In this document: positions 1 to 64,000 of the stretch, piece by piece
Layout of the letters: the number at the start of each line of letters is the position of its first letter
How positions within the stretch are numbered: the stretch's first letter is position 1
DNA from: Octopus bimaculoides
Lineage: Eukaryota
Assembly (NCBI RefSeq): GCF_001194135.2
Contig: NC_068982.1
Span: 186,736,346 to 186,800,345 of the forward strand
Length of the DNA: 64,000 nt
Direction: 5' to 3'
Made by a program: the position numbers and the translations under genes
The notes under the pieces: model-generated
Databases searched by the model: none
What the model was told of the DNA's origin: nothing
What the model saw: the letters and a program-made list of their open reading frames with translations, nothing else

Positions 1-279
1 AAACAAACCAATGTGCTCTTTACTCTTTTCTTTGTTTTTATCATGACTGGTTTCTTTGTGTTGGTTAAACATTATTCCGCTGTCCTTGTTTTTGTCCAAC
101 ATGCTGCCGGTTTTGCGTGAAGAGTTGTTGTTGTTGCTGCTGCTGCTGCTGTTAGATCCTTCAAAGTTCCCCCAGCGACTGGCCATGCTTTGTCTTGCTT
201 CCTCCTGCCTGTGTCGAGTTTTGGCCAGCACTCTTTTATATGCCTGAGTGCAAAGCCAACATAACAGTTTCCCATCAAC
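1..279 (-). CDS. FAM76: FAM76 coding exon 5, partial (VDGKLLCWLCTQAYKRVLAKTRHRQEE...GSNSSSSSNNNNSS...), runs to or near the window edge
   Basis: Acceptor ttttgtctgacAG at 281-280; open frame to position 1. VDGKLLCWLCT matches FAM76. The 3' exon boundary cannot be fixed in this window. Confidence 0.9.
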
Positions 280-2377
280 CTGTCAGACAAAACAAAATAA
301 TCACATCATTATTATTATTTCTCTTTACAATGGTTCAGTCAGAATAATAAATCAACAACTCACACAAGTTATTCTCAATGCACCAGTATCAGAAAATTAG
401 CATGCAATAGAGAATTCATCTCAATTTAAACCAAACTACTCTAACAAAATCTTGTTTTATTCATAAAGGCAAAGCATTATATTTTTATTTAACACATTTT
501 AAGGCAGCCAGCTGACAGAATCGTTAGCACGTCTGGCAAAATGCCTAATGGTATTTCGTCTGCCGTTACGTTCTGAGTTCAAATTCTGCCGAGGTCGATT
601 TTGCCTTTCACCCCTTTCGGGGTCAATAAATTAAGTACCAGTTGAACACTGGGGTCAATGTAATCAGCTAGTCCCACCCCACCCAAATTTCAGGCTTTGT
701 TCCTTTAGTAGAAAGGTTTCACACATTTCATGTATTTCTTCTACAGCATGATCCCTGTACTTGTCTTTTTACCCTAATTTAGCCTCTCATTCCTTGGCAT
801 AAACCCACCTTCCTCTCAATAACAACCCCTTTAGTTGAGGGGTGTTTATCCTGAGAGTTACCTGATAACCTCACTAGTGCTGGTGCTATGGAAAACGCAC
901 CCAGTACACTCTGTCGGTGGTTGGCATTAGGACGGGCATCCAGCTCTAGAAACCCTAATAAAGCAGACGCTGGGGTTCAAAGTGATGCTCTAGCTCATCA
1001 GATCCTGTCAAACCATCCAACCCAAGTCAGAATGGAAGACAGACATCAAATGATGATTATTTTTGGTGAATGTTTTAATTTGTTACCATACGTTGCCAGT
1101 ACCGCCGGACTGACCCTTGTGCTGGTGCCACGTAAAAAGCACCCACTACACTCTCGGAGTGGTTGGCGTTAGGAAGGGCATCCAGCTGTAGAAACTCTGC
1201 CAGATCAGATTGGAGCCTGGTGTAGTCATTTGGTTCGCCAGTCCTCAGTCAAATCGTTCAACCCATGCCAGCATGGAAAGCGGACGTTAAAGGATGATGA
1301 TGATGACAGCCAAGAGATTATCTTTTGTTTAGCCACATACATTATTGATGTTGTTTAACTTCACATCAGCTCTGATCAAGCAGACCCACGATCAAAGATA
1401 TTCCAGCCATGGTCATAATGTTTTTAATTTCAGGTACAGTGTATCTAGGACCACATTATCCAATGTGCTTTTTTCCTCTTTTAAGGTGGTAGGGTGTGAC
1501 ATGAAGGAGATTTGGCTGTTATTTCTAACAGGTAAAGAGACCTGGTAGAGACTTCCTAGTTCTCACTCTCTCTATATGTATGAGTGTATACAATACACAT
1601 ACATTTGCAGGGTGGAGAGGACTCTTTTATCTTGTTGAAGGCAAGACAACAACTCTGGTGCATGTGCCACAAATAAAGTGCACCACAACACAGAATTCAG
1701 ATTATTTTAAAATTCACTGAATTTATTTGCAAAAGGATTAGTTTAGAGATAAAGGTTATGGTTAGAGATTTATATTTGTGTTTCAAACACTACCTTAATA
1801 CACGAATAACAAATTATATATATATATATATATATATATTTGCTTTATGAACCAGTTAAAATTGTAATTATTTTATAATCTAATTGAATCACATTGACAA
1901 CATATTCATCATCACTGTCATTTAACTTCCTATTATCCATACAGGCATAAGTCAGACATAGCTTATTCAGGAATTTTTTTTTATGGCTGGATGCTTTTCC
2001 TGTTGCCTACCCTCATCTGTTTAGTAAAGTAATACTTCTCCTTGTCCTTCAAACAGTTCAATGCCCAGACATGTTTTCAAAGCAGATTGTAAACAATGAC
2101 ACTGTTTGTATGCCAGCGTCGAAATTCTTTATCTAGCTACAACAAGGAGCCCACAAGGAAACTCCATTGTTAGGCTGTGATGTTTGCAGATTAGAGTTTT
2201 AGACGACACAATACTTATTCCTAACACCATTTTTGAACAACCAAAGAATATAAAAACTATATGCACAACACATAAACAAAATGAAAGCTTGTTTGAGTTA
2301 ATAATTAACAAGGCTGTTATTCTATAGAAATAAATATGATGAAAACCATTAAAAAGCTTTGTTTTTCAGAAACCCTA

Positions 2378-2542
<165 letters not shown>

Positions 2543-3933
2543 CTACAAACAGAGGAAAAGAGAAAGCACAAATGAAAATTAACTTTTTATTAAAAGAAAA
2601 GAAAAAAAATAAACACTCAAAGTCATTAAATATAATCTAGTTTTCAAATTTAATTGATGGCATAATTAATCAAGATATGAGCCTAAGATAATTAGAAATG
2701 TGTAATTTGTTTGTTCCTCTTTTGAAGTTCATTACAAGCATGGGTTTTGAAGCAAGGTTTGACAGCAGGATGCTCTTTCTGTCACCAACCTCCTAATCTA
2801 TTTTGCAAGGGATTTCTTTATTTCACAGATCTTTAAAAGTGCAGAGTAACAGGCTGTGATGAAGAACATCAACATCAGCATCCACACTTTGTTTAAGCAA
2901 AGACGACACAGGTTCCAGTCGATCCAATCAATGGAACGGCCTGCTTGGGAAATCAATGTGTAAGTGGCTGAGCACTCCACAGACACATGTACCCTTAACA
3001 TAGTTCTCAGGGAGATTCAGTGTGACAAGGCTGGCCCTTTGAAATACAGGTACAACTCATTTTTGCCAGCTGAGTGGATTGGAGCAACGTGAAATAAAGC
3101 ATCTTGCTCAAGGACACAATGTGCTGCCGGGAATCAAACTCATGGCCTTATGGTTGTGACCTGAATACCCTAACAAATTCCCTCACAAGGCACTGGTCAG
3201 CTCATGGCTATAGTAGAAACCCTCTTCCCAAGTGGTTGCCAAAACAAACTTCTACATCACACAGCCATGCTTGCACTATACAATATGATGCAATAACTTC
3301 AATCATCATCATCAGCGTCCATTGTCCATGCTGGCACGGATTGACCAGCGTTGGCAAGCTGGAAGGCTGCACCAGGCTCCAGTCTGATTTGGCATGGTTT
3401 CTATGGCTGGATGCCTTTCCTAATGCCAACCACTCTGAGAGTGTAATGGGTGCTTTTTACGTGCCACTGGCAGGAACCAGTCAGGCGGGCCTGGCATCGA
3501 TCACAATCAGATAGTGCCTCTTATGTNNNNNNNNNNGTGTAATGGGTGCTTTTTACGTGCCACTGGCAGGAACCAGTCAGGCGGGCCTGGCATCGATCAC
3601 AATCAGATAGTGCCTCTTATGTGCCACCGACACGGGAGCCAGTCACGGGGTATTGGCATCAGCCACATTCGGATGGTGCTTTTTTGTGCCACAGGGACAG
3701 GAGCCAGTCAGGTAGGCCTGGTATCAACCACGTTTGGATGGTACTTTTTACGTACCCCTGGCACGGGAGCCAGTCAGGGGGATACTGGTCACAGCTACAA
3801 TATTGGTTTTTCTTGGCTCAACAGGTCTTCTCAAGCACATCATATCACCCAATGCATGAGGGGTATTCTTAACAGGGCCAGACATGCATTATTAAGAAAT
3901 CTAAAATTGAAAATGCCAGTGGCAATACATTAC

Positions 3934-3994
3934 CTTTCCATATATTTTCACATTGTGTGCACACTTCTTGCAGATGGAATTTGTGCTGCTTTTG
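3934..3994 (-). CDS. FAM76: FAM76 coding exon 3 (S-KSSTNSICKKCAHNVKIYGK)
   Basis: Acceptor ttccAG, donor AAG|GTAATG, 61 nt (phase 2 to 0). Completes the AG|C Ser codon from exon 2 and matches FAM76 SKTNTICKKCAQNVK. Confidence 0.95.
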
Positions 3995-5115
3995 CTGGAA
4001 TATATAATGGTTAGAATTTGCACTAACAGAACTGAAAAGTTTGATAAAAATAATTTAAAGCAAATAAATTTTAGAGGCTGCATATATCTAAATTGAAACT
4101 ATATGTTAACAATGCAATGAAAGTAAGTTTTACACAACAGACGACTTAGAGAACCGGTTCTCTGACAGACCTAAGCAAAAAATAACAGTAAATTTCTTGT
4201 ACTCTTCTGGCATCTTATTGAAAAATAGATACTGATTAAAAATCGATTTTTTAAAAAACCCCAAGTGTGTAAGTGACCACATGGGCATAAGCCTCACACA
4301 CATGTCAAGTTTCATCAAGGTCTGTTGGATAGTCTCAGAAGAGTTAAAGTAACAAATTCACAAACACTCAAACTTGCCATTTATTATTATAGATTACATA
4401 TGTAGATCCTAGCAGAATATAGAATAATCCTTTCTACTATAGGTACAAGGCTTGAAAATTTGGGGGAGGGGGCTGGTTGATTACACCAGCTCCAGTACTC
4501 AACTGGTACTTAGTTTATCAACCTTGAAAAGATGAAAGGCTAAGTTGATCTAGGCAGAATTTGAACTCAGAATGTCTTTAAGACAGGCAGACAAAATACT
4601 GCTAAGCATTTTGCCTGGTGCACTAACAATTCTGCCAGCTCGCCACCTTAGCAAAATACAGAATAATATTATGTCATTCATCCTTCATGTCTCTGAAGAT
4701 GGCCATATTAGCAGCTTTATTCTTGTGGGTCCTCAGGTGACTTATTAGGCTAGCATTAGCATAAAATCCAGTCAAAATGGGGACATACAATAGTAGAATT
4801 AGGAGCTGGTGGGCTCTTGCTTTCTATGCAGCCCTCCTCTCTTCAGTTTCTCTGGTCATATCAGATTCAAAACAGTGTACTCCAGAGTACACAGCACTGA
4901 CCAATCTTGACCAAGATGTTCCCAAGTTACACTTTTGCAAGGTTGTCACGTCTTTGGTTCACCACATTACCAAAAGTCGATTACTAGTTCACCAAAGAAA
5001 ATCTGTTTTGGAAAGAGTTGGGCAGGAGCACTACATGTGCATTCCACAGCAATTGGTATTTACTTAGGGAGGAAAGCATACATGCCTGACATATTAGCTC
5101 TCTCTCTCTCTAGCC

Positions 5116-5503
5116 CAGAAGTAATATCATAGATAATAAGAGTTTCTAATATTGGCACAAAACCTGAAATTTTAGGGGAAGGAAAGCACTGGTTGTGGTA
5201 CCACGTAAAAAGCACCCAGTACAGTCTGTAAAGTGGTTGGTGTTAGGAAGGGCATCCAGCTGTAGAAACAATGCCAAAACGGACAGTGGAACCTGGTGGG
5301 GCCCCTGACCTTTCCAGCTCCTGTCAAACCATCCAGCCCATGCTAGCGTGGAAAACTGATGGTAAACGATGATGACGGTGATGGTGATGGAGCCCTGCCT
5401 CCCACACAGTATTTGATTGGTACTTTACTAAAAAAAAAAAAATGAAAGGTAAAATTGACCTTGCGAGTAGTTGAGCTGAGAACATAGTAATCTGACTTAA
5501 TAC
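5116..5503 (+). repeat. Composite SINE-derived segment duplicated at 7443-7802
   Basis: Both copies share the same order of sub-segments and the same junctions (agaagtaatatcatagataataag ... gagctgagaacatagtaatc). Confidence 0.85.
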
Positions 5504-6131
5504 CACAAGGCACTTAATCTGATATTCTAACAATGCTACTCTTTGTGACAATGATGGTGATTAGAACAGCAATTTAAAATCCAGGCACAAGGCCAGCAAT
5601 TTTGAGGGTGCCACTGGCACATAAAAAGCACCATTCGAAGGTGGCCGATGCCAGCGCTGCCTTGACTGGTTCCCATGCTGGTGGCACGTAAAAGCACCAT
5701 CCAAATGTGGTCGATGCCAGCCCCCTCTGGCCCCTGTGCCGGTGGCACATAAAAAGCACCCACTACATTCTCAGAGTGGTTGGCATTAGGAAGGGCATCC
5801 AGTTGTAGAAACACTGCCAGATCAGACTGGAGCCTGGTGCAGCCTCCTGGCTTCCCAGTTGAACCGTCCAACCCATGCCAGCATGGAAAATGGACGTTAA
5901 ATGATGATGAAATTTTCAGTACTCTTAACAGCTACTTTATTGTATCAATTCTGGAGGAATGAAAGGTTCAGCTAACCTCAGCAGGATTTGAACTCAGAAC
6001 ATAGAATGGTGTACCTAAATATCATAAAGCATTTAGTCTGACACTCTTAATGATTCTAGGTAATCCATTACCTAAATAGATGATGATGATGACGAGGACA
6101 ATGACGATGATGGTAAAAGTGAAAGAAATAC

Positions 6132-6196
6132 CTGTCTTGTTGAAATTCTGATCGACAATATGTACATTTCACGATAGGAAAGTTATTCCGGCATTC
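6132..6196 (-). CDS. FAM76: FAM76 coding exon 2 ([21 protein letters not shown] + 2 nt)
   Basis: Acceptor ttttatcttttAG, donor AG|GTATTT, 65 nt (phase 0 to 2). Continues exon 1 in frame and matches FAM76 [21 protein letters not shown]. Confidence 0.95.
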
Positions 6197-6333
6197 CTAA
6201 AAGATAAAAAAAATATTATAATATATAACCAAGAATTAAATTCTTAATTTGGTTGTACAATTGCTTCAGAGTTCCTTCCCTTTAATAACTAATACATGCT
6301 TGCTATAAAAACAAACAGCATAGACACAGAGTC

Positions 6334-6420
6334 CAGTGACCCCTCGACTATCACAGGTGTTATGTTCCACGCCTCCCCCCTCATAGGTGAAAATCCAAAG
6401 TAGAAACAGTATTGTATATT
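6334..6420 (+). mobile_element. Tigger/pogo-like DNA transposon end fragment
   Basis: CAGTGACCCCTCGACTATC...GTTATGTTCC resembles Tigger-type terminal repeats; only one end is seen. Confidence 0.4.
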
Positions 6421-7038
6421 TTTTTTATTAGACACCAATATCAAAATCAAATCAAATGGAAATTGTAGTTGTGACACCTGTGCCAATGGCACATAAAAAG
6501 CACCATTCAAATGTGGCCGATGCCAGTGCCACCTTAACTGGCTTCCAGGCCTGTGGCACATAAAAAGCACCATCCAACCGTAGCCGATGCCAGCTACCCT
6601 GGCCCCTGTGCTGGTGGAATGTAAAAAGTACCCATTACACTCTCGGAATGGTTGGCATTAGGAATGGGCATCCAGCTGTAGAAACACTGCCAGATCAGAT
6701 TGGAACCTGGTGCAGCCTCCTGGCTTCCCAGACCCCAGTTGAACCGTCCAATCCATGCCAGCATGGAAAATGGACATTAAACGATGATGATGATGATTTT
6801 TATAATTTGTATATATTTATTTTGTAATAAATGCAAAACAACACGACAGAGGAATCGGCATAAGCTTAAATAATAAATCGTGATATGGCGAGGGATTACT
6901 GTACTGGGTTTAATCCTACAGCTTGGCATATTGAGTACAGAGAGTCTTTTATTGTAGCCTAGTGTTAACCAATATCTTGCAAGTGGAATTTAGTAGATGG
7001 AAACCATGCTGAAGTTCTTAGTATGCATGTGTATATTT

Positions 7039-7282
7039 CAGGGCTGTGGAGTCGTTAACAATTAAGGGTAGCTGGAGTCAGAGTCAGTAGAAGTATACTC
7101 ACAATGTCTTTATTCTTTAATATAAACCAGTTAGAAGATAGAGGCCTACTCAAAGTACAAAGGCATGCATATGCTTTATGAGATATGTAGACCACAATCA
7201 CTTAATTACATCAACAGGAGTCGGAGTCAGAGGTGCCAATAGAGTTGGAGTCAAAGTTTTTTGTTTCGATTCCACAGCCCTG
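7039..7282. mobile_element. hAT-type MITE, 244 bp
   Basis: TIRs CAGGGCTGTGGAGTCG / CGATTCCACAGCCCTG and a perfect 8-bp TSD GTATATTT at 7031-7038 and 7283-7290. Confidence 0.85.
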
Positions 7283-7442
7283 GTATATTTTTATGCTTTT
7301 GTATCTGTTTAAACTGGTTTGTAAACCAGTATTCTTTATGTGGCCCCTTGATGTCTTCTAACTTAGCAGTTCAACAATTAGAAATTGATAAAATAGCCAA
7401 ATGAAATCATCAGTGAAGGTGACATGGAAGTAGTGCCCTTGT

Positions 7443-7802
7443 AGAAGTAATATCATAGATAATAAGAGGTTCTAATATTAGCACAAAACCTGAACTTTTA
7501 GGGGAAGGAAAGCACTGGTTGTGGTGCCACAGCCTGTAAAGTGGTTGGTGTTAGGAAGGGCATCCAGCTGTAGAAACCCTGCCAAAACGGACAGTGGAAC
7601 CTGGTGGGGCCCATGACCTTTCCAGCTCCTGTCAAACCATCAGGCCCATGCTAGCATGGAAAACAGGTGTTAAACGATGATGATGGTGATGGAACCCTGC
7701 CTCCCACACAGTATTTGATTGGTACTTGACTCAAAAAAAAAATGAAAGGTAAAATTGACCTTGGGTATAGTTGAGCTGAGAACATAGTAATCCAACTTAA
7801 TA
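7443..7802 (+). repeat. Second copy of the 5116-5503 composite segment
   Basis: Direct alignment to 5116-5503. Confidence 0.85.
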
Positions 7803-9479
7803 ACAATCAATATATAAAAAGGATGAGCCATGTTAACAGTAAAAACTATGCACTGAGGTATATTCAGAATTGCAAATATATCAATATTTGAGATGGCATA
7901 ACCAATCAAGTTAACGATTTTGGATGATCAAATTATTTCATTTCAAACAGGTTAATGTTTGGAGGTGATGAACAAAAAATTGTCAATTTCAACCATTTCT
8001 TTCAGTAGATGAAACAATTTTAGTTGTGAAAGCTAGATTCACTGATGCCGTATTCTTCATGTTAATGGTGAAAACAAAATATTGATCTGTTCACTGGTGG
8101 TGTTTGACATGAAATTCTTGCTAAATATATCACAGACGTTAACAACTTCTCCATCGGCCAATCTATTATAGTCAGGACTGGGGAATCAATACACAAAACT
8201 TTCAACTGATTCCAACTCATCAATTTCTGCTGCCATCAATTCTATTTGTAATTAGAATAATTGACACATTTCAACATGCATGGCCAAGATGCATTATCAG
8301 GTTATTATATGTTAGCATCCTACCCTGTTGTGGTGTTTACTAAACCTTTCATTACCATATTTCTGTGGACTCACACTAGTTTTGTGTAAATTAATTTCGA
8401 AAAGGATGAAGAATTTAGTAAAATAATTATGTTGTTATCAAGTTCATGTTTGGGACATGAATCCTGAAGGTAAGGTTTTAATTTAGATCACTTTAAAACA
8501 GGAGGTTTATATCAGAGAACCAGGAGTGGGTTAAAAAAGTTAGAAACATAAAACAAATTTTTAAAAAGAACTTTTTCTTTTTTTAAATCAAAAAGCTACA
8601 GAGTAATAGAAACAAGAGCACTCAGAGAGCGTGAATCTCTGCCAAGGCCAACACCAATGTCCTCTCAACGATTAGCCAGAGATGATTTTTAAAATGAGAA
8701 TCTCTGAAATAAACTCGACTGCTCTCACAAACGAGAATACTGAAAATGAACCTGACTGCTCTCAAAAACTAAGTAAAAAAATGGAAAAATAATCGAGGAC
8801 CATTAAGAAATATAGACAAGGAAAGCAACCAGACCATCAGGGATAGTTACTGAGACACTGAAATATACAGTTTTGTAGGACATAAGCTTGTCAGTCTTGA
8901 TGTACAGGGAGGTGTCAGTCCTAATGACTGATGGAGCAGAGTCTCATCACTGTTACAAAGACAAAGAAAAAACTCTAAAGAAGCAACTGCATCAGTTCAT
9001 AAAAGCAAGTGTTTACACTGGTAAACACTAACACACACACATGGTTCTTGTCAACCAGTTTTTACTGACAAAGCATTGGTCAAGCCAAGTTTATGGTAGG
9101 AGACACCTAAGGTGATGTGCAATATAAATGAACCTGGAACCAGATGGTTTGGAAGAAAACTGCTTAATCACACAGCCATGTTTACATTTACTTACAAAAT
9201 ATTTTATAAAATAAAAGAAGCAAACACATGAAATTAATGGACCAAGTTATGAAAGATGTAGAAAACAGAGCAGAGTTAATTAGAAAGAGAATTAGCTAAG
9301 ATGGGACAGTTGGGGTTTAGCATCTATACCCTCTTCTTAATGAGACAACTAAAGATGTTTTGTTTTGGGATTTGCAAGATTCTTTATGTGAGTTCATGTG
9401 TTGAAGCATATTTCGTTGTATCTGGAGAGAGACATTCTCTTTTAGTGCCTAACACACTCACCGGTAAAGTTTCTACTCA

Positions 9480-9780
9480 TTTACTTATTGATATGCCCGA
9501 AAATGCTCGATGGGTTAAATGATAAGGCACGAAAAGAGAATGACCCTCCCCAGACACAATAAAGGAGATGCTTTTAGCTAAATCATTATACTGAGCTTTT
9601 GCTGACCTGTAGAAGGCCTTTGACAAGGTTTCACAATCTGTAGTCTGGTGGCCACAAACAAAATTAAGTGAAGAGGAATACCAAAGGTCAGTGAAAGCCA
9701 TGTACAGAGATGCTTTCAAAAAGGTGTCAGTAATGAGAGTTGCAAAGAATTCAGGAAGCAAGTAGGGCCCAGCATCCTTC
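9480..9780 (+). mobile_element. RTE LINE reverse-transcriptase fragment, degraded
   Basis: Aligns with the RT segments at 20600-20900 and 29560-29800 (DL.KAFD-type region). Confidence 0.65.
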
Positions 9781-10289
9781 TGATTTACAAAAGTTCTTCA
9801 CAACTTTTTGCTTTCAAAACATGTCTTTATTTATACAGGGACCTTTGAATATACAGAAATGTCACTCCTTTATTAATTTCACTAAGTGGGACACAACTAT
9901 CAATGTATCTAATCAACTATATAAACCCCAATACCCAGTCTGGTAGATTTTTATCAAACAGCTAAGTTTACCAGAGTTAGGTGTGGCTGTGTGGAAAGAA
10001 GCTTGCTTCCCAAGCACATAGTTCTAGGTTAAGTCCCTCTGAGTGACCCCTTGAGCAAGTGTCTTTCACTATAGACTCTGGCTGACCAAAGCCTTGTGAG
10101 TGGATTTGGTAAGCAGAAACTGAAAGAAGCACTTCGTGTGTGTGTCTTTGTCTCCCACTGCCACTTAACAATCAGTGTTGATTTGTTTATGCTTCAGTAA
10201 TTTCTCCATAACAACCCACTATAAAACTTAATTACCACTGCATTCAAACCTACACACCCAAGGAAGATTTCAACTCAACAGAAAATATA

Positions 10290-10855
10290 TGAGGGTGAGT
10301 CAAAAAGTAATGCCATTTTGTTTAGGACAGGTATAATTACCAACATAGGAACATGTATCATACATCAAAATGAAGCTGGTCCTCTGTGGATCACATCCCT
10401 ACTTCTCAACATAGTCACCGTTTCTCTCAATAGCAATGTTCCACCTTCGAGTGAGAGCATGTATCCCTGCCCCGTAAAATTCTGTTGACTGTTCTTTGAG
10501 CCACTTCTTCACTACAGTTTTCACTTCCTCGTCACTGGAATAATGTTTGCCTCTCAAACCCTTTTTCATGGGGCCGAAGAGATGATAATCCAGTGACAAT
10601 GATAGTCCAGTGACGAAGAAATGAAAACTCTAGTGAAGAAGTGGCTCAAAGAACAGTCAACAGAATTTTACGGGGCAGGGATACATGCTCTCATTCGAAG
10701 GTAGAACATTGCTATTGAGAGAAACGGTGACCATGTTCAGGAGTAGGGATGTGATCCACAGAGGACCAGCTTCCTTTTGATGTATAATACATGTTCCTGT
10801 GTTGGTAATTATACCTGTCCTAAACAAAATGGCATTACCTTTTGACTCACCCTTG
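10290..10855. mobile_element. Mariner-derived fold-back element made of two inverted copies of the transposase 3' end
   Basis: TIRs GAGGGTGAGTCAAAAAGTAATGCC / GGCATTACCTTTTGACTCACCC with TA at both ends. The minus frame encodes DYHLFGPMKKGLRGKHYSSDEEVK...WNIAIERNGDYVEK (Mariner C-terminus). Arms about 10290-10539 and 10606-10855. Confidence 0.9.
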
Positions 10856-13453
10856 TACAAAGCTAAGATTAACTTCAATGCATCGCAGTCTGATAATGGC
10901 TCAACTGGATGAAACTATACAGTCACTGTCAATAATGTTCTTGTTTAAGAATAATCTATCTTCTTCATCATCATTTAACGTCCGCTTTCCATGCTGGCAT
11001 GGGTTGGTTGGTTTGACTGAAGACTGGCAAACCAGGAGGCTGCACCAGCCACCAGTCTGATCTGTCAAGGTTTCTACAGTTGGATGCCCATCCTAGTGCC
11101 AACCACTCCGAGAGTGTAGAGGGTGTTTTTTTACATGCCACCAGCACAGGGGGCAGTCAGGTGGCACTGGCATCGACCATGCTTGAATGGTGATTTTTAC
11201 GTACCACCGGCATGGGAGCCAATCAGGCAGCACTGGCATCAACTACATTCATATGGTGCTTTTTATGTGCCACCAGCATGGGTACCAGTCAGGCGGTACT
11301 GGTTTCGGCCACAATAATATATATACTGCAGGCATAGCTGTGTGGTAAGAAGTTTGCTTCACAACCACAATCCCCCTGGTAAAACATCCATTGATCTTAT
11401 ATTGCCTGAAGAAATGAATCCATGAAGATGATCAACCTGATGGCCACGGATACTACGGACTACACTAACCATCCCAGAGACATGTGGTGTGTGGAAACGT
11501 GCATAGCGATGCATTAAATGTTTATAAATACCATCCAAGGATTATTGTTATTATTACTATATATATGTGTGTGTGTATATATATATATATATAGATAGAT
11601 TGCAGGCATGGCTGTGGTAAGAAGCTTGCTTTGCAACCACATGGTTCTGGGTTCAGCCCCACTGTGTGGCACTTTGGACAAGTGTCTTCCACTACAGCCT
11701 GGAGCCAACCAAAGCCTTGTGAGTGGAGTTGGTAGACAGAAAATGGAAGAAGCCCATTGTATATATATATATATACATCTATGTGTTTTTGTATCTGTTT
11801 GCTCTCCACCATCGCTTGGCAACCGTTGTTGGTGTGTTTACGTCCCTGTAACAGCGGTTGGGCAAAAGATATCGATAGAATAAGTACCAGGCTTAACAAA
11901 CAAAAGAAAAAAAGTACTGCGGTCGATTCATTCGGCTAAAAAATTTTCAAGGCAGTGCACCAGCATGGCCGCACTCAAATGACCAAAAGAAAAGAATATA
12001 TAAAACCGATGTTGGTGTGTTTACATCCCCGTAATTTAGCAGTTCGGGCAAAAGAGACCGATAGAATAAGTACTAGGCTTACAAAGAATAAGTCATGGGG
12101 TCGATTTGCTCGACTAAAGGCGATGCTCCAGCATGGCCGCAGTCAAATGACTGAAACAAGGAAAAGAATAAAAGAATATATATATATATATGCACACAAG
12201 TTTCCAGTTTCTATAAAATTTCAATCGGAAGGCATTGTTCAATCCAAGGTCGGGTCGTAGTAAGAGACATCAGTCCCAACTGCTGCACAGCAGGATATGA
12301 CAGGGAACCACTGTTTACAAGGTAAACTTCTTAATGACTCCAACCGTACCAGTACCCATTTTGTAAATAAACGTAGTCTTACTTTGAATGAAGACTACAG
12401 CTATAGAACTGAGATGTCTCAGCTCAATAGAAAGGAGCAATCAATTCTAACGTCTCCCAGTACTTAATCGATACTTCATTTTATCGACCCCGCCCCCACG
12501 AAGCACCTTGGAACGAATAGATCCAGAAAATAAACGCTTTTAGTCCTAAGACTCATAGAGCTGGTTATCCGGTGTCTGTGGCGTCTAAGCGACCGAGATC
12601 AGGGCATTTCCTTTCGAATACAAGTGGATTGGAGCGACGCGAAATGAGTTTTGTACAAGAACACAATGCACTGCCCGATCTGGGAATCTAAACCTCGATG
12701 TTGTGATCATGAGTGTACCACCCTAACCACAAGGCCACGCGCCTTCCAGAACATAAGAAGCTGTAAACTAAAATACCACAAGGAATTTTGCCTGACGCTC
12801 CAACGATTCTGTCAATAATTGCTAACAGAGATGCAAAATCCAGAGATTCGGGACGGAGCTAGAGGACAGGCGTTTAAATAAATCCATCCCCCGTATGACT
12901 GATGCTTCTATATCATCAGGCCCGGACGGATGAAAGATAAAGTGGACCCAAAAAAGCACCAGAGAATTTAATGCAGAAGATGGTAAACAAAAAAAAGTAA
13001 AACGTAATTCGCCGTAATTTCATACATTTCTGAAACTGAAATTGGCGCTAAATGTAAAAATGTTGGAAGCCAGCAGGCAAAACTGGTCGAAAACAATAGA
13101 AAGTAGAGCAAATACGAACTATCTTAGTCTGTCGTCATATTTCTACAAACGGTTATTAATCAACAAAAATACTAAGAGAATGGCTTCGTTACAGTGCGTG
13201 TACGCGCTCTAATAAATGGTGGGGTTCGTTTGTTTATTTGTTCTACAAATTCAGAAGCATAAACAATGTTGATTACAACTGCTAACTTTCCCACCAATCC
13301 TATTTTTACAGTCTTATATAATAAACACTGTGGGATAGTCTGATTACGTGGAGAAATAAACAGGAGGGTCACGATTGAAATGACTTCTTAAATAGGTATG
13401 CGTGATCAGGGTACGACATGGGCGGCTGGCTGCATCACGCAGTTTGGAAACAT

Positions 13454-13486
<33 letters not shown>

Positions 13487-15918
13487 GCACTTTTATGTAT
13501 AAAATTATATTGAAAACTGCGTATTAAGAGAGTTGAAGCTAACAGGTTCTTCTATTCTAAAAGATAATTATATAAAAGAAGTCGAGAATTCGGTAAGAAA
13601 CGAAAATATAAAATAAGGCGGTGAGACACAATCTTTTAGAAGGGAATCAGCGTGTTTATGTTAAGACGAAATCCTATTTTAACGTTCAAATTTTGTGCAC
13701 TATTAGCGACCTACTTTTGATATAAAAATTCTCACAAATATCTCGTTCTTTTATTAACTATACTAATATCACTTCTCAAGGAGTGCTACGGAAAACTAGT
13801 GTCAATGATCTACTAATAGTGCTTTATTAATATACTGAGGTGCCAACACTTAACTAATAACAACTTTCCACCCACCTAGCAAGATGCGCGCGTGTTTATC
13901 GGCATTATTTCAGTTTTAGTGCCAACAAAGACGCAACAGTTCTTTCTCAATTGCATAATACAACCACTAGCTACTACTACCCATACATGTATACAATCAC
14001 TTGAACAGCTGACGAAAGAAGAGTGACGACATGTGATTTTGCAAACGCAAAAATCGAAACAGGTTTTCCACTCAGTCGCAGAAACACACACATATAAATA
14101 TATATACATACACATATGTATATATATCTGTATATACATATATTTCTCCCACTATAAAAATACATTCATTTATACATATAAATACACACACACACATAAG
14201 AGATATAATTCGACAAATCTACGCACACTGTAAACAAAGAAATGTCATTGACCCATGTTGTTAATCTAGGTCAATCTTCACTGACTATGACCTTACTTCC
14301 TTCTTTATTTAACAATATCTTTAAGAAAGTGAAATATGGTTCGAGGGGAGATTTGATGGCGGAGGTCCTGGAATGGATCGCCCACATAAACTGGCCGACC
14401 TATGCCAAACCTCCGCCGATTTAGTTGCTATTTTCACCAGATCGAGTAATTTATTTAGCCGACGACGTTACTAATAACTACGCCAGAGGCCATAGATTAA
14501 GAGTCACCCGGAAAGACTGGATTTCGGTTTGACTCATGAGAAATCAAACACACCTCAAATATACGCAGGAAGTATCTTATTTATATTCTAAGCCATGTTT
14601 TATCATGACCAAAGCTCGATTTCAACTTTCACTATTGTTTCCTACGTGTTAGACATTGTCAAAAATTTGGTATTTATCCGTTTTTTCCAAAAGGGTGTAA
14701 CAGGTGAAACTTCACTGGAAAAAGGCGCGGAATTGGGGATGAAGGCATTAAAAAGTTTTTTGGATAAAAAAATTCTTTCCCGGAAGGAAACAACCACGAA
14801 ATTCTTTACTCGTTTCCTCCTCCATAAGATAGTAATAGCTATTCTGAAAGTCCGCCGATTGGAGACAGATACATTGTAATTGCTTCCGTTTCAACACGAT
14901 CTCACAGCAAATCATTGGCCAGATAAGTAGATCTCTGGAATTTTTATATTTTAATAAAATGTAAAACCCCTATTATAAATCTTAAAGAGGTGATTGATTT
15001 AATCAGCAGATAATTTCAATCAAGATTGATTATTAAAAGAAAGAATTTGGTTATGTTTTTTTTTTTTTTTATGTAGAGGTGTGACTGATTGGAAGCGTGA
15101 AAAAACAAAACAAAACAATTATAAATTATTATTAGGGACCTTTAACGTGAGTCACCGGTGTCAATCGGACAGGGGGACATCGTCAACGACACCGAAAAGT
15201 TGAAAGGACGAATACAAGGAAACTGGAAGATTCAGAAATATTAAGAGAAAATATGAAAATGGTTAAGGAGAATACATCGAATGTCAAAGATGATAAAGAG
15301 AAACAGAGAGACATTAATAAATAGAAATATTAATTTGTATGTAGAGAATGAGAAAGATATTAATCCGCGACAGAAAATAAAAACAAGCTGGTCCCAATGT
15401 GTTTATGTGTGTTTTGTAAGAAGCATCGTCGTTATATAATTAAAATATATTTTTATTAAAACAAATAAATGGATAAGTAATTAAATATAGGAAGACAGAA
15501 ATGTATTTTGTATGAATAGAGACGGAAACTGAAAGAAAATAAAGGCAAACGAAATAATTCTCGGTGGTTTTGTGTCAGTGAAGTCAGTCAATGGCGAGAT
15601 TAGGCGCTATTTACAACGATCGGGGAGGATTTTTGAATTTTTTTCATCTTTATCCTTACACGATTTCTGATACGATCAAGGAAATATAACCTTCAATTCA
15701 TGAATAATGTCCAACAGCATCATTTAGACTAACAAACCAATGTAAATTTAAAGACGAAGCGTGTTTTTAAGTGATGGGAAAACAACAAATGGCAACGAAT
15801 TCGCTTGAAAAGACGATTGAGCCATTTGAGGCGAAATACTGCGTAAAACTGAATCAGGGAGGATTTAGACATTGGAAAAGGTAAATATAAAAGATGATCA
15901 ATTGAGGTTTGATATTTA

Positions 15919-16577
<659 letters not shown>

Positions 16578-16608
16578 ATGGCTTTGTACGGAGATGCTGG
16601 CATTGTAG
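16578..16608 (+). CDS. Candidate first coding exon of the uncharacterised plus-strand gene (MALYGDAGIV + 1 nt)
   Basis: ATG (AAGAATGG context) next to the promoter, 31 nt, donor AG|GTATCC in phase 1, matching the phase of all downstream exons. No homology recognised; the link to the downstream exons is inferred. Confidence 0.4.
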
Positions 16609-17140
16609 GTATCCGTTTGTCTAATTTAGCTTAAATGTTCTATGAAAGTATATGAAAGCGTATGATTTGTGATTTTAAAATTTTATTTTCATTTACATAT
16701 GATAAAGCGTGTGTGAACACGCCAGCATATCGTCGGCTAACATACGCTCAGATCCTAATCAAATAAGAGTGATGTTTGACTTGTACGCTGGTATTGAGGT
16801 CTAATATGGGGCTTGTGGCTATTGATTCCCTCCCTAAGGAAATCAACTTACGACCTCTTGAATTATGAGGAGTTCTAATACAGTCTTGTCTCGCCTTAGC
16901 AACTTTTCGCCGAGTTCCTACCCAGGATATCAAATTTGGGAAGATGATCGAGTTAATTGAGCTCCAATATTTGTCTAGTACTTTATTTTATCGGCTTGAG
17001 AAGGGTATAAAACCAAACTTGACTTCAACAATACTTTTACTCAGAATATAAAGGGGAGTAACTAAATATGGTTAGACTTCTCAGACGTTCTAACGATTCT
17101 TCTAATTTACCGCTATTAAGACAAACATTCTGAAAACATC

Positions 17141-17309
17141 GGTAAATTTTGGGAAGTACACCCGCACGATTTTCACTAAGAAAAAAAAAAACTCGGATCT
17201 TTTGCGTGGAATCAAGTACCCTGACCTCGTAATGTGTCGCAAAAAAAATCCGAGTTTTTTTTTTTTTTTCTTAGTGAAAGTCGTGCGGGTGTACTTCCCA
17301 AGATTTACC
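17141..17309. mobile_element. 169-bp MITE, Merlin-like (or hAT-like)
   Basis: About 58-bp TIRs starting GGTAAAT, and a perfect 8-bp TSD AAAACATC at 17133-17140 and 17310-17317. Confidence 0.8.
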
Positions 17310-17754
17310 AAAACATCTTTAGAATTCTTGATTCTTGAGATTATCTTCCTTCTATATTTGGCGTTGGTCCCAGTTGCCATCTAGAAGCGGTGATAATTTC
17401 AGTAAATCAAAAATCCATTTTGTATGCTATTCAATACAACCTTCTTCGTTATAGGTGTGTGTGTGTGTGATCATCATCATTTAACGTCCCTTTTTCTTTG
17501 CTGGGATGGTTTCTACAGTTGGATGCCTTCCCTCCCTAACGCCGACCACTTCACAGTGTTCTGGGTGCTTTCTTGCGATGTCAGTGGGGTATACTATTGA
17601 GAGATATGAAAGAATGGTCAAAGGACAGGAGTAAGGGACTTACTGAAGAGACGAACATATGACTTCCCCATCGGGAAAAAGAGAGAGTAGGAGAGATAGT
17701 GTCAAGGTGAATATGTAACACAGAAATAGGATGAAAGAACAGAAAAGGTGAGTC

Positions 17755-18300
17755 ATCATCATCATCGATTAACGTCCGTTTTCCATGCTGGCATGGGTTG
17801 GACGGTTTGACTGAGGTCTGGAGAGTTAATGGCTGCACCAGACTCCAATCTGGTCTGGCTAAGCTTCTACAGCTGGATGCCCTTCCTAATACCAACCACT
17901 CCAAGAGTGTAGTGGGTGCTTTTTATGTGCCACCATCACAGGAGCCAGTAAGGCGGGCCTGGCAATGGTCACGTTTGGTTGGTGCTTTTTACGTGCCATC
18001 GGCACAGGAGCCAGTCAGGGAGTACTGGCATCGGTCATGATCAGTTGGTGCTTTTTACGTGCCACCGGCACTGGGGCCAGTAAGGTGGGCCTGGCAATGA
18101 ATACTTTCGGATGGTGCTTTTTATGTGCCACTGGCACAGGAGCCAGTCAAGTGGACCTGGCATTGACCATGTTCGGATAGTGCTTTTTACGTGCCATCAG
18201 CCAGGGGCCACCTGCCCCAGCTACAATATTGGTTTTACTTGACTCAACAGGTTTTCTCAAGCATATCATATCGCCCCACGCATCAGGAATATTCTTAACA
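17755..18300 (-). mobile_element. RTE-tail repeat (most abundant family) carrying a 66-bp internal tandem array; representative copy
   Basis: Core ggttggcgttaggaagggcatccagctgtagaaac and (GAT)n tail. Over 20 copies in the window, e.g. 1110-1305, 3300-3890, 5600-5910, 6450-6800, 10970-11310, 33460-34110, 44600-44850, 48915-49430, 56050-56465, 57178-57450, 58270-59170, 60070-60350, 63700-63890. Confidence 0.85.
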
Positions 18301-18729
18301 GGACTGGACGTGTGTGGCTGTGATCTCACTTTAGTTGCCGGGCCTTCTCAATCACAGTGTTATCTCCAAAGGTCCCAGTCTTCTGTCATTGCCTTTTGTG
18401 AGGCCCAATGTTCTTAGGTCATGCTTCACCACCTCATCCCATGTGAGTGGGTATGTAAATGTGCTGGAGTGAAACTAGTTTGACAAATGATTAGAAATGG
18501 AGATTAAATTGGATACAGCAAAGAGTGAATATCAGTTTGGGGTGGGGGAGTGAAGGAAAGGAAATAGGAGTGGGTGAGAGAGGAGGAAGTGACAAGGAAC
18601 AGTAGAAGGGATGCAAGTGGCACCCAAATGAATACAAGGTTGGAGGGATGGGTGTTTGAAGACGAGTTCTGAGAAGTGGTGAGGCTTGCCAGAATGGCAG
18701 TGCTGTTGAGATTGGACAGGCAGCCTTCA

Positions 18730-20370
18730 CAAGCACAGCATATTGTCATTCATCTTGATCCTTTGTCATCTTCTCAGAGAGGCTCACCATTTTAAGGTCA
18801 GTCTTCACTACTTCCTCCCATGTCGTCATGAGTCTCACTTTTTAACAGGTTCCATCCACATCTAACCCTCAGCACTTCCTTGTATGGCTGTCCTCATCCA
18901 TCTGCATCACATGACCATACCAGCACAATCTTCTCTCCTGCACACCACATCTGATGCCACTTGTGCCAAATTTTTCTCTTCACATTTGTACTTTTTCATA
19001 CATGTACACTGATGAAGTACATCATTTCTTTCTAGTCTTTGCATGTCCTCTGCATTCACAGTTCAAGTTTCACAACCATGTAGCATAGATGTATGTACAC
19101 AAGCATCATACAATTTGCCCTTCACTCTGAGAAAGAACCTTTTTGTTATCAACAGAGATAATAGCTCTCTCAACTTTCTCCAGCCAGTTCTTATTCTAAT
19201 AACTATAGTTTCAGTACACCACTCTCCATTGTTAATAAGGTCACTTATATAATAGAAACTATTGTAGTGGCGCGTGTGGCCGCCATCTTGGGAAGTGCCA
19301 TTGCGCATGTGCAAGGGACTTGCCGTCAGCGGAAGTACCCGAGCACGCATGCGCAATGCAACAGGTGCAGAGAAAGAAATAGCGTTCGATCTCTTATCCA
19401 TCCAGCGGTCGTTGTGACAGGACGTTCTTCCAAGCTGTCCCAACTCAACCACGACATGTGGTCGAAGCTTCTTTGGTATTCTAGCGGCATGCCTGTTCAC
19501 CCAGGAATGAAAAGGCTCTACACCAACCTAGAATAAATTATTGATCTGTTGTTACCGTTATCTCTCGTGTTGTTGTATTTCTGGATTCAATGATTAATAT
19601 AAGAACTGGGGAGAGATGGCCGAGCCGTCATATCTCATCCAATTCTTATAACTGGTGACCCCCGACGTGATACGGAATCTCTCATACAACACATCCAATT
19701 CTTATAACTGGTGACCCCTAGTACGAACATGAAATTATCTCCCTAACAACTCGTCAAAAATGAAGAGACGACGTAAAAAAAAAACAACAACACAAGAGAC
19801 GAGGGAATGGAACAACCCACCCAACTGCAACAGTTTTCTTACCCCGGAGAAAAATACCATACAGCCTGGAAACTGAACCATCAACTACTATGACACAAGC
19901 CGCCGCTTATTTCTCTCACCCACGTGTTTCTTTCAACACCAACTGAGGCCGAGAAAAGAACAAACGAGGGAACAGTGATTTCTCTTTTCGCCTGACTCCA
20001 CATGGCTTGAAAAACAAACAAAAAAAAAACAAACAACGTTGCTTCTATCTATTGTCTTACAGGACAACACACAATATCATCCAATTCTTATACTATTTAC
20101 TGCCTTTAAGGATCCTCTTAGGCTTTTAGTGCTTATTGAACCTATGCACCTTCCACAAACCAAATCTACTTTCTGTTAATCTTCCTGTGGTTCTACTGCA
20201 CCTCTTATGTATCCATAGTTTACACTGAGTACAACTTGTTCAATTTCTGTATATTAAACAGGTCATTTTCCTGAAGAGATTAGTATCCTGTCTCTTTTCC
20301 TGCTAATTAAAACTTTGGTCTTTACTAATTTAACTTTAAGGCCTTTTGATTCCAGGTTTTACTTTTATAC
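18730..20370 (-). mobile_element. RTE LINE RT fragment interrupted by an LTR-type insertion
   Basis: Translated remnants IRTGWRKLRELLSLLITKRFFLRVKGKLYDACVHTSMLHGCET; the RT sequence is continuous across 19263-20092 once the insert is removed. Confidence 0.85.
19263..20092 (+). mobile_element. Non-autonomous LTR-type element, 830 bp, with tRNA-Trp primer-binding sites
   Basis: 4-bp TSD CTAT (19259-19262, 20093-20096); starts TGTAG; AATAAA at 19532; PBS TGGTGACCCCCGACGTGAT at 19653-19671, close to the reverse complement of the tRNA-Trp 3' end. Confidence 0.8.
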
Positions 20371-20464
20371 CTGGAATTTCACAGATATGCATGCATCCAT
20401 CCAACCATCCAACCATCCATCTATACACACACACATAATGTACAAACGTGCATTAGGCAGTGTT

Positions 20465-22243
20465 ATCGGTTTTTACTGTCAACAAATTGTCTACTACAAA
20501 GGTAAAGGTGATACTTTAGATAGAAATAATTACAGAGGTATCAAATTATTGGATCAGGTGATGAAAGTTATGAAGAGATTCATAGCCCAACTAATTAGGG
20601 AGAGAGTTAGTCTAAATGAGATGCAGTTTGGGTTTGTTCCAGGGAGAAGCACCATTGATGCTATATTTCTAGTAAGGCAACTGCAGGAGAAATACCTAGC
20701 CAAAGATAAACCTCTGTTTTTTTGCTTTTGTTGTTGTGGAGAAAGCCTTTGACAGGGTCTCCCGGTGCCTTATCTGGTGGTCAATGTGGAAACTAAGGAT
20801 AGATGAGTGGTTGGTAAGAACTGTATAAGCCCTGTACAGGGACAATACCAGTAAGGTGAGTGTGGGCAATGAGTATTGTGAAGAATTCCGAGTGGAGGTA
20901 GGGGTCCACCACAGATCAGTCCTCAGCCCCCTCTTATTCATTATAGTCCTCCAGGCAATAACAGAGGAATTCAAGACTGGCTGCCCCTGTTTCAGGTGTG
21001 GAAGCAAGGTCTAGAATTAAATGGCCTTAGAGTTAACCTAGCAAAGCCCAGTCTTAATAAGTAGGAAAGCAGACATATCACAAATCCCTTCAGGTAGATG
21101 GCCCTGCTCAATCTGGAGAAAAGGTGTAGGTAGAAACTCCATAAAATGCACCCAGTGTAAACTTTGGACACATAAAAGATGCAGTAACATCAAAGGAAGG
21201 TTAACAGGGAAATAAGCTATTGTATGTGGAAGATGTACAGGTACAATCAATGCTGAAAATGTGCAGAAAATAGACTCCATCAACTGCCAGGGTGGCAAGC
21301 TAGAGGTAGTAGATAGCTGTGAGAATAAGATTAAGCTGGGCAAAGCTCAGAGAGCTCCTACCACTGCTGGCAACAAAGGTCTTCTCTCTTAGAGTGAAAG
21401 GCAGATTGTTTGATGCCTGTGTGCAAACAGCTATGCTGCATGGCAGTGAAACATGTGCTATGACAGCCGAGGGCATGTGTAGGCTTGAAAGAAATGAAGC
21501 CAGTATGCTTCGCTGGATGTGCAATGTCAGTTTGTATGTTCAACAGAGTGTAAGCATCTTGAGGGAAGAGTTAGACATAAGAGGAATCAGATGTGGTGTG
21601 TAAGAGAGATGACTGTGCTGGTATGGTCATGTGATGCATATGGATGAGGACAGCTGTGTAAAGAAGTGCCAATCTCTAACTGATGAGGGAACCTGTGGAA
21701 GAGGTAGACCTAGGAAGACATGGGATGAGATGGTGAAGCATGATCTTTGAACTTTGAGCCTTACTGAGGCAATGACTGGTGAGTGAGACCTTTGGCAATG
21801 TACTGTGCTTAAGAGGATCCGTCAAGCCAAGTGCATCTGTGCTGGTGGCACGTAAAGAACATCTTTTGGACGTTGGGCCTCGTAGAGGCGAAGTGGCCGA
21901 GTTCCTTTCAAGAGTTGAGCCTCACGGAGGTAAAACGGCTGAGTTCCTTTTGAGTGTTGGGCCTCATGGAGGCAATGACCAAGACCTTTGGCATTGAGCC
22001 ATGCTGAAAAGAAGACCCTCAAGCCAAACAAAATTGCAGTTGTGACAGATACTGGTGTCATACAAAGTGGCACCCATGTTGGTGGCACGTAAACACACCC
22101 CAGTGTCAAGCAAATGACACCCATGCCAGTGACATGTAAAAGCACTCATTACATTCTTGAAGTGGTTTGCATTTGAAAGGGCGTCCAGAGTGCCAGCCCA
22201 GTCAAACTGTCCAACCCATGCCAGCAGGGACTACGGACGTTAA

Positions 22244-22270
<27 letters not shown>
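20465..22270 (+). mobile_element. 5'-truncated RTE LINE (RT domain plus 3' tail), with frameshifts and stops
   Basis: YKGKGDTLDRNNYRGIKLL...QFGFVPGRSTIDAIF...; IRLSWAKLRELLPLL...AMLHGSET; ends in (GAT)n. Confidence 0.92.
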
Positions 22271-22275
<5 letters not shown>

Positions 22276-22304
22276 CATATCCTGTTTGTGTTAGACACAC
22301 GTTA

Positions 22305-22460
22305 GTAAAAAGTTCTTAGTAGTACTGTAATAGAATACATTCTTTGTCACTTCGGTACTTCTGCACCAGTTAAAGAAGTATTTTCTGTAATAATGTGGTT
22401 GGAAGAGAAGAGCAATATGGCAGAAGATACAGTTAGGGACCTTCTGCTGATTAATATTCC
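22305..22460 (+). mobile_element. hAT transposase C-terminal dimerisation-domain remnant
   Basis: Open frame IEYILCHFGTSAPVKEVFSVIMWLEEKSNMAEDTVRDLLLI resembles the hAT motif LPGTSAxVERxFS. Confidence 0.5.
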
Positions 22461-24589
22461 TTATTTCTTTATTGCCAACAAGGGGCTAAACACAGAGGGG
22501 ACAAACAAGGACAGACAAAGGGATTAAGTCAATTAGATTGACCCCTATGCGTAACTGGTACTTAATTTATCAACCCCGAAAGGATGAAAGGTAAAGTTGA
22601 CCTCAGCAGAATTTGAACTCAGAACGTAACGGCAGACGAAATACCGCTAAGCATTTCGCCCGGCGTGCTAACGATTCCGCCAGCTCGCCGCTTTAATGAT
22701 TAATATTCCATTAAGATTTTCAGAATTTTCTTGACAAAATCAAATATGACATTGAATTACTTTGAAAAATTTCAAATGAAAAATATGAAAGTATGGATGA
22801 TAAAATAAAATATTACTTGACAATAAAACGTGTTTAGTTTAATTTATCTTTAAACATTCTTGTTCTCCTTGACAATATTTTGCATGCTTGTACTGTCAAG
22901 TAAAGTGTACCTGTTTCGTACATCTGTTTCTGTAATTGATAAAAAATCATACATTCGTATCAGATTCCATGTATCACTACAGCATTTGCCAGGAACTTCC
23001 TTCGGTTAAGAAAACATGCAGCTATCATCATCATCATCGTCATTTAACATCTGGTTTGACTAGAGCTGGCAAACCAGAGAGCTGCACCAGGCTCCAGTTG
23101 TATGTTTTGGCATGGTTTCTATGGCTAGATGCCCTTCCTAACACCAACCACTTTACAGAGTGTACTGAGTGTTTTATATGTGGCACCAGCACAGGTGCTT
23201 TTATGCATGACACCAGCAGTTATATTAATATATTTGCAATGAAATATCCTCCAGGCCCCTGACTACTGCACATAGGAGGCTTGCTCTCCCTCATTACATA
23301 ACCTACATGTTATACCTCTTCAAACCCTGGTCGGTTTTAAAGCTGAAAATAATGGTAAGCCTAATCAGTAGTAGATGAGGTTATTCTGGGAGCTTCTTAG
23401 CCAGAATAAGACCCATTGATGAGCCACCTTAATGATAAATCTTCATCAACTCTTGGATACTGTTGTCTTTAGGCCTAGAACCCTTAGGGCTGGTTACTTG
23501 GTTTCCTGGGCATACAAGTGACTGAAGCCACAACATTAACCCCTGGACAGGATGCCAGTTTGTTGCATGGTTACTCATTTACAACTGGAGTGAACATGAA
23601 GTGTTTTACTCAAGCACACTATTCACTGCCTGGTCTGAGAATTGAAACCGTGATTGCAAGATCATGGGTGCAACACCATAGCCACTCAGCCCACATGCCT
23701 TCAATTTATAACCATAAAAGTGAGATTCTGTCTGTCTGGGACCCCTGTATCTCAGTCAACATTTGTTCTATATTGATATATTATACCTTTTTGGAATCAG
23801 GATGATCCTAGGATTGAAAATCTGCCCTTCATTTGGTTCTTGAACATCCAGCATTGGGATCTGATTTAAAAGGATTTGGGTTGCTGTTTCTTGCAGGTAA
23901 AGTTTGGCTGATTCATGCCATCTTGGTTGGTGTTTGTCAGATGATGTCAGAAATCAAGAGGGAGATAAATGACATTCGCTTCGTTAATTTTACATCAAGA
24001 TAAGAACTTTGGGACAAATTGGCCAACAGCTGGGATCCAACTTGGGACCAGAACAAAAGAATGATTGAATTACAGAATTAATTCTCATCCATCCTTAACC
24101 TCTGATCAAACATCACCAGGGCAAATAGTCGTTATAGATGTATTATAGTCATGCTATTTAGCTCTCTTTAGTTTTGGGCCACAGACGCAATTTGCCTTCT
24201 ACATAGGAGGGCTAATTATAGATGATATTCTTTTATTCATTTCAGTCATTTGACTGTGGCCATGCTAGAGCACTGCCTTTAGTCGAACTAATCGACACCA
24301 GAACTTATTCTTTGTACGCCTGGTACTTATTCTATCAGTCTCTTTTGCCAAGCCGCTATGTTACGGGGACATAAACACACCAACATCGGCTATCAAGCGA
24401 TGGTGGGGTGACAAACACAGACACACAAATACATACATATACATATATCCACTCACAAGACTTTGGTCGGTCTGAGGCTATAGTAGAAGACACTTGCCCA
24501 AGATGCCATGCAGTGGGACTGAACCAGGAACCATGTGGTTGCGAAGCAAGCTTCTTACCACACAGCCACTCCTGTGCCTCTAGTTACAT

Positions 24590-24900
24590 TATTTTCTTGA
24601 ATGATGATCTCAATGGGCATGTTGGATAGCACTACAGTGGCTGCTGCAGAATACATGGTGGCTATGGTTATGATTGTGGGAATGAATTGGAATCAAGTCT
24701 CATAGAGTTCTGTGATGTAAATGAACTAACAGTCAACAACTGCAACACAAACCTAAAGAAAGCAGTCGGCCATTAAATTCCCCTTTCAAACAGAGCCACA
24801 AAGATTTCATTCTCACCAGGAAATGGTATGAGTAGAAGGCTGTAAATATTACCTCTTTCCCCAGTGAAGAATATACCCCTCAACATTAGTTATTGGGGAA
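24590..24900 (+). mobile_element. RTE endonuclease-domain fragment, degraded
   Basis: GYGYDCGNELESSLIEFCDVNELTV...DFILTRK resembles APE-endonuclease motifs of RTE LINEs. Confidence 0.5.
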
Positions 24901-25824
24901 TGGCTTCAGAATAAGAATTAAACAGATTGAAATGCAAAAGAAATTCTAGAGAAGGAGAGTGTGGTAAGTGAGACATCCTAACATTCTCCTAATAAATACA
25001 TCATCATCATCATCATTGTTGCCGTTTAATGTCCGCTTTCCATGCTGGCATGAGTTGGACGGTCTGACTGAGGGCTGGCAAACCAGAAGACTGCACCAGG
25101 CTCTGATCCGATCTGGCAGCGTTTCCACAGCTGGGTGCCCTACCACACTCTCCTTCTCTAGAATACATGTTTTTGATTATTCTCAATTTTTTTTTAATAT
25201 GTGCATCAGGAGAAGATGGAGGTAGATAACCTAGGGCCACAGAGGACAACAAGGAGTTTTTACAATACAACCTGCTGAAAGCCAGAGACCATTGTCATGG
25301 CTGGAGCAAGATATCAGTGAAACATAAGATAACATGATGGTGCTACAGGACTTTCGGCTGAGCAATATGAGTTAAAATACAACCATGAAAAGAGAGAAGA
25401 AATCGTTTAATGTTCGTGTTCCATGTTGGTATGGGCTGGACAGTTCCACAGGATTCAGCAAGCCACAGGACAGTGTCAGCTTTGACATGGTTTCTGTGGC
25501 TGGATGCCCTTCCTGTGGTTTGGGTACTTTTTATATAGCTCCAGCAGCAGTGAAGTCACTAAGAAGCATGCAAGAGAGGAAAGGAACAAGAAAATTGGAT
25601 AACAAAAGATTCTATGAAGTAACTGAGAGAGAAGCTACATGAGAAGGCACAGGCATGGCTGTGTGGTAAGAAGCTTCTTTCTCAAGTTCGGTCCCACTCT
25701 GTGACACCTTTGGCAAGCGACTTCTACTATAGTCTTGAGCTGACCAAAGTCTTGTGAGGGGGTTTGGTAGATGGAAACTAAAAGAAACCCATTGTGTGTA
25801 TGTATGTATATATAGAGAGACCAA

Positions 25825-26220
25825 AGCGCAGGAGTGGTTGTGTTGTAAGTAGCTTGCTTACCAACCACATGGTTCCGAGTTCAGTCCCACTGCGTGGCAC
25901 CTTGGACAAGTGTCTTCTACTATAGCCTCGGGCCGACCAAAGCCTTGTGAGTGGATTTGGTAGGCGGAAACTGAAAGAAGCCTGTCGTATATATGTATAC
26001 ATATATATGTATGTGTGTGTTTGTGTGTCTATGTTTGTCCCCTCAACATCGCTTGACAACCGATGGTGGTGTGTTTACATCCTCGTAACCTAGCAGTTCG
26101 GCAAAAAGAGACCGATAGAATAAGTACTAGGCTTCCAAAGAATAAGACCTGGGGTCGATTTGCTCAACTAAAGGCAGTGCTCCAGCATGGCTGCAGTCAA
26201 ATGACTGAAACAAGTAAAAA
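25825..26220 (+). mobile_element. tRNA-headed SINE family B, representative full copy
   Basis: Head gcaggagtggttgtgttgtaagtagc...gttcagtccc, internal (TA/TG)n, tail ...cagtcaaatgactgaaacaagtaaaa. Other copies at 11600-12175, 24235-24510(-), 42590-42990, 44035-44435(-), 50250-50645. Confidence 0.85.
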
Positions 26221-26235
26221 AGTATACCACAATAT

Positions 26236-26722
26236 GTATATAAAAAGGAAATCAAAAAATAGGACAAGAACACAAAACATCCAGACAGCTAGATGATACA
26301 AAAAAGGGACAACAAAACATCCAGACAGAGGATACAAAAAACGGACAAGAAAAAACAAGGACGGGTCATTCAAAGTTTTCTTTCCTCAGTCAAGTTCCAG
26401 ATTATCTTTGCAATTCCGTTTTTTTTCTGTCCTTGTTTTTGTATACATTCGCTACTTTCTTCCAAAGAATCTAATGCTCTTAGCTTAGTTTTTTCCTTGG
26501 GGCTGGCCAGATTGGAGCAATCTCGAGTATAACCAGCCAAAATTGCGAAGATAATCTGGAACTCGACTGAGGAAAGAAAACTTTGAATGACCCGTCTGTG
26601 ATTTTTCTTCTCCCTTTTTTGTATCACCTGTCTGGATGTTTTGTTGTCCCTTTTTTGTATCATCTAGCTGTCTGGATGTTTTGTGTTCTTGTCCCATTTT
26701 TTGTATTCCTTTTTATATGTAT
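26236..26722. mobile_element. Fold-back / long-TIR element with arms of about 180 bp
   Basis: 26236-26415 is the reverse complement of about 26540-26722 (acaaaacatccagacag...gacgggtcattcaaagttttctttcctcagtc). Confidence 0.8.
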
Positions 26723-27205
26723 ATATATATATATAAAATGAGTGTGTGTGTGTGTCTGTCTGTTTATCTGTTTGACAACCAGTGTTGGTGTGTTTACATC
26801 CCTGTAACTTAGCAGTTTGGCAGTAAAAGAGACCAATAGAACAAGTACCAGGCTTACAACAGAAGTACTGGGGTTGATTCAGTTGACTAAAAATTCTTTG
26901 AGGCAATGCTCTAGCATAGCCAAAGTCTAATGACTGAAACAAGTAAAAGATAAAAGATAACTCAAAGAGAAATCAAAAGCAGAAGATTTACCACTTCTCT
27001 GCAACAGAAGATCAGAAACATGAAGTATTCTGGATTGCAACGCAGAATGTTAGTGTAGATGAAGACCTGTTTAGGGAGCAATGAGAAAAATGAAGGTTGG
27101 AAACGTTATCACAAGAGGTTATTGATTGTGGAAAATGTATGGGTGGAAGAACTGTCCCAAACATAGGGAGCTATTGGAAGAACTGTCCCAAGCACTGGGG
27201 AACTA

Positions 27206-27432
27206 TTGGGTTAGTGCATAATTATTCAACAAAAACAATAACAACATGTAACAAAAACATCTTTAAATGATTATTCTGGGGTATATTCACCATCTACACT
27301 TTAATTACTGCTTCTCATTTGCTTGGCAGATGGTCAGACCATCATTTAATGATGTTTTTGTTAAATATTGTTATTGTATTTCTTGAATAAAATTTGCTGA
27401 AAAAAAGTCGCAATACTTATGCACCAACCCAA
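27206..27432. mobile_element. Mariner-type MITE, copy 1
   Basis: TIR TTGGGTTAGTGCATAATTATT / TACTTATGCACCAACCCAA with TA at both ends. Confidence 0.8.
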
Positions 27433-27474
27433 TATATAAAATACATTGGTCAAATAGTACATCACCATTTTATA

Positions 27475-27721
27475 TTGGGTTGGTGCATAATTATTGCTGC
27501 TTTTTTCAACAAATTTTATTCAGCAAAAACAATAACATATAACAAAAACATCTTTAAATGATTATTCCGGAGCATATTCACCGTCTACTTCAATTACTGC
27601 TTCCCATTTGCTTGGCAGACGGTCAGACTGTCATTTAAAGGTGTTTTTGTTAAATATTGTTCTTATTTTTGTTGAATAAAATTTGCTGAAAAACAGCTGC
27701 AATAATTATGTACCAACCCAA
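27475..27721. mobile_element. Mariner-type MITE, copy 2
   Basis: TIR TTGGGTTGGTGCATAATTATTGC / GCAATAATTATGTACCAACCCAA with TA at both ends; aligns with copy 1. Confidence 0.85.
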
Positions 27722-28039
27722 TAGTTATTGAAATGGACAGTGGTATCACCAAAATGCCATTAAAGGTATGAAATTGAGAAAAGCAACATCTCTATCAAGT
27801 ATAGCTGTTGAAATGCTGAAAATATCTAGCAAAGGTGCAAAATATCCACCCTGTTCAATCCTCTATCTCACTTCACTTATATTCACCTTCCTTTAACACA
27901 TCTCTCTTTTACAACTGAGTTAATGGTGTGTCTCCCCTACAGCAAGACACTTATTCCTGTTCATTTATCATACTTTAACTTCTCATCACCAGGTAAAAAG
28001 CAACTTCCCTCAATACTGCTCACCATTCAGTTGAGGAGC

Positions 28040-28623
28040 CTTGTCTTGCAAGTTCACTCTCTTCATGCTATTAGACTCAGAAAGTTTTGTGAGGATTCCA
28101 TTGGACCCAATTTGCTGACTTTTCCAATGGCACACAAGTGTTGATGAATGGTTGAATGACCAAATCCAAGCTTTTCTGCCAATTCCTCAATAGTTACGAT
28201 GAGATTTTGTTCCGCCAGGGTTTGCAGGACATCCTTGTCAAGCTCCACAGATCTTCCAGGATGAGGCTAGTTTTCTAGGCTGTATTTTCCAGCTCTAAAT
28301 TTCTGGAACCACTGTTGACACTCGCTTACCCTTATCGTCCGATCCCCATAAACTGCATTAATATTCCTCGCACTTTCCATTGCGTTATTGACTTTATTGA
28401 ACTCATGAAGCAAAATATGCTGAATACGCTCCTTTGTCATTTCCATTATAACTATGAAAAAATAACTGTTAAAATCGAATTACACTCTTCAAAACCTGCA
28501 CTAAGTAAAAGGTAAAATTACTACCTGTTTTTATAGCATGTTGATGCAGGTAATTTATCCCGTCCTCTTCTGACTTTTAGTTCAAGCAATTGAAAAAACC
28601 GCATTATTTATGGGACGACCTAA
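28040..28623 (-). mobile_element. Mariner transposon 5' fragment (TIR plus HTH region of the transposase)
   Basis: ELDKDVLQTLAEQNLIVTIEELAEKLGFGHSTIHQHLCAIGKVSKLG; TIR TTAGGTCGTCCCATAAATAATGCGG next to TA. Confidence 0.85.
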
Positions 28624-28779
28624 TATTTTACCTCCCACATATTCTACTGAAAATTACAAGCTTCAATCATGATGAAAGACAAACAGCATTTACCCATTAG
28701 AGGATATTTATGAGGCTTCTTTTCATGTGTGTGTACATATCATCGCCATTGTTTTAATGTCTGCTTTTCCCTAATGTTA

Positions 28780-28995
28780 AAGGCGGCGAGCTGGCAGAAT
28801 CGTTAGCATGCCGGGCGAAATGCTTAGCGGTATTTATCTGTCTTTACGTTCTGAGTTCAAATTCTGCTGAGGTCGATTTTGCCTTTCATCCTTTCAGGGT
28901 CAATGAATTAAGTACCAGTTGCATACTGGGGTCAGTCTAATCAACTGGCCCCCTCTCCCCAAATTTCAGGCCTTGTGCCTAGGGTAGAAAAGAAT
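28780..28995 (+). mobile_element. tRNA-headed SINE family A, representative copy
   Basis: ggcggcgagctggcagaatcgttagcatgccgggcgaaatgc...gagttcaaattc. Other copies at 502-720, 4432-4650(-), 22470-22693(-), 32103-32335, 32352-32570, 38115-38340(-), 48438-48890, 55098-55300. Confidence 0.85.
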
Positions 28996-29230
28996 GTCTA
29001 TTTTTCCCTGCTTGCATGAAATACATTAAGTTTATTGAGAGAGATTTTCTACTGTTGGATGACCATGCTGTCACCCACATTCACCTCTTTCTAGGCAAGG
29101 TAATATTTCCCCATAGCCAGACATGTTTTTGTAGAACATTGGAAATGAAAAACAATAGTTGTATGACACTCATATACTCATTTACAACTATCACATGATG
29201 TCAAAACAAGGAAATACAAACACACACACG

Positions 29231-29261
<31 letters not shown>

Positions 29262-29469
29262 TCATTCACACACTCACACACACATGCACTCATTCACACA
29301 TGTGTTTGTATGTATGTGTGTACATACACATACATACATTCATTACAAATACAATCTGTTAGAAGAACAGTAAAAAGATGCAAGACTTTTCTCAATTTCA
29401 GAATGTGAGATTGTTTTTGTTCTCCACATTACAAGGATGTAGTTTTGTATCTTTGTTAAATACCAGCTT

Positions 29470-31060
29470 CTTCCAGTGGAAGAAACATGAGGGAGTCATA
29501 CCCAATGACTGGTGTAGCCCAACTAATTAGGAAGAGAGTTAGTCTAGATGAGATACAGTTTGGTTTTGTGCCTGGGAAAAGTACCACTGATGCTATATTC
29601 CTGGCAGGAGAAGTACCTAGCCAAAGGTTAACATTTGTACATGGCTTTTGTTGTCATGGAAAAAACCTTTGACAAAGTCCCCTGATCCCTTCTCTGGTGA
29701 TCAATGCAGAAACTAGGGACAGATGAGTGGTTAGTGAGACCCATACAAGCCATGTCCAGGGATGTTGTCAGTAAAGTTAGGGTTGGCAATGAGTATAGCA
29801 ATGAATTCAGTGTACAAGTAGGAGTTCACCAAGGATCAGTTCTCAGCCCCCTCCTGTTCATCATAGTCCTCCAGGCAATAACAGGAATTTCGGTCGGGCT
29901 ACCCCTGGGAGCTCCTCTATGCTGATGATCTTGTTCTTATAGCTGAATCACTACCAGAACCAGTGAAGAAATTTCAGGTGCAGAAGCAAGGTCTGGTATC
30001 AAAAGGTCTTAGAGTTAGTTTAGCAAAGACCAAAGTCTTAGTAAGTAGGAAAGCAGACAAATCCCAAATCCCTTTGGGGAGATGACCCTGCTCAGTATGT
30101 AGAAAAGACGTAGGTAGAAACTCAATTAGGTGTACCCAGTGAAAGCTATAGATGCATAAGTGGTGCAGCAATATCAGAGGAAGGTTAACGGATAAGATAG
30201 TCTTTGTTTATGGAAGATGTACAGGTACAATAAACACAAGAATGTACAGAAAAATAGAGTTCCTCAATTGTCTGGGAAGATACTTAGAAGTAGTTAATAG
30301 CTTCCGTTACCTAAGTGAGCAAGTCAACAGTGGAGGGGAATGCTCCAAGAGTGTAGCTGCGAGAATAAGAATAAGCTGGACAAAGTTCAGAGATCTTCTA
30401 CCTTTATTGGTAACAGAGGTCCTCTCCCTTGGAGTGAAAGGCAGATTGTATGATGCCTGTGTATGAACAGCTATGCTGCATGGCAGTGAAACGTGGTCTG
30501 TGACTGCAGAAAACATGCGTAAGCTTGAAAGAAATGAAGCTAGTATGCATAAAATTGGGCATAAGAAGCATCAGATGTGTGCAAGAGAGAAGACTGCACT
30601 GGTAAGATCATGTGATGCATATGGATGCGGACATGAGGACAGCTGTGTCAAAAAAGTGCTGGTCCCTAACTGTGGAAGAGGTAGACTTAGGAAGACGTGA
30701 GATGAGGTGGTAAAGCATGATCTCAGGTTGTCGGGTTTCACAGAGGCAATGACAAATGATCGAAACCTTTTCCGATTTGCTGTGCTTGAAAAGACTCATC
30801 AGACCAAGTGAAATCGCAGTCATGGACAGTGGTAGTGACATGTAAAAAGGTACCCGTGAAGGTAACACATGAATGGTACCTGTGCTGGTGACACATAAGA
30901 GGAACCCACTACACTCTTGGTGTGGTTGGTGTTAGGAAGGGCATCCAACTGTTGAAACCAAGCCCAGATTGGAGCCTGGTTCAGCTCCTTGGCTTGCCTG
31001 TTCAAGTCAAGCCATCTTATCCCACCAACATGGAAAACAGGCGTTAAATGATGATGAGGC
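29470..31060 (+). mobile_element. 5'-truncated RTE LINE, degraded
   Basis: QFGFVPGKSTTDAIF, GVHQGSVLSPLLF, LYADD region, MLHGSETW, then the family tail. Confidence 0.9.
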
Positions 31061-34000
31061 AAAAGAGAAGGGAACATACATACATATGATGGTACTTATT
31101 ACAATTCTTCACAGGGACATCTAGTTTCATATTGGCCAGAAATCCTTGTTGCAAGGATTACAGCATAGTATAAAACTACAACAAGTCCATGTGAAATTTT
31201 CGGCTTTCCAATATCCACACGACAGGTGACCACAGCTGGAAGTTTTGATCATAGGCCTTCTACAATGGGGTTCACTGAGTGTAAACAACAACTATAGAGG
31301 TTCCAATCCCACCAGTGTCCTTATGTCAGGGGTTCTCAACCATTTTTTGCTTTTGGATCTCTTTGGTTTCTTTTTAACTCAGATGGACCCATCATCAACA
31401 TTGTTTAATGTCTGCTTTCCATGCTGGCATGGGTTGGATGGTTTGACTAGGGACTGGCAAGCCAGGAGGCTGCACCAGGCTCAATCCAATCTGGCAATGT
31501 TTCTGTAGTGGGTGCTTTTTTACATGCCACCGGCATGGGAGCCAGAGGGGGCTGGCACTGACATTGACCCCTCTCCTTGCCACCGATGTTATCCAAAAGA
31601 AAGGCAAAGGCTGATACAAGTTGACCCCAGTGACGTCGCAACTCGTTTCTACAGATTAGTGAACTTGGAGCAATGTGAAATAAAGTGTCTTGCTCAAGAA
31701 CACAACACACAGCCCTGTCCGGGATTCGAACTCCCAACTTCACGGTCGTAAGTTCGATGCTCTAACCACTGAGCCATGCGCCTTTACTTGCCTGTATAAG
31801 AATATTATAAACTATTTGGAGAGAGACCTTCTCTTTGATGAGTGATGTTAAAGCATCCTTTAGGGTATTATGTGTGATTTGACTGCAAGTACATTAATAA
31901 TATTTGAAAACTTGAGTACTACGGGGTGTGAGAGTGGACTGTGGGAGTGGGAAAGAAGGAAAAGCCGCTGGCTGGTGATAGAAAGGGACCTAATTCCGTA
32001 ACATATCAAATATTCCTAACAGAAAAAAAAAAATTTTTTAATCAACACTGAGAGTAACCTCCCTTGACCCATAAACTGAAATGCTATCACTACATGATAT
32101 ATGCGGCGAGCTGGCAGAATCGTTAGCACGTCGGGCGAAATGCTTACCGGTGTTTCGTCTGTCGTTACGTTCTCGGGGTTCAAATTGCGTCGTGGTCCAC
32201 TTTGCTTTCATCCTTTCGGAGTTGATTAAATAAGTACCAATTACACACTGTGGTCAGTGTAATCGACTTAATCCCTTCCTCTGTCCTTGTTTGTACCCTC
32301 TATGTTTAGCCCCTTGTGGGCAATAAAGAAATAAATATATAAGGTATGTATAAGGCGGCGAGCTAGCAGAGTCGTTAGCACGCCGGACAAAATGGTTAGG
32401 GGCAATTTGTCCGTCTTTACATTCTCAGTTCAAAGTCCCCACGAAGTCGACTTTGCCTTCCAGTCTTTCAGGGTCGATAAAATAAGTACCAGATGAGCAT
32501 TGGGGTCCATGTAATCGACTTGTCTCACTCCCATAGTTGCTGGCCTAGTGTCAAAATTTGATACCAGTATATAAAGTGTGTGTNNNNNNNNNNTGTGTGT
32601 GTGTCTGTAAACATATATCATCATCATCGTAACCAATTAATGTCTGTTTTCCTTGAGGCCTGGGTTGAGCGGTTTGCCAGGATCCAGCGAGCTGCAGGGC
32701 TGCATCAAGCTCCGATGCCTGCTGCTTTGGCAGGGTTTCTACAACTGGCTTTCTTTCCAAATGCCAACCACTTTACAGAGAGGACTGGCTTCCAGAAACT
32801 ACTGAGGTTCACAAGTGACTTGCAAGATAGGTGAAAGGATAAGAAAAAGAAAAAGCTCCTTTGACATGGTGGGTGAGTATTTCAGAAGGTTCTTTATGCC
32901 AGGTGTGGTGAGGTTGAAGTGTGCCAGAAGGACATGTGCAGGTGTCTTGCTATAGAAAAGAAACATGGCTACCTTGCATTATATAAGGGTAGGTATGGGG
33001 ATCTGGGAAGATGGTATGATGATAGTGATGGGGTGCCAGAGCAAAGCCTCAAGAAGGAAGCGAGGGTATGGACAGTGGGCTGGGAAAAGAAAGGATGGGT
33101 TAGGTGGGGGTTTTAAGACTGAGGGGAGAGTAACAGATGGAGATGAAGGTTTCCCCCCCCCCCAGCATCGCTTGACAACCGATGCTGGTGTGTTTACCTC
33201 CCCCATAACTTAGCGGTTCGGCAAAAGAGACCGATAGAATAAGTACTAGGCTTACAAAGAATAAGCTCTGGGGTTGATTTGCTCGACTATAAAGGCCGTG
33301 CTCCAGCATGCCCGCAGTCAAATGACTGAAACAAGTAAAAGAGTAATATATTAAAATATTTGATTTGGTTTCAAATTTTGGCACAAGGCCAGCAAATTCA
33401 GGAGGGGTTAAGTTGATAACTCTGACCCTCAGTAGTCAACTGGTGCTGATTTTTCAATCATAAGGTGATATGCTGCATTTGAGAAGACCTATTGAGTCAA
33501 GTAAAATCAAAATCAAAATGGAAATTGTTGTGGCCGATGCCAGTGCCATGGGACTGGTGCCCATGTTGCTGGTATGCAATAAGCACCATTCAAGTGCAAG
33601 TCAATGCCAGTGCCTCCTGACTGGTTCCACATGCCGGTGGTACATAAAAAGCACCGTCTGAACGTGGTCGATGCTGCTGCCTCCCAACTGGCTCCTGTGC
33701 TGGTGGCACGTAAAAAGCACCTTCCGAATGTGGTTGATGCCAGTGCTCCCCAACTGGCTCCTGTGCCAATGGGACATAAAGAGCACCATCCAAGCGTGGT
33801 TGATACCAGTGCCCCCACCCCCACCAGCCACCCACCCACCTACCCAACTGGCTCCTGTGCTGGTGGCATGTAAACAGCACTATTTGAGTGTGGTCGATGC
33901 CAGTACCGCCTAAATGGCCCTGTGCCGGTGGCAAATAAAAAGCACCCACTACACTCTCAGAGTGGTTTGGCGTTACGAAGGGCATCAAGCTGTAGAAACC

Positions 34001-34329
34001 TTGCCAGATCAGATTGGAGCCTGCTGCAGCCTCCTAGCTTGCCAGTCCTCAGTCAAACCTTCCAACCCATGCCAGCATGGAAAGTGGACATAAAAAGATG
34101 ATGATGATGAAAGGATGAAAAGCAAACAGAATTTGACTTTGGCAGAATTTGAACTTAGAATGTAAAGATGGACAAAATGCTGCTAGGCGTTTTGCCCAAT
34201 GTGCTAATTATTCTTTTACTGTTTGTGTTAGTTATTACCGTCTCATTATGTCTCTCCAAGACCCTTGTGTGTAAGTGTTCAATATCTTTCCTCCTTCCAG
34301 TGCTGATCAATATCTTATGTGTCAACATT

Positions 34330-34860
34330 GACAAGACAGGGGTCAGTGCTGGGGCCAATACATTTCCTTCTCTCTATCAACGACTTGCCAGATTTCCTTG
34401 ATGGAAGAGTCCTCCTATTTGCAGACGACTTCAAACTTGTCTCACCTAGGAATCAATACGACATATTCCAATCATCATTGAAACAAGCTTGGAATTGGGT
34501 GAAAGAATGCGATCTGCCCTTGAATGCCTCTAAATTCATTTTCCAATAGCTTCACCTCCAAACTCCCCTTGACTATTGGCCTCAAACACCAACATCTTAA
34601 GATGGTCACTGAAAAAAAGGATCTCAGCAGTGTATCGAGGTGGGGAACAAAAAGCCAGAAGGAATCTTTTCCTCATCTGCTGGTCCTTTGTCAACCTTTC
34701 AATGGACGTTTTCGGCCTTTATACATCACTGTAGTTTGACCCATCCTCGAATATTGCATCTAGGCCTCAAACCCATATCTCCAGAAAGAGATTCAGCACC
34801 TGGAACAGATTCAACACTTTGTCACGGGAATAGCCACATCATCCAAACCGACCAGGTGAA
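34330..34860 (+). mobile_element. CR1/L2-type LINE RT fragment
   Basis: QGSVLGPIHFLLSINDLPD...LLFADDFKL...WVKECDLPLNASK. Confidence 0.85.
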
Positions 34861-34916
34861 ACCAGGCTTGGCTGCTAGTATGTATATATAAGTATGTATA
34901 TGTACACATATATATA

Positions 34917-35900
34917 TGTAGTGAACACTTCTCTCACTAGTAAATATACAGACAAACGCGAGCGTAGTAGAAAACAACTCATTCCCTGTCATCACCTGAC
35001 TGACTATTCCTTGAGCGGGTAAANNNNNNNNNNTCATTCCCTGTCATCACCTGACTGACTATTCCTTGAGCGGGTAAATTATCTCCACCCGTTCGCCCCA
35101 GGACACAAATCGACCAACCATAGCCCCTAATAAGGTCACGTGAGAGTGTTCTTCTCATGCTTCTCTGGAGCCTACCTTCAGCTATAAATAGCCTAAATTA
35201 TACCCGCCAAATCGTCGCGCCTCAGATCTCCTTTGAGATCTGGCCGCCGACCACACACGCGTAACACAGCCAGCCAGTTCCAGCGACAACATTAACAACA
35301 CCATCGTTCAACTACGAACTACAAGCATCGCCCCTGACGTCGCCAGCAGCAACACGACTCTACGACTACCAGCATCGCCGCCAGCGTCAACATGACTCTA
35401 CACGTACACAAGCTACCAACAGCTAACCGCAGCTTTTCAGCCCTGTTTGTGTGAATCGCCTCACCACGAAATTAACAGACAAGAACCCAGCCTGTGAAGA
35501 ACATCTGTATCCAAGAACCCGGCCCGGCATAGAAGCCCTAACATCACGACGAGTGATCGCTCTGCCTTAACGCTTTAACTTCTTATATACAGACACTTAC
35601 CACTGTGTACTCTAATTAAGAACTGGTAAATTCTTATACGTGTTACTGACTCTTATCAGTACTCTGTAACTCCTACATACACATACATGTATTACTCGCA
35701 CACACTCTTTTGTTTACACGACGGCCTGTCTTATAATGTGTTTTATTATGTTGCATTCACACTCACACACAGACATACAATCTAATGCTCCAATAAATCT
35801 TACTGTTATTCATCTTTATCGGTTGGTTCAATATCGTCTTCCTTACTGGCATTTACGAATTCTCTATGTTATAGTATTATAACATATCATTTCACTTCAT
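34917..35900 (+). mobile_element. Putative solo LTR, about 1 kb
   Basis: Starts TGTAGTG, TATAAATA at 35183, AATAAA at 35792, PBS-like TGGCGACCGTG at 35908. The 3' end and TSD are not resolved, and an assembly gap lies at 35024-35033. Confidence 0.5.
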
Positions 35901-36360
35901 ATTTTTGTGGCGACCGTGTGACGCGTTTATAAAAGGAGCCTGTTTTTCCATTCGTCACCATTTCTCCTTTTGGTTCGCACGGTCGTTCTTCCATATATAT
36001 ATAATATAAACAGTGTATATGTACACAACAAGAATATATACATATACATACATACATAAATACACACATTCATACTTTTGTAAGTGAAAACTGGAGGAAG
36101 AATAGTTGTTGTGCCAACATGGCTGTTTCCCAATTCAGTAATTGGAAAGTTGTGTTAAGTAAACTAACAAAAATAAACAATACTGTGTTGTGTGTCTTAC
36201 CTGAGTTGTAATTAGTAAAGGTGAGATTGCTGTGTTTTCTGACCTTAAAAGGGAAGGTCAGTTTTTGTGATGCAGTCTTTCCTATAGTACAGGGTTGGCC
36301 AAAAGCCACCTAACAGTAAACCCAAACCATTTAATTCCAAGATTTATTTATGTTTAAAAG

Positions 36361-36468
36361 CGTCTATGAATTTAATAAAAGATGTATTTCTGTTTTCTTT
36401 CGTACAATTGTCACATTATGATGATGCTGATTTTGAATACGATGGTACTCTCACAAATAAGATGGAAG
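36361..36468 (+). CDS. Candidate exon of the plus-strand gene (A-SMNLIKDVFLFSFVQLSHYDDADFEYDGTLTNKME)
   Basis: 108 nt, phase 1-1, open frame, donor AAG|GTAAAC. Acceptor tgtttaaaAG is weak, and an in-frame ATG at 36366 could be the real start. The 5' boundary is uncertain. Confidence 0.5.
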
Positions 36469-36589
36469 GTAAACCATTCTTTTCCATTATATTTCATTAA
36501 TGTACTGTCTACATTTATTTTGATAGGCATCTATGTATTCTATTCCACTCATGACTAACAATAGGATAAACCCATAATTATTTTGACTC

Positions 36590-36905
36590 CATAATGATCA
36601 CACAAACAATTACATACACACTTTTGTACATATACATGTACATACATACTTGCATGCACACACATGTGTGCATGCACACACACTCACATGCACACTCATG
36701 CACATATACACACACATGCACACACTCACACATACACATGCACACACTCATACACACAAGCATGCACACACACTCATACACACATGCACACACACTCACA
36801 CACTCCTAAAGACACACATGCACACAATCACACACACACGCACACACTCTCACACACACACACACACTCTCACACACACTCACACACACACACACACACA
36901 CACAC
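36590..36905. repeat. Compound (CA)n/(CACATG)n microsatellite
   Basis: Directly visible low-complexity tract. Confidence 0.95.
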
Positions 36906-37433
36906 CCATTCAATGCTGGAAAGGTTTTTTTTTTTTGTTGAATTTAAAAGATTTTACACTAAAACATTGCTTCTCCTTCGTTTCAATTATATGGATCGTT
37001 AGATGGAACAAAATTGTTGTGACTTCTTGTGTGGATGAAATATACCAAAAAAAAAACAGGTCACTGTTCTAAGACTGAATGATGCCTTGACGATCCCATC
37101 GGCCATCTTTGTATGAAAGCCAATAAATCGTTTTTTATTTCTGTTCTGCTTTAATGCAATGGGTTGATTGCAATAAACATCAGGTTTTTATTTAATGCAC
37201 CACTAACTCCCTGACAATGGCAAGCCAAAAGAATATGCATTATAATTCTGGACTCTGGAATGCTGAGAAATTTATGTTTAACTACAAAATTGATCCTTTC
37301 AGCAGCTGATCCCTGTCTTCCCCATTCTATCACTGTAGAACTAAGACCTGGCAATACACTGGGAAATTGTGGAAACTTCTCAGTTGATCTCTGATTTGAG
37401 TGTCAAAGTAATGGATGTTAAAGCAAAAACCTG

Positions 37434-38010
37434 CAGAGAATCATCCAGAGAAGGACCATAATGGATCATACCTGTTTTACAAGGATCATACCTGTCTTAC
37501 AAGCCTCTCTGCAACTATAACCAAATCCAGACCAGTGAAAAATCCTCAGATTGTCTTTATTAAAAGCAATAATCACTTCTTGAAATGTAACTTTTCTAAT
37601 GACAACTTTATAAAATGCGATGAATGCTTGATTTTGAAATTCCTGTCTCATGACTAGTTTGTCAATACCTTTTTAGTATCCATTCTTGCTTTGTGGAGCT
37701 CATCAATGTCCACAGTGTTCTGGAACATTTCTCATAGGCATTCCTCTAAAGTGTGCATACATTTTTGGAGGACACCATGTCTGTTTTAGTATAAATGCTT
37801 TAAAATGTCTAACAACATTTTTTTAATCATTATAATCACATCTATAAGGTATATTTTGTTTGTATCTTCCAGATGCTCATGATGAAATCTCTCCAAAAAG
37901 ACGTTTGCGCCGTATACCAGGTAATGTTATGTATTGCTAATAGCCTCTCTTTTATTTGGTTTACAACATATCACATTTATTACTAAAAAATTAGAAAAAA
38001 TCCTAACAAC
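37434..38010 (+). repeat. Segmental duplication unit, copy 1 (contains exon A); copy 2 at about 40477-41040 (contains exon B)
   Basis: 37489-37872 vs 40507-40893 differ by 4 substitutions and one poly-T length change by my alignment. Confidence 0.95.
37873..37920 (+). CDS. Duplicated-type exon A (D-AHDEISPKRRLRRIP)
   Basis: Acceptor ttgtatcttccAG, donor CAG|GTAATG, 48 nt, phase 1-1, open. Flanks are homologous to those of exons B, C and D. Confidence 0.78.
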
Positions 38011-38344
38011 TCCATCTTTCCATTAATTTATTATTTTTAAAAAAATTATCAATCTTAATTCATGAACAAGAATGTTATTGGTTAAGTCTTTCCAATGAAT
38101 GAATATTTATTTTTTTATTGCCCACAGGGGGCTAAACATAGAGGGGACAAACAAGGACAGACAAATGAGATTAAGTTGATTACATCTACCCCAGTGCATA
38201 ACTGGCACTTATTTTAATCGACCACGAAAGGATGAAAGGCAAAGTCAACCTTGGCAGAATTTGAACTCAAAACATAACAGCAGGTGAAATACAGCTAAGC
38301 ATTCCACCCAGTGTGCTAATGATTCTGCCAGCTCACCGCCCTGA

Positions 38345-40345
38345 GAGCACCAAATCAACGGGCAAAGAAAAATATACCCAGGGATAGGAGGGTACTAATG
38401 AGACGAAGAGCAAAAATCTCAAACCGTTTAAATGGACATCTAAAAGATTTCAAACGAATCTACCTCGAATACACCTTGCTTGAGATTGAAAATGCACTCA
38501 AACTTTCCCATAAAACGGAAAGGGTAGAAAAGGAAGCCAGGGCTATCAAAAACATTAAAGTGGACCCTACGGCCTTCTACAGATATGTGAAAGAACATGC
38601 TTCAGTGCGTTACAAAATAGGACCGCTGCTAGATGAAAACGGTTCACCAACTGCGGACCCCCAGAGGATCAGTGAATTACTGAATGCACAATACAAGAGT
38701 GCTTTCAGCATACCGCTGGGGAAACTACGAGTGAATGTGCCGTGTAGGGTCTTTGAGCCTGATGACACACATTGTGAAATGGCAACTATTGATAACATCA
38801 ACATAGAGGAAACTGATGTGATATCAGCCATTGAAGAGCTGAGCTTGAACTCGGCAATGGACCTTGATGGATTCCCTGCAATCCTCCTAAAGAAATGTAA
38901 AAGTGCTCTAGCTAGACTGCTTCAAATTCTTTTCCAGGATTCCCTCAGGATGGAGAAACTCCCCCAAAAACTAAAAGAGGGAATAATATGCCCTATCCAT
39001 CAGGGAGGAAGGACGGCAGAGGCTAGGAATTATAAACCTGTCTCCCTGACCTCCCACATCAATAAAGTCATGGAGCGCATTGTCAGGAAAAGACTGATTG
39101 AGTTCCTTGAGGCTAATGACCTGCTCTCTGACACCCAACATAGCTTTCGCTCAGGAAGGAGCTGTCTTACACAGCTTCTGTGACACTATGACTGGGTGCT
39201 GAAGCAATTAATGAATTGCTCAAATGTGGATGTGGTATACCTCGACTTTGCGAAGGCATTTGACAAGGTCGACCATGGAATGATGTGCCACAAAATATGG
39301 AGACTTGGCATCACCGGTAAAGTCAGAGAGTGGCTGCATGATTTCCTAAAGGACAGGAGCCAAACTGTAGCAGCCAATGGAGCTCTCTCCACAGGGACAC
39401 CAATAGTGAGTGGAGTGCCCCAGGGCACTGTGCTGTGGCCACTGCTTTTCATGGTAACTCTATCGGATATGCCATCAGTGACAGAGGCAGCCATGCTTAC
39501 CAGCTATGCTCACGACACGAAAGTCACACAGTCAGTCAAGGAAACCTCTGATACTACGCTCTTAGAGAAAGATCTAGATGCCATCCATACATGGGCTGAG
39601 GATAACAACATGCAATTCAATGCAAGTAAATTCCAGGCCCTCCGCTACCAGTTAAGTCCTGCTCAGGAATCACGACATCAGTACGTTGGACCAAGTGGAG
39701 CAACAATCCCAGAATCAAAATACGGTGCGTGATCTTGGAATAGAAATGAGCAACAATGCCTCATTTCACACACATATCAACAAAATGGTAGCAGTATCCA
39801 GAAGACTGGCCGGTTGGATTCTGAGAAATCTTCTGGACAAGGGATCAAGAAACTATGATGACTCTATGGAAGTCATTTATCCTCGGCTGACTGGACTACT
39901 GCTCTCAGCTATGGTCACTTTAGACTACAAACTACAAGGACGATAGCAGAACTTGAAGCAGTCCAACAACATTACACAAAGAAAATTGCATCAATGGAAC
40001 GACTGAGCTACTGGGACAGATTGAAAGAGCTATGACTCTGTTCCCCGGAAGGAAGGAGAGAGAGGTATGCAGTGATATATATATGGAAGGACTGGTACCA
40101 AACTTTGGAATAAAGAGCTATACCAGATTATGAATGGGACATCACTGTGCTGTCCCCAATGTGCCGACTGCTTCATTTTGGGCAAGGACGATGTACTGCA
40201 ATAGCTTGGGTTTCAAGGGCCCACAGCTGTTTAACTGTCTGCCGAAGCATCTGAGGAGCCTCCATGGAGTGGATGTAAACGTTTTCAAATGTGAACTTGA
40301 CCTTTGGCTTGCTGAGATCCCGGATGAGCCAATATCTAGGCTGTA
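38345..40345 (+). mobile_element. CR1-clade LINE, 5'-truncated ORF2 (RT), with stops and frameshifts
   Basis: NYKPVSLTSHINKVMERIV, QHSFRSGRSCLTQLL*, VYLDFAKAFDKVDHG, SGVPQGTVLWPLLF, YAHDTK. Confidence 0.93.
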
Positions 40346-40476
40346 AGATCGAACTCCATCCTTCACCAAAAGCCGCTCCGACAAAGGTGGAAAGTAGAAA
40401 GATGATCACATTGGCGGTGCTCCAGCATGGCCACAGTCATTGGACTGAAACATATAAAAGAATTTTTAAAATGTAC

Positions 40477-41040
40477 AGAAGCACCCAGTGAAGGATCATA
40501 ATGGAATACCTGTCTTACAAGCCTCCCTGCAACTATAACCAAATCCAGACCAGTGAAAAATCCTCAGATTGTCTTTATTAAAAGCAATAATCACTTCTTG
40601 AAATGTAACTTTTCTAATGACAACTTTATAAAATGCGATGAATGCTTGATTTTGAAATTCCTGTCTCATGACTAGTTTGTCAATACCTTTTTAGTATCCA
40701 TTCTTGCTTTGTGGAGCTCATCAATGTCCACAGTGTTCTGGAACATTTCTCATAGGCATTCCTCTAAAGTATGCATACATTTTTGGAGGACACCGTGTCT
40801 GTTTTAGTATAAATGCTTTAAAATGTCTAACAACATTTTTTTTTTAACCATTATAATCACATCTATAAGGTATATTTTGTTTGTATCTTCCAGAAGCTGA
40901 TGAGGAGGAGGAGGAGGAAATCGATTTAGCTAGACCTTTGGGCATTATACCAGGTAATGCTATGTATTGCTAAGTGCCTCTCTTTCGTTTAGTTTACAAC
41001 ATATCACATTTATCACTAGAGAATTTAAGAAAAACCCTGA
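40477..41040 (+). repeat. Segmental duplication unit, copy 2 (contains exon B)
   Basis: Direct sequence identity to 37434-38010. Confidence 0.95.
40894..40953 (+). CDS. Duplicated-type exon B (E-ADEEEEEEIDLARPLGIIP)
   Basis: Same acceptor sequence as exon A, donor CAG|GTAATG, 60 nt, phase 1-1. The 12-nt length difference from A is a frame-preserving GAG expansion. Confidence 0.78.
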
Positions 41041-42140
41041 CAAAGGCATCATACTATCTGCCTTTCACTCTGAGAGAGACCCTTTGTTGCCAGCAGGGGT
41101 AGGAGCTCTCTGAACTTTGCCCAGCCTAATCTTATTCTCACAGCTACGCTCTTGGAGCATCCACCTCCACTACTAACTTGGTCACCTAGATAACGGAAGC
41201 TATTTACTGTCTCTAGCTTACCCAACTGACAGTTGATGGAGTCTATTTTCTGTACATTTCCAGTGTTTATTGTACCTGCGCACCTTCCACATACAAAAGT
41301 TATTTTCCCACTTAACCTTGCCCTGGTATTGCTGTACCTCTTATACGTTCATAGCTTACACCAGGTGCATAGAAAAGGCATAGGTATGCCTTTTCTATGG
41401 ATCAAGCAGGGCCATCTACCTGAAGAGATTCGTGATTTGTCTGCCTTCCTACTAACTAAGACTTTGGTTTTTGCTAGGTTAACTCTAAAGCCATTCAATT
41501 CTAGACCTTGTTCCCATACTTGGAACTTCTTCTCTAGTTCTGGTAGTGATTCAGCTATAAAAACAAGATTGTCAGCATAGAGAAGTTCCTAGGGGCAGCC
41601 TGTCTTGAATTCCTCTGTTTTTGCTTGGAGGACTATGATTAACAAAAGGGGGCTGGGAACCGATCCTTGGAAAACCCCTATTTGTACTCTGAATTCCTTG
41701 CCGTACTTGCTGCCAACTCTCACCTTACTGATAGCGTCCCTATACATGGCTTCTACAGCTCTGACCAACCATTCATTTATCCCTAGTTTTTGCATTGATC
41801 ACCAGATAAGGGATCAGGGGACCCTGTCAAAGGTTTTCTCCAAGTCAACAAAAGCCCAGTACAAAGGTTTATCTTAGGCTATATATTTCTCCTACAGCTA
41901 CCTTACCAAAAATATAGCATCAGTGGTACTTCTCCCTGACACAAAACCAAACTGCATCTCATCTAGACTAACTCTCTTCCTAATTAGTTGGGCTTCTCTG
42001 TAACTTTCATCTCCTGATTCAACAATTTGATACACCTGTAATTATTTCTGTCTAAGGCGTCACCTTTACCTTTGTAGCAGTTGATTATGGTGCTGCTACA
42101 CCAGCCACTGGGTATGACTACTTTGTGAGTCACACCCTGA
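41040..42140 (-). mobile_element. RTE LINE RT fragment inserted between exons B and C
   Basis: MQKLGINEWLVRAVEAMYRDAISKVRVG...GVFQGSVPSPLLLIIVLQ. Confidence 0.9.
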
Positions 42141-42384
42141 TTTACAATACAGGTGACTATATGAATATGTAATATATATTTAGTTATTTTGGTGGGGTTG
42201 TTTGTGTGTGTGTGTGTATTTGTGTGACTTTCAACATATAGACAAGACAGACTTTAAAAAAAGACCTTCACTTTAACAATTTATGTAGGCATGTGCATGA
42301 TTAACAAATGTTTTTACCAGCAGTGTAGCATCAAGCAACAACCTAGTTATATCTAAAAAATATATTTTATTTATATTTTACCAG

Positions 42385-42453
42385 TGCTTGACTATGGACC
42401 TCGCATGGATGCAATTAAGAGAAAACCAGCTAAGAAATATCCCACGATGCAAG
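42385..42453 (+). CDS. Duplicated-type exon C (V-LDYGPRMDAIKRKPAKKYPTMQ)
   Basis: Acceptor tatattttaccAG, donor AAG|GTAATG followed by the same ttatgtattgctaagtgcctctc motif, 69 nt, phase 1-1, open. Confidence 0.75.
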
Positions 42454-43145
42454 GTAATGTTATGTATTGCTAAGTGCCTCTCTTTCGTTTAGTTTACATG
42501 TCACATTTATCACTAGAGAATTAGAGAAATTCTATTAACTTATTATTTAAAAAAAATTTATCTGTCGTAATTCATGAACAAGACTGTTATAGGCATAGGA
42601 GTAGCTGTGTGGAAAGTAGCTTGCTTACCAACTACATGGTTCCGGGTTCAGTCCCATTGCATGGCACGTTGGGCAAGTGTCTTCTACTATAGCCCCGTGC
42701 TGATCAAAGCCTTGTGAATGGATTTGGTAGACGGAAACTGAAAGAAGCCCGTCGTATATATGTATATGTATGTGTATGTATATGTTTGTGTGTCTGTGTT
42801 TGTCCCCGCAACATCGCTTGACAATCGATGCTGGTGTGTTTACATCCCTGTAACTTAGCGGTTCGGCATAAGAGACCGATAGAATAAGTACTAGGCTTAC
42901 AAAGAATAAGTCCTGGGGTTGATTTGCTCGATTAAAGGCGGTGCTCCAGCATGGCCACAGTCAAATGACTGAAACAAGTAAAAGAGTTACGTGTTTCCAA
43001 TGAACCAAACACTGGTTCCAAGCATTTTTGATGTTGAGGGTAACAAGTAACAAAGTATTTTTCTTGGCAGTGTTTAATTCTTTTGCTGATAAACATAAAT
43101 GAATGGCATACACACAACAACATACCTATATACATTCAAACAAAC

Positions 43146-44580
43146 TGTTATATCTCACGTTCGGATGGTGTGCCTTCACCAATATCATACCTCTACCTAA
43201 CTACCGAACTCTCACTTCCAACGACACGACTCAACAGAACTTGATGTCTAGACTACCAACAGCTCCAGCTCGCTCTACTCAACGCTTCTCGTCTAGCTAT
43301 CACGTCCACTATTCATACGTATTGGACTAGCCTACTTATCGTCTGGGGGTATCCACATAACACCTCCCCCTTTTGAGAGTTTTTTTTTTCTAAACCTGAA
43401 TTTATCAATTTTATTTCCTTGGTGAGAAACTGGTGTATTTTTTTCTCTTAGCGTTAATCTCCATCATTTCTGTAGGTTTTCTTTTCCTGTTTGACCTGTG
43501 TCAGTTCTGCTTCTGCTTGTGGTTCTGGGACCTCAAACAAATCATACCGTATATCCATTGGTTCCTCTCGCCTCTCTTGATTTTTGGTATATCTTTTTTT
43601 TAATTGGTTTATATGCCTTCTGTGTTCATATTTTGGTCCTTTTACCATGTACATTACGTTACCCAGATGTCCAGTTAAACATCCTTGTTCTCAGTCATGT
43701 TTTCCGTTTCTATATATTCAAAAATACACTTCATCACCCATGTTAAAAAATTTCGTTTTTCTTCCCGACCTGCATTTCATCTGTATAAACCCAATTTTAC
43801 CACACTTAAAACAGGTTTTATCTTTAAAGGGGCAATCTTTCCTCAAATGTCGGTCTCCGCAACCATAGCACTGTTTTGAATTGATATATTTTCTTCTGTC
43901 TGTGCTTTTTTACACATTTATACATTATTACTATTATTGTCTTCTATTTTTCTTGTATCATCTTCGAAGGTTGATTATTTGTTGGCATTCCTCAGCCACT
44001 TTCTGCAAGGTTAGTTTCACATCTTGATTCAGCTTTTACTCTTTTACTTGTTTCAGTCATTTGACTGTGGCCATGCTGGAGCACCGCCTTTAGTCGAGCA
44101 AATCGACCTCAGGACTTATTCTTTGTAAGCCTACTACTTATTCTATTGGTCTCTTTTGCCGAACCGCTAAGTTACGGGGACATAAACACACCAACATTGG
44201 TTGTCAAGCGATGGTGGAGGGACAAACACAGACACACAAACAAACACACACACATATATAAATACATATATACGATGGGCTTCTTTCAGTTTCCGTCTAC
44301 CAAATCCACTCACAAAGCTTTGGTCGGCCCAAGGCTATAGTAGAAGACACTTGCCCAACGTGCCATGCAGTGGGACTGAACTCGGAACCATGTGGTTGGT
44401 AAGCAAGCTTCTTACCACACAGCCACTCCTGCGCCTGATAATATTCTTTTTCTAATTTCTGCATCTTCCATTGCCACCAGCCCTTTTACGAATATTAGGC
44501 AGTTGAACATATCTGGCGTTAATTCTTCCAGCTTAAACCTTTCACAAGCCTTATTAACTATACGGTTATGTCGTGTTTGA
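43146..44580 (-). mobile_element. Internally deleted Ty3/Gypsy element: gag remnant (split by a SINE at 44035-44435), integrase C-terminus, PPT and 217-bp 3' LTR (43146-43362)
   Basis: LTR termini TGTTAT...ATAACA, preceded by PPT AAAAGGGGGAGG. Gag VNKACERFKLEELTPDMFNCLIFVKGL and knuckles CYGCGDRHLRKDC / CFKCGKIGFIQMKC. IN tail GDEVYF..YRNGK...GNVMYMV...RRHINQLK. Confidence 0.85.
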
Positions 44581-44819
44581 GGAGAAGACCCATCAAGCTA
44601 AGTAAAATCAAAGTCATGGCAGATACCGGTGTCACACAAATGGCACCTGTACCGCTGGCACACAAAAGTACCCATTATGCTCTCGGAGTGGTTGGCATTA
44701 GGAAGGGCATCCAGCCATAGAAGCCATGCCAAATCAGACTGGAGTCTGACGCAGCCTTCCAGCTTGCCAGCCCTGGTCAAACCGTCCCAACCCATGCCAG
44801 CATGGACAACGGACGCTAA

Positions 44820-44854
<35 letters not shown>

Positions 44855-46070
44855 TGGAATTCTCCATTTTTATATTGCAGAGCTTGAAAAACTTGATAAA
44901 AAGCCGCTTCCTAAGGGAGTAAGTATTCTCTTAAGTAACTTATCTGCTTATACTGTTTTCTAGGGCTCTCTTTTGAAGAAGATAACAATCCACTCTGATT
45001 CAGATGCCAATCTGCTTAGGTGGACTTAGCCATTGGTTCATGCCTCCAGAATGCACTTCCACTTTCTTTCAATCACATTGTCATACGTTGCGTTTTGCTT
45101 GTACTTTTTTTCGTTCATTTTGGAAATGTTTGTATTGTTACACACATACATGTTAACACTATCACATTCATGCACCATACCATGCCTTTCTTGTTTGTTT
45201 TCCATCCTCCCTCAGTAAGACCCTAGATCCGTTACGTATACATAGAGAAAGTTGTCCTTCCTCTACAACGCGCCACATGCCTCACTCTTGCTCCTGCACA
45301 TTTCAAGCTGTTTAATACCTCATGCATTGGCTGAAATATCCAGCACTGCCTTAAGCATTGGTATATTCAACACTGTATTTGTAATCACTGCATTAGCATA
45401 CTACCTCAGCCATGAGCCCTTTTGCACACACGCACACGCAACTCTATTATGCGTCTATTATCTTGTTTTTCAACACGTTTGTGCCAGCTCACTCCTTTCC
45501 CGACTCGATGCACATCAGATATTCACTTGTTCTGTGCTCATGCCTAGACATAATTTCCCCCTGTTAGACCTTTGTTTGGTCATGTAATGAATGGAGAAAA
45601 TTACCTGTCTTGTGCATCACCCCCGCATGCTACACTGCCGTTCTTGCTAACCCCAGCAATTACCCACAACAACAGCACCAAACACATTTCGCTTCTGAAA
45701 GACCTTCATGGCATTTCATACACTGCAATCCTGCAGGAAGATCTTCGATATCATGGATTGAGAATACACTCATTCGATCACCTGAGATCATTTTACAGTG
45801 AATTTTGATACGTGCACCTGCACTTGTGTATACGCCCTCACGCATACGCGCGCACTAGCTCATTTCTGCTGTACTGCTCAGTCACTGACTGCACACATTT
45901 TGGCATGCAAAGCGACACCGCTATTCAGACTCACTTGAATAAATATCTGTCCTGTATACACTTCAATGGTCCTCTCTCCTCATATGCAAAACTTTTCCTC
46001 AGTCATGCATTTCTTTCTCTTCTTCAGTCGTTTGTTTCCTTTTCTTAGAACCTCTCTGGAGCGGGAGTGA

Positions 46071-47225
46071 TGTAGTAGCTTCATGCAGGTTTGGTGTGGA
46101 TTCAATCCTCAATCACCAAATTTCAATTAACACTTCAACAGCACTTTTCTCACAGTAAAACAATAGTTTTTCTGTGAGTGACAGCAGTTACATTTGCCAG
46201 ATGCCTTCGCTAAGCAAAATAATGTCTTTGCCACTTGACCTTTCTAACCTCTTCTAGTCCACCAAAAGCAAGAATAGAGATAACAGACCACTAATGAAAT
46301 CTATTGTTCTAGCTGGTTTTGGATAGTTATAAAAACTAGAATTTTCTAAGGCAAAATCAGTGTGTGAGAGCAACCATCAGTTAGTGAACAGAGACCAATT
46401 AGAGTCATAGCCACAAGCAGGTAGCCACTAAAGACAAACGGCCAGAGGGAGAAAGAAGGTTACAACCAGCCAACTATGACACACAATGACCTCGACTCTA
46501 TAATTTTTACTGTCTCTCTTTTCTCTTACAACATCATTCTATCACTATCTATGGTTAAGCACGTATAGGAAAGTGGTTATACACCATTAGGTGTACACCC
46601 GCTTTCCTATATTAAATCTGTAGAAACAACGGAACGCAGATTCTGAACTATCAACACAACAATATTTATTTACAGAGGAAATTGGCAGCACTTCGCCCTT
46701 TGGTTGCTGAGACGCCGTCAATGATGTTGAGAGGTTATTTGTCTAGCTCCAGAGTTGGAATGTTGGAAAGAGACTGTCTCCAGAGTTGGAATGTTGGAGA
46801 CACTGCTTGACACGTCCATGTTCATGGCCGGCCAGCCGAGAAAGAGCATGAATTGAGCGGGAACGTTTAGATGTTGAATTCCACGCATGCACATGGGACT
46901 CTTCCAGTGTTCCTTCCGGAACTATTCCCTGCGCATGCGTAGATGAAAACGCAGTAATGGCGACTGTACCTTGGCACCAAATGACGTCACTACACACGTA
47001 TACATACATACCGGATGAAATTAACTCTTTTTACCTCGCATGCTTTTCCATTTACTAATTATACATACCAACCTGTCGTGGTTTTGGATATATACAAAGT
47101 AACAATAAATAAATATTTCTTTACAACTTCGATCATTCTTCTTTCATTTTGCACATCTGCAACAGCAACACTCGTTACAGTCGCTAACTGCCAACTCCAA
47201 CATAATATCATAATACCAGCTGTCA
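46071..47225 (+). mobile_element. Putative LTR preceded by a PPT and followed by a tRNA-Trp-like PBS; the upstream 44900-46070 may be its internal 3' region
   Basis: GGAGCGGGAGTGA|TGTAGT at 46058-46076; AATAAA near 47104; TGGTGACCCTCGAC at 47230-47243. An alternative end is CGTTACA at 47267. Confidence 0.55.
46619..46994 (-). mobile_element. Nested solo LTR, 376 bp
   Basis: Perfect termini TGTAG...CTACA, AATAAA on the minus strand near 46667, and a GCGCATGCG motif as in the 19263 LTR. No 4-6 bp TSD directly at the ends. Confidence 0.6.
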
Positions 47226-47289
47226 GAATTGGTGACCCTCGACTGCAATGAAGAACTAACCGTTACATATATATAGCTCAAAGCTACAA

Positions 47290-48050
47290 CCTCTGTTAAT
47301 AACAAAGAGCCTCTCCTTCAGAATGGAAGACAGATTGTATGATGCTTGGGTACAAACAGCCATGCTACATGGCAGTGAGACATGGAGCATGACTACTGAG
47401 GACATGTGAAGGTTTGAAAGAAATGAAGCCAGCATGCTCCTCTGAATGTGCAGTGTCAGTGTGTATGTACAACAGAGTGCTAGTGGTTTGGGAGAAAAAC
47501 TGTGTATATGAAGCCTCAGATGTAGTGTGCAAGAGAGAAAACAGCACTGGTATAGCCATGTAATGCATATGGATGAGGATAGTTGTGAAAAGAAGTGCCA
47601 ATCTTTAAGTGTGGATGGAATGTGTGGTAGACCCAGGAAGACATGGAAGGAAGTAGTGAGAAAGAATCTTCAGACATTAGCTCTCATGGAGGGTACGACA
47701 AGGGACTGAGATTTCCGGTGGTTTGCTGTGCTTAAGAAGACATGTCAACCTAAGTAAAATCATAGTTGTCCTCACATACAGGTATGTCCCCTACATCCCT
47801 CTCCAACTGAGCAAGCCTAGTCTTGTGGGCTTGTGGGTATTGGTACCACATAAAAAGCACCTGTGGTGGTTCTGTGTAAATGCACACAGTACACTCCGTA
47901 AAATGGTTGGCATTGAGAAGGGCATCCAGCCATAGAAACCATGCCAAAACTGACTGGAAGCTGGTGCAGCTCTTCAGCTGGCCGGCTCTTGTCAAACTGT
48001 CCGATCCATGCCAGCATGGAAAATGGACACTAAATAATAATGATGATGAT
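47290..48050 (+). mobile_element. RTE LINE 3' fragment with tail
   Basis: Aligns with 21360-22270 (MLHGSET, HVMHMDEDS, GRPRKTW). Confidence 0.85.
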
Positions 48051-48911
48051 GTATTATAATAGTCCTTCAGTTACCTCCTGTTTAAGTCCGGTCAACAAAA
48101 TAAAACTGTTGCTTAACAAAATAAATAAATCTCAGGGTCACCACTGAATATATAAACATGGTTCAGACTAGAAGTAATTGAATCAGTAATTTTTACAGTC
48201 AGGTTTTCTAATGACTAATTGTCTGTTTGCAGAATAGCACAAATTATTCTGTTGAGGTGGAGACAGGAAAATATCTATGCAAAACAGTTTTTATCGTCGA
48301 CATCATCATCAGTTTAAACAAACTAACCACACGGAATCAATATAAAGTCTGTCCTGATTGACATCTTATAAATTAAGAAATGAAAGCCACAAATCATGTT
48401 CTGTGGAATTGTCATTGCATTATTTTACCAACAAGGTCAAGGCAGCGGCCTGACAGAACCGTTAGCATGCCGGACCAAATACCTAATGGCATTTCATGTG
48501 ATTTTATGTTCTGAGTTCAAATTCTGCCAAGGTCGACTTTGCCTTTCATCCTTTCAAAGTCGATAAAAAAAGTACCAGTTCAACACTGGACTCGATGTAA
48601 TCGACTCATTCCCTCCCCAACAATTGCTGGCCTTGTGACTAAATTTGAAACCATTATTTTACCAACAAGGCAGCAAGCTGACAGAACCATTAGCGTACCA
48701 GGCGAAATGCTTAGCAGCATTTCATCTGACATTATGTTCTGGGTTCAAATTCTGCTGTGGCTGACTCTGCTTTTCATTCTTTCAGAGTTGATAAAATAAG
48801 TACCAGTTATGCACTGGGATCAATGTAATCAACTTACCCCTACCCTCACTGAAATTACTGGTCTTGGGCCAAAAATTGAAACCAATATTAAACCAAATTC
48901 TATCAAGATCC

Positions 48912-48962
<51 letters not shown>

Positions 48963-49514
48963 GTTTAACATCCATTTTCCAAGCTCGCATGGGTTGGACG
49001 GTTTGACTGAGGTCTGGAAAGCCAGCGGCTGCACCAGACTCCAATCTGATGCAGCAATGTTTCTATAGCTGGGTGCCCTTCCTAATGCCAACCACTCCGA
49101 GAGTGTAGTGGGTGCTTTTTATGTGCCACCAACACAGGAGCCAGTCATGTGAGCCTAACATCAATCATGTTCAGATAGTGCTTTTTACGAGCCACCGGCA
49201 TGGGACCCAGTCAGCAGGTACTGGCATCAGCCACGTTCGGATGATGCTTTTTATGTGCCACTGGAATGGGAGCCAGTCAGCGGATACTGGCATCAACCAT
49301 GTTTGGATGATGCATTTTATGGGCCACCGGAAAGGGAGCCAGTTAGATGGCACTGGCCACAGCTACGATTTTGGTTTTACTTGACTCAACATATCTTCTC
49401 CAGCATATATCGCCTGACGCATCCAGGGTACTCCTATCTATCTATATATCTATATATATGTGTGTGTGTGTGTGTATTTTTTATATTTATGGAGGAAATT
49501 AAAAGAAAATGATA

Positions 49515-49705
49515 CAGGATGGGCCAAAAGTCACAAAGGAATTTGAAATTTTAATAAATTTTAAAAATTACTTGAGATGTGATTTTTCACACCTAGCATG
49601 CATTCATTTCCTATATAAACTGTATATAATGTTATGGTAAATTTAAAACAAAGAAAAAGGAGTTATTGAATTCTGAGATCCCTTTGTGACTTTTGACCCT
49701 TTCTG
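49515..49705. mobile_element. Tc1/mariner-type MITE, 191 bp
   Basis: Imperfect TIRs CAGGATGGGCCAAAAGTCACAAAGG / CCTTTGTGACTTTTGACCCTTTCTG with TA at both ends. Confidence 0.7.
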
Positions 49706-50940
49706 TATATGACTAAACGTTGTTGTAATTTCTTCGAACATTCTTTAACTAGAAGTAGCGACCCTGAAATTTTGAACAAGCAGCCAAGTTTCCGATTAAA
49801 CAACTATGAAGTATTTTAAATTTATGAACCGGAGGCTTTTGAACACATTTTTCTAATTACACTAATACTTTGTGAGAATATCACCACATTCCTTTTCTTT
49901 TTTTTTTTTTTACTACAGTCACAAAATTTTCAGTAACTTCAGGTTTTACTGTTTATTACAATAGCAAAACTAAGTCATTTTATTCTGTCTGCCATCAAAT
50001 TAAAACTGTTTTTCACATGGACTGCCAAAACCAATCTAGTTCACTGTTTCCCACAACTTGAAGTCATTTACACAGTCACTAGACACTACACATGCCTATT
50101 TTTCTGTTCCTGATTTACATTCTGGTCACAACAATGTATAAGCTGTTACTTTACTCATTTCATGAGCTAAATGCTAGACTTGGTCTTAGCCGCCACAGAA
50201 CTCTAGAAAGCAGACATTCTAAAAAGGAGGAGCTGGACAATTTGTAGATGGTCAATAGTTGTTTATAACATGGCTGTGTGGGAAGAAACTTGCTTCTAAA
50301 CCAGTCCCACTGTGTGGCACCTCAGGCAAGTGTCTTCTACTAAAGCTGTGCAAGTGGGTTTGGTAGATGAAAAGTGAAAGAAGACCAACATGTGTGTGTG
50401 TATGTGTGTATGTGTGTGTGTGTATGTGTGTGTGTGTGTGTTTATCACCCACCATAGCTTGACAACTGGTGTTGGTGTGGTCCATCAAAACTTAGTGATT
50501 CGTCAAAACTTAGTGGTTCATCAAAAGAGACCAATAGAATAAGAACTGGGCTTTAAAAAAGATTCTGGGCTCAATTCGCTCGGCTAAAAACTTTTCAAGA
50601 TGGTGCCCTAGTGGGGCCACAGTTTAATGATTGAAACAAGCAAAAGATAGACCATAGCTGAATTATAACCTGGCTCTTAAAATGAAAACCTTATCTTATG
50701 TGTATTTCAGTTTCGTAATTTATCNNNNNNNNNNNNNNNNNNNNNNNNNNNNNNNNNNNNNNNNNNNNNNNNNNNNNNNNNNNNNNNNNNNNNNNNNNNN
50801 NNNNNNNNNNNNNNNNNNNNNNNNNNATAAAGTTGCCAGCTCCTGATAAACGATTGAGCATTTCTACTCAAGTTAAGATACAAGGTAAACCATAAATTTA
50901 CATTGTTTACATTAATATACTGTCTACATTTTCTTTGTGG

Positions 50941-51320
50941 AGGTGCAATGGCTCAGTGGTTAGGGCAGCGAACTCACAGTCATAGGGTCGTGGTTTTGAT
51001 TCCCAAACCAGACATTGTGAGTGTTTACTGAGTGAAAACACTGAAAGCTCCGCGAGGCTCCGGCAGGAGTTGGTGGTGAACCCTGCTGTACTCTTTCACT
51101 ACAACTTTCTCTCACTCTTTCTCCCTGTTTCTGTTGTACCTGTAATTCAAAGGCGCCAGCCTTGTCACACTCTGTGTCACTCTGAATCTCCCCAAGAACT
51201 ACATTAAGGGTGCACATGTCTGTGGAGTACTCTGCCACTTGCATGTTAATTTCACGAGCAGGCTGTTCGGTTGATCGGATCATCTGAAACCCTCATTGTC
51301 GTAACCAACGGAGTGCCATA
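50941..51320 (+). mobile_element. tRNA-headed SINE family D (related copies at 2880-3180(-), 12600-12745(-), 31600-31782(-))
   Basis: A-box TGGCTCAGTGG in the head; body ccagccttgtcacactctg...gttgatcggatc is the reverse complement of 2880-3050. Confidence 0.75.
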
Positions 51321-52719
51321 GTAGTAACATTTACTTTGATAACCACTTATATATTTTAATTAATTCAGTACTAAGGATGGGACAAACCCATTGTTGTTTT
51401 AACTTAGTAACGATAAAACCAAAAGAGAAAGTTCATTTGGTTGAACAATGTTTTAATGTAATCTTTGCTAAAATACCAATATTTCACTTAAATTCCAAAA
51501 TAATCATGAATTTACTCTGACTTTATAAAACAACTCTAGTGATTTTATTTATTGATATATCATAGGCACTCATGCCAGTGGGGCACTTGTGCCAGTAGAA
51601 TGTTAAAAGCACATCCGAGCGTGATCATTGCCAGGGCCATGGATTGGCTCCTGTGCCAGTGGCATGTAAAAAGCACCATTTGAGCATGATCATTGCCAGC
51701 GTCGCCCTAGTGGCACATGTGCCGGTGGTACGTGAGAAACAACATTCAAGATTGATGGAAACTGAAAGAAGCTCATCATATGCATTTGTGTGTGTGTGTG
51801 TGTGTGTTTCTTTCTCTGTCTGTCCCTCACCACTTCTTGACAACGAGTGTTGGTTTGCTTATGTCCCTGAAACATAGCAGTTTGTCAAAAGAGACTGGTA
51901 GAACAAGTACCAGCCTTGAAATAAAATTACTGGGATTAGTTCATGTAACCAAAATTCAATTAAAAGTCTAATGACCAAATTGAGTAAAAGTTAATATACA
52001 AATCTATGTCAGAATGTTTGTCTCAAAACCATTCTAATTACAGGTAAATTCAATGAAATGTAAACTCAATTAAATTTTACTGAAATATTACCATGAGTCA
52101 TTAATTAACATTCGCCTGTAATAAATAACAGAATTGTACAAGACAAAAATTGTGCATTTTAATGGGTTTTTAATTGAACTTGACAAAAACCAACCTTATA
52201 TGCAAAGAATATCATAGTCTTCTTAATAAGGTAAATCTGGTTTATGCCTTTACTTCCACACCTGGCTGAATCTTAAACAATGACAAAATTCTAAAATCAA
52301 ATCAAAATAAATCTCGTCTCTCTGTCTTTATACCTACACAAACACTACAAACATATGTGCCACTGGCACTGAACCCAGTCAAGGTGGCGCTGGCATCAGC
52401 CACATTTGGATGGTGCTTTTTATGTGACTAAAAGTACAAGGAAGAAAATTATATTTTGGTTACACTACGGCGCACCTAGCATCATCTCATGGCATGCCAG
52501 TGTGCTATGGCATACCGGTTGCAGAGCCCTGTTCTACACACGTACAAGGAACAAGGTCTCAGACAGACAAATGTGGCTTCTGTACTGGACTAAGAGAGAA
52601 GTCACTGACAATGTTGCAAATGGGTATGAAAGAGATTTGATGAATACAACAAAAAACAAAACAAACAATTGACTGTTTAACCAATAAGTTAAACAAACAA
52701 TTGATTAGTTATTTGCATA

Positions 52720-53240
52720 GATCTTAGGGTTTGGGGAAAATCTGGGCAAGTAAAAGCATTGGTTTGAAAATAAAACTGCATCTATACAGCACCATCGTGT
52801 TACCTAAAGCACTGTATGCCAGTGAAACTTGGAAAGTAACATCAACAATATCTACGAAACTGGATGTATTCCATCAGAGGTGCTTGCGGAAAATATTGAA
52901 GATCTCCTACTGCGACCACATCACAAATGCTGCAGTCCTCCAGCGAGCACAGTCAAGTAGGTTGCAAGACATCGTGGCAGAGAGAAGAATGAGACTAGCC
53001 AGACACATTTTCCCGCATGCCAGACCAACGGCACACCAAAGCAGCATTTAGATGGGAACCATCTGGCGGAAAGAGAAAGAGAGGAAGACTAAAAACAACA
53101 TGGCGCAGATCGTTCAAAGCAGACATAGCAGTAATAAACAGAAAATGGGAAAACATTGAGAGAGAGGCTGACGATAGAGATCAGTGGAGATTGTTGTCTG
53201 CCCAATGCGCCACCAGACGCAGGATGGACTAAGGAACTAA
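52720..53240 (+). mobile_element. RTE-clade LINE 3' fragment, a different subfamily from the dominant RTE
   Basis: LYASETWKVT...KLDVFHQRCLRKILKISYCDHITN; GKRKRGRLKTTWRR. Confidence 0.85.
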
Positions 53241-53710
53241 GGAATAGATATTTAACCAATTGACTAGTAATAAAGGAGCTAAGTTGAACTGGTGTGTGTG
53301 TGTGTTAATTGTATTGGCGTAATGACTCTTCCAAGATATATTATAATTATATTTAAGAAGTGGTGGTCATTGAAAGTCGATGGTATCTGTAGTAGCAGGA
53401 GACCCAAGAAGACGTAGGATGAAGTGGTGAGGACTGATCTCAGAATGTTGGGGCTGATGTCGGAATTGACAATGGACCAAGATGTCTGGCAATGTGAGGT
53501 TCTAGAGAAGGCCTGCCCATGTCAGTAAAGCTGATTTCTAGAAACTGTGTGTGTCCCACCCATATGTAACAATAAAACTTTTCACTCACCCTACCAAAAC
53601 AAATCAAACTGCATCTCTTCTCTTCCTCATATTTCCTCTTTCATACCCTGTGATTATCTTCCACTTCCCAATCCTGTCCTCTCTGCTCTGCTTATTACAT
53701 CATTGTTTTC

Positions 53711-53921
53711 CCCACCCCTTCTGTATACCCAGGTTCTCACCGGTCACTGCATTCCCCACCCCTTCTGTATACCCAGGTTCTCACCGGTCACTGCATNNNN
53801 NNNNNNGGTTCTCACCGGTCACTGCATTCCCCACCCCTTCTGTATACCCAGGTTCTCACCGGTCACTGCATTCCCCACCCCTTCTGTATACCCAGCTTCT
53901 CACCGGTCACTGCATTCCCCA
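53711..53921. repeat. 44-bp minisatellite (cccaccccttctgtatacccaggttctcaccggtcactgcattc) spanning a gap
   Basis: At least 4.5 near-identical units visible; gap at 53797-53806. Confidence 0.9.
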
Positions 53922-54749
53922 CCCCCACTCTCTACTCACAGTATACCATGACTTCCATACCTCCAGGTTATACCCTGACACTTGCCACCGTTTACCTCTT
54001 TCTTCTTTCACTCTATCATCCCATTTATATCCTAATTGCTGTACCTTGTGGGTATGCCCTGGTGCTTCACCATCATCTCTCTCCTGCTCTCTCTTGCACT
54101 CTTGCTCTCTTCTTCTTCTCTCTCTCTCTCTTTCTTTTGCTCTTCTCTCCAGCTGGGTAACCATGTATCTCCTCTACAGCAGCACACTCATTTTCTGTCT
54201 TCATTCTCCACCCCCTCTCTCTCTGTCGCCAGGTAACCATGTTCCTCCTCTACAGCAAGACATCTGTTTCTGTCTCTCTTTCTCACTTTAACCTTTCATC
54301 ATCTGGCACAAGATCACCTCCTCTAATGCCCCCTCCCCTCTCAAAGGTTTTTTTTTGTTTTGCAAGTTACTTGGTGGCCCTACCAATGCTGATATCATGT
54401 AAAAAGCATCCAGTCCACACTGTAAAGTGGTTGGCATTTTGGAAAGGCACCCCCCTGTAAAAACCTTGCCAAAACTGACCTCGCCTGTGCTGGTGCCATG
54501 TAAAAGCATTCAGTCAACTCTGCAAGGTGATTGGTATTAGGAAGGGCATCCAGCTGTAAAAACCATGCCAGACCAGACAGAGAAGTCTGATGCAGTTTTC
54601 TGCCTTGCCAGCTCCTGTCAAACCAGCCGACCCATGCCAGCATAGAAGACGGACATTAAACGATGAGGGTAATCATGATATATTCATATTTAAATGTCTA
54701 ATTATAATTTAATCATATCTACATTAATGCTTCTTTGATGTCTTTTCAG

Positions 54750-54911
54750 AGTTTCTAAATTCTATAAAAAATTTCGAGGAAGAGTTAGAATCAGTAGAAG
54801 CTGAAAGTAGGGGGATTTTGAGTCAAAATAAATTGCACACCTCTGATCCAGCAATTGGTGAAGGTGAGGTTTCCACTGCGAGCCTAATGAATAGGACACA
54901 GCGTATACCAG
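54750..54911 (+). CDS. Duplicated-type exon D (E-FLNSIKNFEEELESVEAESRGILSQNKLHTSDPAIGEGEVSTASLMNRTQRIP)
   Basis: Acceptor tcttttcAG, 162 nt, phase 1-1, open. Ends CGTATACCAG like exon A; donor flank gtaataccatgtattgataactgcctccc is homologous to A-C. Confidence 0.75.
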
Positions 54912-56479
54912 GTAATACCATGTATTGATAACTGCCTCCCTTTTGTTTGGCTTGCAACATTTTTATAGCTAGTTTATACATAGAACTATTGGCATAGGTA
55001 AATTAAAAGCACTATCCTTCATCAGCTTTCTATTTCTTCAACAAACCCCTAACAAATGTGAAGGAATATTAGAGTTGACATAATTTGGCTGATGCAAGGC
55101 GGCGAACTGCCAGAATCGTTGATACGCCGGACAAAATGCTTAGAGGCATTTCATCCGGCTTTACATTCTGAATTCAAATTCCGCTCAGGTTGCATTTGCC
55201 TTTCATCTTTTCGGGGTCAATAAACTAAAGAACCAACTGAGCACTGAGGCCGATGTGATCTCCCAAAATGCCAGGCCTTATTCCTATAACAGAAAGAAAT
55301 ATTTCAGTTTTCTTTAAAACGGCTCAATCAGTTAGATTAGACACCACAAGCACTTTAAATGTAACACCCACTTTTTAAAAATGTTTAAGTTAATTAACAC
55401 TAATTAGTAATAAGCTATACTTGCTAATTATTTATTCATAGAGTAACAACAAAGGTATCAACTTTCAACATTATTATTATTATCATTATTATTATTATTA
55501 TTATTATTGTTATTATTATTATTATTATTATTAAGGTGCTGAGCTGGCAGAAATGTTAGCATGCTGGATGTTTGGAGTGTCAGAGGAAATACAAGTTCAC
55601 ATGTAGTCCCCAGTCACATGCATACACTGTTTGGAAAAGTGTAATCTGTAAGGAGCTCATTTTGCCATTGATTGTTGACCATTGCAGAGGATTCGCTGAC
55701 CAAGTAACCACCAATTATCTGAGCAGACATAGCCTGGGTTTGAAGCAGGTGGTACTCATACCATTTAACCCGTAGATAGGACCCTGGTCAGTGCTACTAG
55801 TCCAGGACAGAGTAGACCTGGGAACAATAATGGCTAGGAGATGGTTCCACCTTCCTCAAAACCCTGGAATTCCTCTACCAAGGCCCCTCTACCAAGGCCC
55901 CTCTACCAAGGCGCCTCTACCAAGGCCCCTCTACCAGATGCAGTTCAAATGCTTACCCAGACACCATCACTATTTGTCATCCTGTAAGACTTCCAAAAGA
56001 GTTTGTTGTATAATATCCTAATTAATGTTAGTTTGTAAAGAATGTTTATCAATTAAATAGGTAAATAACATGGTTTGGGCCTCACAGAAGCAAAGTGGCT
56101 GAGCTCATTTTGAGCGTTGGGCCTCACAGTGGCACAATGGCTAAGTTCCTTTTGAGTGTTGGACCTCACAGAGGCAATGACCAGGACCTTTGGCATTATG
56201 TCATGCTTGAGGAGATCTATCTAGCCGAGCAAAACCACAGTTGTGGCAGATACCAGTGTCATGCAAATGGCACCCGTGCCAGTGGAATATAAAAGCACCC
56301 AGTACACTATTGGAGTGATTGGCATTAGGAAGGGCATCCAGCCATAGGAGATCATGCCAAGTCTGACTGGAGTCTGGTGCAGCCTTCCAGCATGCCAGCC
56401 CGGTCAAACTGTCCAACCCATGCCAGCATGGACAACGAATGCTTAATGATGATGATGATGATGATGAAATAATCTGTGC

Positions 56480-57170
56480 AATAAACCCAAAATAATACGC
56501 TGAAATGGTGGAAACTTTGGAATTACCAAACGGTAAAAAACTGAAAATGATGTTGGAAGGGAGACCCCCAAAATGTTACGGATGCGGTGAAAGAGGGTAC
56601 CTGAGATGGAAATGCCTCAGAGCAGCAGTGGAAATGGTGGAAGAGAGTGTTCAGGAAGATATGGTGGTGGGAAAAAATCAGAAGCAGAGAACAGAACAGG
56701 ATGGGGATTTTGCAGAGGTAAAACCCAGGAAAAGAGAGAAAAGAAAGTCACCGACGACAGTGGAAGTGAAGAAGTGTAAAGGAATTGGAAGAAGAAACTC
56801 AACCCACGACGAGAAATGGAGAAAATTTACCAGTGGAAGTACCAGCAAAGGAATTAAAAGTACAGAGTCAGTCAGACCAGAAAAGAGACAACCCAGAATT
56901 ACGGAAACCTAAAGCCATAGAAACACAAACGAAACACGTAGAGTTGCAGTCAAACGAACACACAGACACACAAATACACGAACACACAGACACACAAATA
57001 CACGAACACACAGACTTAGAGATGAAAATACAAGAACACACAAAACAGCAGGAAAATAGAAACAAAAAGAGACAACAAGAAAGACACAAACAAAAAGAAA
57101 AATTATAGAGTGAAGGAATCCCCAACTTAAAAGGAGTGTAGAATGGAAAGACATTGGGAGAGACAGAAGT
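56480..57170 (+). mobile_element. LINE ORF1 remnant with zinc knuckle (Tx1/L1-like); possible 3' end at about 57460-57905
   Basis: LKMMLEGRPPKCYGCGERGYLRWKC followed by a low-complexity basic region; the 3' segment ends tgtaataaagaa. Confidence 0.6.
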
Positions 57171-59250
57171 GGTAAGTCATCATCATCGTTTAACGTCCGT
57201 TTTCCATGCTGGCATGGGTTGGACGATTTGACTGAGGACTGGTGAACTAGATGGCTACACCAGCTCCAATCTGATTTGGCAGAGTTTCTACAGCTGGATG
57301 CCCTTCCTACTGCCAACCACTTCGAGAGTGTAGTGGGTGCTTTTACGTGCCACCCGCACGAAGGCCAGTCAGGCAGTACTGGCAACGGCCACGCTCAAAT
57401 GGTGTATTTTACATGCCACCTGCACAGGAGCCAGTCCAGCGGCTCTGGCATAATTTTGTAAAGACTGTAACCGAGAACAAATTATTTGGACTTCCATGGA
57501 AAAAAAAAAGAAAAAAACAAGTAAATTTGGAAACTGCTGAATAAACAGGTTTTCTAAAAGTTTTTTTTGTTAAATGCTGTAATAAACATTTGGGTGACTT
57601 TTAGTTTAAAAAGGAAAAGAAATATGTAAGTCCTGTATGAACATTTGTTTAAAAGGTTTATAATTGTAGGGTAAAAGTGAAGAGGGATATTGCGGTTCTG
57701 CCTCGGAGCGAGGCTAGATGTTATGTAAAATGTAAAGGTTTACAGAAAAGGACTCCATGGCTTCATCTCGCAGTGGGAGTGAGATGGCTGTCTCATTTGC
57801 ATTGTAATTTTATTCATTTCACAATCATCTTTCATATGTTTTATGTTCCCGCATGTCTTTGTATGTCCCCTCTGTAATTAGGCCTTGTGCCTGTAATAAA
57901 GAATTAACCTCTAGCCGAACAATTATTCTGTTCTGATGAAAAGAAATAACCCAGAAATTGCGATACACAGATATTGTCTTGAGCTGAGTGGGGGTGCTAG
58001 ATTCCCTTGTTCGAAAATATAAGGACACAGATCGTGTCGTATAGCCAGCTGGAGACGATGTCTCCTGGGGCTAAATAACAGCAACATTTGTCCTAAACCA
58101 GGACTGCCATGTTATGTTTACAAACAATTTTTACAGTTTCATATGCTACAACCTTTTGAAAATGTAATGTGAAAGCAGCAAAGTGTATTTCTATATTTTC
58201 TGTGCATTTTCAACTTCATTTCTTATATATATATATATATATGTGTCTCTTGCAAGGTACTTAGTGACTCTGTCAGTGCAGGTGCCACTTAAAAAGCATC
58301 CAGTCCACACTGTAAAGTGGTTGGCATTTGGAAGGGCATCCAACTGTAAAAACCTTGCCAAAACTGACCTCACCTGTGCTTGTGCCAAATAAAAAGCACA
58401 AGGTCCACTCTGCTGAGCAGTTGGTGTTAGGAAGGGCATCCAGCTGTAAAGCTCCTGCCAAAACAGTCACAGGAGTCTGGTGCTGGTTTCTGCCTGGTCA
58501 GCTCCTGTCAAACTGTCCAACCCATGCCAGCGTGGAAGGTAGACGTTAAAGGATGATGATGATGAGGATGATGATTTTTGTCATCATCATCGTCGTCGTC
58601 GTTTAATGTCTGCTTTCCATGCTGGCATGGGTTGGACGGTTTAACTGAGGGTTGGTGAGCCAGAAGGCTGCACCATCATCATTATCATCATCATCGTTTA
58701 ACGTCCGCCTTCCATGCTAGCATGGGTTGGACAATTTGACTGAGGACTGGCAAGCCAGAAGGCTGCACCAGGCTCCAATCTAATCTGGCAGTTTCTACAG
58801 CTGGATGGCCTTCCTAACGCCAACCATTCCAAGAGTGTAGTGGGTGCTTTTAAGTGCCACCGGCACAATGGCCAGTCAGGCAGTACTGGCAACGGCCATG
58901 CTCAAAATGGTGTATTTTACGTGCCAGTTGCACAGGAGCCAGTCTAGCGGCACTGGCAACGCCCTCACTCGAATGTTTTTTCACGTACTACCGGCACAAG
59001 TGCCAGTAAGGCGATGCTGGTAACGATCACACTCAAATGGTACTATTTACATGCCACCAGCACGGAAGCCAGACAGCTGTTCTGGCAATGATCACGCTCA
59101 GACGGTGCTCTTAGTGCTCCACTGGTACAGGTGCCATCACTATTTCGATTTCACTTGCCCCAACAGGTCTTCGCAAGCCGAGTTTAGTGTCCAATGAAGG
59201 AGAGGTTAGCATGGGTGCCAGTTGTCGAATTTGGTTCGATTTCACTATTT

Positions 59251-59660
59251 NNNNNNNNNNNNNNNNNNNNNNNNNNNNNNNNNNNNNNNNNNNNNNNNNN
59301 NNNNNNNNNNNNNNNNNNNNNNNNNNNNNNNNNNNNNNNNNNNNNNNNNNNNNNNNNNNNNNNNNNNNNNNNNNNNNNNNNNNNNNNNNNNNNNNNNNNN
59401 NNNNNNNNNNNNNNNNNNNNNNNNNNNNNNNNNNNNNNNNNNNNNNNNNNNNNNNNNNNNNNNNNNNNNNNNNNNNNNNNNNNNNNNNNNNNNNNNNNNN
59501 NNNNNNNNNNNNNNNNNNNNNNNNNNNNNNNNNNNNNNNNNNNNNNNNNNNNNNNNNNNNNNNNNNNNNNNNNNNNNNNNNNNNNNNNNNNNNNNNNNNN
59601 NNNNNNNNNNNNNNNNNNNNNNNNNNNNNNNNNNNNNNNNNNNNNNNNNNNNNNNNNNNN
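59251..59660. other. Assembly gap; other gaps at 3527-3536, 32584-32593, 35024-35033, 50725-50826, 53797-53806, 60766-61541
   Basis: N runs. Confidence 1.
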
Positions 59661-59698
<38 letters not shown>

Positions 59699-59794
59699 TT
59701 TCCATTATTGTAAAATGTGTTAAATGTTAAATATCTAATAATAATTTATTTTTTACTTTATATCTAAACATTTCTTTTGTTGATATACTTCCAG

Positions 59795-59887
59795 AATTTA
59801 GAGAAGAGTTGTTTTTAGGAGAAGAAGAATATGAAGAAAGCCTGACTGATATCGAAAAGCAGCCAGCTGTGCAGTATGAATCATCTG
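59795..59887 (+). CDS. Exon E (E-FREELFLGEEEYEESLTDIEKQPAVQYESS)
   Basis: Acceptor ttgttgatatacttccAG, donor CTG|GTAATG, 93 nt, phase 1-1, open, acidic like B and D. Flank homology to A-D is weak. Confidence 0.68.
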
Positions 59888-61904
59888 GTAATGGCGTTTA
59901 TTGTAAATGGCTTCTTTGGGGAGGGGGAGAGTAACATATAATATGAAAAGGAACCCCTCCCTCACAACAAATTAAACTGAAGACTGCTTAATTAGTGACA
60001 AAATACATTTTTTTCAGTTACTTCTAAAAAAATTCATCCTGTGCATGGGAACTGCAAGAATCGGTAAAATCATCATCATCATCAGCATCATCATCATCAT
60101 CGTTTAACGTCCACTTTCCATGCTGGCATGGGTTGGAGAGTTTGACTGAGGACTAGCGAGCCAGAAGGCTGCACCAGGCTCCAATCTGATCTGGCAATGT
60201 TTCTACTGCTGGATGCCCTTCTTATTGCCAACCACTCCGAGAATGTAGTGGGTGCTTTTTTTATGTGCCACCGGCACAGGGGCCAGTCAAGCTGGCCTGG
60301 CATTGAGCATGTTCAGATAGTGCTTTTTAGGTGCCAGTCAGACGAGCCTGGCATCAATCAGAGGAACATGAATGTGCTAATCATTGTTGTATTTCATTAT
60401 TGGAGAACAGCTTCTTCTTTCATAATGCATCTGATTCATAAGCATCAGGAATGTTTTGGACACCCGGTGTTTCGACATTGTTGTGTCTCCTCAGTCAGAG
60501 CTACCACAGACTAATGAATCTTTTAATGAATCATTAGTTTATATTTACCTGAAATAAATTACAGAATTGTAGTTAAGAAGAATTGTGCATATTACTGCAT
60601 TTTTAATTCAACTTGTGTGTGTATAAAATAGATCAAAATTAATTTATTAATAACACTATAAGGAATCAGAGTAGTGAAATAGACAATACATCTATGTATC
60701 ACAATGTGTCTGAGTGTGTCGGCATAAATATATATGCGTATATATATATATATATATATATATATNNNNNNNNNNNNNNNNNNNNNNNNNNNNNNNNNNN
60801 NNNNNNNNNNNNNNNNNNNNNNNNNNNNNNNNNNNNNNNNNNNNNNNNNNNNNNNNNNNNNNNNNNNNNNNNNNNNNNNNNNNNNNNNNNNNNNNNNNNN
60901 NNNNNNNNNNNNNNNNNNNNNNNNNNNNNNNNNNNNNNNNNNNNNNNNNNNNNNNNNNNNNNNNNNNNNNNNNNNNNNNNNNNNNNNNNNNNNNNNNNNN
61001 NNNNNNNNNNNNNNNNNNNNNNNNNNNNNNNNNNNNNNNNNNNNNNNNNNNNNNNNNNNNNNNNNNNNNNNNNNNNNNNNNNNNNNNNNNNNNNNNNNNN
61101 NNNNNNNNNNNNNNNNNNNNNNNNNNNNNNNNNNNNNNNNNNNNNNNNNNNNNNNNNNNNNNNNNNNNNNNNNNNNNNNNNNNNNNNNNNNNNNNNNNNN
61201 NNNNNNNNNNNNNNNNNNNNNNNNNNNNNNNNNNNNNNNNNNNNNNNNNNNNNNNNNNNNNNNNNNNNNNNNNNNNNNNNNNNNNNNNNNNNNNNNNNNN
61301 NNNNNNNNNNNNNNNNNNNNNNNNNNNNNNNNNNNNNNNNNNNNNNNNNNNNNNNNNNNNNNNNNNNNNNNNNNNNNNNNNNNNNNNNNNNNNNNNNNNN
61401 NNNNNNNNNNNNNNNNNNNNNNNNNNNNNNNNNNNNNNNNNNNNNNNNNNNNNNNNNNNNNNNNNNNNNNNNNNNNNNNNNNNNNNNNNNNNNNNNNNNN
61501 NNNNNNNNNNNNNNNNNNNNNNNNNNNNNNNNNNNNNNNNNCATATATATATACATATACATATATATACATGTACATATAAATTTGACATGGCAACTCT
61601 TTCTTTTCTTGGGATTTACAGTCAAACAGCTGGGTGGAATTGCGTGGAAAATTACACAGATGTATAGAATGATCCAGTGGTGATGCTGGGCTTTGTATTT
61701 TTCATAGCTCCCATGGTTACTGAGATAATCTACTATAATAATACTCTTGTGTTTATGAATGAGAAAGGAAGGGGTGATAGATGAATAAGGAAGGAAGGGC
61801 TGATGTCATACTTGGTAGTGGGATGATGAAAACTGTATGCTGAAAAAATAAATCAAACAGCGTTTGAACTCTGTGTGAATATATCTGTGTATGTAAAGGG
61901 GGGG

Positions 61905-63470
61905 GGGATGCATATGTGTGTGCGTGTGTGTGTGCGAAAGAAGTGACTGTAACAACTATAGAGACATCTCCCTCCTCAACATCATTGGCAAAGTCTACGC
62001 CCGGGTCCTTCTGACCCGTCTGCAGAAGTTGGCTGAGCATGTCTACCTAGAATCACAGTGCGGCTTCCGAGCTGAAAGGTCCTCTGTAGACACAATCTTT
62101 GTCAACTCCAGGAGAAGTGCAGGGAGCAGCAGATGTCCCTATATGTTGCATTCATTGACCTTACCAAGGCCTTCGACCTTCAAGGCTCTCCATAAGATTG
62201 GCTGCCCTCCAAGACTGCACAGCTTAATTGAGTCCTTTCACTCAAACATGAAGGGGACTGTGCAGTTCAACGGCAACCTCTCTGAGCCCTTTGACATATG
62301 AAGCAGAGTCAAGCAAGGCTGTGTGCTTGCCCCAACACTCTTTGGGATCTTCTCTTTCTCTTTCTGTAACGCACTTTTGACATAGCACAAGAAGGAATCT
62401 ATATGCGGACCAGATCAGATGGCAGGCTCTTCAATCTCTCCTGCCTAAAAGCGAGGACAAAGGTCTGTGATGCTGTCATCAGAGGCATTCTATTTGCTGA
62501 TGACGCTGCAGTTACAACCCACTCCCAACGGGAGCTGCAGCTGCTCATGGACTGCTTCTCCCAGGCCTGCAAGAACTTTGGTCTGACCATCAGCCTGAAG
62601 AAGACAAACATCCTGGTGCAAGGCACACCAGCACAACCAGCCATCACCATCAATGACTATGAACTTGAAGTTGTTCATCAATTCACTTACCTTGCGTCCA
62701 CCATCACTTACAACCTCTCTCTCGATGCCGAGATTGACAAGAGAATTGGGAAGGCAACCACTACGCTCGCATGCCTCACATCAAGAGTGTGGACAAACCT
62801 AAAGCTGACAGTGAAAACAAAGATGGCTGTGTACAATGTCTGTGTCCTCAGCACCCTGTTGTATGGCAGCAAGATATGGACCACATATGCCCGTCAAGAA
62901 AAAAGGGTAAACAGCTTCCATCTCAGAAGCCTTCGACACATCTGGCAGGATAAGGTGACCAACACCAACGTCCTGACTCATGTTGCCCCCTCTTTCATGT
63001 ACACCTTGCTGAGACAATGTCGACTACGCCGGCTTGGCCACGTTCACCATATGAAGGACAGCCGAATCCCAAACAACATTCTCTATGGAGAACTTGCAGC
63101 AAGACAGAGGAACAAGGGCCACCTACAGCTGAGGTACAAGGACGTGTGCAGGAGGGACATGAAGGCACTCAACATCGTCATCAACTACTGAGAGGACCTA
63201 GTAGCGGACTGCACCAGGTGGAAAAGCACACTTCTCAGACAACTACGGATCGGTGTGAAGAGAAGCTGTCAACTGCAGAAAAGTGAGCCTGATGTAAAGG
63301 ATCGACAGGTGACAGAGCAGAATCCACAGATGCGATCTATGCAACTGAGACTGTCATTCTCGCATTGGTCTCCATAGCCATGGGAGGTGCTGCTCATGCT
63401 CAGCAGCCCAACGTAGACAATAAATGGATGGACATGATACCCATGGTCAGCCATGATCGAAGGTGGCCTC
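61905..63470 (+). mobile_element. RTE (BovB-like) LINE, 5'-truncated RT plus 3' UTR
   Basis: ESQCGFRAERS, MRTRSDGRLFNLSCLKARTKV...ILFADDAA...LLYGSKIWTTY; GC-richer than its surroundings; ends before a (TA)n tract. Confidence 0.92.
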
Positions 63471-64000
63471 AAAATATATATATATATATATATATATTTT
63501 ATTTTATTTTATTTTATATTATATATTGTATATTCCATATTCTATACCCAACATTGGTTCTGCAGGAATATAAATAAAACATAAAAAACAGACAATGTTG
63601 GAACTCTTTTAAACAAAATAATATATTCCTCTATACACAATCATACAAAAAAAACGCCTTTTTTGTATTTATTTTTACTCGCATATATATATATCGTTCA
63701 TCATCATCATCATCGTTTAACGTCCGCTTTCCATGCTAGCATGGGTTGGACGATTTGACTGAGGACTGGTGAAACCGGATGGCAACACCAGGCTCCAGTC
63801 TGATTTGGCAGAGTTTCTACAGCTGGATGCCCTTCCTAACGCCAACCACTCAGAGAGTGTAGTGGGTGCTTTTACGTGTCACCCGCACGGTGTGAATATG
63901 TATTATAGCTCTGCAATGGTGGGTTGAATTCTAGATCTATCACATCTCACTCGTGGTGCCCAACCAAGTATCTGGCAAGTAGGATGCAAATCCTTGCTAT

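Follow-up and report, generated by a model that had tools for sequence, protein, structure and literature searches.

A tandem array of three exon classes beside a FAM76-like gene in Octopus bimaculoides

Six short, stop-free segments are spread along the + strand of a 64,000-nucleotide stretch of the Octopus bimaculoides genome (the window; contig NC_068982.1, positions 186,736,346 to 186,800,345). Do these segments belong to one gene, and how are they used: as interchangeable cassettes, as remnants of duplication or as parts of a single coding sequence? Our reading, to which we give a probability of about 0.72, is that they belong to one + strand protein-coding gene, built from a tandem array of A, B and C exons and extending from position 16578 to beyond position 64000 of the window. 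The array is a real gene which has so far been annotated only in part. The preliminary description called it unannotated, and this does not hold for its exons 2 to 4 (e2, e3, e4), which are covered by the NCBI model XP_052821754.1 (LOC128247056) of O. bimaculoides.

Exons, phases and extent of the gene

The six peptides first described (exons e1 to e6) were all located at their places on the + strand; the exons have AG/GT boundaries, every length is a multiple of 3, and all six are free of interruption by assembly gaps. In O. vulgaris, the annotated coding sequences CAI9716917/8 join homologues of exon 1, e1, e3, e4, C1, eX, e5, e6, C2, eX2 and e5', in an order collinear with the window. The one-gene reading is supported because this coding sequence joins homologues of described exons 1, 3, 4, 5 and 6, so that a second species, which keeps these exons in unchanged order within a single coding sequence, bears out the claim of one gene of tandemly duplicated exons. 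The O. vulgaris annotation was built with Iso-Seq and RNA-seq, and isoforms were added through PASA (PMC10700109). In O. bimaculoides, orthology would join eX, e5 and e6 to the rest. After e6 the O. vulgaris orthologue carries on with C2, A and B, and the next orthologous exon position lies ~735 nt past the window end, in agreement with the earlier suggestion that the gene continues beyond it.

The start-codon exon 1 (MALYGDAGIV; 16578..16608, + strand), present in XP_052821754.1, is orthologous to the O. vulgaris exon MACCGATSA, and its downstream flank is 93-94% identical to that of O. vulgaris. It has two adjacent donors, ATT/GTAGGT (phase 0), at the position used by O. vulgaris, and GTAG/GTATCC (phase 1), the choice of the NCBI model. 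The first exon of the preliminary description, e1 (class A; 36361..36468, 108 nt, + strand), is followed by the donor flank GTAAACCAT..TACTGTCTACATTT and is matched by the class A donor profile at 36458-36536 (E 4e-22). Its homology to the O. vulgaris exon is limited to 36411-36468 (SHYDDADFEYDGTLTNKME), and this part of the described exon stands; the 5' part does not, as it is a former polypyrimidine tract. Its translation, VFLFSFVQL, comes from TTTCTGTTTTCTTTC, which aligns with the O. vulgaris intron at its polypyrimidine tract and acceptor. The O. vulgaris acceptor, cag/TCC, corresponds to ttg/TCA in O. bimaculoides e1, and judging from this alignment it appears to have been lost in O. bimaculoides. 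A signal peptide at the start of e1 was considered and rejected, the apparent one being the translated polypyrimidine tract; neither annotated N-terminus, MALYGDAGIV or MACCGATSA, is hydrophobic. No likeness to toxins or to other secreted precursors, such as neuropeptides or reproductive proteins, holds up.

Three class B exons (phase 1-1), all on the + strand and in XP_052821754.1, follow: e2 ((D)AHDEISPKRRLRRIP; 37873..37920, 48 nt), e3 ((E)ADEEEEEEIDLARPLGIIP; 40894..40953, 60 nt), orthologous to O. vulgaris DDDDDAEFDLMRPLGSIP, and e4 ((V)LDYGPRMDAIKRKPAKKYPTMQ; 42385..42453, 69 nt), orthologous to O. vulgaris VLRREPRPKPSMDIVKRK.... The class C exon C1 (phase 1 to 0, (E)LEKLDKKPLPKG; 44881..44918, + strand), in the same model, has the donor flank GTAAGTATTCTCTTAAGTAAC; its O. 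vulgaris orthologue is DPEDIAAMLPRIPKG, and the flanks of the two are 92-94% identical. As an annotation model, XP_052821754.1 joins e2-e3-e4-C1, skips e1 and closes with a terminal coding exon (RKLAALRP...GDTA; 46676..46810, + strand), whose stop codon at 46810 comes ahead of eX. This exon sits within 3.7 kb (45900-49649) without counterpart at the O. vulgaris locus and probably represents a 3' end peculiar to O. bimaculoides, either alternative or spurious.

Further downstream on the + strand, the 3' part of eX (class A, phase 0 to 1, IKLPAPDKRLSISTQVKIQ; 50827..50884) matches O. vulgaris IDLPASDKRLSISTQLEIQ at 15/19 residues and the class A donor profile at E 2e-21. A gap (50725-50826) conceals its acceptor and 5' part, and O. 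vulgaris homology, which ends at ~49912, returns mid-exon at 50827. The last two exons in the window, both class B (1-1) and on the + strand, are e5 ((E)FLNSIKNFEEELESVEAES...RTQRIP; 54750..54911, 162 nt), which matches the O. vulgaris exon at 29/53 residues (tblastn E 6e-10), and e6 ((E)FREELFLGEEEYEESLTDIEKQPAVQYESS; 59795..59887, 93 nt), orthologous to O. vulgaris EFKEELFLGDKDYEES.... Two other gaps fall within an intronic tandem repeat (53797-53806) and in the intron 134 nt upstream of e6 (59251-59660); across all three gaps, order and strand match the exon order of the O. vulgaris protein and locus.

The phase-1 frame is open in all six exons, as had been stated for the spliced product; e2 and e4 are open in a second frame too, the other four in the phase-1 frame only, and the non-coding frames of the six hold up to 7 stops. 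Judged from random window segments, the chance that one given frame is open throughout seven segments of such lengths is ~1e-4. The description of all exons as phase 1-1 is right for the class B exons but wrong for the gene, since C1 (1 to 0) and eX (0 to 1) were overlooked; likewise, the direct e4-e5 junction is not used by the O. vulgaris orthologue. Because the two overlooked exons are asymmetric, the gene is not a uniform symmetric array; its higher-order repeat combines three exon classes (A 0-1, B 1-1, C 1-0). The order in the window is exon 1, A(e1), B(e2), B(e3), B(e4), C1, A(eX), B(e5), B(e6). Each block opens with a class A exon (phase 0 to 1, donor flank GTAAACCAT), continues with one or two class B exons (phase 1 to 1, donor flank GTAATG.TATGTATTG) and is closed by a class C exon (phase 1 to 0, donor flank GTAAGTATTC). 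With these phases, the blocks chain one to the next, and since the phases of the copies are compatible, the reading frame runs through and the spliced products are open.

Growth of the array and its Cep57-like neighbour

The donor flank GTAATGYTATGTATTGCTAA occurs four times in the window at <=3 mismatches, against 0.01 expected, which accords with the homologous donor flank reported for four exons; the ATACCAG ending reported for three exons was found in e2, e3 and e5. A donor-flank profile adds e6 (E 1e-9) and has no further match in the window, and an acceptor-flank profile recovers the same five class B exons only. The class B flanks are common to these five exons and absent elsewhere in the window; the class A flanks are common to class A members, and the class C flanks to class C members. 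As the flank profiles match only array exons, the array is no dispersed repeat within the window; membership of such a repeat family had been named in the preliminary description as a refuting condition.

Duplication within the array can be read from e2 and e3, whose units share 538 bp. The duplicated e2 unit (intron, exon, intron; 37488..38009, + strand) pairs with 40506-41043, and the two copies are identical at 381/385 positions of the upstream intron and 76/89 of the downstream flank, compared with 34/48 in the exon, which also carries a 12-nt in-frame indel. The shared upstream intron is present as a single copy in O. vulgaris, and e2 is a duplicate of the e3 unit that is specific to O. 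bimaculoides. The e3 unit is a mosaic, with an upstream flank 99% identical to that of e2 and a downstream flank 94% identical to that of e4, a pattern of conversion or mosaic structure. Units would have been added via unequal crossing-over between homologous intron flanks, and the likeness of the flanks may have been kept through splicing constraint together with local gene conversion.

The array gene is located between FAM76-like and Cep57-like genes. Its exon 1 lies head-to-head with the FAM76-like gene (minus strand), 447 bp apart, and the downstream gene of O. vulgaris, on the same strand as the array, carries Cep57_CLD. In human, CEP57 and FAM76B are reported to form a single locus (PMC6442001). 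The array may use the promoter region beside FAM76, and it would most likely have arisen when parts of the Cep57 locus were duplicated in its 5' region. The range of the O. vulgaris Cep57-like gene includes a fourth A-B exon pair, which has a BLASTP match across the A-B junction (E 6e-5) and was absent from every annotated protein checked.

This setting raises the possibility that the exons extend the Cep57 gene on its 5' side or serve it as alternative 5' exons. They would then be transcribed from an ancestral promoter shared by FAM76 and Cep57, and would stay open and in frame only through lying upstream of the essential Cep57 coding body. The start of the array 447 bp from that of the FAM76-like gene, the same-strand Cep57_CLD gene that follows, the single human locus and the position of the fourth A-B pair, whose A exon begins with an ATG in phase 0, are consistent with such an extension, as is a frame conserved without conservation of sequence. 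However, in O. vulgaris an in-frame stop occurs in the last exon (e5') ahead of the ancestral donor position, the long-read-based O. vulgaris annotation retains two separate genes (array and Cep57-like), and the 540-residue Cep57-like product lacks the A0 and B0 peptides. A Pfam search with P0004, P0001, the spliced window product and four A-B peptides listed neither Cep57_CLD nor Cep57_MT_bd at E up to 10. With Cep57_CLD unmatched by any B-type peptide and the fourth A-B pair missing from all annotated proteins, the array's link to Cep57 is positional only. We regard an extension of Cep57 as unlikely.

Divergence between O. bimaculoides and O. vulgaris

Between the two species, the exons are 77.3% identical versus 89.4% for the gene's own introns (10.1 kb; p 2e-15), and the exon flanks are 84-92% identical. 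The coding parts of the duplicated exons are strongly diverged and their intron flanks conserved, which supports the term 'highly divergent exons'. On the branch of e2, three-way parsimony places 9/48 changes in the exon versus 4/432 in the flanks (p 2.5e-7). In the neighbouring FAM76-like gene, exon 1 agrees at 27/27 residues. The Nei-Gojobori method over 171 codons, in short and indel-rich alignments, gives dN 0.285, dS 0.236 and dN/dS 1.2. The dS is above the intron divergence, which alignment error in short indel-rich exons may explain, and a dN/dS near 1 is also expected from decaying sequence.

It is on these values that a reading of the exons as non-functional pseudo-exons would rest, in which partial duplications left intact flanks that still splice and predictors string the open reading frames together. 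Besides the dN/dS of about 1.2, the product lacks a known domain and, in the databases searched, a homologue beyond Octopus; the models of the two species disagree in the start codon region, the O. bimaculoides e1 acceptor is lost, and the short NCBI model has its end in sequence particular to the species. Yet at ~23% nucleotide divergence the exons of either species contain 0 stops and no frameshifts, and each of the five length differences (6, 12, 6, 3 and 15 nt) is divisible by 3. In the longer exons the coding frame alone is open, and the splice flanks are more conserved than the intron bulk. We consider it improbable that such exons are mere by-products of duplication.

Exons evolve faster than introns in snake venom phospholipase A2 and cone-snail toxin genes. 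The octopus array shares this excess of exon over intron divergence, which is seen when paralogous units are compared as well as when the two species are. Unlike the toxin genes, it encodes a protein without signal peptide, cysteine framework or known toxin fold, its dN/dS is only about 1.2, and its synonymous divergence is raised too.

Splicing of the array and the encoded product

The preliminary description suggested that many protein variants could arise through skipping or choice of the symmetric exons in varied combinations, in the manner of Dscam cassettes or toxin genes. The five phase 1-1 class B exons could each be skipped without a frameshift, e1 is left out of the NCBI model, and the exons are highly diverged with conserved flanks. 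In Dscam, exon 6 is a cluster of mutually exclusive exons, chosen via competing RNA structures (PMC1431710, PMC6071210), and the octopus array resembles it in its tandem homologous exons, each beside conserved intronic elements. In contrast to Dscam, annotated octopus mRNAs contain neighbouring units together: e2+e3+e4 in the NCBI model, e3+e4 and e5+e6 in O. vulgaris, where CAI9716917, also an annotation model, contains e3+e4+C1+eX+e5+e6+C2+eX2+e5' and the sole difference between the two isoforms is one retained intron. The A (0-1) and C (1-0) exons are asymmetric and must be used in pairs. Unit lengths vary more than threefold (class B units of 48, 60, 69, 162 and 93 nt in the window, and 174 nt for B0 in O. 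vulgaris), and the class B peptides align at their ends only. Every donor flank was compared with every acceptor flank (80-90 nt), and duplex energies gave z from -1.9 to +2.1 against shuffles, with no docking/selector-type complementarity. Phase symmetry itself is a mere precondition for a tandem exon duplication to survive. As annotated transcripts hold neighbouring units together and the flanks lack RNA complementarity, combinatorial splicing is unsupported, and we judge free skipping to be improbable.

Under the one-gene reading, the mRNA would instead be spliced constitutively. Searches of Pfam and PDB with the array product gave no match, as anticipated by the statement that no known domain is recognised. 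AlphaFold2 returned a mean pLDDT of 55 and one helix, at residues 105-142; this sole confident predicted helix corresponds to the end of eX plus e5. The product would be acidic (pI about 4.6) and disordered for the most part, and each A-B junction would form a short amphipathic helix.

Titin, with its short symmetric PEVK exons, exemplifies tandem exon duplication. The octopus gene is similar to genes of this kind in that exons and their intron flanks have been duplicated in tandem, the frame survives through compatible phases, the copies are used together in the mRNA (annotation models XP_052821754.1 and CAI9716917), and the product is repetitive, charged and under low sequence constraint. 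Tandem exon duplication leads to enlarged genes and internally repetitive, often disordered proteins (reviewed in PMC9013439). Unlike such genes, the octopus gene has as its repeat unit a three-class exon block with phases 0-1, 1-1 and 1-0, its exons diverge faster than its introns, and it appears confined to Octopus, no homologue outside the genus having been found in the databases searched. Its coding parts are held in reading frame, without detectable constraint on the amino-acid sequence, and change at the intron rate or faster; the encoded protein, as judged from the two species compared, evolves very fast.

Gene structure and annotation

All six peptides of the preliminary description are encoded at their reported places, in exons e1 (36361-36468), e2 (37873-37920), e3 (40894-40953), e4 (42385-42453), e5 (54750-54911) and e6 (59795-59887), which are bounded by AG and GT and measure 108, 48, 60, 69, 162 and 93 nt. 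Each is free of stop codons in the phase-1 frame, the sole open frame in 4/6 (e2 and e4 have a second), with up to seven stops in the other frames; among random segments of the window matched in length, the joint probability of being open in a given frame is ~1e-4. The donor flank common to four exons occurs four times against 0.01 expected, and the donor- and acceptor-flank profiles match the five internal exons and no other site in the 64 kb. Therefore, within the window the units do not form a dispersed repeat, an outcome that would have spoken against the gene. The window (41% G+C, seven N runs) contains many SINE-like repeats of ~200 bp. A tRNA-derived SINE of ~200 bp is present in dozens of copies, window-wide and on both strands (e.g. 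1091-1309, 57177-57450, 63698-63890). Fragmentary reading frames of LINE-type reverse transcriptase, and one gag-like CCHC frame, lie in the introns (38398-39732, between e2 and e3; 61918-63191; 19063-20752; 56505-56912), and a CA-rich microsatellite (36600-36900) lies directly downstream of e1.

The gene had been taken to be unannotated; however, a protein search with the spliced product identified XP_052821754.1 ('uncharacterized protein LOC128247056 [Octopus bimaculoides]'), 98% identical over e2-e4, and these exons are thus already part of an NCBI model, whose coding range on CM046602.1 is exactly window 16578-46810. An exhaustive HMMER search matched Octopus vulgaris CAI9716918.1 at E 1e-20, and every O. 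vulgaris exon was mapped with its splice sites on the locus sequence (L002). This protein and its longer isoform, CAI9716917.1, link homologues of e1, e3, e4, C1, eX, e5 and e6 in the same order and in a single reading frame, followed by more exons, which supports the reading of both halves of the array as one gene. The sole difference between the isoforms is one retained intron, and their presence implies transcript support, as the O. vulgaris annotation is based on Iso-Seq and RNA-seq with isoforms added via PASA (PMC10700109). The donor flank common to eX and e1 had prompted the idea of two tandem paralogous genes (exon 1 with e2-e4, and eX with e5-e6), which was rejected because the orthologue joins these halves via a class C exon.

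The exons belong to three classes, which differ in their conserved flanks and follow the block order A-B-B-C. Class A (e1, eX and, in O. vulgaris, eX2) runs from phase 0 to 1 with the donor flank GTAAACCAT..TACTGTCTACATTT, class B (e2-e6 and O. vulgaris e5') from phase 1 to 1 with GTAATG.TATGTATTG..GCCTCTC, and class C (C1 and O. vulgaris C2) from phase 1 to 0 with GTAAGTATTCTC. The phases chain and the spliced products are open. The preliminary description had all exons symmetric; since the three classes have their own phases, this is true of class B but not of A and C. Exon 1 of the gene (16578-16608, plus strand), which carries the start codon, is orthologous between both species, and C1 (44881-44918), the class C exon of the NCBI model, is the orthologue of O. 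vulgaris DPEDIAAMLPRIPKG. One SINE copy ends immediately 5' of C1 in both species. In the species alignment, the hydrophobic start of e1 falls opposite intron sequence of O. vulgaris, namely its polypyrimidine tract and acceptor; this acceptor is mutated in O. bimaculoides and the NCBI model skips e1. A role for e1 as a signal-peptide exon was dismissed, as its hydrophobic part is a translated polypyrimidine tract. The last annotated O. vulgaris exon, e5' (L002 45610-45790), contains an in-frame TGA followed by 17 further open codons (KNARKERTAERLVLLE..) up to GTAATAT where class B donors usually lie, and it resembles a class B exon in which a stop has arisen.

None of the assembly gaps interrupts the six exons. 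The acceptor and 5' part of eX, an exon absent from the preliminary description, fall in the gap at 50725-50826; the 3' part (50827-50884) is IKLPAPDKRLSISTQVKIQ, and its donor flank is homologous to the e1 donor flank. The terminal exon of the NCBI model (46676-46810) lies within a 3.7 kb segment (45900-49649) missing from the O. vulgaris locus and, together with the loss of the eX acceptor, this suggests that the model was probably cut off early by the gap. The segment also holds several SINE copies. The 10-N gap lies inside an intronic tandem repeat, with a 97-nt duplication on either side (53700-53915), and the intron preceding e6 contains the 410-N gap. Past e6, homology with O. vulgaris runs to 60336. 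As had been anticipated, the gene extends past the window, since position 64000 aligns ~735 nt short of exon C2. The intronic block 60166-61931, whose orientation is reversed in comparison with O. vulgaris (L002 38763-39667) and which has a 776-N gap (60766-61541) in its middle at a TA-rich microsatellite, is either a genuine small inversion or an assembly error.

Divergence and history of the exon units

Exon identity between the two species is 77.3%, compared to 89.4% for 10.1 kb of the gene's introns (p 2e-15); the exons have thus diverged about twice as fast without ever losing the frame. Flanks of 36-80 nt are mostly 88-97% identical. Five exon length differences occur, of 6, 12, 6, 3 and 15 nt, and none disturbs the frame. 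Amino-acid identity per exon is 43-79%, and Nei-Gojobori counting gives a dN of 0.285 and a dS of 0.236 (ratio 1.2). In the neighbouring FAM76-like gene, 27/27 residues of the first coding exon are identical in O. vulgaris. We read these comparisons as selection that maintains the frame and splice signals while leaving the residues under no detectable constraint; positive selection on the array exons is possible.

Unit e2 originated in the O. bimaculoides lineage, as O. vulgaris has a single copy of the intron found before both e2 and e3. Units e2 and e3 match at 381/385 positions upstream of the exon, at 34/48 within it, where there is also a 12-nt in-frame indel, and at 76/89 downstream. With O. 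vulgaris as the outgroup, the e2 branch carries changes at 9/48 exon bases compared to 4/432 flanking bases (p 2.5e-7), together with an in-frame deletion within the exon since the duplication, and all codon differences between e2 and e3 change the amino acid. We give a probability of roughly one in five to the reading that newly duplicated exons of the array undergo a burst of change restricted to the exon, in a young gene born in the Cep57 5' region. Alternatively, the e2 changes may have come by conversion from a paralogue that lies outside the window. The downstream flanks of e3 and e4 match at 94%, which points to gene conversion between units. Descent from a short ancestral tandem unit was rejected, as downstream flanks do not continue into upstream flanks and local alignments between them revealed no hidden homology (all z <=3).

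Genomic neighbourhood and Cep57

Exon 1 lies head-to-head with, and 447 bp from, a minus-strand gene (<6578-16131; 525 residues in the NCBI call) that we take to be FAM76-like from its N-terminal 27 residues, and this layout suggests a bidirectional promoter. Downstream in O. vulgaris, on the same strand as the array, is a gene with the Pfam domain Cep57_CLD (L002 48798-55722). Within its range we identified two unannotated exons, A0 (L002 51849-51918) and B0 (L002 53424-53597), which form a fourth A-B pair with homologous donor flanks and a BLASTP match over the A|B junction (E 6e-5); no annotated protein contains this pair. The array would have originated through partial duplication within the 5' part of the Cep57 locus, and may be either a gene in its own right or an extension of Cep57 at its 5' end. 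Class B exons were also considered, on the basis of a resemblance, as the start of Cep57_CLD; this was rejected, as the B peptides gave no Pfam match to the domain. In humans, CEP57 and FAM76B form one locus (PMC6442001).

Splicing, protein product and significance

The proposal of combinatorial diversification is not borne out. Adjacent units are included together in both the NCBI and O. vulgaris annotations, unit lengths vary more than threefold, A and C exons have asymmetric phases, and pairing of donor with acceptor flanks gave duplex energies no better than shuffled controls. Phase symmetry is itself expected of any exon surviving tandem duplication (PMC9013439), and the array does not seem to represent a novel type of diversification machinery. 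With a pI of 4.6 and 22% Asp plus Glu, the protein is acidic, and in O. bimaculoides it lacks cysteine. Consistent with the earlier failure to recognise a domain, it has no Pfam or PDB match, and its AlphaFold2 model has a mean pLDDT of 55 and one confident helix, across the eX|e5 junction. Protein searches found no relatives outside the two Octopus species, and a literature search by accessions found nothing. A 2086-residue repeat protein from a JGI metagenome contig (P0003) matched at E 6e-9 through one short motif in many repeats (IPVLDYGPxxDAI against VPVVEYSPVLNAL); with the O. vulgaris orthologue as query the match was mostly gone (E 0.45), and therefore the resemblance is probably chance and the relationship was treated as unproven. 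The motif ALQSVPVVEYSPVLNALQPED, of which P0003 has many copies, resembles GIIPVLDYGPRMDAIKRK spanning the e3|e4 junction.

The gene is therefore real, partly annotated and uncharacterised, with a datable duplication architecture and a very fast-evolving coding sequence; the array is not a new mechanism. Our results correct and extend two automatic annotations, the O. bimaculoides model, which ends in species-specific sequence, and the O. vulgaris model, labelled hypothetical only. They provide a clear example of gene growth through duplication of a phase-matched exon block, the steps of which can be dated from two congeneric genomes because one unit is younger than the species split. The combination of conserved splice flanks and a kept frame with coding sequence that is unconstrained or accelerated helps in understanding the evolution of young disordered proteins, and bears on the gain of new genes within a conserved neighbourhood (FAM76 and Cep57). 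If the burst of change in duplicated exons reflects positive selection for new modules and not a conversion patch, the locus would illustrate how exon duplication can rapidly invent protein modules in nature.

What the first reader, a model, noticed from the sequence alone, without database searches (positions are those of the whole stretch)
37489..40953. Exons diverge far faster than their introns in the A/B duplicate
By manual alignment the roughly 385 nt upstream of exons A and B differ by 4 substitutions plus one poly-T indel (about 99% identical). The exons differ at 14 of 48 aligned nt plus a 12-nt in-frame insertion. All differences fall in 9 codons that change the amino acid; the other 7 codons are identical even at silent sites, and both splice sites are intact. 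This inverted pattern is known from conotoxin and snake-venom PLA2 genes under positive selection. Gene conversion of the upstream intron stopping at the exon may contribute, since the downstream flanks differ at about 9 of 70 nt.
Basis: partly seen in the sequence, partly recalled or inferred. Interest (0 to 1): 0.85.

Follow-up and report, generated by a model that had tools for sequence, protein, structure and literature searches.

The report
Gene-conversion tract beside diverged octopus mini-exons
Two neighbouring duplicated mini-exons of an uncharacterised Octopus bimaculoides gene really do differ far more than the intron in front of them, mainly because that intron was recently copied from one duplicate to the other (gene conversion) up to the exon edge; positive selection on the exons is possible but unproven.

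Summary
The upstream introns (37488-37872 and 40506-40893) differ at 4 of 385 sites plus a T-run indel. The exons differ at 14 of 48 sites plus 12 nt. The downstream flanks differ at 9 of 70.

The window is Octopus bimaculoides. A and B are consecutive coding exons of NCBI model LOC128247056, a 126-aa orphan protein. They belong to an array of at least five paralogous, phase-1 symmetric mini-exons (A, B, C, D, F).

The 99% stretch is a bounded tract. Homology continues 5' of it at 82% and 3' of it at 71-87%. Its 3' end falls within about 10 nt of the acceptor. Upstream of the exon B groups with A (22:0 sites); downstream it groups with C (9:2). B is therefore a recombinant mosaic, so most of the contrast comes from non-allelic gene conversion, not from exon speed.

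Some exon excess remains:
- 29% against 14% in unconverted intron (p≈0.03).
- dN/dS≈4.9 on 16 codons (p 0.04-0.14).
- A transversion-rich spectrum (3:11 against 14:5, p=0.005).
- Opposite net charge in the two exons.

This is suggestive only. The nearest precedent is the opsin-type exon divergence peak between converted introns, not venom genes. No orthologue could be retrieved.

The parts
16578..16608 (+). Coding part of the first exon of LOC128247056 (MALYGDAGIV, ends in phase 1)
   Evidence: tblastn of P0001 against the window, 100% identity; sequence read
37432..37465 (+). Older-level A/B homology 5' of the tract (28/34 = 82% to 40472-40505)
   Evidence: blastn E=3e-4, collinear with the tract; 6/34 mismatches
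37466..37487 (+). 22-nt local tandem duplication present only in copy A, at the 5' edge of the tract
   Evidence: global alignment
37488..37872 (+). Upstream intron tract of exon A, 99% identical to 40506-40893 (inferred gene-conversion tract)
   Evidence: Change-point analysis puts the tract end at 37873, with support interval 37864-37874
37873..37920 (+). Exon A, 48 nt, phase 1-1, encodes DAHDEISPKRRLRRIP (net charge +2)
37921..38099 (+). Downstream intron flank of A. It is 87.5% identical to B's flank over 89 nt and 85.7% identical to C's over about 160 nt
38103..38344 (-). SINE-like repeat inserted in the A-B intron (about 10 other copies in the window)
   Evidence: self-blast coverage; sequence read
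38345..40470 (+). 5'-truncated, decayed non-LTR retrotransposon (reverse transcriptase) in the A-B intron
   Evidence: Pfam RVT_1, E=2.6e-16 for 39196-39729; its 3' tail is shared with the SINE tail (D8)
40472..40505 (+). Older-level homology 5' of the tract in copy B
40506..40893 (+). Upstream intron tract of exon B (99% identical to A's)
40894..40953 (+). Exon B, 60 nt, phase 1-1, encodes EADEEEEEEIDLARPLGIIP (net charge -8)
40954..41043 (+). Downstream intron flank of B, closest to C's flank (94.7%) and not to A's (87.5%)
41044..42160 (-). Second reverse-transcriptase fragment, on the minus strand, interrupting the B-C intron
   Evidence: frame translation shows RT motifs (FVDLEKTFDRVP, LLYADNLVF)
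42344..42384 (+). Proximal upstream flank of exon C, weakly homologous to the last 40 nt of A/B's upstream intron
42385..42453 (+). Exon C, 69 nt, phase 1-1, encodes VLDYGPRMDAIKRKPAKKYPTMQ. Its body cannot be aligned to A or B
42454..42593 (+). Downstream flank of C. It is then interrupted by a SINE at 42594-42985, and homology to A resumes at 42986-43004
44881..44918 (+). Next exon of the model (38 nt, phase 1 to 0, LEKLDKKPLPKG). It is not a member of the repeat family
46676..46810 (+). Last coding exon of the NCBI model, including the stop codon
54750..54971 (+). Unannotated paralogous unit D. The exon is 54750-54911 (162 nt, phase 1-1, open frame, ends CGTATACCAG like A) and is followed by the homologous downstream flank
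59721..59947 (+). Unannotated paralogous unit F. The upstream flank is 84% identical to A/B over about 80 nt. The exon is 59795-59887 (93 nt, phase 1-1, open). The downstream flank follows

Best explanation
A and B are two old members of a tandem array of duplicated, phase-1 symmetric mini-exons. The array has at least five units in the window: A, B, C, D and F. It lies in a lineage-restricted Octopus bimaculoides gene, LOC128247056, which encodes a short, highly charged protein that is probably disordered.

The units are mosaics produced by non-allelic gene conversion or unequal recombination between neighbouring units. One recent event copied about 385-415 nt of upstream intron between A and B. 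The copied tract stopped at the acceptor site, where the exon was already strongly diverged. An older event made B's downstream intron C-like. So the contrast of 99% against 71% is a young conversion tract lying next to an old exon.

Why the tract ends at the exon is inferred, not shown. Either the dense mismatches and the 12-nt insertion blocked heteroduplex extension, or conversions that overwrote the exon were removed by selection.

The exon bodies have also changed more than the unconverted intron. The changes are amino-acid-changing, mostly transversional substitutions and in-frame GAG slippage, and they turned a basic block (A) into an acidic one (B). That points to a non-neutral or segment-replacement process, but it is not demonstrated.
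For: Shown:
1. The window is identical to O. bimaculoides CM046602.1, and P0001 contains A, B and C consecutively.
2. The low-divergence tract is bounded on both sides by homologous sequence at higher divergence. Mismatches are 6/34 on the 5' side, 4/385 in the tract, 14/48 in the exon and 11/88 downstream. Fisher tests give p=2e-13, 3e-5 and 4e-6.
3. The change-point puts the tract end at 37873, with support interval 37864-37874, which is at the acceptor.
4. Genealogies disagree across exon B. Upstream sites split AB|C 22 to BC|A 0. Downstream sites split BC|A 9, AB|C 2 and AC|B 4.
5. It is not a recent 3-kb tandem duplication. A is followed by SINE(-) plus LINE(+), while B is followed by a different minus-strand RT fragment.
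6. The tract length is typical of non-allelic conversion, and conversion slows as the copies diverge. The human estimate is a mean of 250 bp with CI 63-1000, and 'a few hundred bp' across organisms (10.1101/135152).
7. Five units share intron flanks, and their exon lengths (48, 60, 69, 162, 93 nt) are all multiples of 3 and open in the same phase. This supports a real coding array.
8. The exon shows excess divergence and a shifted substitution spectrum.
Against: - No orthologous sequence could be obtained, so conversion is inferred from within-genome mosaicism alone.
- The 5' older flank is only 34 nt long.
- The assembly is short-read based (my own knowledge) and shows small artefacts at 10-N gaps elsewhere in the window. 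A mis-joined or polished repeat therefore cannot be ruled out without reads.
- The coincidence of the tract end with the exon has roughly a 4% chance under a random end point, so it could be fortuitous.
- The gene is an orphan with no detectable homologue, so its function, and therefore any selection, is unverified.
Confidence: 0.62

Rival explanations
1. A recent duplication, dated by the 1% intron divergence, was followed by strong positive selection that drove exon B away from exon A, as in venom PLA2 and conotoxin genes.
For: - dN/dS≈4.9 (Nd 13 of 37 non-synonymous sites, Sd 1 of 11 synonymous sites). Randomisation gives P(Sd<=1)=0.04.
- Non-synonymous divergence exceeds that of the unconverted intron.
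- The exon substitution spectrum is transversion-rich, 3:11 against 14:5 in introns, p=0.005.
- Every charge-changing replacement goes from basic to acidic.
- Silent sites in the 7 conserved codons are unchanged, so the exons are not saturated.
Against: - The downstream intron (12.5%) and the 5' flank (18%) are as diverged as an old duplicate, and selection on an exon cannot explain that.
- Topologies disagree across exon B.
- The transposable-element content behind A and behind B differs.
- Fisher's test on dN against dS gives p=0.14 on 16 codons.
- Four of the nine changed codons carry 2-3 differences, and such multi-nucleotide changes inflate dN/dS.
- There is no signal peptide and no toxin homology.
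Confidence: 0.15
2. Assembly artefact. The near-identical 385-nt stretch was resolved wrongly, or copied by gap-filling or polishing in a short-read assembly, so the true upstream intron of one exon is more diverged than shown.
For: The window contains small assembly artefacts. Identical 45-nt and 21-nt sequences flank the 10-N gaps at 35024 and 53797. A 385-nt repeat at 99% identity is longer than short reads.
Against: - There is no N between 35033 and 50725.
- The two copies keep 4 substitutions and a T-run length difference, so they are not collapsed.
- Both junctions on each copy, flank-to-tract and tract-to-exon, are unique sequences that reads must have supported.
- The known artefacts are 100% identical and lie directly next to Ns, unlike this pair.
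Confidence: 0.07
3. Functional constraint. The upstream intron carries a conserved element, such as an intronic snoRNA or miRNA as in non-coding host genes, or a splicing regulator. That element keeps the intron unchanged while the exons drift.
For: Host genes of intronic snoRNAs are a known case of introns more conserved than exons (my own knowledge). The first 50 nt of the downstream intron are 76-90% identical among A, B, C and D while the exon bodies cannot be aligned. Some splice-proximal constraint is therefore plausible.
Against: - No Rfam match falls in 37400-37872 or 40470-40893 at E<=1.
- The 407-nt stretch folds no better than shuffles, z=-0.47.
- The distal 300 nt of the tract have no counterpart upstream of C, D or F, nor anywhere else in the window.
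- Constraint would not give 99% next to 82-87% with sharp edges.
- The exons keep phase and open frame, unlike non-coding host genes.
Confidence: 0.05
4. Neutral decay. The gene model is a spurious or non-functional orphan transcript, the exons evolve without constraint, and the extra exon divergence is chance plus GAG slippage.
For: - There is no homologue among 5.8 billion word-indexed proteins or 1.84 billion representative proteins, apart from a doubtful hit to a repetitive protein.
- There is no Pfam domain.
- The excess of exon over old-intron divergence is only p≈0.03.
Against: - All five paralogous exons have lengths divisible by 3 and are open in the same phase. That includes D and F, which no gene model selected (85 codons; about 0.5% chance of no stop at the window's base composition, my calculation).
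- The substitution spectrum differs from that of the flanking intron.
Confidence: 0.1

Closest known systems
Exon 'peak of divergence' between introns homogenised by non-allelic gene conversion. Examples are primate red/green opsin exon 5 and colobine RNASE1 duplicates (Teshima & Innan 2008; reviewed in PMC3924837)
   Same: - Paralogous copies lie in cis a few kb apart.
- Intron sequence is nearly identical between paralogues, while an adjacent exon keeps many amino-acid differences.
- The boundary between low and high divergence is sharp.
- Genealogies are discordant along the unit.
   Different: - Here the paralogues are exons of one transcript, not separate genes.
- Only one intron segment is freshly converted.
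- The function of the exon differences is unknown.
- The cross-species test, in which introns cluster by species and exons by orthology, could not be run.
Accelerated evolution of venom genes, namely crotaline PLA2 isozymes and conotoxins (Nakashima et al. 1993, as summarised in PMC7285919)
   Same: Introns are more similar than protein-coding exon sequence, and non-synonymous change is at or above synonymous change.
   Different: - There is no signal peptide, cysteine framework or toxin homology.
- These are not paralogous genes.
- Introns are not conserved throughout. The downstream flank is 87% identical and the transposable-element content differs.
- dN/dS rests on 16 codons.
Tandem exon duplication arrays (own knowledge: Kondrashov & Koonin 2001; Letunic, Copley & Bork 2002; the titin PEVK repeat exons)
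   Same: Adjacent homologous exons share phase, have lengths divisible by 3, and have homologous flanking intron sequence.
   Different: Lengths differ widely (48-162 nt), and the exon bodies are diverged beyond alignment. A, B and C are all included together in the only available model, so they are not mutually exclusive.
ASSET, accelerated segment switch in exons to alter targeting, in snake three-finger toxins (Doley et al. 2008, as cited in PMC7285919)
   Same: A short internal exon segment differs almost completely between copies (exon positions 18-26: TCTCCAAAA against GATTTAGCT, 8 of 9 nt), while the exon ends stay similar.
   Different: No donor for the segment was found in the window. 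The gene is not a toxin, and there is only a single pair.

Membership tests
Opsin-type exon divergence peak under non-allelic gene conversion | A tract of much lower paralogue divergence embedded in homologous sequence of higher divergence | tested here: met
   Mismatches are 4/385 in the tract, against 6/34 on the 5' side, 14/48 in the exon and 11/88 on the 3' side. p=2e-13 and LRT=56
Opsin-type exon divergence peak under non-allelic gene conversion | Discordant genealogies on either side of the breakpoint | tested here: met
   Upstream sites: AB|C 22, BC|A 0. Downstream sites: BC|A 9, AB|C 2
Opsin-type exon divergence peak under non-allelic gene conversion | Tract length of a few hundred bp | tested here: met
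   The tract is 385-424 nt. The literature mean is 250 bp, CI 63-1000 (10.1101/135152)
Opsin-type exon divergence peak under non-allelic gene conversion | Across species, introns cluster by species and exons cluster by orthology | not testable with these tools
   No other cephalopod DNA or orthologous protein could be retrieved
Opsin-type exon divergence peak under non-allelic gene conversion | Exon differences maintained by selection | tested here: inconclusive
   dN/dS 4.9 with p 0.04-0.14; exon against old intron p=0.027; ts:tv shift p=0.005
Venom-gene accelerated evolution (PLA2 / conotoxin type) | Secreted product with a conserved signal peptide and toxin homology | tested here: not met
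   The N-terminus MALYGDAGIVDAHDE has no hydrophobic core (maximum KD(11) 0.81 over the first 30 windows). There is no Pfam hit and no homologue
Venom-gene accelerated evolution (PLA2 / conotoxin type) | Comparison is between paralogous genes whose introns are conserved throughout | tested here: not met
   A and B are consecutive exons of one model. Only the upstream tract is 99% identical, the downstream flank is 87.5%, and different transposable elements follow
Venom-gene accelerated evolution (PLA2 / conotoxin type) | dN at or above dS, statistically supported | tested here: inconclusive
   NG86 dN 0.47, dS 0.10. Fisher p=0.14, randomisation p=0.04
Tandem exon duplication array | Adjacent exons with homologous sequence and homologous flanks, same phase, lengths divisible by 3 | tested here: met
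   Five units (A, B, C, D, F) are found by motif and profile search. Lengths are 48, 60, 69, 162 and 93 nt, all phase 1-1
Tandem exon duplication array | Mutually exclusive use of the duplicates | tested here: not met
   P0001 includes A, B and C together. No transcript data were available to test other isoforms
Non-coding host gene with intronic snoRNA or miRNA | Conserved intron encodes a structured small RNA, and the exons lack a maintained reading frame | tested here: not met
   No Rfam match in the tract. Fold z=-0.47. The exons keep frame and phase
Introner or transposable-element-derived repeated introns | Intron sequence is a dispersed mobile element, and the flanking exons are unrelated with random phases | tested here: not met
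   The tract has no further copy in the 64 kb. The flank motif occurs only directly next to the five exons. All phases are identical, and A and B match at 34/48 nt. The rest of the genome could not be searched

The most novel reading that the evidence does not exclude
The array may be a cephalopod-restricted set of cassette mini-exons whose bodies are under recurrent diversifying or charge-switching selection. Blocks of net charge +2, -8, +4, -5 and -9 alternate along it. Meanwhile the flanking introns are kept alike by conversion. That would be a within-gene analogue of venom-type accelerated exon evolution, in a non-toxin, probably disordered protein.
Probability: 0.18. Interest if true: 0.6.

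Novelty: new member of a known kind. Interest (0 to 1): 0.36.

Why it matters
If the reading holds, this is a clean small example of how non-allelic gene conversion can mimic 'exons evolving faster than introns'. It shows why a converted intron must not be used as the neutral yardstick for paralogue divergence.

It also flags an unstudied octopus orphan gene built from a rapidly diversifying exon array. Its annotated model is probably incomplete, because two further in-phase paralogous exons are unannotated.

With other octopod genomes and population data it would be a tractable test of whether exon identity is protected from conversion by selection or simply by heterology.

Tried and rejected
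1. Simple recent tandem duplication of about 3 kb. Rejected because the transposable-element content after A (SINE plus LINE) and after B (a minus-strand RT fragment) differs, and the downstream flanks are only 87% identical.
2. The tract as a dispersed repeat. There is no third copy in the window.
3. An intronic ncRNA in the tract. There is no Rfam hit and no unusual fold.
4. A donor for the divergent exon core. Neither exon core has another match in the window at up to 3 mismatches.
5. An earlier unit upstream of A. No similarity above the shuffle level.
6. Exon E (44881-44918) as a family member. It is not homologous, and it is 38 nt long with phase 1 to 0. My first coordinates for it were wrong and have been corrected.
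7. Orthologues or paralogues:
   - The word-indexed protein search found only the window's own protein.
   - The exhaustive HMMER search added only P0002, a repetitive protein from a JGI metagenome. Its E=2e-12 comes from summing about six copies of one weak 24-residue match.
   - Two metagenome DNA scans found nothing.
   - No paper mentions the LOC identifier.
8. The last coding exon as SINE-derived. Weak peptide similarity appeared in tblastn, but blastn gave no support, so I do not claim it.
Full report
**Identity of the locus.** A concatenation of the conceptual translations of the candidate exons retrieved one protein, P0001. It is 126 aa and is named 'uncharacterized protein LOC128247056 [Octopus bimaculoides]'. 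Its contig is chromosome CM046602.1 of GCA_001194135.2. The fetched locus is base-for-base identical to the window, and window position 1 equals record position 186,736,346.

tblastn places the model's exons on the + strand:
- First coding exon: 16578-16608
- Exon A: 37873-37920
- Exon B: 40894-40953
- Exon C: 42385-42453
- A 38-nt exon: 44881-44918
- Last exon: 46676-46810

A, B and C are consecutive and all are included in the model. The protein has no Pfam domain and no signal-peptide-like N-terminus. It has no detectable relative among 5.8 billion word-indexed proteins or 1.84 billion exhaustively scanned representatives. The one exception is a doubtful hit to a repetitive metagenome protein.

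**The observation.**
- Upstream: 381 matches, 4 mismatches and a 3-nt T-run indel over 37488-37872 against 40506-40893.
- Exons: 14 of 48 aligned nt differ, plus a 12-nt in-frame insertion.
- Codons: nine codons are changed, all non-synonymously, and seven are identical.
- Splice sites: AG and GTAATG are intact.
- Downstream: 9 of 70 nt differ.

**Wider anatomy.** A and B are not a lone pair. The downstream intron motif and a profile built from it find exactly five units in the 64 kb: A, B, C, D (exon 54750-54911) and F (exon 59795-59887). The units share sequence just upstream of the acceptor and for 50-160 nt downstream of the donor. All five exons are phase 1-1 with lengths divisible by 3 (48, 60, 69, 162, 93 nt), and all are open in the same phase. 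D and F are in no gene model, so their preserved frame is independent support for a coding array. It also suggests the NCBI model is incomplete.

The introns are full of later insertions:
- A SINE-like element (38103-38344, minus strand) and a decayed 5'-truncated LINE (RVT_1, E=2.6e-16) lie between A and B.
- A different reverse-transcriptase fragment on the minus strand (41044-42160) follows B.
- A SINE splits C's downstream flank.

**What the 99% stretch is.** It is a bounded tract, not the signature of a young duplicate.
- On its 5' side, homology continues for 34 nt at 82% (37432-37465 against 40472-40505). Copy B is then cut by the LINE.
- On its 3' side come the exon (71%) and the downstream intron (87.5%).
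- The tract differs from each neighbouring segment with p between 4e-6 and 3e-5, and from all of them together with p=2e-13.
- A three-rate change-point model (LRT 56) places the 3' edge at 37873, the first exon base. The 2-log-likelihood support interval is 37864-37874. The 5' edge falls in 37450-37488.
- Three-way informative sites switch across exon B. Upstream, A and B group against C at 22 sites to 0. Downstream, B and C group against A at 9 sites, against 2 for AB|C and 4 for AC|B.

B is therefore a mosaic, A-like in front and C-like behind. A recent 3-kb tandem duplication is excluded because the sequences following A and B are different transposable elements.

The tract is not a dispersed repeat in this window. 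It has no Rfam match and no unusual folding (z=-0.47). Its length of about 385-424 nt fits the few-hundred-bp tracts of non-allelic gene conversion. That process is also reported to slow and stop as copies diverge (10.1101/135152).

The most economical reading is that one recent conversion or recombination event homogenised the upstream intron and ended where the exon was already heavily diverged. Whether the end point reflects a mechanical heterology barrier or selection against overwriting the exon cannot be decided here. By my calculation, a random end point would land this close to the acceptor roughly 4% of the time.

**Is the exon still 'too' diverged?** The proper yardstick is the unconverted intron, where 17 of 122 sites differ. 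Against that yardstick:
- The exon (14 of 48) is about twice as diverged (p=0.027).
- Nei-Gojobori counts are Nd=13 over 37 non-synonymous sites and Sd=1 over 11 synonymous sites. This gives dN 0.47, dS 0.10 and a ratio of 4.9. dS is close to the old-intron divergence.
- Significance is weak. Fisher's test gives p=0.14 and a randomisation test gives P(Sd<=1)=0.04.

Two further observations point the same way.
- The exon differences are transversion-rich (3 transitions to 11 transversions), while intron differences are transition-rich (14:5). The contrast gives p=0.005.
- Every charge-changing replacement and the inserted EEEE move B from basic to acidic. Net charge goes from +2 to -8.

The core of the exon (positions 18-26) differs at 8 of 9 nt. 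That looks more like a replaced segment than independent point changes, and such multi-nucleotide changes inflate dN/dS. No donor for this segment exists in the window.

Across the array the same asymmetry is stronger. The exon bodies of C, D and F are at shuffle-level similarity to A and B, while the first 50 intron nt downstream are 76-90% identical. That comparison is confounded by possible conversion of, and splice-related constraint on, those flanks.

**Comparison with known systems.** The best match is the 'peak of divergence' described for duplicates evolving under gene conversion. [quoted passage not shown] Colobine RNASE1 duplicates are a second example (PMC3924837).

Four of the five defining features I listed could be tested. 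Three were met and the selection feature was inconclusive. The cross-species phylogenetic feature could not be tested.

It fails on a secreted product, on paralogous genes, on introns conserved throughout, and on homology.

The locus does qualify as a tandem exon duplication array, but not as a mutually exclusive one.

**Verdict.** The feature is real and the statistics are strong. The explanation is an established mechanism acting in a new place. Positive selection on the exons remains an open, testable possibility, not a finding. No orthologous sequence, reads or transcript data were accessible, so the decisive tests are cross-species trees per segment, codon models and a McDonald-Kreitman test, long-read validation and Iso-Seq. 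These are set out under next steps.

Noticed in passing
window 54750-54911 and 59795-59887: Two further in-phase, open, paralogous mini-exons (D, 162 nt; F, 93 nt) have the array's intron flanks but are not part of the NCBI model, which ends at 46810. The 38-nt exon at 44881-44918 ends in phase 0, so D and F would have to be joined from C in a different isoform or in a longer gene.
   Followed up: partly
window 34979-35078 and around 53797-53806: The 10-N gaps are flanked by identical sequence on both sides (45 nt at gap 35024-35033, 21 nt at gap 53797-53806). These look like unmerged contig overlaps, which are small assembly artefacts.
   Followed up: partly
window 40413-40464 and 42937-42988: The 3' tail of the decayed LINE is 88% identical to the 3' tail of the SINE inserted downstream of exon C. 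This fits a SINE that borrows its partner LINE's tail.
   Followed up: no
window 37466-37487: A 22-nt local tandem duplication (ggatcatacctgtYttacaa) is present only in copy A. It sits exactly at the 5' edge of the 99% tract and may be a footprint of the recombination event.
   Followed up: no
P0002 / L002:255-6515 (JGI metagenome 3300056599): A 2086-aa repetitive protein sits on a eukaryote-like contig next to a gene with a Chromo domain. It carries about 20 repeats of ...DMSNALQSVPVVEYSPVLNALQP..., which resembles EIDLARPLGIIPVLDYGPRMDAIKRKP spanning the B|C exon junction. The library E-value of 2e-12 is inflated by the repeats, and single matches score only about 26 bits.
   Followed up: partly
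window 36598-36912: An imperfect CA/TG-rich microsatellite block lies just upstream of the array. It accounts for the weak sub-threshold mir-297, mir-466 and similar Rfam hits.
   Followed up: partly
window 6578-16131, minus strand: The public annotation has a 525-aa gene on the opposite strand. It ends about 450 nt upstream of the first coding exon of LOC128247056 (divergent arrangement). I did not identify it.
   Followed up: no
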